Shown piece after piece: positions 1 to 64,000 of a stretch of DNA of 64,000 nt. The translations under genes were made by a program, and so were the position numbers. The stretch covers positions 1,184,001-1,248,000 of the forward strand of contig CAVOKF010000005.1 of the NCBI GenBank assembly GCA_963696385.1. The letters run 5' to 3'. This DNA is from an uncultured delta proteobacterium. Lineage in GTDB: Bacteria > Myxococcota_A > Polyangia > Polyangiales > Polyangiaceae. Each line of letters starts with the position of its first letter. Positions within the stretch are counted from its first letter, which is position 1. Below the pieces are notes generated by a model. The model was not told the DNA's origin and ran no database searches. It was given only the letters and a program-made list of their open reading frames with translations.

Positions 1-354
1 ATCGTCGACCCCGCCGCGACGGCCTCCAATCCCGCGGTCGCGCCCGCACCCAGCCCGAGTCCCGTGGTCAATCCCGCCGTGACGGCGGCACCCCGCATCG
101 CGACGCCAGCGGCCGGCGCGGTACAATTGCCGGTTGTCGCGGTCGCCGCCAAGCCCAGAGCGCCCGCCGCGCTGCCGTCGCCTGGGGTGCCAACGCGGGC
201 CCCCGCGGCCGCCAGCCCTGCAGTGCGATCGATGCCGGCCGCGAATGCGCCCCCCGTCCTCCCGTCCGTGCCCTCCGCGGAGCCCGCTTCTTCGCCGAAA
301 TCGACGGGCGTCGCCGTAAGCGATACCGCCGACGAGTTCGGCGGACGCCAATGA
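1..354 (+). CDS. Partial CDS (5' end outside window): Pro/Ala-rich C-terminal tail, probably of a membrane Ser/Thr kinase-type protein
   Basis: Frame is open from base 1 to TGA 352-354. Low-complexity P/A/S sequence ends in DEFGGRQ and overlaps the next ATG (ATGA). Kinase identity is inferred only from the usual myxobacterial kinase-TPR gene pairing. Confidence 0.55.
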   Translation: MVDPAATASNPAVAPAPSPSPVVNPAVTAAPRIATPAAGAVQLPVVAVAAKPRAPAALPSPGVPTRAPAAASPAVRSMPAANAPPVLPSVPSAEPASSPKSTGVAVSDTADEFGGRQ

Positions 355-1262
355 CAGGACCGACCGGCGTGCGGAAGATCCCCGCGGCCGTCGCGATCGT
401 GGCGTTATCGTTTTGGTCCGCCTCGGCGCACGCTCAGCCGAAGGACGACGCGGCGCGCGCGGACATTCTGTTTGCCGTGGCCAAAGAGCTGCGCGCAGCG
501 GGCCTCTACGCCGACGCCTGCCCCAAATTCGCCGAGGTGGAGCAACTCGCGCCGGGGATCGGCATCATGCTCCACTTGGCGGACTGCTATGAGCACCTCG
601 GCCGTTCCGACAGTGCCGCCTTGGAGTATCGCAAGGCCGAGACGCTTGCACGCGCGCGAAGCGACAAGCGCGTTTCCGTGGCGCATGCGCGCGCGGAGGC
701 CCTCGAGTCCAAGATCAAACGCACGACGATCGCCGTCGCGAAGGCGCCCCAACCGGACGGGCCTGGGGCCCATTCCGAGATCAGCGCGAGCGGCGATACG
801 GTGCCCGCCGACGTCACGGTGGCGGGCCCCGAGAACGCGGCTTCTCCGGCTGCGATCCCTGCCGTCGCCAACTCCGGCTCCGCCGTGACTGCTTCCGCTC
901 CAGGCGCCGGATCGATGCCCACCGCTCCTCCCAATGCAGAGACTCCAAATGCAGAGCCGCCCGCACCGACGACAGGGCATGTCACGCGCGCTTCGCTCGA
1001 GATCGGACTCTTGAGCGGCGGAGCGGTCGGGCTGGGCGTGGGTGCCGCACTTCTGGCCGTCAAGAACCAGGCGATCACCTCGGGCGGCGATTCGTCGGCA
1101 GCCGGGACGGCCTCCGCGGTGGCGTTCGTGGCGGGTGGGGCAGCGATCCTGTCGTCGATCGTGCTTTACCTGACGGCGCCGCCCGACAAGGGCGTGGCGA
1201 TCGGGGTCTCGCCCATGCCGGTTGCCGCAGGCGGCGGCGCTCTGCTTCGAGGAAGCTTCTGA
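351..1262 (+). CDS. Secreted TPR-repeat protein (myxobacterial TPR/PEGA-like family)
   Basis: Signal peptide (AHA|Q), TPR-like segment ADACPKFAE...GIMLHLADCYEHLG, P/A linker, hydrophobic C-terminal hairpin and a GGGALLRGSF end. Paralogous to 3902-5014. Confidence 0.75.
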   Translation: MTGPTGVRKIPAAVAIVALSFWSASAHAQPKDDAARADILFAVAKELRAAGLYADACPKFAEVEQLAPGIGIMLHLADCYEHLGRSDSAALEYRKAETLARARSDKRVSVAHARAEALESKIKRTTIAVAKAPQPDGPGAHSEISASGDTVPADVTVAGPENAASPAAIPAVANSGSAVTASAPGAGSMPTAPPNAETPNAEPPAPTTGHVTRASLEIGLLSGGAVGLGVGAALLAVKNQAITSGGDSSAAGTASAVAFVAGGAAILSSIVLYLTAPPDKGVAIGVSPMPVAAGGGALLRGSF

Positions 1263-1276
1263 CGTCGCTGTTTGGG

Positions 1277-2269
1277 TCAGGGCAACGTGCTGCAATTGGA
1301 CAGCGAGCCGGCGGTCCCGGCGTTGTCGACGCACTCGACGAGGCTCGGCGGGATGCCGCTCGAGGTGCCCCCTACAAGGACGACGGTCAACGCGCTGCCC
1401 GAAGCGGCCGATACGGGGGTCGTGGTCGACACCGAGGTTGGTTCACCTGTGCCGCCGTCCGGTTCGGTCACGCCGCTTTCGGGTTGAATCGCGCCGTGCA
1501 GTAATGCGGTGATCGTGGCGTTCGCGAGCGCCGAAAGCGTGAGGTAACCGTCGCTGTCGACGCTGGGTGCAGAGGCGTCCGCCGCAAGCGCGGCTTGCGC
1601 TTCGGCCTTGGTACTCGCGGTTCCGAAGGCGATACCGGAAAATTCGGTCTTCGTCCCAATCTTCAGGTCGGCCTCCGGCCAGGACGGGACGGCGTCGACG
1701 ACCCGCAGCGTCACGGCACTCGGGGTCAGCGCGTCGTCCAGGAAGCCGACGACCTGCAGGGCGGAATCGCCTCCGCTGGGATGCGCTTCTCCGACGAGAG
1801 CGATCGTCGCGAAGGTGTTGGCGGCGAGCGAGGGAAGGGGCGTGGCGTACGGGAGGATGCTGACCGCGCAGGTGTCGGCCCCGGCCACCACGACCCACGC
1901 GTCGTATTGGACAGCCGCCGGAACGCTCACGTACGCGCTCACGAAGGGAAACGCGACGTCGCCGGGGCCTGCGTCGGTCGACGCAGCGAGATCGGCCGTA
2001 ATCGGACCCGTGAACGCCAGGGTCCCGTGGGGCGCGACGCACAAATCGATCGCCGGCGAGTCCGGCGACCAGTTGGCCACGCGCAAAAACGCACGCGATG
2101 ACGATTGCGCCGCACCGGCGTCCGTACTCGCCCCGTCGCTCGTGCCATGTCCTCCATCGCCCGCGGCGGCATCGGCGACGGGAACCGGCACGACGTCGTC
2201 GTCACCCGCGCCGCAAGCGATCGCACACGCGCAGACCGTTGCCGTGATCACAATCCAGACGGTTCTCAT
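1277..2269 (-). CDS. DUF4397-like lipoprotein
   Basis: Lipobox-like AIAC followed by an acidic linker. Two LRV(A/V)(N/D)xxP motifs (LRVANWSPDSPAIDLC; LRVVDAVPSWPEADL) typical of DUF4397. Confidence 0.7.
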   Translation of the reverse strand: MRTVWIVITATVCACAIACGAGDDDVVPVPVADAAAGDGGHGTSDGASTDAGAAQSSSRAFLRVANWSPDSPAIDLCVAPHGTLAFTGPITADLAASTDAGPGDVAFPFVSAYVSVPAAVQYDAWVVVAGADTCAVSILPYATPLPSLAANTFATIALVGEAHPSGGDSALQVVGFLDDALTPSAVTLRVVDAVPSWPEADLKIGTKTEFSGIAFGTASTKAEAQAALAADASAPSVDSDGYLTLSALANATITALLHGAIQPESGVTEPDGGTGEPTSVSTTTPVSAASGSALTVVLVGGTSSGIPPSLVECVDNAGTAGSLSNCSTLP

Positions 2270-3885
2270 GGCTGTCCCGGGCTCGCCGCTGGCTCCTCTT
2301 CGTGGCGTGTGCGCGACCAGACGGCAGCGATCTCGTTCGACGCGTCGTCCAAGGCGCGGTCGTTGAGAGCCTCGCGTGCGAGGCGACCTCCCGACGGCGG
2401 TGGAACGAGCGCTCCCACGTTATGCGAAACCGCGAGCCGGGGCTCCACGTGGCCGGCAGGCACGACGAGGGGAAATTGCCCCTGGGCTCCCTCGACCACG
2501 CCCCAGGTTCCGGTAGGCCGGCGACCTACCGAATCGACATGAGGGTGGAGGAATACGAGCGAGCGGCTTCCGATGGAAAAAATCGCCTGGCCTTCGATGA
2601 TCTGTCCGATGTCGCCGACACTCCCGCCAAGCGTTCGAATCCACACTTCGCGGTCGAGGCGTCCGGCCACGGACCGTTCGACGCGGGCGCGCGTGTAGGT
2701 GACGATGCGGCGATCCTCCCAGAGCGCGTGCTGTTCGATCGGCGTGACGACCGCGACGGCGCTCGCCTTGTAGATCAGCTCGCCGAAGAGCGCCATCACC
2801 GATACGCTCGCGCGAGCGTCGCGGAAGCTCGCCGCGCAGACTCCCAGCACGGCCAAGGATAGGCCGAGAAACCGGGCGACCGCGCGTGCGCGACGGGAGG
2901 TCCGACGGGTGCGCCGGGCCCACGCTCCGAGGCCCACGAGGCCGCCCGCGGCCAGGACCATGCCGTTGCCGTTCGTCCGCCCGGGCGTGACGCCGCAGCC
3001 GAACAGCGTATCGGTCGCGACTAGCGCGTTGCCGCCGTCTCCCTCCGACGAATCGGCTGCGACGACGCTCGCGTCGAGAGATCCGCATTGGTCTTCAAAA
3101 CCCAAAGGGGGCTGTGGCTGGCACAGGGTAGAAGCGAACGCTCCTTGCGCCGTGCTCCGGCTGCCGTCCGGACTGTATATGGAGCAAATCCCGGTGACGT
3201 CGTCGGGCTCCAAGGTGGTCGAGCCTGGATGATAGAAGGCGTACATCACCGCGGTCGTGTCGGCGGTATGGGCAAGACCGAGGAAATGCCCCGCCTCATG
3301 CGTCAGGATGCTTGCCAGGTCGTAGGCTCCTTGGGGGGGCGTGCCGTCCGCGACGATCACGTAGCCCGCCGTGTTGATCTCGATGTCGGCGCCCAAAATC
3401 TCGCCCGTCGTCAGATTGACGGTGAGCGTCGTGTAGCCGATGGCGTTGGCGCTGTCGTCGTAAGGCCAGCCGTTGTCACGGAAGATAATGACGTTGTTGT
3501 GTTCTTGCGAGGGGACCGCGTCGCAGTCCACAGGCGGAAACGCGCTCGCCAGGATGCTCGGGTTGCCCCCCGCGGCGCACGTCGCGGTGCTCCAGGTCGT
3601 AAAAGCCTGTTGAGCGACCCGCTCCGCGTCGCTGAGCGAAACCTGCTTGCTCGCGTTTCGTTGGAGGCTGTAGCTCACACATTGATTTCTCCAAAAAAGC
3701 GGAGGCAAGGTCGTCCCCGCTTCCGGAGCGGTCGTGAAGCAACCGAGCACGGTCGGGTCGTAGCCGGCCGGGGCGCTCTCGGTCACCTCTCGACAATAGG
3801 CTCGCGCTTGCCTCGCCCCCAGCATCACGACCAGCACGCTCAGCACGGTGCGCGCGGAGCGGCGAGGCGGTCGCAAGGAAGTCAT
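2266..3885 (-). CDS. Matrixin (M10) zinc metalloprotease with internal MYXO-CTERM-like segment and a second fused secreted domain
   Basis: HEAGHFLGLAH zinc motif, Met-turn (AVMY), GEILGADIEIN and signal peptide ARA|Y. Start re-chosen at ATG 3885. Confidence 0.85.
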   Translation of the reverse strand: MTSLRPPRRSARTVLSVLVVMLGARQARAYCREVTESAPAGYDPTVLGCFTTAPEAGTTLPPLFWRNQCVSYSLQRNASKQVSLSDAERVAQQAFTTWSTATCAAGGNPSILASAFPPVDCDAVPSQEHNNVIIFRDNGWPYDDSANAIGYTTLTVNLTTGEILGADIEINTAGYVIVADGTPPQGAYDLASILTHEAGHFLGLAHTADTTAVMYAFYHPGSTTLEPDDVTGICSIYSPDGSRSTAQGAFASTLCQPQPPLGFEDQCGSLDASVVAADSSEGDGGNALVATDTLFGCGVTPGRTNGNGMVLAAGGLVGLGAWARRTRRTSRRARAVARFLGLSLAVLGVCAASFRDARASVSVMALFGELIYKASAVAVVTPIEQHALWEDRRIVTYTRARVERSVAGRLDREVWIRTLGGSVGDIGQIIEGQAIFSIGSRSLVFLHPHVDSVGRRPTGTWGVVEGAQGQFPLVVPAGHVEPRLAVSHNVGALVPPPSGGRLAREALNDRALDDASNEIAAVWSRTRHEEEPAASPGQP

Positions 3886-3901
3886 TGGAGTTGCGCAGCG
3901 A

Positions 3902-5014
3902 TCAAAAGTTCGCACGGACGAGCGCGCCTGCTCCGCCCGAAAGCGGGGCCGGGACGAGCATCCACCCCGTGCGCGGTTTGGAGGTCGGGTCCGTCAGGAA
4001 AACGACGAGCGAAGAGACGAGTGCCGCTCCTCCGACGGCAAATGAAAGGGTCGCGGCGGTCACGGCCTCGTTCTCCAACGAGGGATCGCAAGGGCAGTTG
4101 TGGCTCGCCAGTACACTTCGCCTCACCACGAAAAATGAGCCGAAGCCTGCGCCGACGGCGCCCAGGCCCAAGAGACCCAGCTCGACGCCCAGCCGCGCCG
4201 GGCTCTGTCTCGCGGGAGTCGCCCTCTCGGTCACGGACAGCGCCGCGGGGGGTCCCGAAGCAGCCGACTCACCGGCAATCGAACGGTCTGAAATCGAGAA
4301 GGTCGCGGAAGCAGCCGTTGCGGGCGCCGCCGGGGTTGCCATCGGTGCCGGTGGAGTTGCCGCAGGTGCCGCGAGGGTTGCGACCGGCGCCGGTGCCGTC
4401 GCTGCCGGCGCGGGCTCGTCTGCTTCTACGATGGCAGCGAGATGGGTGGCGTCCAGGTGGGCGTGAAGGGTCCGCGCGGCCCGTCCGGGCCGATCGAGGG
4501 TGACCACATGATCGCCGGGGTCTACCGCGAGCGAGACGTTCCAGCGTTCCGGGGGAAGGGGGGCGCCATCGACCAGGACTCTCCGGTCGTCCTGTGGCGC
4601 TGCCGCGGTGATCACGACCGTGAGTCGGTTGACTTTCGCTTCGAGGGCTTGGGCGCGCACGTGCGCGAGGCCGGCGCGCTTTTCGTCGCCGCGAGCGCGT
4701 GCCAGCGCTTCGGCTTGCCGAAACTGGGCCCATGCGCTCGCCGGCTTTCCGGTGTGCTCGTAGCAGTTGGCCAAATGGAGCGTGACGCCGACACCCGCCG
4801 CCAACCTCTGGCTCTCCGCGAACATCGGACAGGCATCGGCAAGCTGTCCGGCATTCTGCAATTGTTTGGCGGCGTTGAAGAGCCCCTCGGCGCGCGAATC
4901 GTCCGCGGGCTCGGCCGCAAGAGTGGGGGACGACCCCAGCCCCAAGAGTCCCCAGGCGGTCGTTGCGAACGTGCGCCGGGCAGCACGAGCGATCGCGGGG
5001 CAGAAAACGTTCAT
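3902..5014 (-). CDS. TPR + PEGA-like domain protein
   Basis: ADACPMFAES...GVTLHLANCYEHTG TPR segment, VLVDG...VDPGDHVV PEGA-like strand pattern, hydrophobic C-terminal hairpin ending LVRANF. Start ATG 5014. Confidence 0.8.
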   Translation of the reverse strand: MNVFCPAIARAARRTFATTAWGLLGLGSSPTLAAEPADDSRAEGLFNAAKQLQNAGQLADACPMFAESQRLAAGVGVTLHLANCYEHTGKPASAWAQFRQAEALARARGDEKRAGLAHVRAQALEAKVNRLTVVITAAAPQDDRRVLVDGAPLPPERWNVSLAVDPGDHVVTLDRPGRAARTLHAHLDATHLAAIVEADEPAPAATAPAPVATLAAPAATPPAPMATPAAPATAASATFSISDRSIAGESAASGPPAALSVTERATPARQSPARLGVELGLLGLGAVGAGFGSFFVVRRSVLASHNCPCDPSLENEAVTAATLSFAVGGAALVSSLVVFLTDPTSKPRTGWMLVPAPLSGGAGALVRANF

Positions 5015-5049
5015 GGGACGTTCACTTGGGTACCGGGCACCTACGGACC

Positions 5050-8000
5050 TTACTGCAGGCAGGGGTTGCATCCGTTGCCTTGCGCGCAGTTGAGGATCTG
5101 GTTGGCGATGCCCGACGGGTTTGCGCCGGTCGTGTCGGTGTAGTTGTTGATGATGTCGTTCGCGTCGGTCTGCGGGAACGTGAAGCCGGCGACTTCCGGG
5201 GCCAAGCAGGCCCCGTTGACGTTTGCCCCGCGAGACGAGCAGGCCGTTGGGCCCACTTGGTTGAACCCGCTGACTCCACAATAGCAGAACGTATCGCCCT
5301 GCGCGCTGGCGGCGCACTGCTGACCGGTGGCGCCGGTCATGCAATCGAGGGCTCCGAGGCACGCCGAGACCGTGCTGACCGTCGCCCCGCTGCCATTGGT
5401 GAACGTGGTGGAGCTGCCGACGAAGCCCGCCGTTCCAATGTCGTCGCATTCGCGGTTTCGAACACCATGGATCGGATCGTCGAGGCAGGACCCTGCGACA
5501 AGGCAGCTCAGGCAGTTGCCGGTCAGGGTGGGGGAACCGGCGTAATCAGGCCCTGCGGTCAACACGCTGCCCGAGGCGATGTCGAGCTGCACGAACGCTG
5601 CTTCGGTCCGCGAGCAGACTCCGCTGGAGCGGTTGGGGCAGGTGATGCAATTCGTCTCACCCGCTGTGGTGCAAGCCGTCAGAGGCGACGCGTTGCCCGG
5701 ACCATCCCCGCCGGCTTCAACGTGGGCCGAGTCGAGTCCGGCGTCGACTGTTGTCGCGTCGAGGCCCGCGTCGACTGCGGTCGCGTCGACGACGGTCGCG
5801 TCAGCGACGCTCGAGTCCGCGATGCCCGCGTCGAGGCCGCCCTCGCTGGCCGATCCGTCGATCGCGCCCCCATCGTCGGTGGACCCGCCGCCCGCTGCGG
5901 GCTCGTACGTTCCAACGCACGCGCGGACGTTGACGCTCGCCGCCGGAAAGGGCTGGCACACGGGGCCGGAGTAAACGAACGTGGCCGTCGCGTTGGTCGT
6001 CGCGGGGCACGCCGGATCGGAGGTCGAGCTGACCAGCTCGGGCAGCGCCTGGATGTTGGGCAAGACCTGTATCGGCGGCGCGGGTTGAATCCCGAACGCG
6101 TCTAGGGGCTGGATGGCGATGTTCAGGGTCGCGGACGCAGTTCCCGCGTTGGCCATCGGGATCGAAAAGCCGCTCGTGCTGTCGGCTGCGTAGAATGGCC
6201 CTTGTGAGTCGGAATCGGGCCCACCGCCCTGCGGCAGCGATAGAACGGCACCATTGAGTGTCCATGAAATCGGGACTGTGAAATCGGTTGCCGGCAAGCT
6301 GGCGATGTCGATGATCAATTCGTCCGCGTAGGGCGCCGATCCGGGAAGCACACCCTGGCCGGGGCTGACGGGCTTCGGATTGACGACGATGGTCGCCACG
6401 CCATTGGGCGCCAACATCCCAGAGCCCGAGTCTGCGAACGTGTACCAGGTGCCCGCCGAGAGGCGGATCGTGTAGGGCAGCTGTTGGTTGGTCGAATTCG
6501 TGAGGGTCACGGACTGCCCGCCGGGAGGAGATCCGCCGCAGTCGGTCGTGGGGAATACGAGGCTCCCCGAAATGGTTGCGACCGGGCTCGCATTGGAGGA
6601 ACCGGAGAAATCGATGGTGGGCGTCATCCATTGACTCGGCAGGGCCGCGCAGAAAGCGTCGGTCGCGCTCACTTGCAGTTGTCCCTGGTCGGTCCAGTTT
6701 CCGCTGGCGGAGGGCGCAGAGAATTGACCGACGAGCGCGGTCACGCTGGCCGGCGGCACGGTCGTGGGGTTGCTTTGCAAGCCGAAGATGCCTTGTGTCG
6801 TAAGCCCCTGCAGCGTCACGGTCGCCGGCGCGTTGCCCGTATTGCGGACCGATGTGGAGAAGGTGCCGATCGAACCGGCCCCAACCGTTCCGAAATTCCA
6901 TGTGGTCGACAACGGCGTGTCGGCAATGACCGCGCCGCGCGCCTGCATGGCGAGCGGGACGACGTGCGGGGTATCGCCGGCCGCGTCGGTCATGATGGTG
7001 AGCCGGTCGGTGAATGCCGACACGTTGTTCGGATCGGAAACTGCCGGAATGGCCGAGGGGACGACCGTGATGGTGGCCGAGCCGCCAATCGCGATCGCGG
7101 TCGTCGGCACCCCGGAGATCGCAAAGGGCGAGTTCGACCCCTCGCTAAGAGTGACGGAAGTCACGTTGAACGGCTGATTGCCTGCATTCGAGATCGTCAG
7201 CGTCTGAGTCGTTCCCGTTGAACCGCAGTTGACGAGACCGTAGGGATCCCCTGGTTGCCCGAATGCGAGCGTCGAGGCCGAAAGGGAAACGGATCCTGCG
7301 GTGCCCGTTCCGCTCAAGACAATGGCGCCGGGCAGTCCGGCGCATACCGGGTCCGACGTGACGACTGAAAGGGTCGCCGGATCGGCTCCCATGCTCGTTG
7401 GATCGAAGGTGACGGTCTCGGTCGCCGCACTGCCGGCTGCGAGGTTGCTTGCCGGCTGAGAGCCTGAGTAGGCCGCTGCGCCCGCGCCCACGCATGCGAA
7501 CTGGACATTGGCATCCGACGACCCGGGGTTGGCACCGTTGGTCACCGTGAAGGTTTGGCTGAGGCTCGTGTCGAGTGGGACCTGACCGAAGCGCAGAGTC
7601 GAGACGGAGACGGACAATTGATCGCCCAGAGGGACCTCGCTCAAGTTCACGACGTGAGGCGGATCCAGCGGGACATCCGTCGTTACCACCAGTTGCGCCG
7701 CAAGCGCAGCCGGGTTCGGATTCGGCGCGGGGGAAGCGACGGCGGTTGCGGTCACCATCACGGTGGAGCTCGCCCCAGGAGGCAAGAGTCCGGGTGGCGT
7801 ACTGGTCGTTGCGCTGTAGATGGCGGCTCCGGGCCCCGTGATTCCGCCCAGCGTCCAAGTGAGGTCGGCCGTTCCATTGTTGGATACGACGAATGTCTGC
7901 GATCCGGGGGCCGGGCCTCCACAGGTGGCCGGAAAGGTCAAGAGCGTCGGGGTCACGATCGGGCCGCCGCCGATGGCACTTCCGGAAAGCGGCAGGGGCG

Positions 8001-9627
8001 CAGGCAGCACCTGGCAGATCACTGTGGTGGAAGCGACCGTCAATGCCAACGAGCCCGTGGTGGCGCCGCCGTGGACAGGACGGAACGAGATCGACTCGTC
8101 CTGCTCACTGGGTGCGGCGCCGCTGGCCTGCGCGGCAATGGTGAAGTTCGGTGTCGAAACGCTGAATGCGGACGCGACGCCCGAATCGTTCGTTATGCCC
8201 CCACCGTCGGGTAGAACGCCGCTGCCACTTTCGGTTGCCACCACTGTGATGTTCGCGGAGGCGTTTCCGGCATTCGTAATTCCGAAACTCTGTGGAGGGG
8301 TCGACTGAAGAAGGATGCCCGCAGAGCCGAAGTTGCCAAAGCTGCTCGCGTTCAGGGTATCGAATGCGAGCACTGCCCCTTCGGGCTCCTCCGTCAGCGT
8401 GAGTGAAGTGCCCGCGGTAGAAGGGTCTGCATCCGTGTGGATGACGACCGTTGCGCTCACGGGATTGAGGGATACGGATGGCGTCGTGGACGACGGGGCC
8501 GCAACGGCGGGCGCTGTAAACTGGATCGCGAGAGCGCCGCCGCTCGGCGCAATGACCGATCCCACGGCCGCGTTGGTCCCGAACCCCCCCATGCCGCTCG
8601 TGTCGACCGCCGTGATGCGGGCGGCGGTCGTCCCGCCGTTCGTCAGGGTCACGGTTTGCGGCACCGGTGCCGCACCGCCGCACGGGGTGAGCCCGAAGTC
8701 GAGGGTGCCGCTGCTCGGCCAGCCCGTAAGGACGCCGCTCGCGGTACTGCCCGTGAAGGTAACTTGACTAAGGCTCGAACCGCAGACGACACCGGTCGCG
8801 GTGATGAGCGCGCTCGCGATGACCGGGGCGCTTCCGGTAGGCGTGAACACCGCGGTTGGACTCGCGGTTTCGCCCGGGTTCAGTGAAAATTCCACCCCCG
8901 CATCGGCTTGTTCCGCGAACGCGATGCTCGCGACCGGAGCGATGCTGAAGGTCCCGGGGGCGTTGCCGGTGTTTGCCAACTGCAGCGCGAGCGGCGGCGC
9001 GGCGACGCCGATCTCGCTGGAAGCAAAGGTGTATTCAGACGTCCCCGTGAGGGTTGCACCGGTGGGTGTCACCGAGAGCGCGACCGCCAGGCTCGTGTCG
9101 TTCGGATCGTTCGTGAAGAGCGACAGCGAGCCCGTGATCGGCGAGCCCGCAGTCGCCGAAGCCGGCACGTTTGCGGTAACGGTCAAAGCGCCCGACGCGC
9201 CAGCGGCGAGCGTCAAGGAACTTGGGCTGACGGCGAACGTTGGGCCCGTCTCCGTGACCGATACGGCAAGGACAGAGCCGCCTGTGTTCGTGACGGTCAG
9301 GGTCTCGGTGACTTGGGGCGTTCCGCAGCCGACTTCCCCGAAATCGATGGTGTTGGCACTCAGCGACACGAGCGGAGAGGCAGCGGATCCCGCGTCCCTG
9401 CTGCCGACCGTCGTGGCGTCAGGCGCAACGGCTGCGTCACTCGCATCGGGGGTGGATGAACCGTCTGCGGAGCGGGAGGCCTCTCCGCCTGCATCCGATA
9501 GGGCCGAGACCGGGCCGCCGTCCGGCACGGGCGAAGCGTTGTCGTCGCCCGAGCAGCCGGCAACGAAGCCGACACTGCCAAGTGCCAAAAGAAGGCTCGC
9601 GCGGGTGTAGCTCGATTGAAGGCTCAT
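5050..9627 (-). CDS. Very large lipoprotein with tandem ASH/choice-of-anchor-D-type Ig-like repeats and a Cys-rich C-terminal domain
   Basis: Lipobox VAGC, about 10 repeats of the pattern (L/I)xFG...(T/S)xTxxNxG, a DAG-rich linker, then the ~205-aa Cys-rich domain ending CNPCLQ. Start ATG 9627. Confidence 0.8.
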   Translation of the reverse strand: MSLQSSYTRASLLLALGSVGFVAGCSGDDNASPVPDGGPVSALSDAGGEASRSADGSSTPDASDAAVAPDATTVGSRDAGSAASPLVSLSANTIDFGEVGCGTPQVTETLTVTNTGGSVLAVSVTETGPTFAVSPSSLTLAAGASGALTVTANVPASATAGSPITGSLSLFTNDPNDTSLAVALSVTPTGATLTGTSEYTFASSEIGVAAPPLALQLANTGNAPGTFSIAPVASIAFAEQADAGVEFSLNPGETASPTAVFTPTGSAPVIASALITATGVVCGSSLSQVTFTGSTASGVLTGWPSSGTLDFGLTPCGGAAPVPQTVTLTNGGTTAARITAVDTSGMGGFGTNAAVGSVIAPSGGALAIQFTAPAVAAPSSTTPSVSLNPVSATVVIHTDADPSTAGTSLTLTEEPEGAVLAFDTLNASSFGNFGSAGILLQSTPPQSFGITNAGNASANITVVATESGSGVLPDGGGITNDSGVASAFSVSTPNFTIAAQASGAAPSEQDESISFRPVHGGATTGSLALTVASTTVICQVLPAPLPLSGSAIGGGPIVTPTLLTFPATCGGPAPGSQTFVVSNNGTADLTWTLGGITGPGAAIYSATTSTPPGLLPPGASSTVMVTATAVASPAPNPNPAALAAQLVVTTDVPLDPPHVVNLSEVPLGDQLSVSVSTLRFGQVPLDTSLSQTFTVTNGANPGSSDANVQFACVGAGAAAYSGSQPASNLAAGSAATETVTFDPTSMGADPATLSVVTSDPVCAGLPGAIVLSGTGTAGSVSLSASTLAFGQPGDPYGLVNCGSTGTTQTLTISNAGNQPFNVTSVTLSEGSNSPFAISGVPTTAIAIGGSATITVVPSAIPAVSDPNNVSAFTDRLTIMTDAAGDTPHVVPLAMQARGAVIADTPLSTTWNFGTVGAGSIGTFSTSVRNTGNAPATVTLQGLTTQGIFGLQSNPTTVPPASVTALVGQFSAPSASGNWTDQGQLQVSATDAFCAALPSQWMTPTIDFSGSSNASPVATISGSLVFPTTDCGGSPPGGQSVTLTNSTNQQLPYTIRLSAGTWYTFADSGSGMLAPNGVATIVVNPKPVSPGQGVLPGSAPYADELIIDIASLPATDFTVPISWTLNGAVLSLPQGGGPDSDSQGPFYAADSTSGFSIPMANAGTASATLNIAIQPLDAFGIQPAPPIQVLPNIQALPELVSSTSDPACPATTNATATFVYSGPVCQPFPAASVNVRACVGTYEPAAGGGSTDDGGAIDGSASEGGLDAGIADSSVADATVVDATAVDAGLDATTVDAGLDSAHVEAGGDGPGNASPLTACTTAGETNCITCPNRSSGVCSRTEAAFVQLDIASGSVLTAGPDYAGSPTLTGNCLSCLVAGSCLDDPIHGVRNRECDDIGTAGFVGSSTTFTNGSGATVSTVSACLGALDCMTGATGQQCAASAQGDTFCYCGVSGFNQVGPTACSSRGANVNGACLAPEVAGFTFPQTDANDIINNYTDTTGANPSGIANQILNCAQGNGCNPCLQ

Positions 9628-9898
9628 CGTACGCGCTGGCTCCTCGGCGCCGTAAGATCGACGCTTTTTACGCAATGCCCCGCGGGCCGCAAGGGATACG
9701 GCTGACTGTCTCGGCACGTCACACGGCGATCACGCGATCGCCACGCAGATGGGATGCGCCGCTCTCCCCGGGCTTCGAGTGGAGTATCCAAGGCTCGGTC
9801 TGCTTCCGTAAGAAATAGCGATGCTCGTCTCGAGACCCGAAAACCAGTAATCCTATTCGACATTTGCGTTGCCGCCACCGGCGAGGCTTTAAACAGAA

Positions 9899-9926
9899 GA
9901 AGGCGCCGGCTTTCACCGGCGCCTTC
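9899..9926 (-). terminator. Rho-independent terminator of 9963-11615
   Basis: Perfect 11-bp stem GAAGGCGCCGG/CCGGCGCCTTC with a 6-nt loop, followed on the minus strand by TTCTGTTT. Confidence 0.8.
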
Positions 9927-9962
9927 GATTCCGTTGGTTACAAGCTTCGCGTTCCGATCAGA

Positions 9963-11615
9963 CTACTGCAGGCAAGAGGTGCAGTTGTTGCCTGCCGCGC
10001 AGTTCAGCAGCTGGTTGGCGATACCGGACGGGTTCGCGCCCGTCGTGTCGGTGTAGTTGTTGATGATGTCGTTCGCGTCGGTCTGGGCGTAGGTGAAGCC
10101 CGCGACCTCCGGGCCCAAGCACGAGCCGTTGACGTCCGCTCCGCGTGAGGAGCAGCTGGTCGGACCGCCACCGTTGAATCCGCCCGTTCCGCAGTAGCAG
10201 TACGTGTCGCCCTGCGCGTTGGCGGCGCACTGTTGGCCGGTCGACCCGACCATGCAAGCCAGGGTATTTTCGCACGCCGTCACCGTGCTGCCGGTGACTC
10301 CGCTGCCGTTGATAAAGGTCGTGGACGACGTCGTGAGGCCCGTCGTGCCGAGGTCTTCGCACTCACGACCCTTGACGCCGTGAGCCGGATTGTCGAGGCA
10401 GGAGGCCGCGACGAGGCAGCTGAGGCAATCGCCGGTCAGGCTCGCCGTGGCGTAATCGGGCCCGTTGGCCGTTACGGCGCCCGAGGCGATGTCGAGGCTG
10501 ACGAAATCCGCTTCGGTCGTCGTGCAGACGCCGTTCGTCCGGTTCGGGCAGCTCACGCAATTCGTCTGGCCCACGGCGGTGCAGGGAACAGGCGGAGGGG
10601 CCTTGCAGACCCCGCTGGTGCAGTTGGGCGCGGTCGAGGGGCATACGTTTCCGCAGCTGCCGCAGTTGTTCACGTCGGTCGTGAAGTTGACGCAGACTGA
10701 ACCGGCATCGGTCGTACAAGCGTTCGGGGTGGGCGCGAAGCAGGCGATGCCTCCGCCGGCCTCGCAGACCACCGTGGCCGTGTACTGCTGGAAGTTACCC
10801 GGCGCCGGGGTGCAGACCTGACCGGCATCGACGCCGCCCGGGGCCGCGCCAATGAGGCCCACGGTGAGAGTAACCGACGCGCTGCCTGTGAACGAACCGC
10901 AATTGAACGTCGCGTTCGCCGAATTCGGGTTGGTGATCGTCGCGCCGGAGGCCGTCGTGCTCCATACGATCGTCTCCGTGCCGCCGCTGCCCGTCGTCGA
11001 CGCCGAGCTGAGCTGTGCGACCTCCGGGGGCAGGACTTCGGCGGGGCTGATGGCGAAAGACGAGATGCCCGGGCATACGTAGGGGCTCTGGTTCACAAGG
11101 ACGACGCTCGCGTCGACATAAAGAGAGCCGGTGTCGAGGATCGTTGCGACGGACGAATCCGCCGGGACTGTGCACGTGACGACGATGGTCGCGCTGCTGA
11201 CCGCGCCCGCCGTGACCGTGATGCCGGACGACGTGCCCGAGCACGGGTCGCCGTTGCTGTCGGATCCGCTGATCGAGAGGATATACGTGCCCGCGTTGAT
11301 CCCGCCGGCGACGAATTCGACGGATTGAGCTTCGTGGCCCGCGTCGTCCGTGATCTGCACCGTGCCCGTGTAGGGCGCCGCAGCATCGTTCGTTGAGCTC
11401 GAGATGGTCCAGCCGAGCGCATTGACGTGGACGCCGTTGCCGATCGTCAGCGTCGCGCCGATCGAGCCGACGGTGGCCTGGCCCGCAGGGCCGTTCGTGG
11501 CGCCGACGGTGTTGCCGCCCGACGTGCCCGTGCTGCCCTGTTGGCTCGAACACGCGGCGAGCGATATCGCCGCCACGGCAAGACCGGCAGCGATTGTGTT
11601 ACGAATGAGTTTCAT
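9963..11615 (-). CDS. Cys-rich lipoprotein with Ig-like N-terminal half, Stig1-like repeat and the shared Cys-rich C-terminal domain
   Basis: GGAGG RBS, lipobox LAAC, CVNFTTDVNNCGSCGNVC repeat, C-terminal domain ending CTSCLQ. Confidence 0.85.
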   Translation of the reverse strand: MKLIRNTIAAGLAVAAISLAACSSQQGSTGTSGGNTVGATNGPAGQATVGSIGATLTIGNGVHVNALGWTISSSTNDAAAPYTGTVQITDDAGHEAQSVEFVAGGINAGTYILSISGSDSNGDPCSGTSSGITVTAGAVSSATIVVTCTVPADSSVATILDTGSLYVDASVVLVNQSPYVCPGISSFAISPAEVLPPEVAQLSSASTTGSGGTETIVWSTTASGATITNPNSANATFNCGSFTGSASVTLTVGLIGAAPGGVDAGQVCTPAPGNFQQYTATVVCEAGGGIACFAPTPNACTTDAGSVCVNFTTDVNNCGSCGNVCPSTAPNCTSGVCKAPPPVPCTAVGQTNCVSCPNRTNGVCTTTEADFVSLDIASGAVTANGPDYATASLTGDCLSCLVAASCLDNPAHGVKGRECEDLGTTGLTTSSTTFINGSGVTGSTVTACENTLACMVGSTGQQCAANAQGDTYCYCGTGGFNGGGPTSCSSRGADVNGSCLGPEVAGFTYAQTDANDIINNYTDTTGANPSGIANQLLNCAAGNNCTSCLQ

Positions 11616-11700
11616 CGCGATGACCTCCAAAATGATGTTCCGTTGACATGCCCAGTCCCCCGGGGAAGGACCGGGGTCCACGTGCGTGCGCCGGCCTCTC

Positions 11701-11716
11701 TACAAGATGCGAGCCA
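11701..11716 (-). promoter_or_regulatory. Putative sigma-54 -24/-12 promoter (TGGCTCG-CATC-TTGTA)
   Basis: GG-N10-GT spacing (GT instead of canonical GC). The same CTTGTA variant occurs at 17503-17518. Lies 80 bp from the shared upstream box. Confidence 0.5.
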
Positions 11717-11795
11717 AAGGGTCCGGGATCTCGATTTCCCTTTGAACGCAGGTGGTCTAATCGCTCTCATCGGTATCGTCCAGCGAAATGGTCCT

Positions 11796-11828
11796 CCGAT
11801 TTTCGGAATCAGTCTACGATTCTCGGAG
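11796..11828. promoter_or_regulatory. Putative tandem activator-binding site CCGATTTTCGGAATCA...ACGATTCTCGGAG
   Basis: 16 bp identical to 26330-26345. Dyad CCGA-N3-TCGG with a degenerate second copy 20 bp away. Confidence 0.6.
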
Positions 11829-11928
11829 AGATTTGGCCCGCAGCGTCACGCAAGTTCACCATCTTGTCGCAATTCACGTTTCGGTCGGTGCTAGCTAAGG
11901 GCGACGGCTCGCACCCGCAGGAGGTTGA

Positions 11929-14900
11929 ATGCGACGGGGCGGAAGCTTCATAATCGGTCTCGTCGTCGCTCTCATCGCCGTCGCGAGTTGCGCACAGGAA
12001 GAGTATCCGGAGGCGTTGTGGTCGGCCCAGCATCCGGGCGCGACAGCAGCCGACGGGGGGGGCACGAGTGTCGCGGCCGCGCCCGCGGCTGGGCCGCTCG
12101 ATTGCCGCCAGGCCCAGGCGGAGTCGCTCCCCGCGCGGCTGGTCGCGATGTCGGCGAACGCGCCTCCGAGCGCCACGGTCGTTCTGGTGTCCGATCTCTA
12201 TCAGGAGTTCGTCGAAGTCTGTGGGGCGTGCCACGGCCCTTCGGTCGATCCTCCAGGCAATGGAGGATTCCAGATTATCCAGTCGACCGACTTTTCTTCC
12301 CTCATGACCGCATCGGTGCTCCAACACGTCACGAACTCGGTCTGTCCCACTGCAGAGGATCCCACCAATCCAAACGATCCCATGCCGCCCTGCGCGAGCC
12401 CGGACGGCGCAACCTATTCGCAAAGGCTGGATAGCGATCCCATCAAACAGTTTGCGGAACTGGTTGGAGAATGGTTGCAGGCCGGTAGCCCGAGCTCCTT
12501 CAGCCCCGGCGGCGATGCCGGCCCCGGCGGGGAAGCCGGTGCCGCCCAGGATGCGGGCGCCGCGAGCGCGTACGTCCTCACGCCGCAATCTGGAAACGCG
12601 ATGACCAACATCGGCAACTGCATCCCCAGTGCGGCGATGGTGGGCGTCGACGTTGAGAAAGCCACGGCGCTGGACGCGATGTTTGCAAGCCTGACTGCCC
12701 AGGCGAGCGGTTCGGCGTTGCAGGTGATCGGTCTTCCGCAGAACCTATCCGACACCGACCTATTTACTCTCGACAGCCAGGCCCTCGCCCAAGAGGGGGT
12801 TTTGGCGTACGCCCCCGGCTACCCGCTCTGGTCCGACAACGCCGGCAAATTGCGCCACGTACGGGTGCCGCACGGGCAGTCCATCCGCTTCAACAAGACG
12901 ACCCAGCAGTTCGAGATCCCGCCCAACACTCGATTTTACAAAACTTTTATGAAACAAATCATCGATACCGACGGCAGCTATCGGTACCGCAAAGTCGAGA
13001 CACGATTGATCGTCTCGCGCCCGGATCAGAACAACCCGGATGGAACCGCGGTGGCGCAGAAGGCGCTCTTCGGCAGCTACCTATGGAACGCCGACGAAAC
13101 CGAGGCAGTGCTCGTCCAAACGCCGCTGAACGATGGAGAACCGTTCGCGGACACGCTGTTGCTTTACAACACCGACGAGCCGTTGGCCGCGGACATCTTG
13201 TCCGGTCAGCCGGCCGACCCGCAAGAGCAGCTGCTCGAGAACGGGGCGGCACGTCATTACGCGATCCCATCGAGCCCGCGCTGCATCGAGTGCCACATGG
13301 GTAGCGCAAGCCAGGCCTTCGTGCTCGGCTTCACGCCGCTGCAGATCAACCGCCGGCCGGTCGGTGTCGGCGGGGTCATCGAGGCCACGGGCCCCGACGA
13401 GTTGACGCAGCTTCAGCGATTCATCGACGCCGGGATCATCACGGGCATCGATACGATCGCCGATGTTCTGCCGCTCGAGCAGTCGCAGGGCGCGCGCACG
13501 CCGCGCAACGAGTACGAGCTGACGGCTCAAGGCTACGTGCTCGGCAATTGCTCGCACTGCCACAATCCGCGCGGGTATCCCAGCGTCGAGAATCCTGTGC
13601 TGACGACCGTGCTCGATTTTCTTCCGGGGCCCAAGGGAGGCGTATTTCAGTTTCCCCTCGAGAGCTACAGCCCGCGTATCGGTCGGGGGCTCACGGGGAC
13701 GACGCCCATCCCGTACATCACGCCGTCACTCGTCGATCTCCCGAAGCTCGACCCCAATTCCGGCGGACAGGCCGCAGACTGGTTCGTCAGCGCAGGCGCG
13801 CAAGGGACGAACACGGTGGATTACGCAATCTACGCTCCTTGGCGAAGTATCATTTATCGCAACGTCGATGCGGCTTTTGCCTATACGGACGACTTCGCGC
13901 TGTTTCCGCATATGCCCATGAACACGCCGGGATACGATCCGCGCGCCAAACAGATCCTCGGCGACTGGATGGTCAGCATCCCCTCTGTGCGAAAGCAACC
14001 GGAGATTCCCGAGTACGCGTATCGGACCGACGGTTCCGCGTCGGACAACATCAACGGCCCCGTCGTGGACACGACGCCTCAACCGTATGTCGAAGTGCTT
14101 CCGGGGGCGCCGGCGTACAACAGCGCCGTCATCGCCGCGCAGCAGCGGTTGGCCATCCTTCATACGGGGGTCAACCAAGCGGTCGCGTTGGCGCCGGGCG
14201 GCGTCGTCTACTCGAAGTATGCGGATCGCGGTCAAACCGGTGACATCATCGATCCCGAGGTGACGGCGGACCCCATCTGCCACCCGATCCCCGTTGGCGA
14301 ACCGGACTTGTACTATACGCCGCTGCCCGAGCATCCGGACTGGGTGGTCACCGATCTCACCGAACCGCCCGGCGCGTGGGCGCCGAGGCAACCGAATTGG
14401 CCCCAAGTGTTGGTCGAGGGGCAGGTTCCTCCGCAGGGCACGGCGTGCACGGGACTGACCGGTGAGCAAGCCGCTTACGCCGACCAGATCGATGCCGTGC
14501 AATTGCTGCCGAGCGTCACCCTCGACCAAGTGCAAGCTTACGCGACGGCCAAACAGCCGTTCGGATTGTGGCAACAGCAGGCCTCGTGCAATTTCTCTTC
14601 GCAGCCTACGGTGAGCTCGTTCACCGGGGCCCAACGGCCGCATTGGATGGACGTCACGAATCCACCCCCGGACGCTCCCGTCTACATGGAGACACCCGGG
14701 GAGGCCATTTTCAAAATGATCTGCATCAACTGCCATGGTCCCGACGGCGCGGCGGACGGCCGAATGGCACAAAACCTCGCGACGATGACCGGTGGCAACG
14801 CGCGTGTCGCGGACTTTCGCGACGGTCTGTTTGGGCCGGTGGGTGCGGCGGAAGACATGAGCAATCGCCATGCGGTGTTCGGGATCACAGCCTTGCAAGC

Positions 14901-15762
14901 CGCCGTCCCGGACGCGTCCGCCAATTGGGTGGGAGACACGGATGCGGGGATTGCGGTGACCGACGACGATCGAGCTGCGCGGTACATGGCGTGGATGGGC
15001 CTCGGAGGCACGTCCGTGAACATCCCAGTCGCGATTCTGGAAATCGTGGCCATCACGCAGGTGCTCGACCAGGTGAGGACGCTCGCCGCTTCTTCCCTTT
15101 CGGCGAACATGCTGTCGGAGACGAAAGCGCTCTGCCTGGGCCTTTTTGGGCCCGGCTTCGCCGATGCCCAAAACGGCGAATTCTTCGACCCTACTCCGGG
15201 TCACGGGTATCTCGACGCCAAATTGACTCATTTGAACGACGCACTGATTCCTGAAAACGGCGACGCCGAGCTCTGGCTGAATCTCTGTTCGATGGCGAAT
15301 CCGGCGCCGGTTCATCTGCTTCAATTGGACCCGCACGGATTGCTCCAACTGACCGTCGCGCCGACCCAAGACTCTCAGTACGATCTCGAGATCCAGCCCC
15401 AGTCGCTTGTGGCGGCCGCCAATTACCCGGCGGGAGCTTCGGTCGGCGACGAAGGCGCGAACGTTCAGCCGAGCCTTCAACCCACGAATCTTTGGCCTTG
15501 GTGCGTCGACAACACGGCCGCCACGGCGGCTCAGTCCGAGTGGCTGCAATCGAATTCCATCCCGGTCTGTCCGGCGAGCGTCATCGCGGCGGGTCAGGGA
15601 TGTGCGGCGAACCCGACCGCGGCGTGCTTCGGCAACGACGCAGCCAATCAGTGGGCCGTTCGTGGCGCGATCAACGCCGGAATGTCCGTGTTTCTGTACC
15701 TCGAGTTCATCGAAAACTCCGGGCCGCCACCCGACTACAACCAGTGCAGTCTTCTGAACTGA
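11929..15762 (+). CDS. Large tetraheme c-type cytochrome lipoprotein with an SO2930-like diheme core
   Basis: GGAGG RBS and lipobox VASC. CxxCH motifs CGACH (12220), CIECH (13282), CSHCH (13549) and CINCH (14722). YPLWSDNAGKLR and VETRLIV motifs resemble SO2930-family cytochromes. Confidence 0.85.
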   Translation: MRRGGSFIIGLVVALIAVASCAQEEYPEALWSAQHPGATAADGGGTSVAAAPAAGPLDCRQAQAESLPARLVAMSANAPPSATVVLVSDLYQEFVEVCGACHGPSVDPPGNGGFQIIQSTDFSSLMTASVLQHVTNSVCPTAEDPTNPNDPMPPCASPDGATYSQRLDSDPIKQFAELVGEWLQAGSPSSFSPGGDAGPGGEAGAAQDAGAASAYVLTPQSGNAMTNIGNCIPSAAMVGVDVEKATALDAMFASLTAQASGSALQVIGLPQNLSDTDLFTLDSQALAQEGVLAYAPGYPLWSDNAGKLRHVRVPHGQSIRFNKTTQQFEIPPNTRFYKTFMKQIIDTDGSYRYRKVETRLIVSRPDQNNPDGTAVAQKALFGSYLWNADETEAVLVQTPLNDGEPFADTLLLYNTDEPLAADILSGQPADPQEQLLENGAARHYAIPSSPRCIECHMGSASQAFVLGFTPLQINRRPVGVGGVIEATGPDELTQLQRFIDAGIITGIDTIADVLPLEQSQGARTPRNEYELTAQGYVLGNCSHCHNPRGYPSVENPVLTTVLDFLPGPKGGVFQFPLESYSPRIGRGLTGTTPIPYITPSLVDLPKLDPNSGGQAADWFVSAGAQGTNTVDYAIYAPWRSIIYRNVDAAFAYTDDFALFPHMPMNTPGYDPRAKQILGDWMVSIPSVRKQPEIPEYAYRTDGSASDNINGPVVDTTPQPYVEVLPGAPAYNSAVIAAQQRLAILHTGVNQAVALAPGGVVYSKYADRGQTGDIIDPEVTADPICHPIPVGEPDLYYTPLPEHPDWVVTDLTEPPGAWAPRQPNWPQVLVEGQVPPQGTACTGLTGEQAAYADQIDAVQLLPSVTLDQVQAYATAKQPFGLWQQQASCNFSSQPTVSSFTGAQRPHWMDVTNPPPDAPVYMETPGEAIFKMICINCHGPDGAADGRMAQNLATMTGGNARVADFRDGLFGPVGAAEDMSNRHAVFGITALQAAVPDASANWVGDTDAGIAVTDDDRAARYMAWMGLGGTSVNIPVAILEIVAITQVLDQVRTLAASSLSANMLSETKALCLGLFGPGFADAQNGEFFDPTPGHGYLDAKLTHLNDALIPENGDAELWLNLCSMANPAPVHLLQLDPHGLLQLTVAPTQDSQYDLEIQPQSLVAAANYPAGASVGDEGANVQPSLQPTNLWPWCVDNTAATAAQSEWLQSNSIPVCPASVIAAGQGCAANPTAACFGNDAANQWAVRGAINAGMSVFLYLEFIENSGPPPDYNQCSLLN

Positions 15763-15806
15763 AGGGGCGACCTCTTCGGCCGCTCGGCGGGAGCCTGGCG
15801 CAGCGG

Positions 15807-17102
15807 GTGCTTCAGCGTGGCCTGGTGGTGCTGTGGTTGGGCATCATTCCAGCGTTATTGACGGGCCTCGTGCTGCGCTTTTTGGTGCCGTGGCGCGGAG
15901 AAGGACTGCTCGGCGTGGCGGCCATGCTCGGGCGTCAGTATTCGCCGTACTTGGCCGCAGCCCTTTTCCTGTTGTTTGGCGCTCTTGTGCGATATTGGCG
16001 TTATGACTGGCCCGGCGCGCGCTACACGCTGAATCTGCCGCCGGGCGTGGCTTCCGGCGAACGAGCGCGAGAGCGGCTGGCCGAGTGGGCGGGCGATACG
16101 GCGATTTACGAATGGCTGAGGTCGCGTAGGACGCGGCTGTACCGAACGCTCGATCGGGAAAAGAGAATCGAGGTCGAACGCCGACTCGGCGAACTGCGGG
16201 CGGGCCTGGAAACCAGGGACATCGAACGCACGCGCACGGCTCGTGCAGCCCTCGAGGCGATCGCCGCCGCCCTGTTGGTCCGGTATCGTCGACGCCGGTT
16301 TCTGACGACGGTCCTGACCGTTCCCGCGGTCGCTTTTGCGGTTCTTGCGGTTCGCGCTGGCATCGCCGAGCCGTATCGGGTGCTCAGCACGTCGATGTTG
16401 CCGACGCTCGAGCCGGGCGATCGCATCCTGGGCAATAAGCTTGCGGTTGCATGGGAGTCCGACAGGGTGCCCCGCCGCGGCGACACGGTCGTGTTTCGCG
16501 CCTCGGCCCTCTCGTTGGGGGCCGAGAGCGCCCACGTCCCCGACGTTCTCGTCAAGCGCGTCATCGGCCTACCGGGAGACCGGATCACCATGCGGGGCAG
16601 CGTGCCGGTCATCAACGATTGGCTGGTGCCGACGTGCGACGCGGGCGATTACCTGTACCTGCTCCCCGATGCATCGGGGAACGCGCTTCGCGGCCGAGTG
16701 TACGTCGAGTTTCTCGACGACCGGGCGTACCTGACCGTCCACTCCATCCAAGCCGCGTTTCCGGAGCCGTACCGGGTCAAGCCGGGCGAAGTCTTCGTGC
16801 TCGGAGACGATCGCAGCAATAGCCTCGATTCCCGCGCGTACAACGATGGGCATGGAGGCGGCGTGCCACTGCAGGCGCTGCAAGCGCGCGCCCAGTGGTT
16901 TCTCGTGGGGACGCATCGGTCCGGCGACGCCGACTGGGGACGATGGTTCGCCCCGATCGACCGGCTGCAAGCTCGATTGCGCCTCGAAGGATTGGACACG
17001 GGCATGCTGCAGTCCGGCATCCTCCGATGCCTGCAAAGTCGACCGACGCAGACGCATCCGCCCGCCCAGCCGTCCAGCGGCAGCGGCAGTCCGGGCCCAT
17101 GA
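15807..17102 (+). CDS. lepB: Signal peptidase I (S26) with extended membrane N-terminus
   Basis: Box B STSMLPTL (catalytic Ser), box D VKRVIGLPGD (Lys), box E VLGDDRSNSLDSR. Three hydrophobic segments upstream. Start uncertain (GTG 15807 chosen). Confidence 0.9.
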   Translation: MLQRGLVVLWLGIIPALLTGLVLRFLVPWRGEGLLGVAAMLGRQYSPYLAAALFLLFGALVRYWRYDWPGARYTLNLPPGVASGERARERLAEWAGDTAIYEWLRSRRTRLYRTLDREKRIEVERRLGELRAGLETRDIERTRTARAALEAIAAALLVRYRRRRFLTTVLTVPAVAFAVLAVRAGIAEPYRVLSTSMLPTLEPGDRILGNKLAVAWESDRVPRRGDTVVFRASALSLGAESAHVPDVLVKRVIGLPGDRITMRGSVPVINDWLVPTCDAGDYLYLLPDASGNALRGRVYVEFLDDRAYLTVHSIQAAFPEPYRVKPGEVFVLGDDRSNSLDSRAYNDGHGGGVPLQALQARAQWFLVGTHRSGDADWGRWFAPIDRLQARLRLEGLDTGMLQSGILRCLQSRPTQTHPPAQPSSGSGSPGP

Positions 17103-17290
17103 TCGCGCCCACGACCCGTCGGCTCATGGTGGCCTTCGCGCTGACGGCGCTCTTTGCCAGCGCCTTGGCCGCGCTTTGGGTCCTGCCCGGCAGAGAGATC
17201 GAGCCGCGCCGAAAGGCGACCTTCGAACTGGACGAGCCCGCCGCGCTCGGCGCGGCGGCGAACGCATCGGGCTCGCTTTTACGGAAATAG
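17099..17290 (+). CDS. Small single-TM protein (63 aa) coupled to lepB
   Basis: ATGA overlap with the lepB stop. One hydrophobic helix LMVAFALTALFASALAALWVL. Confidence 0.5.
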   Translation: MIAPTTRRLMVAFALTALFASALAALWVLPGREIEPRRKATFELDEPAALGAAANASGSLLRK

Positions 17291-17392
17291 GTGATTTCCA
17301 ACGAATTGCCCATACCAATGGGAATGTCCGTAGAAACGAACATCATTTCCTGTTTGACGATGATCGGCCGGAGCGAAGTCGGAAGTTATTTT

Positions 17393-17403
17393 CCGGGAAT
17401 CGG
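17393..17403. promoter_or_regulatory. Putative activator-binding site CCGGGAATCGG (reverse-complement variant of the shared box)
   Basis: TTCCGGGAATCGG versus TTCCGAAAATCGG (reverse complement of the 11796/26330 box), in the same orientation relative to the downstream gene. Confidence 0.45.
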
Positions 17404-17502
17404 AGGCTTGGGTCGTCGAGCACTCGCGGCAAAGTGCTTCTGGTTTCCGTTATCATCAATGCAATTGACTAGTTACGCGATCCGGTCGGGCGAGCGGATC
17501 CG

Positions 17503-17518
17503 TGGTCCGGTCCTTGTA
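17503..17518 (+). promoter_or_regulatory. Putative sigma-54 -24/-12 promoter (TGGTCCG-GTCC-TTGTA)
   Basis: GG-N10-GT, ~80 bp upstream of ATG 17599 and ~100 bp downstream of the shared box. Confidence 0.5.
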
Positions 17519-17598
17519 GGGGGACTGTGCGCCGTTTGCGCGGCTGTCGATGGTCGTGCGCGGGCGTGCGGCACTTGAATCAACCGGAGGTTTCCGAA

Positions 17599-20292
17599 AT
17601 GAACAAATCGATAGCGATCGCCACGTGTCTGGTGGTCGGCGCAGGCGTGACGGCCGCGGGGGCACTGACCGTGCCTAGCAAGTACTACGGCTCGGACACG
17701 CTCGAAAACGTCACGAAAGACGCCATTACGAACGCAACCGGCTTGGGCTCTGGCCAGGCCGGTAACTACCTCGCGGGCGGATCCGGAGCGGGTCAGGGCG
17801 CCATGGCGGCGAGCAGTTTGCTTGCGGCCACGCAGCAGACTGCGCCGATGAGTAAGATGCTGACGAACGGCGTTTGCAACAAGCTGGGGGGGACGAACGG
17901 CTCGGCGGCGACCAACGCGAACGGCATCGTCATCGGCATGGACGCGGTCGACATTCTGGCGTCGTCGACGATTCCCGCCATTACCAACGGCGGACGGGCA
18001 GTATGCAGTGATTCGTCCCTCGCCGACCAGAACGCGCAAGAGCCGAATGGTCTTGCCTACAGTGGGTCGATCGCGGCGGGTGTGCCGTTCGCCAACGCCG
18101 CCGGGAACACGCAAAATTGGAAGTGGACGCTGGCGCTTCTTTACGGAGGACTCGACTTGTCGGCCCCGGCGGGCACTCTTCCGAACTGCCTCAGCACGGC
18201 GCGGGCCGATTTGGTCAACAACTGGAGCCTCTTATTTCAGAACAACAGCACGTGCACCAACGGGTCGGCCAACGCCGAAGTCTGCGGTGACTCGGTTCAC
18301 CTCGCGGCGGGCGACGGGACGCACGTACCGCTGATGCATGCCTTTCGACGCGACGATGCGTCGGGTACATCCGATGTCTTTTCGTCGCTCATCGGCTTGC
18401 AAGTGCTCATGCCGTCGCCGTCGGCGTCTTCCAACAACGGATTCGGCGCGAGTCCCTACTGCAACGCCCTCAACTGGGACACGAACGTCAACAACAACAA
18501 CGGCGGGTTCTGCGGCGGTGCAATCCTCGCTACGGGTCCAAACTCAGGGAATCTGACTTTCGGCCCCGACGACCAATTCGTCGGTCCAGGCGGTGTGCCC
18601 GATACGAATTCAAATTGCACATTCGTGTCGTTCGCGAGCAGCGCCGTCAGTGGCACCGAGAGCTGCCCTGGAAATGCAGGTACGGGCCCTCTACCTGGAG
18701 GTTTAGGAGGTGGAAATCATCGCATGCCGCCGCCGGGCACGTGGGGCAGTTCCAGCCCTGGCGTCGTCGCGGGTCCGGCCATCACCGGCAATCCGAGCAA
18801 CTTCGACGTCTTGCCCACGAGCTTCCAGGACAACGACCCGATCCGGCGCACCTGTATCGGCACGATCTCCGGCGGCCAGACCACCAACGTCCTTGCGTCG
18901 AGCGAGCAGGTTTGCAACCTCGACGGCAAGCTCGGCCTGGTTCTCGCCATCCCGGCTTCGGACTTCATTACGAGCCAGACCAACCCCGCCGGCACGCCCG
19001 AGGTGCAGTACCCGACGGCGGCCTGCACGGGTGCGCAGCGGCTCGGCAAGCCGGTGAACGTCCTCAATTGCGCTCCCTTCCAATCGGCGACGCACGCGGG
19101 AGAGTGTCCCGACGGCGACGGACTGATTGGAACGAGTTGCGAAGTCCCGATCGCGACCTCGCCGCTGACCTCGCAGTGCATCGCATCCAAAACGGTCTCG
19201 GTCGTCTCGCACAAGCGGTCGCTCGGCTCGCCCGATGGCCGTGTCTACAACCTGTTCATGCGGGACGGAACGACCACGGACGGCTCGATCACCTACATTG
19301 AAGAGAGCATCCAAAATGGCACGAGCTCCCCGCCGACCGTCGACTTCATCGGCGGAATGGGAACCATCCACAGCATCGCGACGGTGTGGAACGACGGCAA
19401 CGTGCCAAGCACGGTCACGCTGGCGCTGACTTCGCCGCCGAACGTCGGCTGCCAAATGGTGGATGCGACCGATCAGATCGCATGCCTCGTGCAGGCCGAC
19501 CCGTGCAGCCTCGGGTACGCGGGCGACGGTGGAAAGTCGTGGAACACGCGCCAGAACGGAGTCGTGTGCCAGACCCTCGCGGCTCAGGGTATCTGCGCCG
19601 GCACCGGCACCAACGGAACCCAACCGCCCTACTCCACGAGCTCAGCTCTCGCGCCGTTCGTCTGTCCGGCTCAATGCATCGGCAGCGGCTTGGCGGGCCC
19701 GCAGAGCACCGACTCGCTCCGAATCGACCAGACGTATCCGACCGAGACGACCGTCACGAATCTCGGCTCGCAAAGCGTCGAGTACCAGATCGCGCGCAAG
19801 CTCTACTTCAACTCTCTGGTTGGTTTCTCAGGCATTACGGCCGGTACCGGCGCGTATGCTGACACGGCCACGGGAGAGCTGACGCTGGCCCAATACGAGG
19901 CCAACAATCCGTCGACGCAAATCAATCCGATCCTCACGAGCGTCGGCTACTTCGCGCTCGGTGGCCAGACCAACTCCACTTACAACGCGCCGTTCTGCGA
20001 GGACTTCAACGAGGCGCTCGTCTGCGGATTTGCGACGAACACCAACGGCTGCACCGGCAACGCGGGAAATAACTCCGTTCTTGGAGTTCCGGTCGATCTG
20101 CCAAGCCAGGGGTCCATCTGCGGCAACGGCATTCAAGAGCCCTACGAGGAATGCGACAACGGGACTCCAGACTTGGCCGGGGCGGTCAACGGTGGCAATG
20201 GCTCGTCGGGCAACAATTGCTCGACCATCTGCCGATGCTCCGGCACGACGTCATACGAGAACATCGGGGGGACTGGCTACAAGTGCCAGTGA
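17599..20292 (+). CDS. Secreted Cys-rich protein on a PstS/PBP-like scaffold with C-terminal myxococcal Cys-rich repeat (paralog 1)
   Basis: GGAGG RBS and signal peptide AGA|L. PstS-like motifs GSDTL, GGSGAG, RRDDASGTSDVF and YQIARKLYF. CGNGIQEPYEECDNG repeat at the C-terminus. Confidence 0.8.
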   Translation: MNKSIAIATCLVVGAGVTAAGALTVPSKYYGSDTLENVTKDAITNATGLGSGQAGNYLAGGSGAGQGAMAASSLLAATQQTAPMSKMLTNGVCNKLGGTNGSAATNANGIVIGMDAVDILASSTIPAITNGGRAVCSDSSLADQNAQEPNGLAYSGSIAAGVPFANAAGNTQNWKWTLALLYGGLDLSAPAGTLPNCLSTARADLVNNWSLLFQNNSTCTNGSANAEVCGDSVHLAAGDGTHVPLMHAFRRDDASGTSDVFSSLIGLQVLMPSPSASSNNGFGASPYCNALNWDTNVNNNNGGFCGGAILATGPNSGNLTFGPDDQFVGPGGVPDTNSNCTFVSFASSAVSGTESCPGNAGTGPLPGGLGGGNHRMPPPGTWGSSSPGVVAGPAITGNPSNFDVLPTSFQDNDPIRRTCIGTISGGQTTNVLASSEQVCNLDGKLGLVLAIPASDFITSQTNPAGTPEVQYPTAACTGAQRLGKPVNVLNCAPFQSATHAGECPDGDGLIGTSCEVPIATSPLTSQCIASKTVSVVSHKRSLGSPDGRVYNLFMRDGTTTDGSITYIEESIQNGTSSPPTVDFIGGMGTIHSIATVWNDGNVPSTVTLALTSPPNVGCQMVDATDQIACLVQADPCSLGYAGDGGKSWNTRQNGVVCQTLAAQGICAGTGTNGTQPPYSTSSALAPFVCPAQCIGSGLAGPQSTDSLRIDQTYPTETTVTNLGSQSVEYQIARKLYFNSLVGFSGITAGTGAYADTATGELTLAQYEANNPSTQINPILTSVGYFALGGQTNSTYNAPFCEDFNEALVCGFATNTNGCTGNAGNNSVLGVPVDLPSQGSICGNGIQEPYEECDNGTPDLAGAVNGGNGSSGNNCSTICRCSGTTSYENIGGTGYKCQ

Positions 20293-20345
20293 CGAGAAGG
20301 AGACGTCGCCGCTAGACTCGTCGTCTAAGCGAACGGCAACAGGCG

Positions 20346-20379
20346 AAAAGGCGCACCCCAGCGATGGGGTGCGCCTTTT
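20346..20379. terminator. Bidirectional Rho-independent terminator between convergent paralogs 1 and 2
   Basis: AAAAGGCGCACCCCA-GCGA-TGGGGTGCGCCTTTT perfect hairpin with A and T tails. Confidence 0.9.
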
Positions 20380-20473
20380 TCGTATCGATCACCTTGCTAA
20401 AGCAGCGTTCCGAATCATGGAACGGCGCTTTAGGCCAGCCGAAGGCGCTGGCCCTGGTTGCCCCACGGACCCC

Positions 20474-23116
20474 TCACTGGCATTTGAAGCCTGTTCCCCC
20501 GACGTTCTCGTACGAGAAAATGGGGGCGCATCGGCAGGTGTTGGTGCAGTTGTTGCCTGATGCGCCGTTGCCGCCGTTCACGGCGGCTCCGGTGCCGCTC
20601 GTGACGCCCGGAGTGCCATTGTCGCATTCCTCGTAGGGCTCTTGAATGCCGTTTCCGCAGATGGACCCCTGGCTCGGTAGATCGACGGCAACACCAAGAA
20701 CGGCGTTGCTTCCGGCGTTGGTGAGGCAGCCGTTGACGTTGGACGCTGTCCCGCCCGCGCCGGCTGCGGATCCGCAGATGAGCTCCTCGTTGAAGTCTTC
20801 GCAGAACGGCGTGTTGTAGGGCGCCGTAGCCGCGGAAGGCAGCGTGAAGAAACCGACGGTTGTGAGAATGGGGTTGATCTGGGTCGTCGGATTGTTGGCC
20901 TCGTATTGGGCTAGCGTCAGCTCGCCCGTGGCCGTGTCCGTCTGACTGGAAGTCCCGGCGGTAATCGCCGAGAAGCCAACCAGAGAGTTGAAATAAAGCT
21001 TTCGCGCAATCTGGTACTCGACGTTTTGCGAGCCGAGATCCGTGACGGTCGTCTCGGTCGGATACGTCTGGTCGATTCGGATCGAATCGGTGCTTTGGGG
21101 GCCAGCGATACCGGTCCCAAGGCACTGCGCCGGGCAGACGAACGGCGCGAGGGCGGCGCTCGTGGAGTAGGGCGGTTGGTCCCCATTGGTGCCGGTGCCG
21201 GCGCAGACGCCCTGATCCGCGAGGGTCTGGCACACGATTCCGTTCTGGCGCGTGTTCCACGTTTTGCCGTTGTCGGCGGCAAAGCCGAAGCTGCAGGGGT
21301 CGGCCTGCACCAAGCAGCCGATCTGATCGTCGGCGACGACCATTTGGCAGCCGACGTTCGGCGGGCCGGAGGTAACGACGAGTGCAGCATTGCTCGCGAC
21401 GCTGCCGTCGTTCCAGACGGTTTCGACCGTGTGGATGCGACCCATACCGCCCGCGAAGTCGATGACGACCGGGGTGCTCGTGCCGTTTTGGAGGGTCTGC
21501 TTGATGTAGGCGATCGACCCGTCCACCGTGTCTCCGTCGCGCATGAACAGGTTGTAGATGCGCCCGTCGGGCGAGTTGAGCGTTCGCTTGTGCGACACGA
21601 CGGAGACGGTCTTGGACGCGATGCACTGGGACGTGAGCGGCGAGGTCGCGATCGGGACTTCACAGCTCGTGCCAATCAGTCCGTCGCCGTCGGGACACTC
21701 TCCCGCGTGCGTGGCCGATTGGAAGGGACCGCAATTGAGGACGTTCACCGGTTTGCCGAGCCGCTGCGCACCGGTGCAAGCCGCCGTCGGGTATTGAACC
21801 ATCCCCGCGGGTGAGGTGATCGTCGGAATGAAGTCCGAGGCCGGAATGGCAAGAACGACGCCGAGCTTGCCGTCGAGATTGCAAACTTCCTCGCCGGACG
21901 CGAGGGCATTGCCCGTTTGGCCGCCCGAGATCGTTCCGATGCAGGTGCGCCGGATCGGATCGTTGTCTTGGAAGCTCGTGGGCAAGACGTCGAAGTTGCT
22001 CGGATTGCCGGTGATGGCGGGCGCGTTGCCCCAGGTGCCGGGCGGCGGCATGCGGTGGTTTCCACCTCCGCCCGACACGGCGCACGTCTCGGCGGTATTG
22101 ACGGCGCTGGTCGCGAACGACTTGAACGTGCACAGCGAATTCGGATCGGGCACGCCGCCGGGACCCACGAATTGGTCGTCGCCTCCGAAGGTCAAATTGC
22201 CCAAGCTATTGACCACTCCGCCGCAGAACCCACCGTTGTTGTTGGCGACGTTGGTGTCCCAGTTGAGGACGTTGCAGTACGGGCTCGTGCCGAATCCGTT
22301 GTTGGCCGACGCCGACACGCCCGGCATGAGCACTTGCAAGCCGATGAGCGATGAAAAGACATCGCCCGTGCCCGCCAAATCGTCGCGCCGAAAGGCGTGC
22401 ATCAGCGGTACATGCGTCCCGTCGCCGGCCGCAACGTGAACCGAGTCGCCGCAGACTTCGGCGTTGGCCGACCCGTTGCTGCACGTGCTGCTGTTCTGAA
22501 ACAAGAGGCTCCAGTTATTGACCAATGCGGCCCGCGCCGTGCTGGCGCAATCCGGGAGGGTGCCCGCGGGGGCCGACAGGTCGAGGCCTCCGTAGAGAAG
22601 CGCCAGCGCCCACTTCCAGTTCTGCGTGTTGCCGGCGGTGTTGGCGAACGGCACACCCGCCGCCGTCGTCCCGCTGTAGGCAAGGCCGCTTGGATCTTGT
22701 CCATTCTGGTTGGACGAGTTGCTGCATGTCGACGTGGCCGGAATCGTCGACGACGCCAGGATGTCGACCGCGTCCATGCCGATGACGATGCCGCTCGCGT
22801 TGGTCGCGGCCGAGCCGTTGGTTCCCCCGAGCTTGTTGCACACGCTGCTGTTGAGCATTTTCGTCATCGGCGCCGTCTGCTGCGTCGAGGCCTTGACGGT
22901 GCTTGTCGCCATCGCCGATTGGCCCGCGGCCGACCCGCCCGCGACATAGCTACTGGCCTGGGTGGAGCCCAAAGCGGGCGCGGCCGAAATGGCATCCTTC
23001 GTGACGTTGGTGAGCGTGTCCGAGCCGAAGTACGGGGCCGGCACGGTTAGCGCCCCCACGGCCGTGATGCCCGATCCGACCACCAGGCCGGTGGCGATCG
23101 CTATCGATGTTCTCAT
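20474..23116 (-). CDS. Secreted Cys-rich PstS/PBP-like protein (paralog 2)
   Basis: Colinear with paralog 1. Motifs GSDTL, GGSAAG, RRDDLAGTGDVF and YQIARKLYF. Ends GFKCQ. Confidence 0.8.
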   Translation of the reverse strand: MRTSIAIATGLVVGSGITAVGALTVPAPYFGSDTLTNVTKDAISAAPALGSTQASSYVAGGSAAGQSAMATSTVKASTQQTAPMTKMLNSSVCNKLGGTNGSAATNASGIVIGMDAVDILASSTIPATSTCSNSSNQNGQDPSGLAYSGTTAAGVPFANTAGNTQNWKWALALLYGGLDLSAPAGTLPDCASTARAALVNNWSLLFQNSSTCSNGSANAEVCGDSVHVAAGDGTHVPLMHAFRRDDLAGTGDVFSSLIGLQVLMPGVSASANNGFGTSPYCNVLNWDTNVANNNGGFCGGVVNSLGNLTFGGDDQFVGPGGVPDPNSLCTFKSFATSAVNTAETCAVSGGGGNHRMPPPGTWGNAPAITGNPSNFDVLPTSFQDNDPIRRTCIGTISGGQTGNALASGEEVCNLDGKLGVVLAIPASDFIPTITSPAGMVQYPTAACTGAQRLGKPVNVLNCGPFQSATHAGECPDGDGLIGTSCEVPIATSPLTSQCIASKTVSVVSHKRTLNSPDGRIYNLFMRDGDTVDGSIAYIKQTLQNGTSTPVVIDFAGGMGRIHTVETVWNDGSVASNAALVVTSGPPNVGCQMVVADDQIGCLVQADPCSFGFAADNGKTWNTRQNGIVCQTLADQGVCAGTGTNGDQPPYSTSAALAPFVCPAQCLGTGIAGPQSTDSIRIDQTYPTETTVTDLGSQNVEYQIARKLYFNSLVGFSAITAGTSSQTDTATGELTLAQYEANNPTTQINPILTTVGFFTLPSAATAPYNTPFCEDFNEELICGSAAGAGGTASNVNGCLTNAGSNAVLGVAVDLPSQGSICGNGIQEPYEECDNGTPGVTSGTGAAVNGGNGASGNNCTNTCRCAPIFSYENVGGTGFKCQ

Positions 23117-23343
23117 TTCCGAAATTCTCCGATTGCAGTTCCGACGCACTTGCCCGACCGACCGATTTCGGAATGGGCCAGCCGACTATGTCGGGCTGCG
23201 GATGTGTCCGCAATCGTAGACTTTACGATTCCGCAACGAACGGCGCACGATTGTGCAACGCACGGCAACGGGACGGCCTCCATGCCGTGACGCGCCGACC
23301 GGACGGCGAAGGAGGCCCGCGGGCGAGCGCACAAAATGAAAGA

Positions 23344-23375
23344 AGAGGCGCATCCCACGAAGGGGATGCGCCTCT
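23344..23375 (-). terminator. Terminator hairpin after paralog 3
   Basis: AGAGGCGCATCCC-ACGAAG-GGGATGCGCCTCT 13-bp stem followed on the minus strand by TCTTTCATTTT. Confidence 0.8.
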
Positions 23376-23436
23376 CTCGATTGAGGCTCTCGTTATTCGT
23401 TCGCGGTCTGGCTTGCGGGTCCGGTGAGGCCGGCTC

Positions 23437-26130
23437 TCACTGGCACTTGAAGCCCGTGCCGGTGTTTTCGTAAGAGAACGTGCCTGCGCAGCGGCAGATG
23501 GTCGAGCAATTGTTGCCCGATCCGCCGTTGCCACCGTTGACGGCGGTTCCGGTTCCGCTCGTGACGCCGGGGGTGCCGTTGTCGCATTCCTCATAGGGCT
23601 CTTGAATGCCGTTGCCGCAGATCGACCCTGTGCTCGGCAGGCCGACGGCGACTCCGAGAGTGGCGTTGTTTCCCGCGTTGCCGGGGCACGCGTCGACGTT
23701 GGACGCCGTCCCGCCCGCGCCGGCCGCGGCTCCGCAGACCAGCTCCTCGTTGAAGTCCTCGCAGAACGGCGCGTTGTACGGGGCTGTAGCGGCGGAAGGC
23801 AGTGTGAAGTAGCCGACGCTCGTGAGAATCGAGTTGATCACGGGGACGCCGCTGACGACCGAGGCCTCGTATTGGGCCAAGGTGAGCTCGCCGGTGGCCG
23901 TGTCCGTCTGACCCGAAGTCCCGGCGGTAATGGCCGAGAAGCCCACAAGAGAGTTGAAGTAGAGCTTGCGCGCGATCTGGTACTCCACGGTTTGCGAGCC
24001 GAGATCGGTCACGGTCGTTTCGGTCGGATACGTCTGGTCGATCCGGAGCGAGTCCGTGCTTTGGGGGCCGGCTAAGCCGCTGCCGATGCATTGCGCCGGA
24101 CACACGAACGGCGCGAGGGCTGAGCTCGTGGAGTAGGGCGGTTGGGTTCCATTGGTGCCGCTGCCGGCGCAGACGCCTTGGGCCGCGAGGGTCTGGCAGA
24201 CGATTCCGTTCTGGCGTGTGCTCCACGACTTGCCGCCGTCGGCTGCATACCCGAAGCTGCAGGGGTCGGCTTGGACCAAGCACCCCACCTGATCGTCGGC
24301 GGAGACCATCTGGCAGCCGACGTTCGGCGGCGAAGTCAGCGCCAGCGTGGCATTGCTCGCCACGTTGCCGTCGTTCCACACCGTCGCGATGGTGTGGATG
24401 GTTCCCATTCCGCCGATGAAGTCGACGGTCGGCGGCGAACTTGTGCCATTTTGGATCGTCTGTTCGATGTAGGTGATCGATCCGTCCGTGGTCGTTCCGT
24501 CCCGCATGAACAGGTTGTAGACGCGCCCATCGGGCGAGCCGAGCGTCCGCTTGTGCGAGACGACCGAGACCGTCTTGGATGCGATGCACTGCGAGGTCAG
24601 CGGAGAGGTCGCGATCGGGACTTCGCAACTCGTTCCAATCAGTCCGTCGCCGTCGGGACACTCTCCCGCGTGCGTCGCCGATTGGAAGGGACCGCAATTG
24701 AGGACGTTCACCGGCTTGCCGAGCCGCTGCGCACCCGTGCAGGCCACTGTCGGGTATTGAACCTCCGGCGTGCCAGCGGGGTTGGTCTGGCTCGAGATGA
24801 AGTCCGAAGTGGGGACAGCGAGGACGACTCCGAGTTTTCCGTCGAGGTTGCAAACTTGCTCGCCCGATGCAAGGACGTTGGTCGTCTGGCCTCCGGAGAT
24901 CGTTCCGATGCAGGTGCGCCGGATCGGGTCGTTGTCCTGGAAGCCGGTGGGCAGCACATCGAAGTTGCTGGGATTGCCGGTGATGGCCGGAGTGTTGCCC
25001 CACGTGCCCGGCGGCGGCATGCGGTGATTTCCACCGCCGCCCGTCGTGTTGCATGTTTCGGTACCACTGACGGCGCTGCTCGCGAACGACTTGAACGTGC
25101 ACAGCGAATTCGGGTCGATGACACCGCCGGGGCCGACGAATTGGTCGTCGGGGCCGAAAGTCAGATTGCCCAGGCTATTGAGCTGTCCGCCGCAGAACCC
25201 ACCGTTGTTGTTGTTGACGTTCGTGTCCCAGTTGAGGGCGTTGCAGTAAGGACTCGCGCCGAATCCGTTGTTGGATGAAGCCGATGGCGACGGCATGAGC
25301 ACCTGCAAGCCGATGAGCGACGAGAAGACGTCGGATGTGCCGGACGAGTCGTCACGCCGGAATGCGTGCATCAGCGGTACGTGCGTTCCGTCGCCCGCAG
25401 CAACGTGAACCGAGTCGCCGCAGACGTCGGCGTTGTTGCCGGATGGCGCGGCGGGAGAGGCCGTCCCGTTGCTGCACGTGCTGCTATTTTGAAATAACAG
25501 ACTCCAATTGTTGACCAGAGCCGCGCGCACCGAGCTGCTGCAGTCCGGAAGCGTGCCCGCTGGGGCCGACAGGTCGAGGCCTCCGTAGAGAAGCGCGAGC
25601 GTCCACTTCCAGTTCTGCGTGTTGCCCGCGGTGTTGGCGAACGGCACGCCCGCCGCAATCGAGCCGCTGTAGGCAAGACCGTTCGCTTCCTGCGCGTTCT
25701 GGTCGGCGACGGACGAATCACTGCAGACAGCCTGCCCGCCGTTGGTAATGGCCGGGATCGTCGACGACGCCAGAATGTCGACCGCGTCCATGCCGATGAC
25801 GATGCCGCTCGCGTTGGTCGCGGCCGAGCCGTTCGTCCCCCCGATCTTGTTGCACACCCCATTCGTCAGCATTTTCGTCATGGGCGCGGTCTGCTGCGTG
25901 GAGGCCTTCACCGAACTGGCCGCCATGGCCGACTGACCGGCGCCAGAGCCGCCGGCGAGGTAGTTCGCTTCCTGGCTGGAGCCCAACCCCGGTGCAGCCA
26001 GAATGGCATCCCGAGTGACGTAAAGAAGTGAATCCGACCCGTAGTACGCCGTAGGCAAGGTCAGTGCCCCTGCGGCCGTAATGCCCGCGCCGACCACCAA
26101 GCCGGTGGCGATCGCTATAGATTTTCTCAT
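23437..26130 (-). CDS. Secreted Cys-rich PstS/PBP-like protein (paralog 3)
   Basis: GGAGG RBS. Motifs GSDSL, GGSGAG, RRDDSSGTSDVF and YQIARKLYF. Ends GFKCQ. Confidence 0.8.
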   Translation of the reverse strand: MRKSIAIATGLVVGAGITAAGALTLPTAYYGSDSLLYVTRDAILAAPGLGSSQEANYLAGGSGAGQSAMAASSVKASTQQTAPMTKMLTNGVCNKIGGTNGSAATNASGIVIGMDAVDILASSTIPAITNGGQAVCSDSSVADQNAQEANGLAYSGSIAAGVPFANTAGNTQNWKWTLALLYGGLDLSAPAGTLPDCSSSVRAALVNNWSLLFQNSSTCSNGTASPAAPSGNNADVCGDSVHVAAGDGTHVPLMHAFRRDDSSGTSDVFSSLIGLQVLMPSPSASSNNGFGASPYCNALNWDTNVNNNNGGFCGGQLNSLGNLTFGPDDQFVGPGGVIDPNSLCTFKSFASSAVSGTETCNTTGGGGNHRMPPPGTWGNTPAITGNPSNFDVLPTGFQDNDPIRRTCIGTISGGQTTNVLASGEQVCNLDGKLGVVLAVPTSDFISSQTNPAGTPEVQYPTVACTGAQRLGKPVNVLNCGPFQSATHAGECPDGDGLIGTSCEVPIATSPLTSQCIASKTVSVVSHKRTLGSPDGRVYNLFMRDGTTTDGSITYIEQTIQNGTSSPPTVDFIGGMGTIHTIATVWNDGNVASNATLALTSPPNVGCQMVSADDQVGCLVQADPCSFGYAADGGKSWSTRQNGIVCQTLAAQGVCAGSGTNGTQPPYSTSSALAPFVCPAQCIGSGLAGPQSTDSLRIDQTYPTETTVTDLGSQTVEYQIARKLYFNSLVGFSAITAGTSGQTDTATGELTLAQYEASVVSGVPVINSILTSVGYFTLPSAATAPYNAPFCEDFNEELVCGAAAGAGGTASNVDACPGNAGNNATLGVAVGLPSTGSICGNGIQEPYEECDNGTPGVTSGTGTAVNGGNGGSGNNCSTICRCAGTFSYENTGTGFKCQ

Positions 26131-26221
26131 TTTGCCGAAACCTCCAAAGTGCTGTGCCGACGCCGTGCCATGTCCCAATGGGCGCGCAGGCGTTCGTTTT
26201 AACAGACGAACGCTCCGTCGA

Positions 26222-26237
26222 AGCATCAAACGGGCCC
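26222..26237 (-). promoter_or_regulatory. Putative sigma-54 -24/-12 promoter (GGGCCCG-TTTG-ATGCT)
   Basis: GG-N10-GC spacing, 93 bp from the shared box and ~90 bp upstream of ATG 26130. Confidence 0.4.
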
Positions 26238-26329
26238 ATCGGCCGAAAGAGCAGGTATCTTCAACATTGGCACGTACAATCAGACACTTAGGATCCGCGC
26301 GAAGACGATGGCCTCAGCCCCGCGATCAA

Positions 26330-26363
26330 CCGATTTTCGGAATCAAGCCACTGATTATCGGAG
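26330..26363. promoter_or_regulatory. Putative tandem activator-binding site CCGATTTTCGGAATCA...CTGATTATCGGAG
   Basis: 16 bp identical to 11796-11811, with a second degenerate copy 21 bp away. Confidence 0.6.
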
Positions 26364-26598
26364 GGCAGTAGACGGCTCTTTTGTCATGGACCCCGTGTCT
26401 TCGCAGGCGACCTGAGTGAACCGAGGGTCGCGCCATCCGGCGTCATGCGGACGACGACCCCCGCGCATCGCGTTTCGGTCGCGAACGATCCGTCGATCCG
26501 AGCCCAACGTCGATCCCTCTTGCCGATCCGCCTGACGCCCCGCGCGGGAAGTGACGCGTCGGCGTGCCCTCGAAGTTGCGCCGAACCCTTTACGCGAT

Positions 26599-28125
26599 TT
26601 ACGCGATTTTCGGCGTCAAGCGGCGCCGCAGCAAGGCCCTGCCTGCGATACCGGCCCCCCCAAGGAACAAGGCAATCGCGACGAAAACGAGAACCATCCG
26701 CAGTCGATGCCTCTTCTCGGTGGCCAGCGTGGCTTGCTTCATGAGGTCGACCGAGAGGCCGACGGATCTCGCGCGATCCAAAAGCTTGTTCGCAACCTCG
26801 AATTGGCCCTCCTGCATCGCGAGCGCCCATTGATAGGTGAGCGTCTTCCGGTCATCGGGAGCCCGCGCCGAGAGCGCAGCGGTGCATTCTCGGAGCTCCG
26901 CAACGTTCGACGTGCGAGTGCCGACCTCGCATTCGAGCTCCGCGCTCGCCTCGCGGCCTTCAGGGTCTTCCTGCATGTGGCGGATCACTTGCTTGAGCGC
27001 CGCGGTTTCTTTTTGACTGAGCGGTCCGGGCTTGGCGAGTGTCAACTGGACGAAGCGCGTATAGTCTCGGACTTTGGCTCCGTCGCGGAGCAACGCTTCG
27101 CCGCAACTATTCACGGCATGGTCGTGATCTCCCAGAGCCTCGTATTCCTCGCACAACTTCGCGTACGAAACCGCACGGTCGGGCACGGTCTGGGCGAGCG
27201 CCTTGTAATATCGGACGGCGGCCGCGTGGTCTCCGGCTTTGGTGGCCCGCTCGGCTTTCAGCGCGAGGTCTTGAAGCCAATAGCCAAATTGCAAAGGATC
27301 CGAATTGCGGGTCTTCTCGTCGGGAATGCTATTTTCGGGATGAGCATCGTCGATAGGCCAACGACTGAGCCAGCCGCCGCGCGGAAGCTCGTCGGCTCGC
27401 GCCGTGCCCGAGATCGCGCAAAAAATGAGCACCCCTAGAGCCGCCGCCGCGCGTCTGCCGGACCCGTGCGTGAGGCGGCGGAGGACCGCATGGGCCACCG
27501 TGACGGCGACGGCCGTCGCGATGGACAACCACCCTGCCCAGAAGCGCCAGGGAGGGCAGCGCGAGTCGATCAGCGAAACGATGCGGCGCGTCTGAGGGTC
27601 GGACGGAGCGAGCCGCTCCAATTTTTCGGCACATGCTTGCAACATGAGTCCATCTCCAATGCTTTCGGCGATATCGCAGGCCATCGCCGTCGGCGTCGGC
27701 GCGCCCGGAGAATTGTGGTTTTCCGTAGAGGTGATGGAAAGGGCCAGGTTAATCTGTGCGACCGTCGGTGCGGTCGGGCCATCGACAAATGCGCGGACGA
27801 GGGCCCGGATGTTGGGATTGGTGTGTCGCCCGGCGAGCGCTTGAGAGCAGGCGTCGATCGCGTCGTTGCGGCGGCCCAAGACGACCAGCGCTTCGCACTC
27901 GCGACGCCGCGGCAGCGCAGCGTGCGGCAGCTCGGCCTGCGTCTGGCGAAAGAGCGCGTAGGCGGCCTCCATGTCACCTGTGAAACCCAGCGCTTCACCT
28001 TTCTCGAGCAGATCCGCGGCATGAGGGTTCCGGCGCTTCATGGAGTCCATCTCGGCTTGGTCCCAAGAATCTCGCGCGATCGCCGCGCTTGCCGTGAACG
28101 GAACGAAGAGCGCGAGGAGCCCCAT
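26599..28125 (-). CDS. Membrane-anchored two-module TPR protein
   Basis: Two TPR-like helical regions separated by TM + Arg-rich loop + signal-like segment. C-terminal TM followed by LLRRR. Start uncertain. Confidence 0.7.
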   Translation of the reverse strand: MGLLALFVPFTASAAIARDSWDQAEMDSMKRRNPHAADLLEKGEALGFTGDMEAAYALFRQTQAELPHAALPRRRECEALVVLGRRNDAIDACSQALAGRHTNPNIRALVRAFVDGPTAPTVAQINLALSITSTENHNSPGAPTPTAMACDIAESIGDGLMLQACAEKLERLAPSDPQTRRIVSLIDSRCPPWRFWAGWLSIATAVAVTVAHAVLRRLTHGSGRRAAAALGVLIFCAISGTARADELPRGGWLSRWPIDDAHPENSIPDEKTRNSDPLQFGYWLQDLALKAERATKAGDHAAAVRYYKALAQTVPDRAVSYAKLCEEYEALGDHDHAVNSCGEALLRDGAKVRDYTRFVQLTLAKPGPLSQKETAALKQVIRHMQEDPEGREASAELECEVGTRTSNVAELRECTAALSARAPDDRKTLTYQWALAMQEGQFEVANKLLDRARSVGLSVDLMKQATLATEKRHRLRMVLVFVAIALFLGGAGIAGRALLRRRLTPKIA

Positions 28126-28144
28126 GAAAAGGACTGCCTGTATA

Positions 28145-29350
28145 TCACTGCAAGCAGGTCGTGCACCCATTGCCCTGCGCGCAATTGAGGATTTGGTTCG
28201 CGATTCCGGACGGATTCGATCCGGTCGTATCGGTGTAGTTGTTGATGATGTCGTTCGCGTCCGACTGCGGGAAGGTGAAACCAGCGACCTCGGCCATCAA
28301 GCACGGCCCGTCGACGCTCGCGCCGTTGGACGAGCAGGTGGTTGGACCGAGGCCGGCGAATCCGCCCGTGCCGCAATAGCAGAATGTCTCGCCCTGAGCA
28401 TTGGCGGCGCACTGCTGCCCGGTCGGACCCAGCACGCACAGTAGCGCGCCAATGCAGGCCGAAACGCTGCCGACGCTGGCTCCGCTGCCGTTCGTGAATG
28501 TGGCCGACGTCATGCTAAATGTCGGGGTTCCAATATCGTCGCACTCGCGATTCTTGATGCCGTGCTGGGGATTGTCGACGCATGAGCTAGCGACGAGGCA
28601 GCTGAAGCAACTGCCGGTCGAACTCGGCGAACCAGCGTAGTCCGGTCCGCTGCCGGTGACCGCGCCCGCGCCGATGTCGAGCGCAACGAACGCGGCCTCG
28701 GTCTCGGTGCAGACACCGCTGCTGCGGTTCGGGCAGCTCACGCAGTTCGTTTGGCCGGCCGACGTGCAGGGCACGAGAGATCCCGCCTCGCTCGTCCCGC
28801 TCGGGCCTGTTTCGCTCGCGCTCGCGTCGGTCGCCCCGGTTTCGGGGGCGCCCTCGCTGGCCGCAGAGTCGGGCGAAGGCGTCGCCCCAACGTCGATCGT
28901 GCCGTCGGAAAGCGTCGAATCCATTTCCCCATCGGAGATCGCGGAGTCGCTGGTGGCATCTTCACCGCCGGCCTCCCGTAGCCCCGCATCGCGCGCGCCG
29001 GCATCGGGGATCGCCATCTCTTCGACCGTCGCGTCTTCGCGAGATGCGTTCGGAGAGCCGTCCGGCTCGGCGCTCATTGCGGGATTCGTGGTCGCCGCTG
29101 CGGCGCCCTCGTTCTGCGCGCCGGTTGCGTCTTGCCCGGACGCCGCGGTCGCCGCGTCCAACGCGCTCACCGCGCCGGCGCCGGACGACCCGTCATCGGA
29201 CTCGCCAGTATCGGAATTGCCCGGCAGGGCCGAGCTGTCGCCGACGTCACTGCAGCCGCCGGTCGCCGTCGCCATCACGAGCGCCGCCATGAATCCGCCA
29301 AGGCTCGTGTGCCACGAACGCGGTGCCACGGAGGATTGCGTGTGACTCAC
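28145..29350 (-). CDS. Lipoprotein-like protein: acidic low-complexity stalk plus shared Cys-rich C-terminal domain
   Basis: GTGA overlap with the upstream stop, TGGC lipobox-like motif, C-terminal domain ending CTTCLQ closely similar to those of the 5050 and 9963 genes. Confidence 0.8.
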   Translation of the reverse strand: MSHTQSSVAPRSWHTSLGGFMAALVMATATGGCSDVGDSSALPGNSDTGESDDGSSGAGAVSALDAATAASGQDATGAQNEGAAAATTNPAMSAEPDGSPNASREDATVEEMAIPDAGARDAGLREAGGEDATSDSAISDGEMDSTLSDGTIDVGATPSPDSAASEGAPETGATDASASETGPSGTSEAGSLVPCTSAGQTNCVSCPNRSSGVCTETEAAFVALDIGAGAVTGSGPDYAGSPSSTGSCFSCLVASSCVDNPQHGIKNRECDDIGTPTFSMTSATFTNGSGASVGSVSACIGALLCVLGPTGQQCAANAQGETFCYCGTGGFAGLGPTTCSSNGASVDGPCLMAEVAGFTFPQSDANDIINNYTDTTGSNPSGIANQILNCAQGNGCTTCLQ

Positions 29351-30255
29351 AGCCCACCGTCCAAGCAATCATTTTGCTGAGCGACGTTGAAAACCTGATT
29401 CAAGCGTGATCCGCAAAAGCCCATCACGGTCGGGTCGTTGTCTTCATAATTGTTGATCGCGTCGAGGATGGTGGCGGAGGTCTGCTCGAGACTCGCCAGC
29501 TCGTCGGTCGCGCACGGGCCGGGCGGATGGGGATCCGACGCGCACACGGTTGGATCCGTTTCGGACCCGCAAAGGCAACTGATGACGTTGGTGCCGCACC
29601 CGCTCGCCATGATGCATTCGTAAAGTTCGAGACACAGCGAGTACCGGGGTTCGGCAGCGCCCGGCCCCTGGACCGCCGTTCCGGCGTCTTCGCACCAATT
29701 GCAGGGCGGAAACTGGATATAATCGAGAGAGGCCTTCGGCGCGGTCGCGGTCTCGCACTCGTCGGCAGCCGTACTGCCGAGCCATCCGTATGTTGCGCAC
29801 GCGCTGCCGTCCATGGCTGGAATCGCGGATCCGTCAGCGGCGAAGTCGGACGGGATCTGCACACTCTCACGGCCCAACGCAACCAGATCTCCGCTGCGTT
29901 CCGGAATGAAGGGCGGGCAAGTCGGCCACGGGTAACCGGCCTCGGCGGCATCTGCGGTCGCGGACGGCGGGTTCACCTCGGGAAGAGTCTGATCGGCGTA
30001 GAAAATGGCGACGTCGAACGTCAAACTCGCATCTTCGTCGTCGCCGGTCGTTGCATCCGAGGCGTCCACGGCGAGATCCTCATTCGCGTCCTGCTGCTGT
30101 TGGACCGGCAGGTCTTCATGCCCGTTCGTGCCCCCGCAAGCGAAGGCGACGAAGCCAACGATTGCGCGAAGGGCCATAACGGCCATCGATACGCGAAAAG
30201 CGGCGCCGATGCGCGCCGCTCGAGAGAGTGACCGGTGGACGATGGTGCTGTCCAT
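29347..30255 (-). CDS. Cys-rich lipoprotein with a divergent copy of the shared C-terminal domain
   Basis: Lipobox AFAC. CLCG...C...GPC...E...DAINNYED...G...NQVFN aligns with CYCG...C...NGxC...E...DIINNYTD...GIANQILN. Confidence 0.7.
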   Translation of the reverse strand: MDSTIVHRSLSRAARIGAAFRVSMAVMALRAIVGFVAFACGGTNGHEDLPVQQQQDANEDLAVDASDATTGDDEDASLTFDVAIFYADQTLPEVNPPSATADAAEAGYPWPTCPPFIPERSGDLVALGRESVQIPSDFAADGSAIPAMDGSACATYGWLGSTAADECETATAPKASLDYIQFPPCNWCEDAGTAVQGPGAAEPRYSLCLELYECIMASGCGTNVISCLCGSETDPTVCASDPHPPGPCATDELASLEQTSATILDAINNYEDNDPTVMGFCGSRLNQVFNVAQQNDCLDGGL

Positions 30256-30368
30256 GGTGAGGCAGGGGGCCTTATGCCAGCGTGGTGAGATATGAAATGC
30301 GACGTTTTGGCAACACCTGGTCGCTTCAGCGACGGCGGCAAACCTCGCACCCCCCTTGCCTAGGCGGA

Positions 30369-32255
30369 TCACGGCGCCTCCGGATGGGAGCCGCACCAGC
30401 GCCGCCACATCCATCGGAACGCCGACTCGAGATGGCGAGCGAAGCGAGGGCCGTCCATCAAAGCGGAGCGCTCCATGCGTTGTCGCAGCTCCGCCCGGAG
30501 GGACCCGAGTCGAGCCAGATCGCTCGCCAGCGCAACCGCGGCGTCGACGTATTGTTCCGCCGTCGTAGCGACAAGATCATCCAGTCCGAGGTTACGGGCG
30601 TAGCAGAGTCCCGCGCGTCCGAGCGCCGTAGGGCCCACCCGCGTGATGACCGGCACGCCCATCCAGAACGCGTCCAGGCTCGTCGTGTGCCCGTTGACCG
30701 GAAACGTGTCGAGGCAAATATCGATCCGCTTGTACACGGAGAGATACTCGGCTCGCGGCTGATAACCGACGAACTCGATCCGGTCGGGATCGACGCCGGC
30801 TCGGGAGAAGGCGTCGCGCACACGCGTGCGGGATTCGCCCGGATAGGCCAAGACAACCATGTGCGCGCCTTCGACCGCCGCGAGCACTCGGGCCCAAAGC
30901 GCAAACACTTCGGCGCTCGTCTTGCCGAAATTGTTCAAGCAGCCGAACGTGATCCATCGGTTGCGGAGCGCGGGCGGCGCGTTCACCTCAGGCACTCGCG
31001 TGAGCGGGTCGTAACACCAGAACGAGTCGGGCAAGCGAACCGAGTGCTCCGTGTACCAGCCGCTGACGTCGATTTCGGGAGGGTCCAGGAAAACGTCGGT
31101 AATCCGGTAGTCCATCGCTTCAAGGCCCGTCGTTCCTGGATACGCGAGCCACGCCAGTTGCACGGGCGCAGGCTTCGAAGCAAAGAGCGCCAAGCGATTC
31201 TCGCCCATGTGCATCGTCAGGTCGACCAAGAGGTCGATGCGGTCGCCGCGAATGGCCTCGTTCGCCTCCGCGTCGGTCCGCGATCGGATGTCACGAAACT
31301 CGTCCGATAGGCCGCGAATCCGGCGGGTCCGTTCGTCGGGACTGGCGACAAATGAATAGCAGAATACTTCGACGGCGCGGCGGTCGTGATGCTCGAGCAG
31401 GGGCACGAAGAACAGAGCCTGGCAATGCTCCCGGAAGTCCGGCGAGACGTACCCCACCCGAAGGCGTCGATCGGGGTCGCGGTCGTTCGTATGTGGGCGA
31501 ACGCGGGCGGTCTTGGGCCCGACCTGACGCTCGCTCCATCGAATCGCCTCTTGCGCGACGGATCGCGCGTCCTGGGTGGGGTCCCACGACAGCGCGAACA
31601 CGAGATTGCTGTGGGCGATTCGGTCGTCGGGCCGGCAGTCGAGAGCCCGCCGGAACGAGGCGATAGCCTCTTCGACGCGGCCCTGCTCCTTGAGCACGAC
31701 ACCGAGCTCGTTGTGGGCGCCCGCGAAGCTCGGATCGATTTGGAGTGCGCGTTCGCAGGTGTCCCGAGCCTCGTCCAGTCGGTGGACTCGAGAGAGCGCT
31801 CCCGCCAAGCTCATGTGGGCGGCAAGCAGCCCCGGCTTGAGCGCCAGCGCTGTCTTGAAGGCGGCGATGGCGTCGTCGAGACGGCCCTCCCCGTAGAGTG
31901 TGAGGCCCAACGTGTAATGGGCTTCCGCCAGACCCGGGTTGAGCGCAACCGCCCGATGCAAGCTCGCCATTGCCTGAGCCACGTGACCCAATCGCCGGTA
32001 AGCCTCTCCGAGGTTTGCGAAGAGGACGGCCTGTTCCGGTGCGCGGCCAATGGCGCGCAGGAGGACCTCGATCGCGTCTTCGTTGCGCCCCGTCTCGAGA
32101 AGAACCGAGCCGAGCAGATGCAGCGTCACGAGGTGATTCGGATCCTTCGTGAGGATCTGTCGATAAAGCTTCTCGGCGGTCGCGACATCTTTGTCACGAT
32201 GGTGCTGCATCGCGCGAGCCACCCTTTTTTGGAGGGCCGGACGGTGAAGCGCCAT
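30369..32255 (-). CDS. TPR-containing O-GlcNAc transferase / SPINDLY-family glycosyltransferase (GT41)
   Basis: N-terminal TPR array. Motifs RLRVGYVSPDFREH, IDLLVDL, PAPVQLAWLAYPGTTG, FGCLNNFGK and DICLDTFPVNGHTTSLDAFWMGVPVIT. Confidence 0.92.
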   Translation of the reverse strand: MALHRPALQKRVARAMQHHRDKDVATAEKLYRQILTKDPNHLVTLHLLGSVLLETGRNEDAIEVLLRAIGRAPEQAVLFANLGEAYRRLGHVAQAMASLHRAVALNPGLAEAHYTLGLTLYGEGRLDDAIAAFKTALALKPGLLAAHMSLAGALSRVHRLDEARDTCERALQIDPSFAGAHNELGVVLKEQGRVEEAIASFRRALDCRPDDRIAHSNLVFALSWDPTQDARSVAQEAIRWSERQVGPKTARVRPHTNDRDPDRRLRVGYVSPDFREHCQALFFVPLLEHHDRRAVEVFCYSFVASPDERTRRIRGLSDEFRDIRSRTDAEANEAIRGDRIDLLVDLTMHMGENRLALFASKPAPVQLAWLAYPGTTGLEAMDYRITDVFLDPPEIDVSGWYTEHSVRLPDSFWCYDPLTRVPEVNAPPALRNRWITFGCLNNFGKTSAEVFALWARVLAAVEGAHMVVLAYPGESRTRVRDAFSRAGVDPDRIEFVGYQPRAEYLSVYKRIDICLDTFPVNGHTTSLDAFWMGVPVITRVGPTALGRAGLCYARNLGLDDLVATTAEQYVDAAVALASDLARLGSLRAELRQRMERSALMDGPRFARHLESAFRWMWRRWCGSHPEAP

Positions 32256-32342
32256 GGGCGTGCGGATACCACGCAGGGATGGTACGGGGAAGACGGCCCC
32301 GGCGTGCGAGCTGCCGCGGTTACGCGCGACCGTTACCTCGGG

Positions 32343-33452
32343 TCACAGCCCGTATTTGCGCACCTTCTCGTAAAGCGTGGACACCGCGATCCCCAGCGTG
32401 CGAGCGGCAGCCATCTTGTTGCCGTTGGCAACGAGCAGGGTCTGGCGAATCGCGGCGCGTTCGATGCGAGCCAGAGTCTGCCCGGCAAGCGGCAGATCCT
32501 CGACCCATGAGGTGTCGTCGTTGGCCGGCGTCAGCAGACGCAGGTGGTGCGTATCGAGGAAGCTCGCGTCCGGATCGACGAATGCCACGGCGCATGCGAG
32601 GACATTCTTGAGTTCACGCACGTTGCCGGGCCACGAATGCATTCGGAGTACCCCGAACGCGGCATCGGACAAGCGCAGCTCCGGGCGGCCCAGATCCTTC
32701 AGGAGCGATTCGATGAGCTGTGGCAGGTCGTCGAGGCGCTGGCGAAGCGGAGGTACCTGGACGACCGCCACGGCGAGCCTGAAAAAGAGGTCTTCTCGAA
32801 AACGGCCGGCTGCCACGTCGGCGCGGAGGTCTCGGTTGGTCGCCGCGACAATCCGAACGTCGAGCGGACGCTCGGCCCGGCCGCCGACGCGTCGCACTTT
32901 TCGGCTCTCGAGGGCACGCAACAATCGCGACTGGAGATCGAGCGGCAACTCGCCGATCTCGTCGAGAAAGAGCGTGCCGCCATGCGCCCGCTCGAAAGCG
33001 CCGGGGTGGCCTGCAACGGCACCGGTGAACGCGCCCCGCTCGTGCCCGAGCAGTTCGCTCTCCGCCAGATTGGCGGCGACCGAGCCGCAGTCGAAAACGA
33101 CCAGGGGGCCGTGCGCCCGCGTGCTCTGTTGGTGGATGGCGTGGGCAAGAATGTCTTTGCCGGCTCCCGTTTCCCCGACGAGCGTGATGCTGACGTCGGT
33201 CGCCGCAAATCGGTCGAGTACTTCGAACACCTCGTGCATCGCGGCCGAACGAGCCACGACCTGCCCGAAGCGCCGAACGTTGCCAATGTGCACCGATTGG
33301 AGTCCCAGCTTGGCGACTCCCGAATTGGGCCTGGACCATTCGAAGGCCGAGATGGGCAGCTTGGCCGGCGAAGGTGGCACAATCGCGTCCACGCCTGGCC
33401 TGTCCTTCGGATCGATGCGTCGAGTCTCGGCCAGATTTGTCGGATGCATCAT
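32343..33452 (-). CDS. Sigma-54-dependent enhancer-binding protein (AAA+ and Fis-type HTH) with no recognisable sensory domain
   Basis: Walker A GETGAGKD, GAFTGA loop, Walker B LFLDEIGE, WPGNVRELKN and C-terminal AARTLGIAVSTLYEKV. Confidence 0.95.
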   Translation of the reverse strand: MMHPTNLAETRRIDPKDRPGVDAIVPPSPAKLPISAFEWSRPNSGVAKLGLQSVHIGNVRRFGQVVARSAAMHEVFEVLDRFAATDVSITLVGETGAGKDILAHAIHQQSTRAHGPLVVFDCGSVAANLAESELLGHERGAFTGAVAGHPGAFERAHGGTLFLDEIGELPLDLQSRLLRALESRKVRRVGGRAERPLDVRIVAATNRDLRADVAAGRFREDLFFRLAVAVVQVPPLRQRLDDLPQLIESLLKDLGRPELRLSDAAFGVLRMHSWPGNVRELKNVLACAVAFVDPDASFLDTHHLRLLTPANDDTSWVEDLPLAGQTLARIERAAIRQTLLVANGNKMAAARTLGIAVSTLYEKVRKYGL

Positions 33453-33813
33453 GCGAAGTCTTCCTCGACCGTGCGCAGGAGCGCGCCGCGATCGAGGCCC
33501 CTTGTACCGAAGTATCGGCGGGCCGATTGCCACGACTGCGAAACATTCCGAAGGCTCGTTGGATCCTATGGAAATCGCCTGGAAAATCGAACCTTTCGCA
33601 TGCAATCTTCCGCAGATTGCTGCGCGGTGAGTCGACGGATCGCTCGGGTGCGAACGGGATTGCCGGTGCGACGGTCGTCGTGGAACCCCCCGAGCTTCGA
33701 GCGACGCGAAACGTCACAAACTGTTCACGCGCCCCCCGCGCCGGCACGCCTAGCCTCGCGCGCTCGTGCGCACTTCCGAGGGCCATGACACGGCGAGAGG
33801 GTCGGGCCTGTCG

Positions 33814-35110
33814 ATGAGCGCGAAGGCTCTCGCCTTTGCCGGATGCCTCGGAGCACTCTTGCTTGGCGCCGACAAGACCGCGTCTGCCCAAATGACGCCT
33901 TGCGGCAGCGCCGGGTCGAGCCTGCCCCTGCTTTACGTGGTCGGGCCCAGCACGACCGAGGGTTCCGGCGTCTTGCCGCTGGTACAGGTCGTGGCGAACG
34001 CCGTTTCCGCATGGGCGCTCGTCGTCTACGTGCCAACCCCTCCGTGCAGCGCGCTTCAAAATCTGGCGATGGCCACCCCCGGCAACACGGCGGCTCTCAC
34101 CTTGAATCCCACCGGTAGCACGACGGCCTGCATGGCCGATGCCGTGGCACCCGACCTGGCGGTCTCCGACGTGTATCCGGACACCTGTGTGCAGAACTTG
34201 GGCATCGCCCCGCTGACGAGCTCCGAACTCGACTTTTTGGGGCCGGTCCAAACCTCTACTATCGTGACGGCCTCATCGTCGTCGGAAAAAGTCATCAGCG
34301 CAGATGCGGCCTATGTCGTGTTCGGCTTCGGCGCGGCCAACTATGTCGTCAGTCCGTGGAGTGACCCGGCTTCGATCTTCGTTCCCGACCAGCAGTCCGG
34401 TCCCTTGAACTTGATCGGCGCAACCATTGGTCTGTCGCCCTCCAATTGGGCCGGCGCCGCGAATTCGACGATTACGAGTACGAGCAACCTGACGAAGGCG
34501 CTCAAAGCCGATGCCACGCCCAGTGCAACGATTGGCATCTTGCCGGGAACCGTCGCGTCGCAGACGTCCGGAATCCGCGTTCTCGCCTATCAGCACTCCA
34601 CCCAGCAGTGCGGGTTCTTGCCCGATTCGGACTCCCTACACTTCGACAAAATCTACGTGCGCCAAGGCCGCTACACGCTTTGGGGGCCGACGCATTTCCG
34701 TCGTCCACGTCGACGCCGCGGGCACGGTGCTCGATCACACCGGCCAGCCGAGCGCCGTGCTCCGCGCGGCCCTCGACGCACTGACCGCCAGCGCCCCGGG
34801 CGGAGCGCAAAGCGGTGCGGACGTGGACTCAAGCGTCTACGCAGAGGGCGACGCCGGAACACCTGCGATTGACCCTCAAAGTTTCACGCGGGCCGTTGCG
34901 AGTGCGTCGTTCGTCCCGTGGTGCGCGATGCAGGTCTTGCGCACTGCGGATGGCGCCGCCGAGGCCTCGTACCAGGCTCCGGCCCCGTGCGGATGCTTCT
35001 TCGAGAGTGCTCTCGGAGCGACGACGTCGCTCTGTCCGACGTGCGGATCGAACGCTGACTGCACCGGAACCGCCGGGACGTGCCGTTACGGCTACTGCGA
35101 GGACCAGTGA
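33814..35110 (+). pseudogene. Secreted PBP-like Cys-rich protein interrupted by a +1 frameshift near 34698-34699 (pseudogene or assembly error)
   Basis: Signal peptide ASA|Q. Reads ...GRYTLWGPTHF and continues in another frame as VVHVDAAG...CGCFFE...CRYGYCEDQ if one C of CAT TTC C GTC is removed. Confidence 0.7.
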
Positions 35111-35439
35111 TGAATTCACTCCGGCTCGGGATCCGTCTCGTTACCGCCGTCGTGAGCGTGGCGGCCGCGTTTGCGCCGGTCGTCGCGTGCATCGGCGGCG
35201 GCGACGACGACGTCGTGCCGGTTCCGACCGCGGACAGCGGGGCCGCCGCGGGGGGCGACGCGGGAGAGGGCGGCTCTCGCGATGCCACGGTAGCGACGGA
35301 TGGCAGCTGCGTATCGGACACCAGCACCTGCAACTCCTGCACGGCCCCAGACGCGGATCCATCCAACCAGTGCTCCGCGTTCACGAGCGGATGCACGGCG
35401 TTCGACGCGGCCCGAGTCCCCCAACACCCGACACTCTGA
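35110..35439 (+). CDS. Small Cys-rich lipoprotein
   Basis: Start overlaps the upstream stop (TGATG). Lipobox VVAC, GDDDVVPVP motif and five further Cys. Confidence 0.7.
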   Translation: MNSLRLGIRLVTAVVSVAAAFAPVVACIGGGDDDVVPVPTADSGAAAGGDAGEGGSRDATVATDGSCVSDTSTCNSCTAPDADPSNQCSAFTSGCTAFDAARVPQHPTL

Positions 35440-35488
35440 AACGGGTCGCGGGTTGTACGTGCGGGGCTTCGTTCACGATTCGGGGCCT

Positions 35489-36091
35489 TTAGGGCGCCTT
35501 GAGCCGACAATCCCGCCCCATGGATGGGTGTGTAGCCTGGGTCATCGCGAGCCACGCCAGACCTGGAATCGCGTAAGCCATCCCCGGTGGTGCCACAAGC
35601 GCACGGCGCGCGAGCGACAGGGCGCCGCCGACCCAAGCACCCAACGGGATGACACCGGCGTCGGACAGAAAGTCGAAAACCGGTACCGCGATGACGGCGG
35701 CGACGATCCCGACGGCGAGCGATACGGACCCGAGCAGGCAGCGAACGGTGCGTGGCGGCCATGCGGCGGCCAGCGACAGAAAGGTGGCCAGTTGAAGATA
35801 GCCGACCCGCCGGAGATCGATGATCCCCGCATGCCGAACGGGGCCGTCCGGGAGATCCTGTTTGACATCGATGACCCCCCGCCACTCGGGCTGCCGTTCG
35901 CTCGGCCGCGCAGACCGGAGCGTGAAGGAGACATTCGACGTGACGGAGACCGCATCCGCCAATGCGGTTGCCGCCATGCCCACCGAGTCGACGAAGGCTC
36001 GGCCGAGACCCGGCCATGGCGCAATGAGGATCGCGAGCACCACCCCGAAGCGTCCAAGCGAAGCCGCGAGCGATCGCCTAGCCGGCAACAC
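35489..36091 (-). CDS. Exosortase H-associated-like membrane protein
   Basis: Multi-TM protein directly downstream of the exosortase. N-terminal TM ending PWPG, periplasmic strand region, then GYLQLATFLSLAAAWP. Start uncertain. Confidence 0.55.
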   Translation of the reverse strand: MLPARRSLAASLGRFGVVLAILIAPWPGLGRAFVDSVGMAATALADAVSVTSNVSFTLRSARPSERQPEWRGVIDVKQDLPDGPVRHAGIIDLRRVGYLQLATFLSLAAAWPPRTVRCLLGSVSLAVGIVAAVIAVPVFDFLSDAGVIPLGAWVGGALSLARRALVAPPGMAYAIPGLAWLAMTQATHPSMGRDCRLKAP

Positions 36092-36664
36092 GTTCGCTGA
36101 CTCCGTCGCCCCCGGGCGTCTCAGTCTGGGTGCCCATCCAGCGGAGGCATACGACGAAATCGAACGCCGCGAACACAATCATGAGCAGCGGCCACAAGTC
36201 GTAATGCAAAAATGCGAATGCCGAATAGACGAAGACCCCTACCCAATACAGAGCGAACAGGCGAATGAGGTTAAAGGCGACCAGCGCGCAAAGTCCGACG
36301 ACCAGGGCAACCATTTTCGCCACCACGGTGCCGAGACGGCCAAGACGGCGGCGGAAAAAAGGATGTTGGTCTCCATGGCGTCGCAGCTTTTCACGATCTG
36401 CATCGAGAAGCGCCCGGAGACCGTGTTTCCGTGCGCCGACACGCTCGGATCGAACATCGCGATGGGGACACGCACCATGCGCGTGTACATCCGCAGATAT
36501 TCGGCGGTCCAGCGCTCGATGGTGGACTCACTGGCGCGGGGAAAGTAATAGACGCTCAATAGGCATGCAGCGATGACCGTGAACGCGAGCACGAACCTGG
36601 CTCGACCGTCCTCGGCGAAAGACCACGGACGCGGTCCGACCGCGTTCCGCGAGCGACGGCGCAT
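36078..36664 (-). pseudogene. xrtH: Exosortase (XrtH-like) split by a 1-nt frameshift near 36314-36317 (pseudogene or assembly error)
   Basis: FSMQIVKSCDAME (catalytic Cys) in one frame, FNLIRL (Arg) and FLHYDLWP (His) in the next. One extra A in CGA AAA TGG restores WWRKMVALVVG. Confidence 0.75.
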
Positions 36665-37053
36665 CCCTCGAAGCCCTTGCATTCGAACCACTAGACCGCA
36701 GGGCGACTTGAAACGTGTGTCATCCCGGTGAATTTTCGTTGCGGATGCCTTGGGCATGCCGGCGCCCAGCAACGCCAACGCCAGCGCGGAGAGCGTCCAT
36801 TCATCACGAGCTACCTCGCTGGGACGCCCACCGGCATCCAGGCCGGGCCTTCGCCGGGCCACTGCCGCGCCGGCGGAGAACGGCAGCCAGCCCGGGTTGC
36901 AGCGCCCGTTCGTTATCCTAGACGGGAATGGCGAGCCAGGTCCGGCTCCCATACGGTTGGGACCCCTTGACATCGTCCACTTAAGCGGACATGGTTTGCC
37001 TGTATGCGTCCTGGGATTCGCCGCGTCGGGCCGTTCGAAGGGCTGAAGGGCAC

Positions 37054-37800
37054 ATGAGTACCTTCTTTTTGAGCGAAGAAATCGACCATGGACCGACCCG
37101 CGACAGCCGCGGCCCGACCCCCGTACGCGGCGCGTTACCGCCTCCGGGCGCGTACGTGCTGTCCGGTGTACGAGCGAAACTCGTTTTCCACGGCCCGGAT
37201 GGTGCGTCGGATGCTTTGAATGAAGGGGTTCTGCGCGAGTGGGACGCCCGAGCCGTGCCCATCATCGTGATTGCTGCGAACGGCGACGAGCGCGATCGTG
37301 TGGTGCGGGCTCTCGCCGTTCAACTGGGGGCAGTGGCGCAACACGGAACGGCATCGAGCGACAACGTGATCGAAATCGGAGGACTGCGCATCGACAAAGA
37401 GGCCCACCGCGTCAGCGTGGGCGACGTGCCCATCGCTCTGACCGAACTCGAACTGAAGCTTCTGGTCACGCTGGCGGCCCGGCGGGATCGCGTGCAGGAC
37501 CGCAGCACCCTGTTGACCGACGTTTGGGGGATCAGCGGAGACACCGCAACGCGAACGGTAGACACGCACGTGAAGCGCTTGCGGGGCAAATTGCGGGGCG
37601 CTCGCATCTTCATCGAGAGCGTTCGCGGAGTGGGCTATCGGCTGAGCGAGACCCCGAGCCCGCAGGCCGCAGACATCCGGCAGCGTCCGGATTGTGCGAA
37701 CGACACGCAGTCGCCCTGCGGATCGCTCGCTTCTGCGCGACAGGCCACCCGCGCGGCGGCCGCACCGACGTGTTCGGGCATCGATCCTCGCTCGTCGTAA
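37054..37800 (+). CDS. OmpR/PhoB-type winged-helix regulator with degenerate receiver region
   Basis: LTELELKLL, LLTDVWG, TRTVDTHVKRLRGKL and IESVRGVGYRL. No canonical phospho-acceptor receiver motifs upstream. Confidence 0.8.
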   Translation: MSTFFLSEEIDHGPTRDSRGPTPVRGALPPPGAYVLSGVRAKLVFHGPDGASDALNEGVLREWDARAVPIIVIAANGDERDRVVRALAVQLGAVAQHGTASSDNVIEIGGLRIDKEAHRVSVGDVPIALTELELKLLVTLAARRDRVQDRSTLLTDVWGISGDTATRTVDTHVKRLRGKLRGARIFIESVRGVGYRLSETPSPQAADIRQRPDCANDTQSPCGSLASARQATRAAAAPTCSGIDPRSS

Positions 37801-37953
37801 TGCCGGTGCCACGACTGGCCCGCGACCGGACCCGACGCGAGCCAACGGGTCGGCCCACCACTGAACACTACTGCCGCAGGCAGCGGCAGTGCCAAAACGG
37901 GCGAGGTCTGCCGGGCCCGCGCGGACGACGCGACCCTCGGCAATGCGCGAGCG

Positions 37954-38511
37954 TCATGGGCACCCGTGGGCCCCGCGGGCGACGAAGCCAGCGCCGCGCG
38001 CCACCGAACGCCTCCGCCCATGGGCGATCAGCGCCCATCCCAAGACGGTAAAGACGACGGCGCCTCCCGGCGCCCTCGGAGATCCGGGCGCAATCGAGCC
38101 ACACCCGTGTTGATAGACCGCATCGTTAGTGGCATTGAAAGCGCCTTGATCGAGGTTGGGGTCCGTGCCGTTTTTCAGGTCCGTGATGAGCTGAGGCTCC
38201 GTCGCTTCGATCGCGGTCAGCGCGGGCGCCGCAGTCGCGCTCGCCGTATACGGCATGGCTCCGTTCGCCTGCATGAGGCTGCCGAAGTCGGTGAGCGGTG
38301 TGCCCCCCGGTACCTCGTTCGTGAGGGATTCGTTGACGTGGCAGAGATGGCACCCATCCGGCGGGTCGACCTTCGAAGCGATCCAGTCCGACGGAAGCAT
38401 GAGATAGGCAGCTACCGCGCCCGGAAAGTCGGGCGTCGCCCTCGCGCTTGCGCTCGGAACAAATGTGCCGAAAAACGCGATCGCGACCAGCATCGCTCTC
38501 GGTGTGTTCAT
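37954..38511 (-). CDS. Small secreted monoheme c-type cytochrome with MYXO-CTERM-like anchor
   Basis: Signal peptide ARA|T, CHLCH motif, C-terminal GC + TM + RRR. Confidence 0.75.
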   Translation of the reverse strand: MNTPRAMLVAIAFFGTFVPSASARATPDFPGAVAAYLMLPSDWIASKVDPPDGCHLCHVNESLTNEVPGGTPLTDFGSLMQANGAMPYTASATAAPALTAIEATEPQLITDLKNGTDPNLDQGAFNATNDAVYQHGCGSIAPGSPRAPGGAVVFTVLGWALIAHGRRRSVARGAGFVARGAHGCP

Positions 38512-38551
38512 GCCAGCACCATTTCTACCCTGCCGCGGCACGGCGAGCCTC

Positions 38552-39775
38552 TCAGAGAAACACATGGAACTGAGCGAGCCAGGTGAGCGAACCGACGCGG
38601 CTGGATGGGACCGATACGGTGCCCGCAATGCCCTGGCTCGTGTAGATGCCGTCGAGTCGCAAGTCCACGTGGGGCAGGCAGAACCATACCGCCGACAGCC
38701 AACCGTCCAAGGACGAGGGCTCGTACTCGGCGCCGCTGTTCATGGCTTCGCCGGTGACCATCAGATGGAACCCCTGCACCGACTCGTAATCGGCCTGAAG
38801 GAACGCCGCATAGCCGCCACGGTGCCCGTTCCACGTGAGCGACTGGTACACCGAGTCGGCCTCGGCCAAGAGCACCAGGGGCTGGACGGGCGCGAAGCGC
38901 GCGAACAGTCCGTTGGCATAGCGGTAGTCGGTGACTCCGTAGACGATGTCGCGCGTGGCGCGCGTAAATGAGCTGCTTGCGCCCAGCGCGAACGTGGTGA
39001 TCGGGGCGTACTCGGCATAGGCGCTGTAGCCGCGTTCGCGAAATGCGTCCGGATGGATCTCGAAGTTGCCGGCGATCGCCATCACCTCTCCCCGGAGTTT
39101 GTCCCTGGCGAACGACTGCGACACGCCGTACTCCTGCGAATCATCGAAGTCCGTACGCGTGAGCGAGCGCACCCAAAGCGTGTGCTCGATCATGCGAATG
39201 CCGAAGGGCAGGGCCATTCGCCCCGCACGCAAAAGCCAAGCCCCCTCGTCGTCCAATTCGGCCCCCACCCAATGCTCGCGCGATATGAGGTTGTCGCTGG
39301 GGGTCGAGGTGAGCGACGCGAGCAAATCGCCCTCGGGAACGTAGCCGATGCTTCCGGTCGCGCGAAAGCGGCCGATCTTGATGTCTCCATACAGATCGGC
39401 GCGCATCGTGATGAATTCGTCTTGCAAAGGGACGCCATCGGCCTTGTTGCTGTAGAAGGCCTCGCGAAAGTCGCCCCCCAAGCGCACCTGCCCAGGCAGC
39501 GGCGCGATGAGCCCCCAGAGTAGCGCCGAAGTGCGATCGGCCTCTCCCGAGTCGGAGGCCTCGCCGTAACGCATCCGCAAGAGAAGGTCGCTCTGCGCGC
39601 GCCCGTAATCCGTCAGTGCACCGGCTCCACCGGAAGGATCGGTGTGGCAGGGCATGCAGCTCGTGTACCCGTGGCGGATCATCCACGGGTACGCGTGCGC
39701 GCTCGACGAGAGAAGCAGCAGCGCGAGACACATCCCCAGGGACGATGCCCAGTAAATCGGACGTGGCGCTTTCAT
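38552..39775 (-). CDS. Cytochrome c-porin fusion (N-terminal monoheme + outer-membrane beta-barrel), Cyc2-like architecture
   Basis: Signal AHA|Y followed by YPWMIRHGYTSCMPCH...LTDYGR. Alternating amphipathic strands and terminal WLAQFHVFL. Confidence 0.75.
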   Translation of the reverse strand: MKAPRPIYWASSLGMCLALLLLSSSAHAYPWMIRHGYTSCMPCHTDPSGGAGALTDYGRAQSDLLLRMRYGEASDSGEADRTSALLWGLIAPLPGQVRLGGDFREAFYSNKADGVPLQDEFITMRADLYGDIKIGRFRATGSIGYVPEGDLLASLTSTPSDNLISREHWVGAELDDEGAWLLRAGRMALPFGIRMIEHTLWVRSLTRTDFDDSQEYGVSQSFARDKLRGEVMAIAGNFEIHPDAFRERGYSAYAEYAPITTFALGASSSFTRATRDIVYGVTDYRYANGLFARFAPVQPLVLLAEADSVYQSLTWNGHRGGYAAFLQADYESVQGFHLMVTGEAMNSGAEYEPSSLDGWLSAVWFCLPHVDLRLDGIYTSQGIAGTVSVPSSRVGSLTWLAQFHVFL

Positions 39776-39991
39776 TGAGATTTAGCCACCGGGCCGCGCA
39801 AGCACGCGCACCGAAGAAGCGATGGCCCCATTACGGTCGGACGCCGCCGGTCGGCAAGAGTCTTTTCTGTGACGCTTGCGACACGAACCAGAGGCGCTCG
39901 CGCGGGGCGCATCTCACGGGCTTTGCTGCCCCAAGATCGCCGCGTCCGGGCGGGACGCCCGCCCACCCAACCTCTACGAGGTCGACCGCAA

Positions 39992-40690
39992 CTACGAGGT
40001 CGACCTCAACCGCCTTCGCGCGCCGAACCCCAGCGCCGTCGCAAGAAATGCGATGAGCGCGGCGATCCCGCCGGCGGTTCCCGGTTGGGACACGGAACAG
40101 CCCGTTTGCACAGCGGGCGGCGTCCCTCCCTCGGGAGTGTCGCTCGCTACGCGTTCGGCTCCGGGAGGCTGCGGGGTGTAGAGAAGCTGCGACGTGTCGA
40201 ACAGATTGGTCTGCGCGCGCGACAGGATGCCCTGCATCGTCGCCGCGTCGAGCGTCGGCGCCCGGCTGAGAATCCACAGGTAAGCCCGCGAGGGGTGGCC
40301 GACCACGGCATACTCGTAATTCGACCCGACTTCGAGAATCCAGTAATCCCCCGAGAATCCGCCGACCGTGACCGTCAGCTTCGCCGGCACCGTCGGGTCG
40401 GGCACGCTCGCGACCATCGAAACGGTGTTGAGCACGCCGTTGTCGCTCCCGACGTTGCACTGGTTCACGAAGCTGAGCGTGCCGTCGGACGCCTGAGTGT
40501 AAAAGGCCGTCGTGCCGTAACAGTCGGTCTGGGTGGTCCTTGGCAAACGCGCGATCTCGTACCACTTGCCTTGAAAGCTGGAGAGGTCGACGTTGTCAGC
40601 GACGTCCAAAGGCGGGTTTGCGGCGCAGCCAAGCGCTCCGCACGCGATCGCGACAGTGAGAGCAACGAGCAGGAAGAAGAGACGGCTCAT
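39992..40690 (-). CDS. blc: Bacterial lipocalin (Blc-like) lipoprotein with MYXO-CTERM tail
   Basis: FQGKWYEIARLP, DYWILE..YEYAVVG and YLWILSR. C-terminal TGCSV + TM + RRR. Confidence 0.85.
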   Translation of the reverse strand: MSRLFFLLVALTVAIACGALGCAANPPLDVADNVDLSSFQGKWYEIARLPRTTQTDCYGTTAFYTQASDGTLSFVNQCNVGSDNGVLNTVSMVASVPDPTVPAKLTVTVGGFSGDYWILEVGSNYEYAVVGHPSRAYLWILSRAPTLDAATMQGILSRAQTNLFDTSQLLYTPQPPGAERVASDTPEGGTPPAVQTGCSVSQPGTAGGIAALIAFLATALGFGARRRLRSTS

Positions 40691-40882
40691 CGGGCGGCCC
40701 GAGCGTAACAGCCGTTGGGATTAAAGTGTATCCAGAATGTGAACTCTCAATGACCCTCGCCCGAGAAGCCGCGAGCGGGCCGCGAGCTCGGGTAGGGCGC
40801 CCCACGGGCCGTCCCGATCGACACATGGGGCCCGACCCGGCGCGGCGGAGGCAAGCCTCGTCATCGAGCGGCGGGACCTTCG

Positions 40883-43045
40883 TTACCAGGCAGCCAGAAT
40901 TCCGTCGACGCTTTGCTTCGGTACTGCGAACGTGGCGTTGATTCCCGATACGCGGGCGAAGTACTCCTCGAACGGTCCGATGCGTGTGAGGGCGCCGACC
41001 GTGATGCGCCGGTCGGTCGGCGGTCCACCGCCGCCGTGATTGGAGGCTTCAATCTCGAGGGTCGGTTGGTCGAAACCTTCGCCGGGCAACGGCCCGCCGG
41101 GGTGAACGGCATCCTGGGCGTAGAAGGCGCCGATCGCCCTGGCGAGCTTTTCGTCCGACCCGGAATCGACGTCCTCGTGCGCGTGTGTCAGGTGGCCCCG
41201 CGCGCCGTCGAGCACGCATCGCGCGCCGCCACGCACGAGCGTGAGGCTTGTGAGATCCGCCGGGTCGAGGCGCAAACGCGCCCGGTCGATGGCTGGGTGG
41301 GAGGCCAGTAGACGCAGGGAAGCGGGAGCCACGAGCACCGCGTCCCCGTCGAGGGTCCGCGCGTAATCGCCGCCGTCGTGAGCTCCGCCGAAGATCAAAC
41401 CGACGTGCGCGGCCGTTCCTGCGTCGCCGGCCGACGAAACCGTCAGGACCACCGAACACGGCGCCGGATGTCGGAGGCCGAACGTACCGTCGTCGCTCTC
41501 GGTGATCCAAGCGTCCGCCTTCGCTCGGGCGAAGGCGTCGGCCAGATCGGCGGCGGTGGGCGCATCGGCGGAGAACCCTGCCGGAGCGCGCATCGTCCAC
41601 CGGCCGTCGCGCAGCTCCAACCGCTCGGGTTGCGGCCCGCACGAGTCGTCGATGGCGACGACGTCCGCGGGATCGATGGGTTTCGCCCAGAGGTCTCTCG
41701 TCCGGAGTGCGATCGGATGGGGCTCGAACCGTCGCGCCACCTCGCGCGAAAGCCGCACGACGGCACCGTCGTCGTTTCGGCGTCCGACCGTGATTCCGTC
41801 GGGACTGGCCGCTCCTAAGTCGATGACCTCCGCCGTGCCGCCGGCCGTGCGAACCAACGTGGCGCGCGCGCGGATCGGGAAGTGCTCGCCGGGCCGCGAC
41901 CTGCGCACGTCGATGGCACGGGCCCGCGCGAGATCGCCCAGCAGTGCCTCGGCGGACTCGCTCTCTCCAGGGGTCAGGTCGCGCTCTTCGGGCGCACGCT
42001 CGTGCCACCCGGAACCGCGGCGGGCGAGATCCACACGAGAACCCGCGTCCCCGAGGGATTCGAGGCGCAGCTCTTCGACTTCGTCGCCGTGTGCGGCGAG
42101 GAGGCGGTCGTCGACGAGCGTGTCCGTCACGCTCGTGAGACCGTCGAAGACGTTCTTTGCTACGCATGCCGACAGAGTCGTGGGCTCCGTGCGCGAAACG
42201 ATCACGTCGCTCGCGCGGTTCGGGCAAGGACCACCCACGAGGAGCCGCAGGAGCGGGCGATCGGCGTTCCGAGGCCAGAGCGCTACGGTGAGACGGGCGC
42301 CTGCGGCGGCAACCGTCCGCGCTGGGTCGTCCACGAACGTTTCGACGCGCGCGTCGGCCAGTGCCGCGAAGACGCGGTCGACCGCGGCGCGCGACGCACG
42401 AAGCCCGTCCGTGGCCCCGACGCGGAACCCGCTTTCGCTCCGCTCGAGCGTATAGCTGCCGGTTGCCCCCTCGACCCGAATGCGGGCCACTTCGCTTGAC
42501 CCGTAGGGCACGAGCGTTCGGTCGCGGTAGGTTTCGGCAGTCCGCAGCAATTGCACCTTGAGGGTGCGGCCGACCACGAACGTGCCTTCGCCTTCGATGC
42601 GCAGGTAAGCGGCCCCTTCGGGCCGCGGAGCATCGGCTCCGAGCGCGAACTCGTAGCGGAGCCTTCCGACCGAGACGCTGCCGCGCATACGGGGCGCATC
42701 GAGCCCAGCCGCGTCGGCGTCGGGCACATCGCGGATGCGCTTCGCGAGATCGAGTTCGCGAAGCAAGGCATCGACCATTCCGGAATCGGCGATCTCGCGG
42801 CGCGGCGACGTCAGAAACCACCTCGTCGTGTCGCTCGGATCGCGCTCGAGTACGAGGTTCTCCGTGCCGTGAGTCAGGTCGACCCTGCGCACGTCGTCGA
42901 CGCGAAGGCTCGGAAACAGATCGGTGCGTCGAGCACTTCGATCGGCGTCCGAAACCGTGCCGCGGTCCACCAAGTACGCGTAGGCCGAGGCGCCCGCCGC
43001 GAGCAGGGCCAGAACGACCGGCGTCAGCGCGCTCTGGACCTTCAT
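40883..43045 (-). CDS. DUF4340-repeat membrane-anchored protein (Gld-like ABC accessory)
   Basis: N-terminal TM and repeated GLDAP/FGL..P/GFDQP modules. Last gene of an operon with 4-bp overlaps. Confidence 0.75.
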   Translation of the reverse strand: MKVQSALTPVVLALLAAGASAYAYLVDRGTVSDADRSARRTDLFPSLRVDDVRRVDLTHGTENLVLERDPSDTTRWFLTSPRREIADSGMVDALLRELDLAKRIRDVPDADAAGLDAPRMRGSVSVGRLRYEFALGADAPRPEGAAYLRIEGEGTFVVGRTLKVQLLRTAETYRDRTLVPYGSSEVARIRVEGATGSYTLERSESGFRVGATDGLRASRAAVDRVFAALADARVETFVDDPARTVAAAGARLTVALWPRNADRPLLRLLVGGPCPNRASDVIVSRTEPTTLSACVAKNVFDGLTSVTDTLVDDRLLAAHGDEVEELRLESLGDAGSRVDLARRGSGWHERAPEERDLTPGESESAEALLGDLARARAIDVRRSRPGEHFPIRARATLVRTAGGTAEVIDLGAASPDGITVGRRNDDGAVVRLSREVARRFEPHPIALRTRDLWAKPIDPADVVAIDDSCGPQPERLELRDGRWTMRAPAGFSADAPTAADLADAFARAKADAWITESDDGTFGLRHPAPCSVVLTVSSAGDAGTAAHVGLIFGGAHDGGDYARTLDGDAVLVAPASLRLLASHPAIDRARLRLDPADLTSLTLVRGGARCVLDGARGHLTHAHEDVDSGSDEKLARAIGAFYAQDAVHPGGPLPGEGFDQPTLEIEASNHGGGGPPTDRRITVGALTRIGPFEEYFARVSGINATFAVPKQSVDGILAAW

Positions 43046-44625
43046 CGAGGCCGCTCCTCGGGCTTGCTCGCCTCACGCACGACCTCGTACGGCTTGTCTT
43101 CCGACGACTTCCGCCATGCCCACACGACGGCGCCGAGCAAAGCGGCCGCGAGAGGCATCAGCACGAGAACGTAACGGCGGACTTCGTCCCTGCCCTGCTC
43201 GGAGACTCGGATGCCCGCCGAGACCTCGGCGCGATCGGGCACATCCACGAGGGTCGGTCGTGCGGCCAGCCAAGAGATGGCGCTGTCGACGAAGAACGCG
43301 GTGCCATGCAGGGCTCGGGGTTGCCGCCAATTGTCTTCAGCCATCACGTAGCGACTGCCCACGACCACGACCCGCGGACCGTGCGGATCGGTTGCGGCCA
43401 CGCGCGTGCGTTCGGCGGCCATGGCCAAAACGAAAGGTCCGCCCAGATCGTGCGCGTCGCGCGGCGGCGCTTCGTTCCAGGTCGACGCGCCGGCGAGACT
43501 CGTCTTGGCGAAGGCTCCGTCGCCCGTCACCAAGAGGTCGGCGGCCCAGGGCGCACCCGGCGTCCCCAGCCGCTTTAGCGATCGGGCGTAGAACATCGCG
43601 GTGCGTGGCGGGTGCGCGTCCGCGCCGCTGCCGACGAGGCTCGCCGTGACAGGGTGGGGGCGCGCAGAGACAAAGAACCCTTCGCCGTGGGTGTCCGGAA
43701 CGGCGACGGCAGGGTCGAGGTCGTGCACGAGATCGTCGTCGAGACCGATGCCGAAAGGCGCGAGGGCAGCATCGAGTCCCGCGGCGGCCATGCCCGAGTC
43801 GGTGCTCGCCTCGATCGGGCCTACGGCGGCAAACAAACTTCCGCCTCTCAGGAGCCAGGTCCGAAGCCGATTCGCTTCCTCAGGGCCGAAGGGGGCGCGC
43901 GGTCCGGCGACGACAACCACGCGGCAACCGGTGAAGGGCTCGCGCGCGTCGGGCGCGGCCGTCTCGACACTGGTCAATTCGTAGTTGTCCTTCTGCATCA
44001 GGTCGCGCACACCGCCGAGCCACTCGCTTTCGTCTTTGCCTGGCTCGAGGGACAACTCGCCGTGGCCGACCGTGAAGCACAGCTTCGCTTTCTCGCCGCC
44101 GAACAGACTGCGGATGCCTTGGGTCAGCGCGCGCTCCTCGCGCGGCTTGACGTGGACGTCGTCGGCCTGCTCGACCATGTCGGAGGGCGTCAGAAACCAG
44201 TGCTTGTCGCCGCTCGCGAGGATCACGACCGCGTCGGTGGCGACGCGCCCGTCCTCGGTTCGGCCGGCCTCGAGATTGAAGCGTCGTTCGACGTCCACGA
44301 GCTGCACGGCGTCCCGATCGGGATCGATCCAGTGGACGTCGACGCGCGACGATGCCCCTTGGTAGGCGGTCAGGAGCTGACGCAGACTCGGCTCGAGGGG
44401 GTCGCCCGGCCCGGAGATCGCCCACACGTCGACCGACCGGTCGAGCGCTTGCAGCGTCTCGAGCGTCGCTGGGCTCAGAGACCAGCGCTTGTCCTTGGTC
44501 CAATCCCAGCGAGCGAAGTGCCTCGCCCCCAAGACGTCGACGACGGCGCCGAGCACGACGGCGGCCACGATGCCCAGAAGTTGAAGGGCCTGAGAGCCGT
44601 CCACCGAAACACGGAACGCCTTCAT
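43042..44625 (-). CDS. GldG-like ABC transporter auxiliary component
   Basis: RWDWTKDKRWSLSPAT, IDPDRD, FTVGHGE, VVVVAGP, RVVVVGS and a C-terminal TM. Confidence 0.85.
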   Translation of the reverse strand: MKAFRVSVDGSQALQLLGIVAAVVLGAVVDVLGARHFARWDWTKDKRWSLSPATLETLQALDRSVDVWAISGPGDPLEPSLRQLLTAYQGASSRVDVHWIDPDRDAVQLVDVERRFNLEAGRTEDGRVATDAVVILASGDKHWFLTPSDMVEQADDVHVKPREERALTQGIRSLFGGEKAKLCFTVGHGELSLEPGKDESEWLGGVRDLMQKDNYELTSVETAAPDAREPFTGCRVVVVAGPRAPFGPEEANRLRTWLLRGGSLFAAVGPIEASTDSGMAAAGLDAALAPFGIGLDDDLVHDLDPAVAVPDTHGEGFFVSARPHPVTASLVGSGADAHPPRTAMFYARSLKRLGTPGAPWAADLLVTGDGAFAKTSLAGASTWNEAPPRDAHDLGGPFVLAMAAERTRVAATDPHGPRVVVVGSRYVMAEDNWRQPRALHGTAFFVDSAISWLAARPTLVDVPDRAEVSAGIRVSEQGRDEVRRYVLVLMPLAAALLGAVVWAWRKSSEDKPYEVVREASKPEERPR

Positions 44626-45371
44626 CCCCACCTCCACGCATCGACCGCTCGTGTCGCGACGAACAGCGGCAGGACGATGAGCGTCACGTAAAATACGACG
44701 TGGCGTGAGTCGACCACGCCGCTCGCAAAGTCGTTCATGTGCGCCCACACCGAAACGTAGGCGCAGACGTCGTGCATCACCAATCCTTGCCGAGTCACGA
44801 ACTCGCCGATGCCGAGAATGAAGAGCACCAGAAGAACGAGCGCCGTCCAGATCATGGCCAGAAACTGGGACTGCGTGAGCGCGCTCGCGCAGCAGCCGAG
44901 GGCCAGATACGCGGCGCCCACGAGCCCTATGCCCGTGTAGGCGCTTGCCGCGGCGTGCCAGTCGAGCGTGCCGGTGCGGCCGAGGATCACCAGGTAGAGC
45001 ACCGTCGGCAGCCACATGGCGATGTAGGTCGTCAAGACGGCCGCGTACTTCGCGAGCACGACCGCAGCGCTCGAGACCGGCGCGGTCATCAACGTCTCGA
45101 TGGTGCCGCTCCGACGCTCCTCGGCGAACAGGCGCATGGTCATCGGGGGCACGAGCAAGAAAACAACTAAGTAGAGGAGGACGGTGTTCCCGAAGAATGC
45201 CGACAGAGGCGTCTCGTCGCCGGTCACGTCCGTCTGATGCGCGAAGTGATCGACGAGCAGAAAGAAATGCATTCCCTGCACGATCAAAAACACGACGATG
45301 AGCACCCACGCGAGCGGGGTCACGAAGAACGCAAAGAGCTCGCGTTTGTAGATCGGCCAGAAGGACTTCAT
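44622..45371 (-). CDS. GldF-like ABC-2 permease
   Basis: YKRELFAFFVTPLAW, TMRLFAEERRSGTIETLMTAPV and six hydrophobic segments. Confidence 0.9.
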   Translation of the reverse strand: MKSFWPIYKRELFAFFVTPLAWVLIVVFLIVQGMHFFLLVDHFAHQTDVTGDETPLSAFFGNTVLLYLVVFLLVPPMTMRLFAEERRSGTIETLMTAPVSSAAVVLAKYAAVLTTYIAMWLPTVLYLVILGRTGTLDWHAAASAYTGIGLVGAAYLALGCCASALTQSQFLAMIWTALVLLVLFILGIGEFVTRQGLVMHDVCAYVSVWAHMNDFASGVVDSRHVVFYVTLIVLPLFVATRAVDAWRWG

Positions 45372-46390
45372 GGGCCGTCTTCCAGCGGCGCCTCTTTCGT
45401 CAGGGTCTCGAAGACGTCTTCGAGGGAACCGCCGGTCGGCAGCGCCTCTTTCGTCAGGGTCTCGAAGACGTCTTCGAGGGAACCGCCGGTCGGACGAACG
45501 CCGCGCACTCCGAGACGCGCCGTGACAAGCGCCGCCACCGCTTGCTCGATCGCGCGGGCCCGCTCTTCGCCCGCCAACGTCTGGACGAAGCTCACGCGCA
45601 ACCAGGCAACGTCGCCGGCCAATCCGGGGGCCCGGCCGACTCGATCGATGCCGCCGACTTGCCCCAGTGTGCGTTCGGCGACTTCGGAGTCCCCCCGCAC
45701 CTCGATGTCGACGGCGGTCGGATGGCGCATGCCCCGAATCGCGTCGGTCGCACCCTGCGCGACGAGTTTGCCGCGATGGACGACGAGCACCCGTGTTGCG
45801 CACGCTTCGACTTCACTCAGAATGTGGGTCGACAGTACGACCGTGTGCTCGCTTCCGAGTGCGCGGATGAGAGCCCTGGCTTCGCGGATCTGGTTCGGAT
45901 CGAGCCCCGCGGTCGGCTCGTCGAGGATGACGATGGGAGGCTTGCCGACGATGGCGTCGGCCAGGCCGACCCGCTGCCGATACCCCTTTGACAAGTGGCC
46001 GATGCGCTTGTTGGCGACTTCGACGACTCCCGACAGTCGCAACGCGTCGTCCACGTACGCGCTGCGTCGACCGCGCGGAACACGCTTGAGCTCCGAGCGA
46101 AAGCGGAGGTACTCAATCACCCGCATTTCAGGGTAGAGCGGCACCGATTCCGGCATGTACCCGATGCAGCGCCGGGCTTCGAACGAGTCTTCGACGATGT
46201 CGTGGTCGGCAATCGTGACTTTTCCGCTCGTTGGGCCGATGAAGCCGGACAGGATACGAAGGGTGGTGCTCTTGCCGGCGCCGTTCGGCCCGAGGAATGC
46301 CACGACCTCGCCTCGGCCGACGGCGAACGACACGTCATCCACGGCCACGCGGGCGCCGTAGCGCTTCGTGAGGTGGGACACGCGGATCAC
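45368..46390 (-). CDS. GldA-like ABC transporter ATP-binding protein
   Basis: Walker A GPNGAGKST, signature LSKGYRQRV, ILDEPTAGLDP and STHILSEVE. GTG start. Confidence 0.93.
   Translation of the reverse strand: MIRVSHLTKRYGARVAVDDVSFAVGRGEVVAFLGPNGAGKSTTLRILSGFIGPTSGKVTIADHDIVEDSFEARRCIGYMPESVPLYPEMRVIEYLRFRSELKRVPRGRRSAYVDDALRLSGVVEVANKRIGHLSKGYRQRVGLADAIVGKPPIVILDEPTAGLDPNQIREARALIRALGSEHTVVLSTHILSEVEACATRVLVVHRGKLVAQGATDAIRGMRHPTAVDIEVRGDSEVAERTLGQVGGIDRVGRAPGLAGDVAWLRVSFVQTLAGEERARAIEQAVAALVTARLGVRGVRPTGGSLEDVFETLTKEALPTGGSLEDVFETLTKEAPLEDGP
45388..45493. repeat. 54-bp tandem duplication at the 3' end of the ABC ATPase gene
   Basis: Two identical 52-bp copies (45388-45439, 45442-45493) encoding PTGGSLEDVFETLTKEA twice. 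Confidence 0.95.
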
Positions 46391-46504
46391 GGTGCGGGCG
46401 TTGTAGCGCGGACGGCACGCGAAGAGGGAGTGGAAGCGAAATGCAGGCGTGCCGCCTCGTCGATGCGACCAGGCCGGGTGTGCTAGCAGGCGCACGGCGA
46501 GTCC

Positions 46505-47581
<1,077 letters not shown>

Positions 47582-47804
47582 TGCGCGTGGGCGGTAGACT
47601 CACGGCGAGAGGCCGCGCCACCCTTCGTAGGGATGAACCGCGAGACCTGCGAACGCATCGAACGAACCGAGACGCTTTCGAATTTCGATCTGAGCCGAAT
47701 CGAGGGCCTTCGCAGAAATGCCGCACAACGTGGTCACGGGCTCTTCGCGACAGACCGTCTCCATGGCGACCACTACCGATCGCGTCTTCGCGTCGGAACC
47801 CCTG

Positions 47805-47955
47805 GCACGGCGCTCCTCTACTCGACCTACCTTGGCGGTAGCGACAACGATCTGGGCAACCGGATTGTCGTCGATGCCTCGGGGAACGCGGTCGTCGTGG
47901 GCGAGCTCGGGGCCGGTTCGACCAACTTCCCGACGGTCTCGCCCATCCAAGGTGC
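47805..47955 (+). pseudogene. Isolated SBBP beta-propeller repeat remnant
   Basis: LLYSTYLGGSDNDLGNRIVVDASGNAVVVG...STNFPTVSPIQ is a single blade with no convincing start or further repeats. Confidence 0.6.
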
Positions 47956-48081
47956 GGAGGACTGGCTATTCGACTCGTGCACTATGCACGCATAGGGATC
48001 GACATCTCGAGATTTTGCGACGACCACCCGAGTCACTCTTGCCCTCACCCGCGTAAAACCAGGTGAACGGGTACAGCGGGC

Positions 48082-48636
48082 CTAATTGCCGGCGACGCGG
48101 AACGAGGCGCTCACATCGATGTCGGGCTTGACCGTTACGCCCAGATAACTCGGCACGTTGATGCCGAAGTCATTCATATTGAGCCGGAATTTCCCTTGGG
48201 CCGAGTTTACCGTGCCGTCGCTCTTGGCCGTATAATGGACGGATACGGGGTGCGTCTGACCGTGGAGGGCAAGGGATCCGGCCACGTCGGCGTCGACCTG
48301 ACTGCCGGCAGCGGGAACTTTCAATGCGCTCTTGGCAACTGTGAGAATCGCCGCAGGATACTTGGCAACCTCCAAATACTTTTCCCGCATGTGATGGTCG
48401 CGAAGCGAGATGCCCGTCCCCAGGTTTGCCAGGGCTACCGAGATGACGACGTTGCCGTTTGCCTCGGAGACGGAAAGATCGGGCGTTGTCCCTTCGATCT
48501 TGAAGCCTGCGGGGCCCGAGGCGTCGAATGTGACGTGTGTATCGCTCGCGGACGACAGAGCGGCATGACCCATGGCACTGACGCTCGCGAGACCAAAGGA
48601 GCCTGTAACGATCCAGAGACGCAAATGTCGCCGCAT
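48082..48636 (-). CDS. YceI-family protein
   Basis: Signal peptide, TGISLRDHHMR..YLEVAKYP, GSLALHGQT and DFGI motifs. Confidence 0.9.
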   Translation of the reverse strand: MRRHLRLWIVTGSFGLASVSAMGHAALSSASDTHVTFDASGPAGFKIEGTTPDLSVSEANGNVVISVALANLGTGISLRDHHMREKYLEVAKYPAAILTVAKSALKVPAAGSQVDADVAGSLALHGQTHPVSVHYTAKSDGTVNSAQGKFRLNMNDFGINVPSYLGVTVKPDIDVSASFRVAGN

Positions 48637-48806
48637 GGTGTTGCCTCCGCGCCGCGTGGGCTTGCGACGCACAGGCGAAATACTAGCAGCGTCGACGTCG
48701 CGGCAAGTCATTTGGGACGCGTCTCCCACATTACTGTGGGAAAAAGTACGAACGCGCGCATGTAACCAGGTCGCGACCGGAGCGTATGCTGGTCGAGGTG
48801 TCGCTC

Positions 48807-49484
48807 ATGAAGCCTGGCGTGATCTGGCTGGTTCCGCTCGCTCTCTCTTGCCACACGGCGACGGCCACGACGGGCGCGGCGGCTCAACCGCCGTCGGCGA
48901 AGCTCAGCCCTGCTTCTTCCGCAGTTCCGGCTGTCGACCACGTGGGCACAAACCCGGGCCACGCGGGCAACGGGACCCCGCTCGTGCCGACGGGTCATGA
49001 TGCGCTTGCGGCCTTCGCCGCAGGCTGCTTTTGGGGCATCGAGGACGCGTACCGTCACGTGCCCGGCGTGGTCGCCACGGCGGTCGGCTACGCGGGCGGG
49101 CACACGAGCGATCCGGATTACGAAAAGGTTTGCACGCATTCTACGGGCCATGCCGAAACCGTTCTCGTCGAATACGATCCGGCTCGGATTCCGTACGAGC
49201 AGTTGCTCCGCGTATTCTGGAAAATTCATGATCCAACGCAAGTCGGCGGTCAGGGCCCCGACTTGGGCGACAACTATCGGAGCATCGTCTTCACGTTCGA
49301 CGCGGCTCAGGCTGCCTCCGCGCGCGCGTCGATGCGGGCCGAGCAGAAGCTCAACGACAACCCCATCGTGACCGAAATTCGCCCGATGGGAACGTTCTAT
49401 AAGGCCGAGGCGTACCACCAGCAGTATGCCGAGCGAACGGGACACCACGGCTGCCCGATCCGAGTGCCGGTCGAGGCGCTTTGA
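48807..49484 (+). CDS. msrA: Peptide methionine sulfoxide reductase A (exported, lipoprotein-like)
   Basis: GCFWG, GYAGG, TGHAE, HDPTQ and FYKAEAYHQQY. N-terminal ALSC lipobox-like signal. Confidence 0.95.
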   Translation: MKPGVIWLVPLALSCHTATATTGAAAQPPSAKLSPASSAVPAVDHVGTNPGHAGNGTPLVPTGHDALAAFAAGCFWGIEDAYRHVPGVVATAVGYAGGHTSDPDYEKVCTHSTGHAETVLVEYDPARIPYEQLLRVFWKIHDPTQVGGQGPDLGDNYRSIVFTFDAAQAASARASMRAEQKLNDNPIVTEIRPMGTFYKAEAYHQQYAERTGHHGCPIRVPVEAL

Positions 49485-49485
49485 A

Positions 49486-51261
49486 TCACACGACGCGGGG
49501 CAGGGCGCGGGGGTGACCCACGGCTTTGCGTTGGAGCCACGCGAGATAGACCAGCATCCCGGCAATGCCGACTGCAAACAGCACGAGCCCCGCGTTCATC
49601 CACCGGGGCCAATAGCGAACGTGCACGTGATGACGGCCCGCTGGCAGTGCGACGACGAGTTGCTTGCGCAGCTCGGCCGTCGTGCCGATGTCGGTCTGCC
49701 AACCGCGGTCGTAACCGCTGTTCAAGAGGATGAGGGTTGGGCGACTCACTTCGGCGTCGAACGCGAACGTATTCTGAGTTCGACGGACATTGTGCACGAC
49801 GGCAGCGTCGTCTTTCGCGCGGGCTTGCGGGTAGTCGCCCTCCCACAACGGCGCGCCCGCGGAAAAGGCCCATTCTTCCCAACAGTCGAGTCGGCCTCGA
49901 TTCTGCTGTGGCTGATCGATGAACGACGCCAGCCCGGCGCCTCCGATGTACAGCCGCGATGACGGGGGCACGGCGCGGCTCGGCGGTTCGTGGAAAAAGC
50001 GCTCGCACCAGTCGGTCTGGACGCTGATCATGTCGCCGACGCCGATGAACGCAAGCCCGCAGAGCGCGGTCCAAACGGCCTTCGGCCAGGACGGGTCGCG
50101 CGCCCAGCGGCGCGCCAGGCGGTCCAACCGGTCGAGCGCGATTCCGGAGAAGGCAGCCAGGAACACGGTCGCCCAAGCCACGAAGCGCGATGGTACGCGC
50201 AGCTCTTTGAATGGGAAAACGTGCCCCTTCAGGAGCGACCAGGGAGCCACCTTGGCGAAGTGACCGAGCATGAGGCTGAATGCGAGGACGAACAGCGCCA
50301 CGAGCCACGCGCCTTGGCCGGCCGACAACAGCAATCCGACCGTGGCGAGCGCGAGCACAAAGGGACCGAGATAGTCGGCGTACTCGGTCCAGACATATTG
50401 CTGGCCTTCGACCGGACGGTCATGATCGCGCCTCAAAAAAATATCCTTGAGGGTGTCCCAGTGCATCCGATCGGTTTCGGTGCCCAAGCTGCGCGTGTGC
50501 CATCGGAGTTGATCGATGACCGGCAAGAAGCGAGTCGCTCCGACCGTCATTGCGACGGCGAGCACCATGAGTCCTGCCATCGCGATGCGCGGAAGGCGTC
50601 GCCAAGGCCAACACCGGGTCAGCGTTTCGGCTCCGAGCAGAAGGAGAGCGTGGGCGAGGGGGTATACGCCTCCTTCGTGAATCATCACGGCGACGACCAG
50701 GCCGAGGCCGACGGCCGCGCGATGGTCTTGCTCCGCGCGTCGCCACAAGAGGAGCATCAGGGGCGCGTAGAAAAACGGCACCCAGTTGACCCCACCCCCC
50801 GTCGTGTGGTGCCAATGAACGCCGGCAAAGGCCCAAACGGCTGCGGCTACGAATGTCGATGGCCCCGACAGTCGAAGCTCGTGCCGAGCGAATAGCCACA
50901 TGCACACGAAACCGATCGCCGTGTGTACGACGTACCAAATCTCGATCGCGCGCGTGCTACCGACCCACGGCATGATCCAGAGAAGCGGGGCTGCGATGGG
51001 CGACTGCGGATTGTCCCAGAGCGGAACGCCGCCGCATTCGTAGGGGTTCCAGAGCGGCAATTCGTGATAGCGCGTGACGCTGACGCGTCCCGCCTCGATC
51101 ATTTTCTGGAAGAACTGACCATCCCCCCACTGCGTGTTCGGGTAGAGCTCGAGCATCGGATGCCACGCTGCGAGACTCAGGATGAGGCCCAACGCGCCGA
51201 TGGCCGCAAGGCGAACCGACGGGCGGGAGCTCAGCGCGCGCACGGACGATCCAGGACTCAT
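49486..51261 (-). CDS. YfhO-like / GT-C polytopic membrane protein
   Basis: LPLWNPY.CGG.PL motif, many TM helices, LRVPSRF, and C-terminal YDRGW...LPAGRHHVHVRY + TM. Confidence 0.75.
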   Translation of the reverse strand: MSPGSSVRALSSRPSVRLAAIGALGLILSLAAWHPMLELYPNTQWGDGQFFQKMIEAGRVSVTRYHELPLWNPYECGGVPLWDNPQSPIAAPLLWIMPWVGSTRAIEIWYVVHTAIGFVCMWLFARHELRLSGPSTFVAAAVWAFAGVHWHHTTGGGVNWVPFFYAPLMLLLWRRAEQDHRAAVGLGLVVAVMIHEGGVYPLAHALLLLGAETLTRCWPWRRLPRIAMAGLMVLAVAMTVGATRFLPVIDQLRWHTRSLGTETDRMHWDTLKDIFLRRDHDRPVEGQQYVWTEYADYLGPFVLALATVGLLLSAGQGAWLVALFVLAFSLMLGHFAKVAPWSLLKGHVFPFKELRVPSRFVAWATVFLAAFSGIALDRLDRLARRWARDPSWPKAVWTALCGLAFIGVGDMISVQTDWCERFFHEPPSRAVPPSSRLYIGGAGLASFIDQPQQNRGRLDCWEEWAFSAGAPLWEGDYPQARAKDDAAVVHNVRRTQNTFAFDAEVSRPTLILLNSGYDRGWQTDIGTTAELRKQLVVALPAGRHHVHVRYWPRWMNAGLVLFAVGIAGMLVYLAWLQRKAVGHPRALPRVV

Positions 51262-51534
51262 CGATGGGGCGAGTGAGTCGCGCAGGCGCTCTTGCCGACG
51301 TGGTCGATGACCGGAAAGCCCACGAGTGCGCCGGTCCTCGCCATCCGAGCATGACCTTACCGAGCATCGCCGCGCTGTTCCACATCGCGTTTAGGCGGAT
51401 TCGTTCGGCAGTCCCATGCGGTCGACGGCCGCGGACGTTCGGGGCTGGAAGTGAGCGCGGCAACGGGGCGAGGTGGCGCGCCGTCGAACGCGGTACTATT
51501 CGCTTGGATTGCGAGACGATCGAGCAAGCCCGCT

Positions 51535-53013
51535 ATGAACGAGACGCTTCAGGATGGACGCTTCGTCCTGACCGGGCTGCTCGGCGAAGGCTCGCAAGGT
51601 CGTACGTTCGACGCCATCGATCGTCATGACGGACGTCGCGTGGCCGTCAAGCGATTCGACGTGCGTGGCGCGAGCCGCTGGAAGGACGCCGAGCTTGCGG
51701 AGCGCGAGGCGCGTGTCCTTCAGTCGCTGTCCCACCCCAAGCTCCCCCGCTACATCGACCACTTCGAGGAGCAGGGATCTCTCTATCTTGTGATGGAGAA
51801 GGTCGAGGGGGAAACGCTGGCGAGCCTGCGCGCTCGCGGTAGGACGCTCGCGCCGGCCGAGATTTTTCGCTTCCTCGATGACGCCGCCGACGTGCTCGAC
51901 TACTTGCACCGACGGCCCGTCCCGGTCATTCACCGCGATCTCAAGCCCGGCAACGTGCTGCGGCGCTCGGATGGGTCGTTCGCGTTCGTCGACTTCGGTG
52001 CCGTTCGCGACAAGCTGCGTCCTGAAGGCGGGTCGACCATCGTGGGTACGTTCGGGTACATGGCTCCCGAGCAGTTCCAGGGGCGCGCGCTGCCCGCATC
52101 GGACGTGTACGCCGTGGGGGCCACGGCGCTTTCGCTGCTCACCGGTCGTGAGCCCGAGACGCTGCCGCATCGAGGCCTGGCGATCGACGTTCGAGCGTCG
52201 GTCGAGCCGAGCGTCGACAGGGCCCTCGCCGGTCTGTTGGAGCGCATGCTCGAGCCCGACCCGGATCGGCGGCCGGCGCGCCTGCGCGCGCTGCTCGACG
52301 AGCTCCGCGCCGGTAGCGGCGATCGGCGCTACCCGTTCGACGGGCGAGCGCCCGGTTATCGGGGCGTCACCGAGCACATCGAGCGTCGCGTTCGGGAGTA
52401 CGAGCGTCGCGTGATCGAGTTCACGCGACAGGCGGCCGATGGGGGCGACGGTGCCGAGCGATGGCATCGCAAGGCAGAGAAATGGCGTAAAGGCGAGGAG
52501 AAGTGGCGAGCGGCCCTCGCGCGCCACCTCGGCGCCTTTGCGACGCAGGCGGACCGACGCACGCTGCGACGCGAGCGACGCGCCGTGCGCAGGGCGGCAC
52601 GCCGGCGCCATGGGCGCCTGCCTTGGCCCGTTGCGTTGCTCGTTGGGATCGGTCTCACAGTCGCCATCGTCACCGTGTTCGTGGCGACTCAGGTCCTCGT
52701 CCCCCTGGTTCTGCTCGTCCTGTCGCGGATCTCATCCAGTGCGGGGCTCTCGCGGGCGGCGGTCTCGGTTCGAAAGGGCGGCAGGACGGCGCGCGCGAAC
52801 ATGGCTGCCGCGCGTCGGTCGCTGATGCGCGGCGAGCACGGTGCCGACGACACTCTTGCCGGCAGTGGACAAGAGGATGATCCGGCTGCCGTCGGGCGCG
52901 TGCGGGTGAATCCAGTGCCGTCGCCGGAGTCGGAAGGCGACGCACGAGAGCCGGCCGACGACAGCGACGCCGTCGAAGCGGCGGCGAGCGACCTGGCGCG
53001 CACGAAAAGCTAG
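51535..53013 (+). CDS. Hanks-type Ser/Thr protein kinase
   Basis: LGEGSQG, VAVK, HRDLKPGN, DFG, GTFGYMAPEQ and SDVYAVG. C-terminal TM. Confidence 0.95.
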   Translation: MNETLQDGRFVLTGLLGEGSQGRTFDAIDRHDGRRVAVKRFDVRGASRWKDAELAEREARVLQSLSHPKLPRYIDHFEEQGSLYLVMEKVEGETLASLRARGRTLAPAEIFRFLDDAADVLDYLHRRPVPVIHRDLKPGNVLRRSDGSFAFVDFGAVRDKLRPEGGSTIVGTFGYMAPEQFQGRALPASDVYAVGATALSLLTGREPETLPHRGLAIDVRASVEPSVDRALAGLLERMLEPDPDRRPARLRALLDELRAGSGDRRYPFDGRAPGYRGVTEHIERRVREYERRVIEFTRQAADGGDGAERWHRKAEKWRKGEEKWRAALARHLGAFATQADRRTLRRERRAVRRAARRRHGRLPWPVALLVGIGLTVAIVTVFVATQVLVPLVLLVLSRISSSAGLSRAAVSVRKGGRTARANMAAARRSLMRGEHGADDTLAGSGQEDDPAAVGRVRVNPVPSPESEGDAREPADDSDAVEAAASDLARTKS

Positions 53014-53100
53014 AGCGCTCTCGCGCGCACGCACACGTGGCGCCGCCTCGAAGCACGCGCTCGCGTCAAAGTCCCGCGCTTTCCCAGACCGAGAACGCGG

Positions 53101-53580
53101 CTAGTGCCTGTGCGTAGCCGCGGCCTCGACCGCCTTTTTGACGTCTTCGTACTTCGGCTCGTTTCGCGGCTCGGTGCTCACCCACGCCCACGACACGTTG
53201 CCGTGCGGCTCGATCACGAACACCGAGCGCGCCGCAGCGGTGATACCGATGTTCGCCAGGTTCTGGAAGACGACGTCGTATGCCTGGATCGCCTGGTGCT
53301 TGTGATCGGACAAGAGCGGAAAAGGCAGCTGTTGCTGCTTCTTGAACTCGGCGAGTGAAAATGGCGAGTCGACGCTGATTCCCAACACCGTAGCGTTGAG
53401 CTTCTGGTAGTCGGCAATCGCGTCGCGGAAGGTGCAAAGCTCGGTCGTGCAGACGCTCGTGAACGCAGCCGGGAAGAAGGCGAGGACCGTGACGTGGCCG
53501 TGTTCTGGGAAGCTCACGGCCTTTCGCTCCGTATCGAACAGCGTGACGTGTGGCGCGTGGGTTCCGACCTTGATGGCCAT
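53101..53580 (-). CDS. Peroxiredoxin (AhpC/TSA, BCP-like)
   Basis: FFPAAFTSVCTTELC, GISVDS, FPLLSD and RSVFVI. GGAGG RBS. Confidence 0.92.
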   Translation of the reverse strand: MAIKVGTHAPHVTLFDTERKAVSFPEHGHVTVLAFFPAAFTSVCTTELCTFRDAIADYQKLNATVLGISVDSPFSLAEFKKQQQLPFPLLSDHKHQAIQAYDVVFQNLANIGITAAARSVFVIEPHGNVSWAWVSTEPRNEPKYEDVKKAVEAAATHRH

Positions 53581-53694
53581 GAGCGGCCTCCTTCGTGGAT
53601 GACGGAAATGCATGGTGCCACGAACGAAGACGTGATCCCAGAGCTCTCGTCCGCCTGCGCGCATGAGCGAGGGACGCATCGTTCGGTTCGCGCT

Positions 53695-54030
53695 ATGTTT
53701 TTGTCCGTGCGGCGGCCCGGGCGTTTCCAAGTCTTGCGCCCCGGGTTGGCCCCGATCGGCCTGAGCGCATCGCGCGCGCGGATCGGAGGCGAGGAGCTGG
53801 CGGTCTTCAGCTTTCCGGTTCCACCGCCCGCTTTGCCCGAGACATTGAGTGCGGCGGAACGCGAGGTCGCTGTGGCGTTGCTCGAAGGCTTGTCGAACTC
53901 GGAGATCGCGGTCGCCCGACGCACATCGGCGCGAACGGTCGCCAACCAGGTCGGGTCACTGTTTCGAAAGCTGGGCGTCCGTTCCCGTGCCGAAGCGGTG
54001 GCCGCACTCGGTCGCCTTCGGCGCGTTTGA
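53695..54030 (+). CDS. Stand-alone LuxR-type HTH regulator
   Basis: LSAAEREV...GLSNSEIA..R.TSARTVANQVGSLFRKLGVRSR. Start uncertain. Confidence 0.8.
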   Translation: MFLSVRRPGRFQVLRPGLAPIGLSASRARIGGEELAVFSFPVPPPALPETLSAAEREVAVALLEGLSNSEIAVARRTSARTVANQVGSLFRKLGVRSRAEAVAALGRLRRV

Positions 54031-54212
54031 CGCCGCTCCCCTCGGCGCGGATCGTCGGCTAGATCCATGCAGAGTGCATCACGGCTCGTGATCTGCAGAG
54101 GCCTTCGCGCGCCGTCACGGGCTGCCGTTGCGATCTCCGCTTGCGATTGGGCGACAGCCGCTCAGCCCTCGAGCCCATCGATGGAACTGCTGGATTTCTC
54201 GATCCAAATCGA

Positions 54213-54241
54213 AGCTCCGGCTGCTGGACTCGAACCAGCGA
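54213..54241. repeat. att site (distal copy of tRNA-Asn 3' end)
   Basis: AGCTCCGGCTGCTGGACTCGAACCAGCGA, identical to 61455-61483. Confidence 0.95.
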
Positions 54242-54506
54242 GCAAAGCACGCCGGAACATCTGGAAAACAAGCCGAATGGTGCGGACGTCGGCCGTGCTA
54301 ATTCGTCACCCCTCGCGACCGTTCGCGACCGTTCGATACCGCCCGATACGTCGCCAACGACGGATGCCGATATCGAACGCGCCATCGTAAAAGCCGTCTC
54401 CGCGGGCGCATTCGACGTCGCGCGGGTGCTTGCCGCGCAGCTTGAAAATAGGCTCCTGACGAGGATGCCGGCGAACGTGGTACCGATTCGACGCGAGCGT
54501 GTCTGA
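54213..54506 (+). other. Displaced 3' segment of the integrase gene (int-C fragment)
   Basis: The att core reads SSGCWTRTS in the same frame as in the integrase, then stays open for 88 codons ending NVVPIRRERV. Confidence 0.8.
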
Positions 54507-54514
54507 CGTAATTC

Positions 54515-54565
54515 GTAGTGTTACTTTGTAACATTACTTGACGTCTCCACTTACGTGGATACAGT
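54515..54565 (+). promoter_or_regulatory. Sigma-70-like promoter with two palindromic operators
   Basis: TTGACG (54538)-16 nt-TACAGT (54560). Inverted repeats GTAGTGTTAC/GTAACATTAC and TCCAC/GTGGA. ATG lies 7 nt after the -10. Confidence 0.55.
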
Positions 54566-54572
54566 GCTTCAA

Positions 54573-54752
54573 ATGAAGCGCGATCGATGGCTTCGAATCC
54601 GGGCGACTTCCGAAGACCTGGAGATCCTCAAACGCGGCGCGCAGCTACGCGGTCGCAGGGTCTCCGAGCATGTCCGCGAGCTGCTTCGCAAGGATGAGCG
54701 CGAGGCTCGCGCTGAATTGACACTGAGCCTGTCAGCATCCCAAACCCTATAA
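54573..54752 (+). CDS. Small ribbon-helix-helix-like DNA-binding protein
   Basis: WLRIRAT strand + EDLEILKRGA helix + VSEHVRELL helix. Confidence 0.65.
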   Translation: MKRDRWLRIRATSEDLEILKRGAQLRGRRVSEHVRELLRKDEREARAELTLSLSASQTL

Positions 54753-54811
54753 AAGCAAACGCGCGCCAACCTTGCCGGGGGACGCGCGCGATTTGCCACG
54801 GAGAACGCAGA

Positions 54812-55147
54812 TTGAAAAATGCCACCGATTCGTCGTCGCGCAAGACGGCCGACGTTTACCTCACGAAGTCCGAACTCGAATACCTTGCATCGCTGCCAGA
54901 AGCGGAGGGCCTCCAGCTTGCGGAAGAGCGGATCGTCGCTCGGCAAGAGCTCGAACGTCTCGCACGAGATCGCGCGGAGCTTGCGAATGAGCGCGCAGGG
55001 CTGGCCGAACAGGCCACGCAAAAGGCCGCCAGGCTGCGGCACCGCGCAGATCATCCGGAGCGATACAACATGGCTTTCGTCGTTGATCGCCCGCCGAGCT
55101 TCGCGAGGAAGCCGCGTTGCACGATCGGCTCGCTCGCGAGCTCATGA
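54812..55147 (+). CDS. Hypothetical coiled-coil protein of the element
   Basis: E/R/A/L heptad-like stretch. Stop overlaps the next ATG (ATGA). Start uncertain. Confidence 0.5.
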   Translation: MKNATDSSSRKTADVYLTKSELEYLASLPEAEGLQLAEERIVARQELERLARDRAELANERAGLAEQATQKAARLRHRADHPERYNMAFVVDRPPSFARKPRCTIGSLASS

Positions 55148-55581
55148 CGTTGACCACCGCATCGCCAGCGCATCGTGCGATGCCAGCTCCGCGCCCGCTC
55201 ATTCACGCCCGCCCGCGCGGTCATTCGCCTCGCCCGCAGAAGTCCGCGAGAGTTTCGAGCGGAGGTGGATGCGACGATCCATCGCCCGCGGAGCCTCCAA
55301 AACCTCGCCCCGGCCAGCCGGTAGGGGCACCGCTACTCGTTTCCGATCGAAGCGCATTCGCCCTCATCGGATTGAATCCGCGCCCGTTCCGGACCTTTGT
55401 CCGTGAGCGCGGACTCCAGACCTCGAAAGTCGGACGACGCACCGTCGTTCGCGCCGATGTCCTGCTCGAGGCCCTCGGGCTCGCCGACGTGCCTGCGACG
55501 GAGACGGCGAAGCCTGCCGTTGACTGGCGCGCTCGCGCGACACTTCGCCTTGTTGCTGGCGGGAATCGAGGCGGCCAATGA
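55144..55581 (+). CDS. Hypothetical protein with excisionase/AlpA-like winged-helix pattern
   Basis: AFALIGLNPRPFRTFVRERGLQTSKVGRRTVVRADVL resembles Xis-type HTH + wing. Coupled by ATGA overlaps on both sides. Confidence 0.5.
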   Translation: MTLTTASPAHRAMPAPRPLIHARPRGHSPRPQKSARVSSGGGCDDPSPAEPPKPRPGQPVGAPLLVSDRSAFALIGLNPRPFRTFVRERGLQTSKVGRRTVVRADVLLEALGLADVPATETAKPAVDWRARATLRLVAGGNRGGQ

Positions 55582-55847
55582 GCCCCGCCGACGTTTCCTC
55601 GTTCGACGCAATCCAACGGCTCTGCCAGGCGTTGGAGATCAAGCCGACAGTTTGGATCGGCTTCAATTCACAAACCGCTACGTGGTTCGCAGCGTGCCAT
55701 TCGCTGCCTATGGCCGAACAGCACAATGCACCGGAATTGAACGCGGCACTCGCGAATCTCGTCGCCGAGCTTCGGTGCCTGGCGATGGCCAAGCAGGAGA
55801 AGCTCGCTGCCGTCGCTGAACTGATTGCCGGCCCGGTGTCATCGTGA
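55578..55847 (+). CDS. Hypothetical protein
   Basis: Translationally coupled to both neighbours (ATGA, GTGA). Confidence 0.5.
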   Translation: MSPADVSSFDAIQRLCQALEIKPTVWIGFNSQTATWFAACHSLPMAEQHNAPELNAALANLVAELRCLAMAKQEKLAAVAELIAGPVSS

Positions 55848-56734
55848 GCGCCGCCCCCGATTCGGCGCTTCAATACGTCACACGCGGGTGGTCGGTCTTC
55901 CCGCTCAGACCGAAGTCAAAAGTCCCGGCAACGGAACACGGTTTCAAGGATGCGACCCGAGACGCGTGTCAAGTCTACAAGTTGTTCGGCAGCGAACGCG
56001 ACTACAACCTCGGAATCGCGACCGGAGCTCGTTCGGGATTCTTCGCCGTGGACATCGACCCCCGTCACGGCGGAGACGAAACCCTCGGAGCTCTCGAGCG
56101 ACAATTCGGCCGACTGCCGGAGACGATCCGTGCTCTCACCGGAGGCTCGGACCAGGGCCAGCACATTCTATTTCGCCAGCCGGAGGGCGTGCGGCTCGCC
56201 GGTTCGCTCGGCGACGGAATCGAAGTAAAAGCCGACGGCGGCTATATCGTAGCGGCGCCGAGCATTCACCCTGAGTCTGGGCGCCCGTACCGCTGGGACC
56301 TTGGCGCATGCCCGGATGAAACGGCACTTGCGGACGCGCCTGCGTGGCTTCTTGAGGCACTTACCGCGGACACTCGGCCCCCGATCAAACCGCTCGACGG
56401 CGCCGATGCCGCCGACAGTGTGATCGGTCATGCGTTCGAGCTCGCTGAGATGCTCGGCGACATGTTGCCCGGGGGCAAGCGCATGGTGCGTTGTCCGTGG
56501 GCGAACGAGCACTCTGACGATCGCGGCTTCGGCAAGGATTCGAGCACCGTCATCTTGCCGCCGACACGGTGTCCACGCGATGGCCATGTCCCCGTCCGCA
56601 TTGCCACCACCGACCATTCCAGCCCAACGCCCCGGAATACGGAAGGCCAATCCGTCAAGAACCGTGCCAACGCGGCAATGAATCAGCAACCGGGCGCATC
56701 CACGTGCCAGCGCATACGCCCGCCGGGCTCCTAA
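55844..56734 (+). CDS. Bifunctional DNA primase/polymerase (Prim-Pol) N-terminal domain protein, apparently truncated
   Basis: GWSVFPL...K.P...GFKDAT, NLGIATG, AVDIDPRHGG, GQHILF and GGYIVAAPSIHPESGRPYRW. No helicase motifs follow. Confidence 0.88.
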   Translation: MSAAPDSALQYVTRGWSVFPLRPKSKVPATEHGFKDATRDACQVYKLFGSERDYNLGIATGARSGFFAVDIDPRHGGDETLGALERQFGRLPETIRALTGGSDQGQHILFRQPEGVRLAGSLGDGIEVKADGGYIVAAPSIHPESGRPYRWDLGACPDETALADAPAWLLEALTADTRPPIKPLDGADAADSVIGHAFELAEMLGDMLPGGKRMVRCPWANEHSDDRGFGKDSSTVILPPTRCPRDGHVPVRIATTDHSSPTPRNTEGQSVKNRANAAMNQQPGASTCQRIRPPGS

Positions 56735-57219
56735 TGGGCTCGCCACGGGCTTTTCGCTTGACCCCGTTCTTCGGTGCTCCGTACGCTCGGACAACGGGGG
56801 GTCAAGGGGGCGGTGCGCGTCAAGGGGCTAATCCGGAGCCGGGTGATGCCATCAGCGAGGTGGCGGGCAGTCTGCCTCGGTGCCACGGGGCTCGGCTGTA
56901 CCGGGCGCCCGGCTACGCGGCAGCGGCGACCGTCACGAGCATTCGGCTCACTTGCTGCGCCGCGAATACCGAGCCAGTGCGGCTGAAGCGTCCCTCGGCG
57001 GCTTGGCCACCTTCGACGGACGGCGGGCGTGGCGATCCACTCGACCGAGCTCCGCAGGGTGGCGGCCGCTCTCACTGCTGAGGCAGACCGGCTCGACGCC
57101 GTGCCCGACCAGGCAGCCATCGTGAGGCGCCCGCACGGACCGTGACCCTATTCCGTGCGCGCAGATGGCCCGCCACGGGTCGCCAGCGTCGCGACGGCGC
57201 CGCGCCCGGTTCGACGTCG

Positions 57220-57870
57220 TCAGTGCCTTGGGGAGGACATGTCATCGATGGCGGCAGCAAACTGCCGCATCAGCATGTCGCGCAAGAAGTTGATAATCGC
57301 CGCGAAGTCGGGCTCGGCGATGTCATCTTCGGTGCTCTTCGAATCGACCTCGCGCTGCGATGCGTCGACAACACGGAGAGCATCGATGTAGGCGTCACGG
57401 TTGTCGTAGATGAGCGATGGCATCGAGGGCACGCCCGGGAGCATTCGCCCCTCCCTCATACAGACGATCAAATACGCGATGGCACGCGAAGTCCGGCCGT
57501 TGCCACCAGCGAACGGATGGATCCAGTTGAAGCGCCACAGGGCGTATCCAGCGCGTTCAAGAGCCGAACGACTTTTCCCGCGGTTGATCCAGTCGATAGC
57601 GTCGCGAACGTGAGCTTGGACCAGCGAGCAATGCGGAACCTTATGCTTGCTGTTCTGAATGAACACGTCTTTGGTAGCGTCGCGGTAGCGACCACCGCAC
57701 GGATAGATCCCGTCAACGGCGATGCTTTGGAGCTGGAGCACGTGCGACTCTCGTAGTTCCGTTACACCGTCTTCGACGAGTTGCGTGAGATAGTCGAGCT
57801 GCTCGACGCCGTTCCGCGTTTCCAGCTCCGCCTTCCTGGCTGGATCACAAATGAGAGCCCCCTCGGGCAC
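57220..57870 (-). CDS. Fic/Doc-family protein
   Basis: GRYR flap and WIHPFAGGNGRTSR Fic motif. GTG start. Confidence 0.9.
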   Translation of the reverse strand: MPEGALICDPARKAELETRNGVEQLDYLTQLVEDGVTELRESHVLQLQSIAVDGIYPCGGRYRDATKDVFIQNSKHKVPHCSLVQAHVRDAIDWINRGKSRSALERAGYALWRFNWIHPFAGGNGRTSRAIAYLIVCMREGRMLPGVPSMPSLIYDNRDAYIDALRVVDASQREVDSKSTEDDIAEPDFAAIINFLRDMLMRQFAAAIDDMSSPRH

Positions 57871-57876
57871 GGCCGA

Positions 57877-58059
57877 CTATTCCCCGGCTACCTTCTGATC
57901 CACAGCACGCTCGGCCATCTCACGTGTAACGTCGTTGTTTTCGATTTTCGTGTTGCCGTACGCCCAATCGACGCGTTGGTCGCGCGTCGGCCTCGACGGA
58001 AGCTGTCCGGAGTTCTGGAGCGCCCTGACTTTTTCGAGCAATTCCTCGTAAGTGCTCAT
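57877..58059 (-). CDS. Small VbhA-like Fic antitoxin
   Basis: 60 aa immediately upstream of Fic. NTKIEN resembles the (S/T)xxxE(G/N) inhibitory motif. GAGGAG RBS. Confidence 0.7.
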   Translation of the reverse strand: MSTYEELLEKVRALQNSGQLPSRPTRDQRVDWAYGNTKIENNDVTREMAERAVDQKVAGE

Positions 58060-58211
58060 GTTTTCGCTCCTCTTCAGGTGTATATCGTTGTGACCGTGAC
58101 TAATGTGCAGCTATTGTATACGGGTTGGCAAGTACCAACCCGTAAGACAAGGCTCTTTTAAGGAGGCAGGGAAAGGGCTCAGCGACACGGCCGGGCTTCG
58201 CCTGAGGCCGC

Positions 58212-58919
58212 CTACGCGGCCGCCGCTTCGCTCACGATCATCCTTGCGACCTGCTGCGCCGCAAACGGCCGGCCCGTGCGGCTCGTGTGTCCTTCGGCGG
58301 CAAGGGCGGAGGCCACTGCGCGGAGGCTTCGCCCCTCGGCTGAGAGCTCGCGGGCGCGAGCGATGACGGCTTGCTCGGATTCGAGCGCGACGAGACGCCC
58401 GTCGACGGCAGCGAAGCCGTAGGGCGCATCGCCTCCGGTCTTCTCGCCACGGGCTCGCTTGGCGCCGAGCGCTGCCTTCGTCCTGGCACGGATGAGAGCG
58501 CGCTCGTAGGCCGCTGCGCCGTCAATGACCGTACGCATGAAGGCGTCCGCGGGAGTCGACCCATTCCCTTCTCCCGCCGCGCTCACGACGACCGCGCCAG
58601 CGCTCGCCGCAGCTCGCTCGACGCCGGCCGTGAGCACGACGTCGCGGGCGATGCGATCTCGCTTCGCGACCACGAGCACGCCCGCACCGTGCTCGCGCAA
58701 GCTCGCCAGGGCGGCCAAGAGTGCGGGCCGTTCGTCGATGGCGTCGACGCTGCAGACACCCTGGTCCACGTGGAACGCGGCGACCGTGATGCCCTCGCGT
58801 GCGGCCCACGCTTCGATGCTGGCGCGCTGAGCTTCGGGGCTGAGCCGCTGGTCTTCCTTTGACACGCGAATGTAGGCGACAGCAACGAGGGGCGAACCGA
58901 CTTTGACGCGCTTGCTCAT
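58212..58919 (-). CDS. Serine recombinase (resolvase-like catalytic domain + short DNA-binding domain)
   Basis: AYIRVSKEDQ, RPAL, LVVAKRDRIAR, YERALIRART and GGDAPYGF. Confidence 0.92.
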   Translation of the reverse strand: MSKRVKVGSPLVAVAYIRVSKEDQRLSPEAQRASIEAWAAREGITVAAFHVDQGVCSVDAIDERPALLAALASLREHGAGVLVVAKRDRIARDVVLTAGVERAAASAGAVVVSAAGEGNGSTPADAFMRTVIDGAAAYERALIRARTKAALGAKRARGEKTGGDAPYGFAAVDGRLVALESEQAVIARARELSAEGRSLRAVASALAAEGHTSRTGRPFAAQQVARMIVSEAAAA

Positions 58920-59033
58920 GCCTCTATCTGTAACACTTCGTTCGATGCGTGACAAGAGTGCACGCATCACAACGTAGATAGACACGGTGTGTTGATGCTT
59001 GCGCGGACGCTGTTTTACTGTACACTTGTGCAC

Positions 59034-59234
59034 ATGAGCAAGCCGAATACCGAATGGCCCGTCGTCGTGCGACTGTCGTCCGAAGATCAGCGGGCGCGCC
59101 TCGCGCGTCTCGAAACGGCCATGTCCGCGAAGCTCGGCGCGAACGTTCCGCGCACGACGATCCTCGAAGCGGTGCTCGCGCGCGGGCTCGACGCCTTGGA
59201 ACCGGAGTACGGGATCAAAGTTGCGAAGCGATGA
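59034..59234 (+). CDS. Small RHH/CopG-like protein
   Basis: PVVVRLS strand + two helices (RTTILEAVLARGLDALE). TACACT -10-like hexamer 7 nt before the ATG. Confidence 0.55.
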   Translation: MSKPNTEWPVVVRLSSEDQRARLARLETAMSAKLGANVPRTTILEAVLARGLDALEPEYGIKVAKR

Positions 59235-59597
59235 ACGAGATCGTAGCCGTCGTCCGTGAACTCGGCCCCGACGAGCGTCGGGTGCTACTCGTGCTCGCGC
59301 GACGTCTGCTCGCGGGACAGTGCGCATACGGACGCCTCGACGTGGCCAGGGACGGAAGGGACTGGCGACGCGAAAGGGCCGACGAGCTCGCGGACGCGCT
59401 CGTCTACGGGGGCCATCGCCGAAGTGGCCGCGACGCTGCCGGCAGTCTCGACCCCGGCCGCCCCATCCGACGACGACGAGCCGTCGCGTGGTGACGTCGT
59501 CATCGTCGAAAACGCACACGATGACACCCCTTGCCTTGAATCCGAAAGGCTGGCCCACTTGGGTGCGGACAGAGTCGCGTCGGAAGGGGAGGGTTGA
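59231..59597 (+). pseudogene. Phage-type MazG-like helical protein with probable +1 frameshift in GGGGG (59408-59412)
   Basis: G...YG.L.....RDW..E..DELADALVY motif. Removing one G gives YGAIAEVAA and continues to TGA 59597. Confidence 0.5.
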
Positions 59598-59600
59598 CCG

Positions 59601-60230
59601 ATGGTGCGGTCTGGGGCGGCGACACTTTGGGGCGCCATGATGGTCTCGGGCTGCGGATCGTCGTCGCCGAGCATTTACAATTCATGGATCTACGTCAACG
59701 GTGGCGGGACCGCTGGGTTTGCTCTCGATTTCAAACAGAACGGCACATACGTTTCTCAGACGTTGGAACTCACGTCCTCGACGTCAGCAGACGTGCAACT
59801 AGAAACCGGCACGTTCGCGATTAGCGGTTCGACGATCACCTTTACGCCTCAGGACTGGTCATGCGCAGATTTGAACGATCCGCCATATTCGGCGACATAC
59901 ACGCTGACCGACAGCAGCTTGGAAGTTGCGGGGCCTACTGGGCTGACGGTGCTTCATGTCGACTCGAGCGCCGGCACAAACAACTTCACCGAGGTCATCG
60001 GCTGTTTCACTGCCGGAGTCTTCACGGAGTCGACGCTCGGCTGCGGCGGTGCAACTTGCTCCGCGGCTACAGGGTGCTGCGCAGGCTTCTCGTGCGTAGC
60101 GACCACTGCGGGTAGCCCCGCGGGGACATGCGCCGCAAACTGCACGACGAACTCTCAGTGCGCGTCGGGGTGCTGCGCGCCGCTATCTGACAATGCGGGC
60201 GCTTGCCAGGCGTTGACAGCCTGCAAATAG
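59601..60230 (+). CDS. Cys-rich lipoprotein (element cargo)
   Basis: Lipobox VSGC, beta-rich N-domain and a C-terminal cluster of Cys (CC..FSC...C..NC....C..GCC). Confidence 0.7.
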   Translation: MVRSGAATLWGAMMVSGCGSSSPSIYNSWIYVNGGGTAGFALDFKQNGTYVSQTLELTSSTSADVQLETGTFAISGSTITFTPQDWSCADLNDPPYSATYTLTDSSLEVAGPTGLTVLHVDSSAGTNNFTEVIGCFTAGVFTESTLGCGGATCSAATGCCAGFSCVATTAGSPAGTCAANCTTNSQCASGCCAPLSDNAGACQALTACK

Positions 60231-60248
60231 AACGAAGGGTCGAAGACT

Positions 60249-61523
60249 ATGAGCCGACCGAGCACCGGGACCGTAGCGTGGCGCCGTGACGTCGATACGG
60301 GCGACTTTTGCTGGCATGCGCGCTACACGCGCGGCGACAAGACGCGAACGAACTGGATCGCTCTCGACCCGAGCATCGGCGAGGGCGACGTCGCGAGAGC
60401 GAAGGCGTCCGCGGCGAGCCTGGTCGGCACGGCCAAGTCGACCAGGAAGGACGGCAAGGGCGAGACGGTTGCCGACTACAGCGTGCGATGGCTCGCGGAT
60501 CGCGTCGGCCGGGTCGCGTCCGTGGCTGATGACCGCGCCCGCTTTCGGCTGCACATTCTGCCGATTCTTGGCGCGCTCGAAGCGCGATCGTTCACGCGCG
60601 ATGACGTCGAGCGTCTGCGCGACGACCTCGACCGGAAGATCGCCCGGGGGGACTTCTCGTGGAAGTCCGCCGCGTGCGTCTGGACGAACGTGTCCAGCAT
60701 GTGCGCCGACATGGTGAACGCCAAGAAGCGCGAGCTTCGGACTCGCGACGACAACCCGGCAAAGGACGTGAAACCGCCGGATCGCGGCGCTCGCAAGGCG
60801 AAGCAGTTCCTTTACCCCGACGAGTTCCTAAAGTTCGTGTCGTGCCCCGCAGTGCCGCTGCGTTGGCGCCGAGCGGTGTCCCTGGCGATCTACACCGCCG
60901 CACGCGACGGCGAGCTTCGGGACTTTCGCTGGGACGCGGGCGACATCGACCTCGGCCACGCCGTGCTGAACATCACGAAGGCCTACAACGAGCGCACCCG
61001 CAAGGTCGAGAGCACGAAGACGGCCGAGACCAGGCGATTCACGATCGAACCGAACCTGACGCCGCTGCTGCGGGTGATGCACCGGGATGCGCGCGGAAAG
61101 GGGCTCGTGCTGACCTGGCACGACCGGCACATGACGCGGTCGCTTCGCAGGTGGCTCCGCAAGGCGGGCGTCACCCGGCCCGAGCTCCACACGGACACGC
61201 CGACCCGCAAGGCGCTCACGTGGCACGACTTGAGAGCGACGGGCCTGACGTGGATGGCCGTCCGTGGAGATGACCCGCTCAAGATTCAGCAGCGGGCCGG
61301 GCATTCCACGTTCGCCACGACGCAGATCTACATCCGCACCGCGGAGAGTGTGCGCGCAGGCTTTGGTACCCCGTTCCCCCCGCTGCCGAGTTTCGTCATC
61401 GAAGCGTCAGTGACGGAACCAGAATCACCGTCGAGCCAAAAACAAGGCGATTCGAGCTCCGGCTGCTGGACTCGAACCAGCGACCCGGCGGTTAACAGCC
61501 GCCTGCTCTACCAACTGAGCTAA
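60249..61523 (+). CDS. int: Tyrosine recombinase/integrase; 3' end reads through att into the antisense strand of tRNA-Asn
   Basis: Catalytic motifs TAARDGE, STKT, WHDLRAT, RAGH and TQIY. Confidence 0.95.
   Translation: MSRPSTGTVAWRRDVDTGDFCWHARYTRGDKTRTNWIALDPSIGEGDVARAKASAASLVGTAKSTRKDGKGETVADYSVRWLADRVGRVASVADDRARFRLHILPILGALEARSFTRDDVERLRDDLDRKIARGDFSWKSAACVWTNVSSMCADMVNAKKRELRTRDDNPAKDVKPPDRGARKAKQFLYPDEFLKFVSCPAVPLRWRRAVSLAIYTAARDGELRDFRWDAGDIDLGHAVLNITKAYNERTRKVESTKTAETRRFTIEPNLTPLLRVMHRDARGKGLVLTWHDRHMTRSLRRWLRKAGVTRPELHTDTPTRKALTWHDLRATGLTWMAVRGDDPLKIQQRAGHSTFATTQIYIRTAESVRAGFGTPFPPLPSFVIEASVTEPESPSSQKQGDSSSGCWTRTSDPAVNSRLLYQLS
61455..61483. repeat. att site overlapping the tRNA-Asn 3' end
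   Basis: Identical to 54213-54241. Confidence 0.95.
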
Positions 61524-61529
61524 GCCGGA
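61457..61529 (-). tRNA. trnN: tRNA-Asn (GTT), CCA not encoded
   Basis: TCCGGCT-TAGCTCAGTTGGTAGAGC-AGGCGG-CTGTTAA-CCGCC-GGGTC-GCTGGTTCGAGTCCAGC-AGCCGGA-G folds as a 73-nt cloverleaf. Confidence 0.97.
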
Positions 61530-61583
61530 AAACTGTGGCAGGCGCTTCTACCGTTCGCGGCCCCAAGCCGTCAAGAAGGGGCC

Positions 61584-63440
61584 TCATACGGTAGCGAATG
61601 CGGCGTCGGAGATGTCGATCGGCGTCCGGTCCTCCTCGGCCATGAGCGTGGCTTTGAGCGCGACCGCCGGAAGCACGTTTCGAGAGAAGTAGAGGGCGGC
61701 GGCGACTTTGCCTTCGTAGAACGCTGCGTCGGGGTGGCCCGCGGCGACCGTGCTCTTCTTTTCCAGCGCGATCGCCGCTCCGTCCAGCAGCATCCACGCC
61801 ACCGCGGTCTCGGCCATCATCTCGAGGAACCGATTCGCGTGAAGGGGTACCAGCGTCACGTTGCCCGTTTGGAACCACGTGAGCATTCGCATGGCGCTCG
61901 CGCCAAGAGCCTCCTGAGCGAACGACAAGGTTTTCGCCGCCGGGCCGAGCGTCGGATGCGTGGCTGTCTGGCGCACAAACTGCCCAATGTCGGCCAAGAA
62001 GGCGCGCAAATTGGCCCCGCCGGCCTGACCGAGCTTGCGGCCGACGAGGTCCATCGCCTGGATATGGTTGGTCCCTTCGTAGATGCTGAAAATCTTGGCA
62101 TCCCGGCAATATTGCTCCACCGGGAAATCCCGGGTGTAGCCGACGCCTCCGTACGTTTGGATGGCGGTCTCGCAGACGCGGAAGCCCTGGTCGCTGCCGT
62201 ATGCCTTGACGAGCGGAACGAGCAGATCGACCTGTCCTTGGTGATAGGCGGCCTTCGCCTCGTCGCGGTCGCTCAATGCTCGCGCGCAATCGGTATGGTG
62301 CGCGAGCTTCACGGCGAGTGCACGAACTCCTTCGACGCGCGACTTCATGTCGATCAGCATCCGGCGAACGTCGGCGTGCTCGATGATCGAGACACGAGGG
62401 GCGGTCGGATCCTTCCAGTGTTTCATGCTGGAGCCCTGCTTGCGCTCTTTGGCGTACTCGAGCGCATTGAGAAATGCGCTCGAAGCGACGCTGATCCCTT
62501 GAATGCCGACGGCGATTCGCGCGCTGTTCATCAGTCTGAACATCTGCGGCATGCCCTGGTTCAGCTTTGCGTCCCCGCCAACGGGCCATCCGAAACACTT
62601 TCCTGCGTCGCCGAAATTGAGCAGACACGTCGCCGAGCCGTTGATCCCCATTTTGTGCTCGATGCCGGCGACTTGGACATCGTTCGGCTCCAAGAGCGTG
62701 CCGTCGTCGTGGGCACGGATCTTGGGCACGATGAAGAGCGTCAAACCTTTGGTCCCCGAAGGCGCACCCTCTACCCGTGCCAGCACGAGGTGGACGATGT
62801 TGGTCGTCAGATCATGGTCTCCGGCCGAGATGAAGATCTTCGTGCCGCGAATCGAATAGCTGCCGTCGCCGTTGCGCGAGGCGCTCGTCTTCGCGCTGCC
62901 GACGTCGCTACCCGCCTGGGGCTCGGTGAGGCACATCGTTCCGCCCCAATGTCCGCCGAACATGCGCGGGCAGTAGATCCGCTTCTGATCGTCGGTGCCG
63001 AATGCATGAATCACCTCGGCAGCGCCAATGGTCAGGCCCGAGTACATCTGAAACGCGGTGTTGGCGCCGCTGAGCATTTCTTCGACGAGCACTTGCAACG
63101 CGCTCGGGGCGCCTGCTCCGCCCCACTCGGGATCGACGCCGATCTGCTTCCATCCCGCTTCGTACAAGCTCTGCCAAGCGCGTTTGAAGCCATCGGGGGT
63201 GACGACGCTGCCCCCCTCGAGCCGGCACCCTTGCGCGTCGCCGAGCGCGTTGAGCGGTCCGATGACCTCGCGTACCCACCGGTAGCATTCCGAGAGCGTC
63301 GACCTGCACTCATCGGGGCCCCAGGCCTCGAAAGGAGGCCGTCCGAGCAGTTGGTCCAGGCGAAACTGCTCGAGCAACAGGAAGTTCAACTCGCGGATGT
63401 CGGCCTTGTACCGGTTGATGGTCGGAATGGGCTTGGACAC
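61584..63440 (-). CDS. Acyl-CoA dehydrogenase (long, ~600-aa type)
   Basis: GTMCLTEPQAGSDVG, GTKIFIS, EHKMGINGSAT, QTYGGVGY and IYEGTNHIQAMDL. Confidence 0.95.
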   Translation of the reverse strand: MSKPIPTINRYKADIRELNFLLLEQFRLDQLLGRPPFEAWGPDECRSTLSECYRWVREVIGPLNALGDAQGCRLEGGSVVTPDGFKRAWQSLYEAGWKQIGVDPEWGGAGAPSALQVLVEEMLSGANTAFQMYSGLTIGAAEVIHAFGTDDQKRIYCPRMFGGHWGGTMCLTEPQAGSDVGSAKTSASRNGDGSYSIRGTKIFISAGDHDLTTNIVHLVLARVEGAPSGTKGLTLFIVPKIRAHDDGTLLEPNDVQVAGIEHKMGINGSATCLLNFGDAGKCFGWPVGGDAKLNQGMPQMFRLMNSARIAVGIQGISVASSAFLNALEYAKERKQGSSMKHWKDPTAPRVSIIEHADVRRMLIDMKSRVEGVRALAVKLAHHTDCARALSDRDEAKAAYHQGQVDLLVPLVKAYGSDQGFRVCETAIQTYGGVGYTRDFPVEQYCRDAKIFSIYEGTNHIQAMDLVGRKLGQAGGANLRAFLADIGQFVRQTATHPTLGPAAKTLSFAQEALGASAMRMLTWFQTGNVTLVPLHANRFLEMMAETAVAWMLLDGAAIALEKKSTVAAGHPDAAFYEGKVAAALYFSRNVLPAVALKATLMAEEDRTPIDISDAAFATV

Positions 63441-63582
63441 GGCGGCGGCCTCCTCACGATCGTTCGACTCCCCAATGAATCGCCATTCAGTTTAATGCCA
63501 CCCGCGGTCTGGCGCTAGCTCGGTCACGCCGACGTGTCTCACGCCGAGCGGGCGGGATTTCAAAGCGCAGGTGCCGGCGGCA

Positions 63583-64000
63583 TTACAGCTGCGCACGAAC
63601 GAGGACGAACTTGTTGCAGAGGGTCTTGTCGGTGACTTCGCGGTACGATTTGGCCGCGACCTCGTTTTTCAGACCCCCGAGGCGACCGTGCTCCGTGATG
63701 AAGTAGAGGACCTTGACGCCGGCTTCGCGCTGCTTTTTCAGCCATGTGGTGAACGGCGCTCCCGTCGACACGAACGCGGGGATGCGATTGCCCGTGTAGA
63801 AGTTCTCGCCCTTCCAGTTCATCTGGTAGGCGACCAGCACCTCGTCGCGCGACGCCCGATCCGCGTAGTAGGCAGCGATGATCTCGTGCTGGCCCCAGTG
63901 CTGGGCGGTACGCTGCATGTATACGTCGAGCCCCCATAGGCCCCAAACGAAGCCGAGGACGCACACAGCGGCGACGGCGTGACGGCGAATGACCCGTACC
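63583..64000 (-). CDS. Partial CDS (3' end): probable GT-C/ArnT-like membrane glycosyltransferase
   Basis: TM segment followed by YQMNWKGENFYTGN. Frame continues beyond the window edge. The family call is tentative. Confidence 0.45.
   Translation of the reverse strand, partial: VRVIRRHAVAAVCVLGFVWGLWGLDVYMQRTAQHWGQHEIIAAYYADRASRDEVLVAYQMNWKGENFYTGNRIPAFVSTGAPFTTWLKKQREAGVKVLYFITEHGRLGGLKNEVAAKSYREVTDKTLCNKFVLVRAQL

Follow-up and report, generated by a model that had tools for sequence, protein, structure and literature searches.

A co-inherited gene cluster of PstS-type binding-protein homologs, a tetraheme cytochrome and an additional signal peptidase I in an uncultured myxobacterium

What do the many exported, Cys-rich proteins encoded side by side in this locus form together, and which of its genes belong together at all? 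The window (the whole stretch of DNA analyzed, 64,000 nucleotides) comes from an uncultured soil and peat myxobacterium, and the cluster it carries is common to the relatives of this organism. The gene map of the window was drawn from GC3 frame bias together with Pfam and NCBIfam models, and the N-terminal lipoboxes of the cluster lipoproteins were read by eye. The window holds three large paralogs, four lipoproteins with a shared domain, a 1277-aa protein with four CxxCH motifs and an extra signal peptidase I; alongside these lie an exosortase gene and its partner, genes for a GT41 glycosyltransferase and for a sigma-54 activator, and a shared upstream box of palindromic sequence. A preliminary description had proposed that these genes build a disulfide-rich surface layer, fibre or matrix. 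We find that the invariant core, in which the genes are co-directional, consists of the tetraheme cytochrome, the extra signal peptidase I and one to three PstS-type genes, with a TPR gene alongside.

Core genes of the cluster

The three paralogs of about 890 aa that had been described are secreted, Cys-rich proteins of 897 aa (A, the copy that belongs to the core, 17599..20292, forward strand), 880 aa (B, 20474..23116, reverse) and 897 aa (C, 23437..26130, reverse, with a strong terminator hairpin at 23376-23343). They are 80-86% identical to one another, carry 32-33 Cys each and are the sole three copies in the 6.94-Mb genome. No Pfam or NCBIfam model reaches its threshold in the window paralogs, PF12849 gives no match even at E up to 10, and neither PDB sequences nor an hhalign comparison with a single PstS sequence produced a match. 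A PstS fold had been suggested for them, and profile-profile alignments support that prediction. Residues 20-300 align with columns 8-153 of the PF12849 profile (P 7.8e-5) and residues 590-760 with columns 156-231 (P 9.5e-6), colinear with the N-terminal alignment, so that together they span columns 8-231 of a profile built from 25 sequences and 248 columns long; control comparisons with a reversed profile and with unrelated profiles gave P values of 0.16-0.87. By these alignments, the paralogs have one PBP_like_2 domain interrupted by a Cys-rich insertion of about 340 aa, which sits after the SGT loop and measures 300-430 aa in 63 family members, and a C-terminal extension of about 150 aa with a DUF4215 repeat. 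This Myxococcus-type Cys-rich repeat occurs C-terminally in 20 of 42 members of the paralog family.

The GSDT, GGSGxG and RRDDASGT motifs of the paralogs align with the motifs of the PstS profile in the same order. Across 42 sequences, GSDT, GGSGxG and R-x3-SGT show at least 90% conservation or full invariance, the aIGY-like and YPLxR-like motifs are likewise invariant or nearly so, and R-x3-SGT is present in 147 of 210 members of the wider family. From E. coli PstS we take it that the first-strand Ser/Thr, the GSG loop and Arg-x3-Ser-Gly-Thr serve in the oxyanion site. The position presumed to correspond to Asp56 of E. coli PstS is Lys or Arg in the paralog alignment, and therefore the ligand is not necessarily phosphate. 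Among distant homologs linked to the cluster, one (L050) exceeds the cut-off of the Pfam model for PBP_like_2, with 29.2 bits where 27 are required, and a second reaches 25.3 bits; weak N-terminal PBP_like_2 matches were seen in 3/42 and 4/54 other family members. At the level of predicted homology, these alignments show that the paralogs are PstS-type (PBP_like_2) proteins in which the oxyanion-site motifs have been kept. A fourth, distant PBP_like_2-type gene had also been reported and is real, with an extent of 33766..35110 (forward) and a frame broken in the window by an assembly error, one spurious extra base at 34698. A canonical PBP_like_2 gene is present elsewhere in the genome.

The 1277-aa core protein (11929..15762, forward) is a predicted lipoprotein-type c cytochrome. 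Its four CxxCH motifs, in line with the four hemes named in the preliminary description, are invariant or nearly so in a 35-sequence alignment (11 of the 12 Cys/His positions invariant, the remaining one at least 90% conserved), and the N-terminal lipobox Cys is likewise at least 90% conserved. Conserved CxxCH motifs in a protein predicted to be exported identify it as a multiheme c-type cytochrome. At least 484 homologs exist, all of them either without a name or called "mono/diheme cytochrome c family protein". One stretch, residues ~270-397, resembles the first part of the SO2930-family model TIGR03806 (E 1.3e-28); membership in that family was rejected, with 100.1 bits against a cut-off of 313.3 and only part of the model matched. 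Apart from its fourth heme domain and the stretch resembling SO2930, the cytochrome matched nothing, and its role in the cluster is a guess.

The start codon of the signal peptidase I gene (15807..17102, forward) lies 44 nt past the cytochrome stop codon. The 431-aa product of this core gene belongs to the S26 family, has an N-terminal multi-TM extension and scores well above the cut-offs of PF10502 (101.4 vs. 22.9 bits) and TIGR02227 (86.5 vs. 47), in agreement with its earlier naming. The sequences SMLPTL and KRVIGLPGD, which we take to be the Ser and Lys catalytic motifs of signal peptidase I, were found by eye. The enzyme is one of six S26 matches in the genome and is only 33% identical to its nearest paralog there, compared with 40-89% to cluster-linked peptidases elsewhere; judged by sequence identity, this shows that one lineage of peptidases accompanies the cluster. 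The TPR protein of the core (26599..28170, reverse) starts with a signal peptide, carries two hydrophobic segments internally and ends in a TM segment followed by an Arg-rich tail.

Two further exported proteins with single heme motifs are associated with the cluster. The first (37954..38628, reverse) has a conserved CxLCH and a MYXO-CTERM-like tail, and the second (38552..39775, reverse; 407 aa) has a conserved N-terminal CxPCH; with the window counted, CxLCH is kept in 6/6 sequences and CxPCH in 10/10. The 407-aa protein matches Porin_O_P (PF07396) weakly (Pfam E 0.092; end-to-end hhalign P 0.01 with a probability of 4%, controls 0.43 and 0.75) and is possibly a barrel of that type. It also occurs in 2 of 11 genomes that have no cluster and can lie 300 kb from the cluster. 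Beyond the range of the preliminary description, a DUF4397 protein and an M10 metallopeptidase (1277..3915, reverse) are often co-located with the cluster, the former in 7/9 and the latter in 6/9 same-genus loci.

Accessory genes, regulators and the upstream box

The four lipoproteins were correctly recognized as having one C-terminal domain in common. They comprise a giant protein of choice-of-anchor-D / HYDIN-type Ig arrays (5050..9627), a protein encoded by a monocistronic gene with a terminator at 9926-9899 (9963..11615), one whose start codon is uncertain (28145..29368), and one with a divergent copy of the domain and a 22-nt overlap with the downstream gene (29347..30414), all on the reverse strand. 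This Cys-rich domain is 64-66% identical among the first three and about 30% in the fourth. It is confined to the cluster, where 3/3 genome matches lie, and it acts like a docking module, since one homolog places a copy N-terminal to a GH16 domain. The GT41 glycosyltransferase with TPRs (30369..32255, reverse), another enzyme named earlier, scores 187 vs. 25 bits with PF13844, matches several TPR models in its N-terminal part and occurs in 5/9 same-genus loci. In the distant versions of the cluster (27 loci of other MAGs), neither the GT41 gene nor the shared-domain lipoproteins were found. N-x-S/T sequons in the cluster proteins are not enriched beyond composition.

The reported exosortase and its partner are also present. 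The small exosortase-family protein (36100..36679, reverse), which is nearest to XrtH, has one base missing near 36313 in the window; short-read contigs from 4/4 runs carry one more base there, and therefore the frame break is an assembly error. An intact ortholog, 72% and 62% identical to the two window pieces, passes the family model TIGR04178 (34.9 vs. 23 bits). Identity as XrtH was rejected (TIGR04177, 70.8 vs. 86 bits; no candidate substrate class). The partner (35492..36091, reverse) is a membrane protein without a family match. The cluster proteins showed no C-terminal signal of the exosortase type, and a crude genome-wide scan turned up no recurring class of non-Cys tails. The exosortase is present in only 4/9 cluster-bearing genomes examined and was found nowhere in the other five. 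The shared-domain lipoproteins, the GT41 and the exosortase are lineage-specific accessories that lie outside the core. Of the idea that the locus has its own processing enzymes, the signal peptidase, a core gene, remains, while the exosortase and the GT41 drop out, being limited to 4/9 genomes and absent from distant versions, respectively.

These observations bear on the proposal that the paralogs and the shared-domain lipoproteins build a surface layer, fibre or matrix matured by the peptidase, the exosortase and the GT41. The abundance of exported proteins rich in Cys and in Asn/Ser/Thr/Gly, the presence of an extra signal peptidase, a docking-module-like domain exclusive to the cluster and one neighbor with a MYXO-CTERM-like surface tag would all suit such a structure. 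However, many versions of the cluster lack the exosortase, the GT41 and the shared-domain lipoproteins, Pfam annotation revealed no polysaccharide genes in the window, and neither sequon enrichment nor exosortase signals nor a recurrent tail class was seen. The paralogs also keep conserved ligand-site motifs of binding proteins, for which a purely structural role has no need. Nothing we found indicates a layer, fibre or matrix, and we regard this explanation as unlikely.

Two regulators accompany the cluster. The sigma-54-dependent activator (32343..33605, reverse; AAA+ and HTH_8), as described earlier, scores 211 bits with PF00158 and has orthologs of 59-73% identity near the cluster in several loci; about 150 aa at its N-terminus match no assigned domain. 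An OmpR/PhoB-family winged-helix regulator (36991..37800, forward) has no receiver domain detectable with Pfam or NCBIfam in the window; homologs that do have one are found in two compact clusters (L049 and L058). A sigma-54 regulon had been suggested, but no consistent -24/-12 (GG-N10-GC) sites were found across 9 loci. A lone weak site, TGGCACGGCGTCGGCA, precedes paralog C and its ortholog. The shared upstream box that had been seen at three promoters is real, although four genes carry it. The window contains 7 copies of TTCCG-N2-4-ATCGG, compared to 1.0 in shuffles and 1.04 per 64 kb genome-wide, and three of the six genome copies of TTCCGAA(A)ATCGG lie within the cluster. Four boxes are intergenic and co-oriented: TTCCGAAAATCGG (11796..11808, reverse) upstream of the 9963-11615 lipoprotein gene, and those upstream of paralog A (17391..17403, forward), paralog B (23162..23173, reverse) and paralog C (26330..26342, reverse). 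The box is found at matching intergenic places in 4 relatives.

Linkage across genomes

The preliminary description expected homologs of these genes to be neighbors in other genomes, and they co-localize in 8/9 same-genus and 17/27 distant loci. In the genus, all but one of 9 loci (8 genomes) keep the cytochrome, peptidase, paralog and TPR genes side by side, and the cytochrome-peptidase-paralog series is co-directional in all 8 linked loci. The paralogs of these loci are about 30-45% identical (~80-94% in the closest genome) and the cytochromes 48-66% (96% in that genome). In the 17 linked loci from other MAGs, where paralog identity falls as low as 25-30%, cytochrome, peptidase and paralog remain together, and 14 of these loci have the TPR protein as well. 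Among 30 other genomes of the genus, 18 have the paralog and 19 the cytochrome; both are present in 18 and neither in 11, and the single genome with a cytochrome and no paralog (G010) is flagged unpublished. Paralog and cytochrome thus share one presence/absence pattern, as expected of the coherent, co-inherited unit that had been proposed. Of 300 other genomes sampled from the phylum, 299 gave no match to the cytochrome. The core of the cluster is a linked, co-inherited unit across genomes, the linkage being drawn from one genus and a few relatives, which are not independent evidence.

It could be asked whether two or more unrelated modules (cytochrome with peptidase, binding-protein genes, lipoproteins, regulators) are merely syntenic in a narrow clade. 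That would fit the narrow distribution over non-independent genomes, the gain and loss of several parts between loci, and the lone paralogs found away from the cluster (one same-genus locus, G008b, and 6/27 distant loci). However, the core genes stay adjacent at 25-30% paralog identity though their surroundings have wholly changed, presence and absence are matched over the 30 genomes, and the co-directional order holds in all 8 loci. The same box also stands before the paralogs and before the lipoprotein gene adjoining the cytochrome. Mere synteny of unrelated modules seems unlikely to us.

Possible functions and relation to known systems

Tentatively, and doubting it somewhat more than we trust it, we favor a lineage-restricted, co-inherited envelope module that links the binding of an oxyanion, probably phosphate, to c-type cytochromes. 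The earlier aside that the system might be redox-active or phosphate-binding is the part of the preliminary description that our results favor. In this module, the ligand of the paralogs would be an extracytoplasmic tetrahedral oxyanion, in the simplest case phosphate. The cluster peptidase may cleave the paralog leader, which is as conserved as the rest of the protein (0.62 vs. 0.52-0.73 for the protein core), and perhaps the TPR protein's leader as well. With or without help from the two neighbors that bear single heme motifs, the cytochrome could provide a redox step tied to the ligand or to a mineral that carries it. The box would be the site of action for a regulator of the cluster, and the shared-domain lipoproteins, the GT41 and the exosortase pair would be additions peculiar to this sub-lineage. 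Several observations count against the module: the locus has no PstCAB-type permease, the genome holds a canonical PBP_like_2 gene elsewhere, the presumed Asp56 position is Lys or Arg, most of the cytochrome matches nothing, and the 407-aa protein also occurs in genomes that have no cluster.

A different function, which we consider quite unlikely, is that of a polymorphic surface apparatus for adhesion, recognition or predation that binds prey or kin, with the cytochrome and the peptidase in maturation or accessory roles. The faster divergence of the paralogs between genomes relative to the cytochrome is in keeping with it, as are their change in copy number from 1 to 3, their mosaic variable patches, the DUF4215 repeats, the Ig-array and GH16 passengers of the shared domain and the nearby M10 protease. 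Against this, the cytochrome-peptidase pair, the tightest-linked and best-conserved part of the cluster, would be left without explanation, and the conserved oxyanion-site motifs suggest a small ligand rather than a surface. The paralogs also bear no sorting tag, and the MYXO-CTERM tail is absent from both them and the shared-domain lipoproteins.

The oxyanion-binding module we favor can be carried further, to a phosphorus-mining machine of peat and soil Polyangiaceae, although we hold this bolder form to be improbable. Fe(III)-bound phosphate would be attacked reductively over an electron path made of the tetraheme cytochrome, a MYXO-CTERM-tagged heme protein and a heme-bearing outer-membrane barrel. 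The released phosphate would be captured by secreted, disulfide-hardened PstS-type receptors, matured by a dedicated signal peptidase and tethered via the shared-domain lipoproteins. If true, this would be a new type of extracytoplasmic machine coupling oxyanion binding to heme redox chemistry. Finally, a purely sensory module, in which the PstS-type proteins would sense an external oxyanion and inform the TPR protein and both regulators, with no part in uptake or redox chemistry, would suit the regulators that travel with the cluster, the missing permease and the precedent of AioX/AioS/AioR (binding-protein-dependent arsenite sensing with a sigma-54 activator), but it is very improbable, because Pfam and NCBIfam detect no histidine kinase or other transmitter domain in the core, up to three near-alike sensors each with its own boxed promoter would be unusual, and the cytochrome and the peptidase would again go unexplained.

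The cluster matches none of the described systems compared with it, in agreement with the preliminary description; PEP-CTERM/XrtA, Pst and porin-cytochrome conduits each miss a defining feature. PMC11980579 deals with MYXO-CTERM/myxosortase surface sorting and TraA-type Cys-rich repeat proteins, which the tail of the 37954-38628 protein (GCG, TM helix, RRR) and the DUF4215 repeats of the paralogs resemble. Unlike that system, the window lacks a myxosortase (CPBP-family) gene. With PEP-CTERM/XrtA loci, which include the TPR lipoprotein PrsT and the sigma-54 regulator PrsR, the cluster shares a neighboring exosortase, TPR proteins and a sigma-54 activator. The assignment was rejected on scores (PEP_resp_reg 284 vs. 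502.6 bits, PrsT 27-96 vs. 312), on the lack of PEP-CTERM-like substrates and EPS genes and on the absence of the exosortase from most cluster-bearing relatives.

A lipoprotein multiheme cytochrome, a possible heme-motif barrel and a surface-tagged heme-motif protein recall the MtrCAB porin-cytochrome conduits. However, such conduits have 8-10 hemes per protein, whereas the cluster has four, one and one, and its barrel candidate is only loosely linked. A conduit was rejected, as no MtrB/PioB-type model is among the NCBIfam matches listed and the barrel call is weak (P 0.01). Compared with the diheme cytochrome SO2930 / HNE_0200, the cluster cytochrome has four times the length and two more hemes; the SO2930 family is not known to have a function, and one literature match does no more than list SO2930.

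Bacillus tapA-sipW-tasA has a dedicated signal peptidase beside its substrates, and the parallel drawn earlier is an analogy only. The extra type I peptidase of the cluster likewise adjoins secreted proteins with a conserved leader. However, SipW is of the ER/archaeal type, whereas the cluster peptidase matches the bacterial S26 / TIGR02227 (LepB-type) family and neighbors a cytochrome and binding-protein homologs instead of amyloid-like fibre subunits. The closest relatives of the paralogs are the PBP_like_2 phosphate-type binding proteins, which include secreted DING-type PstS relatives. Pst phosphate ABC uptake was rejected, as the locus has no PstC/PstA permease or PstB ATPase genes and the sole ABC genes in the window (40.9-47 kb) are of the ABC_transp_aux/DUF4340 type. 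Like PstS, the paralogs are predicted to be exported and keep the order of motifs over most of the profile (columns 8-231 of 248). They differ in their Cys-rich insertion, C-terminal extension and 32-33 Cys, and in having as gene partners a cytochrome and a signal peptidase in place of PstCAB.

Gene content and the conserved core

The cluster lies in a genome of 6.94 Mb (8 contigs), in a window whose G+C content is 63-70%. Genes were chosen by third-position G+C bias and then checked with Pfam and NCBIfam, and between 5 and 40 kb every item in the gene inventory of the preliminary description was found. Every window protein was used as a tblastn query against nine loci from eight genomes of the same genus, each comprising the 40-60 kb that surround a paralog homolog. 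The 1277-aa cytochrome (11929-15762, +), the signal peptidase I (15807-17102, +), one or more of the PstS-type paralogs and the TPR membrane protein (26599-28170, -) were adjacent in eight of the nine loci, with cytochrome, peptidase and paralog co-directional in all eight; the ninth was a solitary second paralog. A further survey covered 27 loci from more distant MAGs titled Polyangiaceae, Myxococcales, Polyangiales and similar. Cytochrome, peptidase and paralog occurred together in 17 of these, 14 of which also had the TPR protein, while the paralog was alone in six, mostly on short contigs or as a second copy. The preliminary description had taken the locus for one system, and its homologs do stay adjacent in other genomes. 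Since only these four genes remain linked across same-genus and distant loci and the others come and go, the core consists of four genes and the remainder is a shell specific to this sub-lineage.

The same pattern was seen in 30 other genomes of the genus, where the paralog was present in 18 and the cytochrome in 19: both in 18 (on the same contigs), the cytochrome only in one (G010, an assembly of 950 contigs flagged unpublished) and neither in 11. In a sample of 300 other genomes of the phylum, the cytochrome was found only in the sample's single same-genus genome. Within 6000-40000 the G+C of the cluster is 0.63-0.66, slightly below the 0.67-0.70 of its flanks, the cluster is carried by only about two thirds of the genus's genomes, and no mobility genes flank it; the lower G+C and patchy presence are compatible with an accessory island.

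Shell genes were less constant. The shared-domain lipoproteins were in most of the eight linked same-genus loci, a DUF4397 protein in 7/9, an M10 protease in 6/9 and a close ortholog (≥69% identity) of the sigma-54 activator (32343-33605, -) in 4/9. The TPR-GT41 glycosyltransferase (30369-32255, -) and the exosortase (~36100-36679, -; partner at 35492-36091, -) had been proposed as the system's own processing enzymes, a proposal at odds with their presence in only five and three of the nine loci, respectively. Neither these two nor the shared-domain lipoproteins were found in the most distant of the 27 loci, and in four distant loci the surroundings of the core were wholly different by Pfam. 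The exosortase type had no match in five whole cluster-bearing genomes, in a search without its own positive control, and the protein was detected in three others by tblastn. No exosortase substrates were recognised among the cluster ORFs of three relatives, and a crude search of the whole genome for tails combining a TM helix with Arg gave 29 candidates with no recurrent non-Cys motif.

The four shared-domain lipoproteins, all on the minus strand, comprise a giant Ig-array protein (5050-9627) and those at 9963-11615, 28145-29368 and 29347-30414. Their common C-terminal domain, 64-66% identical among three and about 30% in the fourth, is confined to this cluster within the genome. Exported cluster proteins contain 18-34 Cys each. 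N-x-S/T sequons, tested as a sign of glycosylation, were no commoner than composition predicts, and glycosylation of the cluster proteins was rejected on that ground.

The exosortase ORF is split over two frames in the window. Contigs of four short-read runs from four studies all have one extra base behind 36313, and two of them (X1 and X6) have one base fewer at 34698. Correction behind 36313 restores the exosortase frame, and correction at 34698 extends the fourth PBP-like gene (33766-35110, +) to 35110, in agreement with an intact 451-aa ortholog in the closest genome; a small lipoprotein gene (35110?-35439, +; start uncertain) follows. Both apparent pseudogenes are thus one-base assembly errors with false frameshifts (a spurious base at 34698 and a missing base near 36313), and the same explanation may hold for further apparent pseudogenes of this long-contig assembly.

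The cluster is followed directly downstream by DUF4340, ABC_transp_aux and ABC ATPase genes (40883-47044, -). They form an ABC set that includes an auxiliary component and may resemble the GldG/GldA gliding-type set; two relatives have the DUF4340 gene in synteny. A probable integrated mobile element (~54000-61530) contains genes for a prim-pol (55820-56731), a Fic/DOC protein (57223-57876), a resolvase-type recombinase (58215-59681) and a tyrosine integrase (60231-61520) abutting tRNA-Asn (61456-61529). Rfam returned one tRNA and no other match.

A PstS-type family with a Cys-rich insertion

Paralogs A (17599-20292, +), B (20474-23116, -) and C (23437-26130, -) are secreted Cys-rich proteins of 897, 880 and 897 aa, 80-86% identical and the sole copies in the genome. 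They matched no Pfam or NCBIfam model, and a PDB sequence search with the paralog profile and the homolog from L050, a distant cluster-bearing locus, gave no PstS match and nothing relevant. A word-indexed search returned at least 254 family members, listed under the names 'hypothetical', 'cysteine-rich repeat protein' and, once, 'ABC-type phosphate transport system substrate-binding protein'; a full profile search returned 1347 representative clusters (50% identity, E <= 0.001). The L050 homolog, which is cluster-linked, scored 29.2 bits against PF12849 (PBP_like_2; cut-off 27 bits) and another homolog 25.3 bits, with weak N-terminal PBP_like_2 matches in 3/42 and 4/54 family members.

With hhalign, the relation to PstS was detectable by profile-profile comparison only; when the paralog profile was run against a single PstS sequence or against that of the fourth PBP-like protein, no match was found. 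Against a profile of 25 PF12849 matches from genomes of the same order, paralog residues 20-300 aligned to columns 8-153 (P 7.8e-5) and residues 590-760 to columns 156-231 (P 9.5e-6), with reversed and unrelated profiles as controls giving P 0.16-0.87. The alignment pairs GSDT, GGSGAG, MSK, RRDDASGT, PCSLGYAG and EYQIARKLY of the paralogs with GSdT, gGSgtG, ASR, R...SGT, aIGY and YPLaR of the PstS profile, respectively. These motifs, presumably the phosphate-site and hallmark motifs of PstS, are invariant or nearly so in 42 sequences and common in 210 wider relatives. An insertion of 300-430 aa, rich in Cys, follows the SGT loop, and a C-terminal extension of about 150 aa carries a DUF4215 repeat. 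Because a relative passes the PF12849 cut-off, the profile alignments are colinear and the motifs are conserved, we infer that each paralog is one PstS-type domain, split after the SGT loop by the Cys-rich insertion and followed by the DUF4215-bearing extension. A large and hitherto unannotated protein family is hereby defined. The fourth PBP-like protein aligned to columns 5-245 of the PstS profile (P 4.4e-5). The ESM Atlas returned the paralogs' own families and, at rank 14, a PBP_like_2 cluster with a score of 0.88, which serves as a lead only.

Domain fusions also occur within the paralog and shared-domain families (P0033, P0100 and P0377). In one, a Phi_1 (phosphate-induced protein 1) domain (E 2.4e-10) lies C-terminal to the PstS-type region; in another, that region is joined to a sub-threshold phytase-like stretch (E 0.009); in a third, a GH16 glycoside hydrolase is fused with a copy of the domain shared by the lipoproteins. 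Kinship between the Phi_1 domain and the PstS part was considered and dismissed (P 0.1-0.44).

Cytochrome, signal peptidase and regulation

The cytochrome has an N-terminal lipobox Cys and four CxxCH motifs, all conserved in the family alignment, and partially matches the SO2930 diheme family, for which we know of no function. Outside the SO2930-like stretch, a class-I cytochrome c domain is recognisable only around heme 4, and a search for solved relatives recognised nothing beyond it. Between the same genomes the cytochrome is 48-66% identical, compared with about 30-45% for the paralogs.

The peptidase starts at a GTG at 15807, 44 nt past the cytochrome stop; the genome has six S26 matches, this one included. 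It is 40-89% identical to cluster-linked peptidases elsewhere but only 33% to its nearest paralog in its own genome, and the peptidase lineage travels along with the cluster. The paralog leader is conserved as strongly as the mature core, and the TPR protein has an N-terminal signal, an internal signal-like hydrophobic segment ending Ala-Arg-Ala and, at its C-terminus, a TM helix with an Arg cluster behind it, conserved in relatives. Since the cytochrome and lipoproteins carry lipoboxes, within the core it is the paralogs and the TPR protein that are likely substrates of a type-I signal peptidase, and it is conceivable that the cluster peptidase cuts the latter internally.

Two proteins encoded downstream (37954-38628 and 38552-39775, both -) each have a single heme motif, kept in 6/6 and 10/10 sequences, respectively, window included. 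The first has a MYXO-CTERM-like tail, judged by the definition of that tail in PMC11980579. The second, of 407 aa, aligned weakly but end to end with Porin_O_P (P 0.01) and was present in 18 of the 19 genomes of the genus that carry the cytochrome (G010 included) and in 2 of the 11 others. The first protein is paired with this 407-aa CxPCH protein, and a second such pair lies elsewhere in the genome (G000:C7:822609-824757), its 407-aa protein 49% identical to the window copy. Relatives usually have a YceI-like gene after the pair; in the window a lipocalin gene (39992-40690) is there instead.

The box TTCCG-N2-4-ATCGG occurs seven times in the window, compared with 1.0 in shuffles and 1.04 per 64 kb genome-wide, and three of the genome's six copies of TTCCGAA(A)ATCGG are in the cluster. 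Four boxes precede, in matching orientation, the three paralogs and the lipoprotein gene diverging from the cytochrome, each with a second half-site about 21 bp upstream. Four relatives have the box at the same intergenic positions, one of them as a perfect 15-bp palindrome. As paralog C and the lipoprotein gene are each followed by a strong terminator, the boxed genes are predicted to be separate transcription units with one common operator. Of the sigma-54 regulon in the preliminary description, the activator gene is present; no -24/-12 promoters were consistent across loci.

Possible function and comparison with known systems

To judge from their conserved ligand-site motifs, the paralogs would still bind a small tetrahedral oxyanion, outside the cytoplasm. 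The tight linkage to a large c cytochrome, the further heme-motif proteins and the private signal peptidase argue for an extracytoplasmic module that would couple oxyanion binding to a redox step, a reading that we prefer but hold tentatively. Phosphate would be the simplest ligand, albeit on weak grounds: the PstS type, the nearby OmpR/PhoB-family regulator (36991-37800, +), the possible Porin_O_P-like barrel, the Phi_1 fusion and the phytase-like match. No permease genes were found in the locus.

The structural surface layer, fibre or matrix first proposed for the cluster proteins now seems unlikely, because the enzymes supposed to mature it are dispensable and the paralogs have the look of binding proteins. 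It is similarly improbable that the conserved order is the synteny of separate modules with no single system behind it. A polymorphic adhesion or predation apparatus is a still more doubtful reading of the cluster, and a sensory module is very improbable.

In one uncultured soil and peat Polyangiaceae lineage, the PstS-type binding proteins with a big Cys-rich insertion are firmly tied to the 1277-aa tetraheme cytochrome and to a signal peptidase of their own. Should this linkage reflect one mechanism, the preferred coupling of oxyanion (phosphate) capture to extracytoplasmic redox would bear on iron-phosphorus coupling in wetlands and would also provide a Gram-negative example of a substrate-dedicated signal peptidase. 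If it does not, the cluster is still a clean, testable and conserved one.

An arsenic link was considered from L050, where genes for an LMW phosphatase/ArsC-like protein, ArsR, an Acr3-type SBF carrier, a second ArsC-like protein and a DsbD-thioredoxin (L050:11672-15760) separate the PstS-type gene from the peptidase-cytochrome pair. This link was rejected as a one-off because this ars-type set is absent from every other locus examined.

No published description of the cluster was found in the titles and abstract openings of literature outside subscription journals. The cluster shares parts or logic with Pst, PEP-CTERM/XrtA, XrtH, the SO2930 family and porin-cytochrome conduits, but each of these has at least one defining feature that the cluster does not show; presumably it also shares parts or logic with tapA-sipW-tasA. 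The core occurs in no described system. The components of the cluster are of known kinds: one is a PstS-type protein into which a large segment is inserted, another a substrate-linked extra signal peptidase and the third a multiheme lipoprotein. It is their combination that is undescribed.

Follow-up and report, generated by a model that had tools for sequence, protein, structure and literature searches.

A family of long, cysteine-rich proteins with a predicted PstS fold is encoded beside a tetraheme cytochrome in Polyangia

Results

Three PstS-like paralogs and their gene neighborhood

The window, by which we mean the whole 64,000-nucleotide stretch of DNA analyzed here, comes from one contig of an uncultured Polyangiaceae bacterium. 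It encodes three paralogous proteins:

17599..20292, + strand: paralog 1, intact ORF, 897 aa
20474..23116, - strand: paralog 2, intact ORF, 880 aa
23437..26130, - strand: paralog 3, intact ORF, 897 aa

The three proteins are 80-87% identical over aligned residues, and a genome search identified them as the only family copies in this genome. Each contains 32 cysteines past position 22 (Cys content, 3.6-3.7%). All three copies are under purifying selection, with a dN/dS of 0.19 for paralog 2 versus its ortholog and of 0.12 for paralog 3. We rejected the idea that paralog 2 is a pseudogene.

An earlier note, made from the sequence alone, had listed a series of PstS-like motifs separated by hundreds of residues. 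In paralog 1, these lie at residues 31 (GSDTL), 60 (GGSGAG), 79 (QQTAPMSK), 250 (RRDDASGTSDVF), 729 (YQIARKLYF), and 841 (CGNGIQEPYEECD). Their order is kept in all three paralogs, but the exact set is found only in paralog 1; paralog 2 has GGSAAG, QQTAPMTK, and RRDDLAGTGDVF, and paralog 3 has GSDSL, QQTAPMTK, and RRDDSSGTSDVF. The wide spacing applies to the gaps 86-250 and 261-729 but not to the first three motifs, which are closely spaced. As for the C-terminal CGNG...EECD cap, the motif is present at residue 841, but paralog 1 itself has no TIGR02232 score there, whereas two homologs (P0009 and P0020) score above the cut-off.

The following genes surround the paralogs:

5050..9717, - strand: Ig-like repeat (choice-of-anchor D) protein, 1555 aa, ending in the C-terminal domain shared with the next gene
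9963..11615, - strand: Cys-rich lipoprotein-like gene, divergent from the cytochrome gene, with the shared C-terminal domain of ~210 aa
11929..15762, + strand: tetraheme c-type cytochrome, the core partner, 1277 aa, with a lipobox-like N terminus
15759..17102, + strand: S26 signal peptidase I paralog in which Ser and Lys motifs are present; its start codon is placed only to within ~20 codons
26599..28170, - strand: TPR protein of 523 aa that contains hydrophobic segments; it is conserved in the cluster and has no second copy in the genome
28145..30414, - strand: two lipoprotein-like genes rich in Cys, encoding 407 and 355 aa; both carry the shared C-terminal domain, for which the match in the second is weak
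30369..32255, - strand: TPR-GT41 glycosyltransferase, found beside the cluster in 11/64 loci
32343..33605, - strand: Sigma54 enhancer-binding protein, a candidate activator, one of 42 such genes in the genome
37954-38628, - strand: single-heme protein, a loosely linked accessory
38552-39775, - strand: heme-porin candidate, 407 aa, with an N-terminal CxxCH and a porin-like C terminus, a loosely linked accessory

Across the family, the cluster often includes the signal peptidase, the TPR protein, and Cys-rich lipoproteins, and sometimes the heme-porin.

The paralogs are predicted to retain a PstS-type fold

Single-sequence searches with paralog 1 against Pfam, NCBIfam, and the PDB returned no match, and a profile of close homologs retrieved nothing from the PDB. 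A diverse family profile matched PstS structures at E 5e-7, and a profile of compact members did so at E 5e-25. Together with the structural matches given below, these hits show that the motif resemblance is no coincidence. Members of 270-420 aa bridge the long paralogs to PstS by sequence, within a family whose sizes form a series (270, 300, 380, 420, 580, 700, and 900 aa). Paralogs 1-3 give no match to TIGR02136 or PF12849; short members exceed the PF12849 cut-off, and every tested member falls below that of TIGR02136. Some sources automatically name members phosphate ABC substrate-binding proteins.

The AlphaFold model of paralog 1 (P0001; pLDDT 84, pTM 0.90) superimposed on the PstS structure 1twy with a VIA Z of 14.7 (243/244 residues aligned, rmsd 2.7 Å). 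A Foldseek search with the full model gave E > 0.07 throughout, and its top ten hits were phosphate-binding proteins. A compact 423-aa member reached E 1e-10 in Foldseek, and when it was compared with 48,161 chains, the best 13 were all phosphate-binding proteins (Z 21.8-16.2; next, 12.9). The ESM Atlas yielded nothing beyond clusters of the family itself, one PF12849 lead at 0.89, and SO2930-type neighbors. The structural check that the earlier note had called for hence favors a PstS-type fold, and we predict that the paralogs keep the two-lobed type II periplasmic binding protein architecture. In the model of paralog 1, this fold would span residues 24-787. A large insertion (~266-622) would interrupt its second lobe, and the protein has a Cys-rich tail.

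The closest known proteins are PstS of the TIGR02136/PF12849 type (P. aeruginosa 4omb, V. cholerae 1twy, and C. perfringens 4q8r/4gd5), which share the predicted fold over nearly the whole chain, the GSDT, GS, PMS, R-x3-SGT, and YP..R.LY motifs, and a Ser-type pocket. Unlike them, the paralogs are ~3-fold longer, carry 32 Cys, and score below the cut-off. Growth of the family from short to long forms is our inference, because the core-domain tree could not be rooted (its two outgroups fell apart). A phylum-wide search in which two candidates per genome were scored placed the family in at least 2 of 401 genomes.

The phosphate pocket is intact in paralog 1 and in most family members

In C. perfringens PBP-1, phosphate is bound by S11/T12/S13/S41/S59/R125/S129/G130/T131, according to PMC5381212. 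By profile alignment, these ligands map onto S32/D33/T34/S62/S85/R251/S255/G256/T257 of paralog 1, in which all 8 scored positions appear intact. Paralogs 2 and 3 each keep 6/8. In paralog 2, the changes are S85T and S255A (paralog 1 numbering), with one hydroxyl gone; in paralog 3, they are T34S and S85T, both conservative. The earlier proposal that paralogs differ in ligand binding is thus borne out at the level of ligand positions, in copies that are all under purifying selection. Its division into paralogs 1 and 3 versus paralog 2 is only partly right, because paralog 2 does lose a ligand and the changes in paralog 3 are conservative, but the ligand site of paralog 3 still differs from that of paralog 1.

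All 8 scored ligands are kept in 240/314 non-redundant members, and at least one is missing in the other 74/314. The site is degenerate in 11/58 single-copy loci, and one intact copy is retained in each of 10/10 multi-copy loci. Phosphate binding may therefore be dispensable, given the incomplete sites in these 74 members and 11 single-copy loci.

The DING proteins, which the earlier note had invoked as a parallel, likewise employ a phosphate-binding fold outside a standard transporter, and we know of no cytochrome link for them. Structural comparison rejected DING membership: their Z of ~9 (8.6-9.1, rank 30 and below) compares with 13-15 for TIGR02136-type PstS. Moreover, Ser85 of paralog 1 takes the place of the selectivity Asp known from E. 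coli, where DING, PfluDING, and HPBP use an Asp low-barrier hydrogen bond (PMC5381212).

The family is not linked to a Pst transporter

The earlier note saw no pstCAB in the window, and we agree; the sole ABC ATPase match (45368-47005) belongs to an ABC_transp_aux/DUF4340 operon. Elsewhere, pstC was near the family in 0/115 loci and pstA/pstB in 1/115. In 5/5 genomes tested, pstC was either on a separate contig or no closer than 0.19 Mb, and the present genome has its own pstBSCA-phoU operon, encoding a 303-aa PstS, on a different contig. A PHO-box pattern occurred upstream of 1/69 family genes versus 0.74 in shuffled sequences, but the same pattern failed to pick up the pst operon of this genome. 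With pstC absent from 115 loci and scores below the cut-off, we reject an ordinary Pst transporter subunit. What stands of the idea of a repurposed transport-type fold is the fold and the unlinked permease, not the DING model.

The family might instead be an orphan solute-binding protein, i.e., a high-capacity phosphate scavenger that feeds PstCAB encoded elsewhere, with its cytochrome linkage incidental. The intact pocket, the pstC gene in this genome and in all five tested, and the automatic naming of some members agree with such a role. We nevertheless consider it very unlikely, since the pst operon has its own 303-aa PstS, all tested members fall below the TIGR02136 cut-off, and the linkage to a cytochrome at 22/22 loci (see below) would go unexplained.

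A tetraheme cytochrome is a near-constant partner

In place of pstCAB, the genes linked to the paralogs encode a cytochrome with four hemes and a signal peptidase. The cytochrome has CxxCH motifs at residues 98, 452, 541, and 932. It was found near a family gene in 19/23 family-anchored genome loci, with a family gene beside it in 18/20 genome regions. Conversely, where a cytochrome-anchored locus had 5 kb or more of downstream sequence, a family gene was present in 22/22 cases (37/72 of all cytochrome-anchored loci). The cytochrome was present in 39/41 family-bearing genomes, the other two having no strong match; all these counts come from related genomes and hence are not independent samples. 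Forms of 300-390 aa lie directly upstream of the cytochrome gene in 4/5 regions and 4.5 kb from it in the fifth. The earlier reader had overlooked this genomic tie, which even the 300-380 aa forms keep.

The cytochrome contains a region resembling the diheme cytochromes SO2930 and HNE_0200 (TIGR03806; E 1e-28 to 2e-31, below cut-off), a family for which we know of no defined function. The partner cytochromes differ from these in having four hemes and 900-1300 aa. Against the PDB, a profile of the cytochrome retrieved nothing but generic heme c motifs. Conserved Met and His residues may be distal heme ligands, and there are enough of them to cap all four hemes.

The two-gene core is also what would be expected if the family delivered a substrate to a periplasmic heme enzyme, the pocket holding a redox-active oxyanion or phospho-compound (phosphite, arsenate/arsenite, or an organophosphate) that the SO2930-like domain turns over. 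Many polar and aromatic positions of this region are invariant, in two lineages the gene after the cytochrome encodes a phosphodiesterase, and Ser occupies the E. coli selectivity-Asp position; Ser-type sites show poorer arsenate discrimination, as reported in PMC5381212. Against these points, no arsenic or phosphite gene was found among the neighbors scanned, and the 600 inserted residues and the duplications would go unexplained. A relay fits better than an open active site because the conserved Met and His suffice for four hemes. We regard substrate delivery as distinctly improbable.

Of the accessory genes, the heme-porin occurs in 4/23, 8/21, and 3/20 loci of three locus sets and in 0/5 short-form regions, and this genome has a second copy without an adjacent PstS-like gene. 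Its CxxCH is invariant in 18/18 sequences; the barrel was judged from sequence alone. Its predicted layout, in which a porin-like region comes after an N-terminal CxxCH (~400 aa in total), may resemble that of Cyc2-type cytochrome-porins and porin-cytochrome conduits. We found no evidence of Cyc2 homology, the named matches among the 120 listed of 1618 all being hypothetical proteins, and the gene is not obligatory at family loci.

Export, a probable dedicated signal peptidase, and transcription

Paralogs 1-3 are likely exported, and the Gly/Ala-rich signal sequence of the family is unusually conserved. The S26 gene is adjacent in 16/23 loci, with one more copy within the cytochrome's reading frame, and was absent from 4/4 regions with lipoprotein-type forms; the peptidase is likely dedicated to the cluster. 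It scores as a bacterial SPase I (TIGR02227, 87 bits; SipW/archaeal type, 13 bits).

The pairing of a gene for a secreted protein with an adjacent gene for its own S26 peptidase recalls the Bacillus tapA-sipW-tasA operon (PMC9245690). On this analogy, the paralogs would be abundant coat, lattice, or filament subunits, the pocket would be secondary, and the cytochrome would act as an anchor or maturation enzyme. Several features are in keeping with a structural polymer: the conserved signal sequence, a Shine-Dalgarno-like motif in 59/69 family upstream regions, 32 Cys, purifying selection on degenerate paralogs (dN/dS 0.12-0.29), the GT41 enzyme in 11/64 loci, and the cluster's C-terminal domain in the Ig-repeat protein. 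However, the pocket is complete in 240/314 members, one intact copy persists in all 10 multi-copy loci, and the smallest forms, with few Cys and no peptidase, still keep the cytochrome. TasA also differs in having a jelly-roll rather than a PBP-II core, and its peptidase is of the SipW/archaeal type. A structural polymer therefore seems to us possible but unlikely.

The intergenic regions contain these elements:

17503..17518, + strand: conserved sigma54-type -24/-12 motif (GG-N10-GT), ~95 bp upstream of paralog 1
11701..11716, - strand: the same motif, ~100 bp upstream of the divergent lipoprotein gene
20346..20380, no strand assigned: inverted repeat, flanked by runs of A and T, in the gap that separates the convergent paralogs 1 and 2
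23343..23376, - strand: terminator-like hairpin between paralogs 3 and 2

The inverted repeat is likely a bidirectional terminator. The sigma54-type motif was not found upstream of paralogs 2 and 3. In relaxed form, it occurs in 47/69 family upstream regions (1 antisense) and in 9/18 lipoprotein upstream regions (0 antisense), and 44 sites cluster at -125 to -60; a strict pattern matched only 3/76. The contrast of the relaxed pattern with shuffled sequences is inflated, because the pattern was derived afterwards from the same data, and the real support is the positional clustering and the lipoprotein test. In a wetland metatranscriptome (word share 0.14), paralog 1 and the divergent lipoprotein gene are covered by near-identical contigs (judged from the 8 longest of 24) and a control stretch by few; such contigs cannot rank expression and may include DNA carry-over, and the uncovered cytochrome and paralogs 2 and 3 are uninformative.

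An enhancer-binding protein lies beside 14/64 loci and an OmpR/PhoB-like regulator beside 6/64. Separately, we noted that elsewhere in this genome a Ser/Thr kinase carries a fused PstS-like domain. Both observations would suit a sensor, in which a phosphate-driven conformational signal passes via the TPR membrane protein or the cytochrome to nearby sigma54- or OmpR-type regulators. No histidine kinase is conserved in the cluster, though, and a dedicated peptidase and gene amplification would be unusual for a sensor, which makes this role highly improbable.

Discussion

We tentatively favor the view that the paralogs are the exported, phosphate-holding subunit of an envelope redox module of Polyangia, with extra copies drifting toward a scaffold role. 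Because the genes adjoin a tetraheme cytochrome and not a phosphate pump, the phosphate would be held for electron transfer at the cell surface, not for import. In such a module, a sigma54-type promoter would drive transcription of paralog 1, and the protein would be exported by Sec and cleaved by the neighboring signal peptidase. Up to 16 disulfides might lock it, and the GT41 enzyme would perhaps glycosylate it. Paralog 1 would then act with the lipoprotein cytochrome at the envelope, with the heme-porin crossing the outer membrane in some lineages. Judging from the conserved Met residues of the cytochrome, its hemes may be of high potential and electrons may flow inward, with Fe(II) as one conceivable outside donor, and the pocket would hold phosphate otherwise sequestered by iron minerals. 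The iron link is ecological reasoning, since phosphate is not redox-active. Duplicates that lose pocket residues would retain a scaffold role. In favor of this view are the homology to PstS, the conserved ligands, the unlinked pstCAB, the near-constant cytochrome, and the purifying selection on all three copies. Against it count the members and single-copy loci with incomplete sites, the PHO-box result, the patchy occurrence of the heme-porin, and the two genomes with no strong cytochrome match.

A bolder version is a new myxobacterial surface redox apparatus, in which a phosphate-binding ABC receptor, captured by a tetraheme cytochrome, expanded from 300 to 900 residues, acquired a signal peptidase for itself, and duplicated into binding and non-binding subunits that now co-assemble as a phosphate-loaded coat, wired by the heme-porin and coupling iron redox to phosphorus capture. 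We think it unlikely that all of this holds.

Solute-binding proteins freed from a transporter are already known. What appears new here is one that keeps its pocket while tied to a multiheme cytochrome throughout a bacterial family. We found no description of such a family in the open-access literature searched (supplements of MAG papers could list members), nor of a PstS-fold protein in any porin-cytochrome conduit described there.

The 270-900 aa size series shows a transport fold rebuilt by insertion, and the linkage offers a first functional handle on SO2930-type cytochromes. A short, minimal form is on record in cultured Sorangium, which opens the family to genetics and biochemistry. Should the iron-phosphate reading prove true, the family would connect the cycles of iron and phosphorus in uncultured Polyangia in a way not recognized before.

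Three paralogs share a predicted PstS scaffold

The window's three family genes have no further copy anywhere in the 6.9-Mb genome. Their products are 80-87% identical to one another, each with 32 cysteines past position 22.

17599-20292, + strand: paralog 1, intact gene, 897 aa
20474-23116, - strand: paralog 2, intact gene, 880 aa
23437-26130, - strand: paralog 3, intact gene, 897 aa

The PstS motifs quoted in an earlier note follow the claimed order in all three, whereas their exact wording is matched by paralog 1 only. Close named relatives are from Polyangiaceae/Myxococcales MAGs (nearest, 92%), which makes one of the Polyangiaceae the most probable host. More widely, 254 family homologs were found among 8000 candidates scored, and the family has 424 representatives at 50% identity. 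Cys-poor PstS-like proteins of ~270 aa (P0339, P0345-P0354, and P0357 of our collection) also carry the family's GSDT and RR(D/N)DxSGT motifs.

Searches of Pfam, NCBIfam, and the PDB with each single paralog returned no match. PstS structures were matched by a profile of 51 diverse family members (E 5e-7), a compact profile of 49 members matched 4omb (E 5e-25), and a 423-aa member matched PstS-like proteins of ~270 aa (E 5e-20); when the 423-aa member was searched against 48,161 chains by structure, the best 13 were all phosphate-binding proteins. Residues 24-787 of the paralog 1 AlphaFold model (pLDDT 84, pTM 0.90) superpose on V. cholerae PstS across 243 of its 244 residues (Z 14.7, 2.7 Å), as against Z ~9 for DING proteins; E. 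coli PstS scores ~11.9. The largest insertion (~266-622) lies just after the RRDDxSGT helix. The PstS scaffold proposed earlier is upheld by the predicted superposition and the family profiles and, because the superposition is full-length, the motifs of paralog 1 probably converge on one cleft.

Predicted phosphate-pocket residues are kept in most members

The phosphate ligands of C. perfringens PBP-1 (PMC5381212) map by profile alignment and spacing to S32, D33, T34, S62, S85, R251, S255, G256, and T257 of paralog 1. From 455 collected sequences, 353 span the motifs and 314 were left at 90% identity; all eight scored pocket residues are kept in 240 of these 314 (short or partial forms, 18/28; medium, 63/72; long, 159/214). 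By alignment, paralog 1 has eight of eight, while paralog 2 carries S85T and S255A, and paralog 3 T34S and S85T. Every multi-copy locus (10/10) retained one intact-pocket copy, degenerate-pocket extra copies occur in four lineages, and 11 of 58 single-copy loci have a degenerate pocket. Values of dN/dS are 0.12-0.19 versus orthologs and 0.17-0.29 between paralogs; paralog 2 is thus maintained.

Family genes are linked to a tetraheme cytochrome

Neighbour clustering identified a conserved cluster of a cytochrome, a signal peptidase I (S26), one or more PstS-fold genes, a TPR protein, and Cys-rich lipoproteins. The cytochrome (1277 aa) is lipoprotein-like and contains an SO2930-like region. It carries four CxxCH motifs and, outside them, keeps invariant or near-invariant Met/His; Met ligation of heme implies higher potentials. 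A C-terminal domain of ~210 aa is common to the cluster's Cys-rich lipoproteins and a 1555-aa Ig-repeat protein.

Of the 23 family-anchored loci, 19 contain the cytochrome; S26, TPR, and lipoprotein genes each occur in 16. Conversely, a family gene occurs at 37 of the 72 metagenome loci anchored on the cytochrome, among them all 22 whose downstream sequence reaches at least 5 kb. Among 301 genomes (apparently one same draw, with one unpublished genome left out of the cytochrome count), 41 have the family, 46 the full cytochrome, and 39 both. As kin are not independent, these linkage counts are descriptive only. A short form sits beside the cytochrome in two of seven cytochrome-only genomes; genome G636 has a 304-aa form, and Sorangium has a named short protein that resembles these. 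In four complete genomes of 12-14 Mb, a lipoprotein form (~380 aa) is paired with a tetraheme cytochrome (~980 aa), without S26. The core of the cluster is therefore two genes.

One of two main rival readings casts the family as a structural polymer that a peptidase of its own matures, by analogy with TasA and SipW (PMC9245690); we consider it unlikely. The cluster's S26 is a putatively dedicated peptidase, judged by its position, as a second close homolog lies amid housekeeping genes (contig C5 of this genome, 403729-405201). In locus L015 (4801-9750), cytochrome and S26 form a single 1649-aa reading frame, either a fusion or a sequencing error. In the 420-aa-form lineage, a type I phosphodiesterase/nucleotide pyrophosphatase gene lies directly 3' of the cytochrome (L021:12448-15399, L023, and L148).

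Family genes are not linked to a Pst transporter

The genome's pstB-pstS-pstC-pstA-phoU operon and sensor kinase sit on a contig other than the window's. No pstC was found near family or cytochrome genes in 23 family-anchored, 72 cytochrome-anchored, or 20 genome-region loci; pstA/pstB is present in one of these loci, and pstC is distant from the family gene in five of five other genomes. The family proteins are very probably not a transporter subunit. Elsewhere in the genome (L004:4588-7089, contig C1), a Ser/Thr kinase is fused to a PstS-like domain and, by sequence inspection, an OmpA-like C-terminus.

Accessory and neighbouring genes

38552-39775: heme-porin-like gene, recurring in 4/23, 8/21, and 3/20 loci

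The heme-porin is an optional accessory of the cluster. Among 67 family and 50 porin records, nine contigs of at least 10 kb are equal in size, suggesting that further contigs are common to both. A second heme-porin-like gene, without a PstS-like neighbour, lies beside small heme lipoproteins and an SO2930-like cytochrome (contig C7, 813156-824661). Our searches gave no evidence that the heme-porin is a homolog of Cyc2, a fused cytochrome-porin; PMC12442345 mentions deltaproteobacterial Cyc2 sequences. A GT41 glycosyltransferase gene recurs in 11 of 64 loci. The genome has 13 reading frames with at least three CxxCH motifs, and a multiheme cytochrome cluster with up to 18 (contig C1, 116528-124104).

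Within the window, a Cys-containing secreted-type gene (33766-35101, +) is broken by a one-base frameshift near 34698-34700; its homolog in L008 (231-1754) is unbroken and ~70% identical, further homologs lie elsewhere in the genome, and no relatedness of this gene to the PstS-fold family was detected. A surface-gene run (1277-9717, -) encodes a DUF4397 lipoprotein, an M10/myxosortase-type metalloprotease, and the Ig-repeat protein. DUF4397 proteins also lie downstream of the cytochrome in short-form genomes, with no direct similarity detected to the window copy. Prim-Pol, resolvase/recombinase, and tyrosine integrase genes at 55844-61523 are likely an integrated mobile element.

A sigma54-type motif precedes most family genes

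Of 69 family genes, 47 are preceded by the motif YGGYCCGRTCCTTGTW, which mostly lies 80-105 bp ahead of the start. The motif also stands 5' of 9 of the 18 divergent lipoprotein genes; within the window, it occurs only at paralog 1 and the lipoprotein gene. It has the spacing of the sigma54 consensus TGGCACG-4N-TTGC(T/A) (PMC7910581), but GT in place of GC. An (A/G)AATCG element, a candidate activator site, repeats 107-109 and 127-130 bp 5' of the motif upstream of family genes (for example at window ~17397).

A tentative role in envelope electron transfer

None of the literature matches listed describes this PstS-fold family or its cytochrome pairing: it is a known fold within an undescribed system. 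We are highly confident that the family has a PstS fold outside a transport role and that it is linked to the cytochrome. The other main rival reading, in which the protein delivers substrate to a heme enzyme, strikes us as improbable. Our preferred but tentative reading is that the family protein is exported and holds phosphate as a subunit of an electron-transfer module in the envelope. We infer the protein's surface location, its physical association with the cytochrome, the direction of electron flow, and the module's iron link. The subunit would likely be tied to iron-phosphate chemistry, and its duplicates may be drifting toward a scaffold role.
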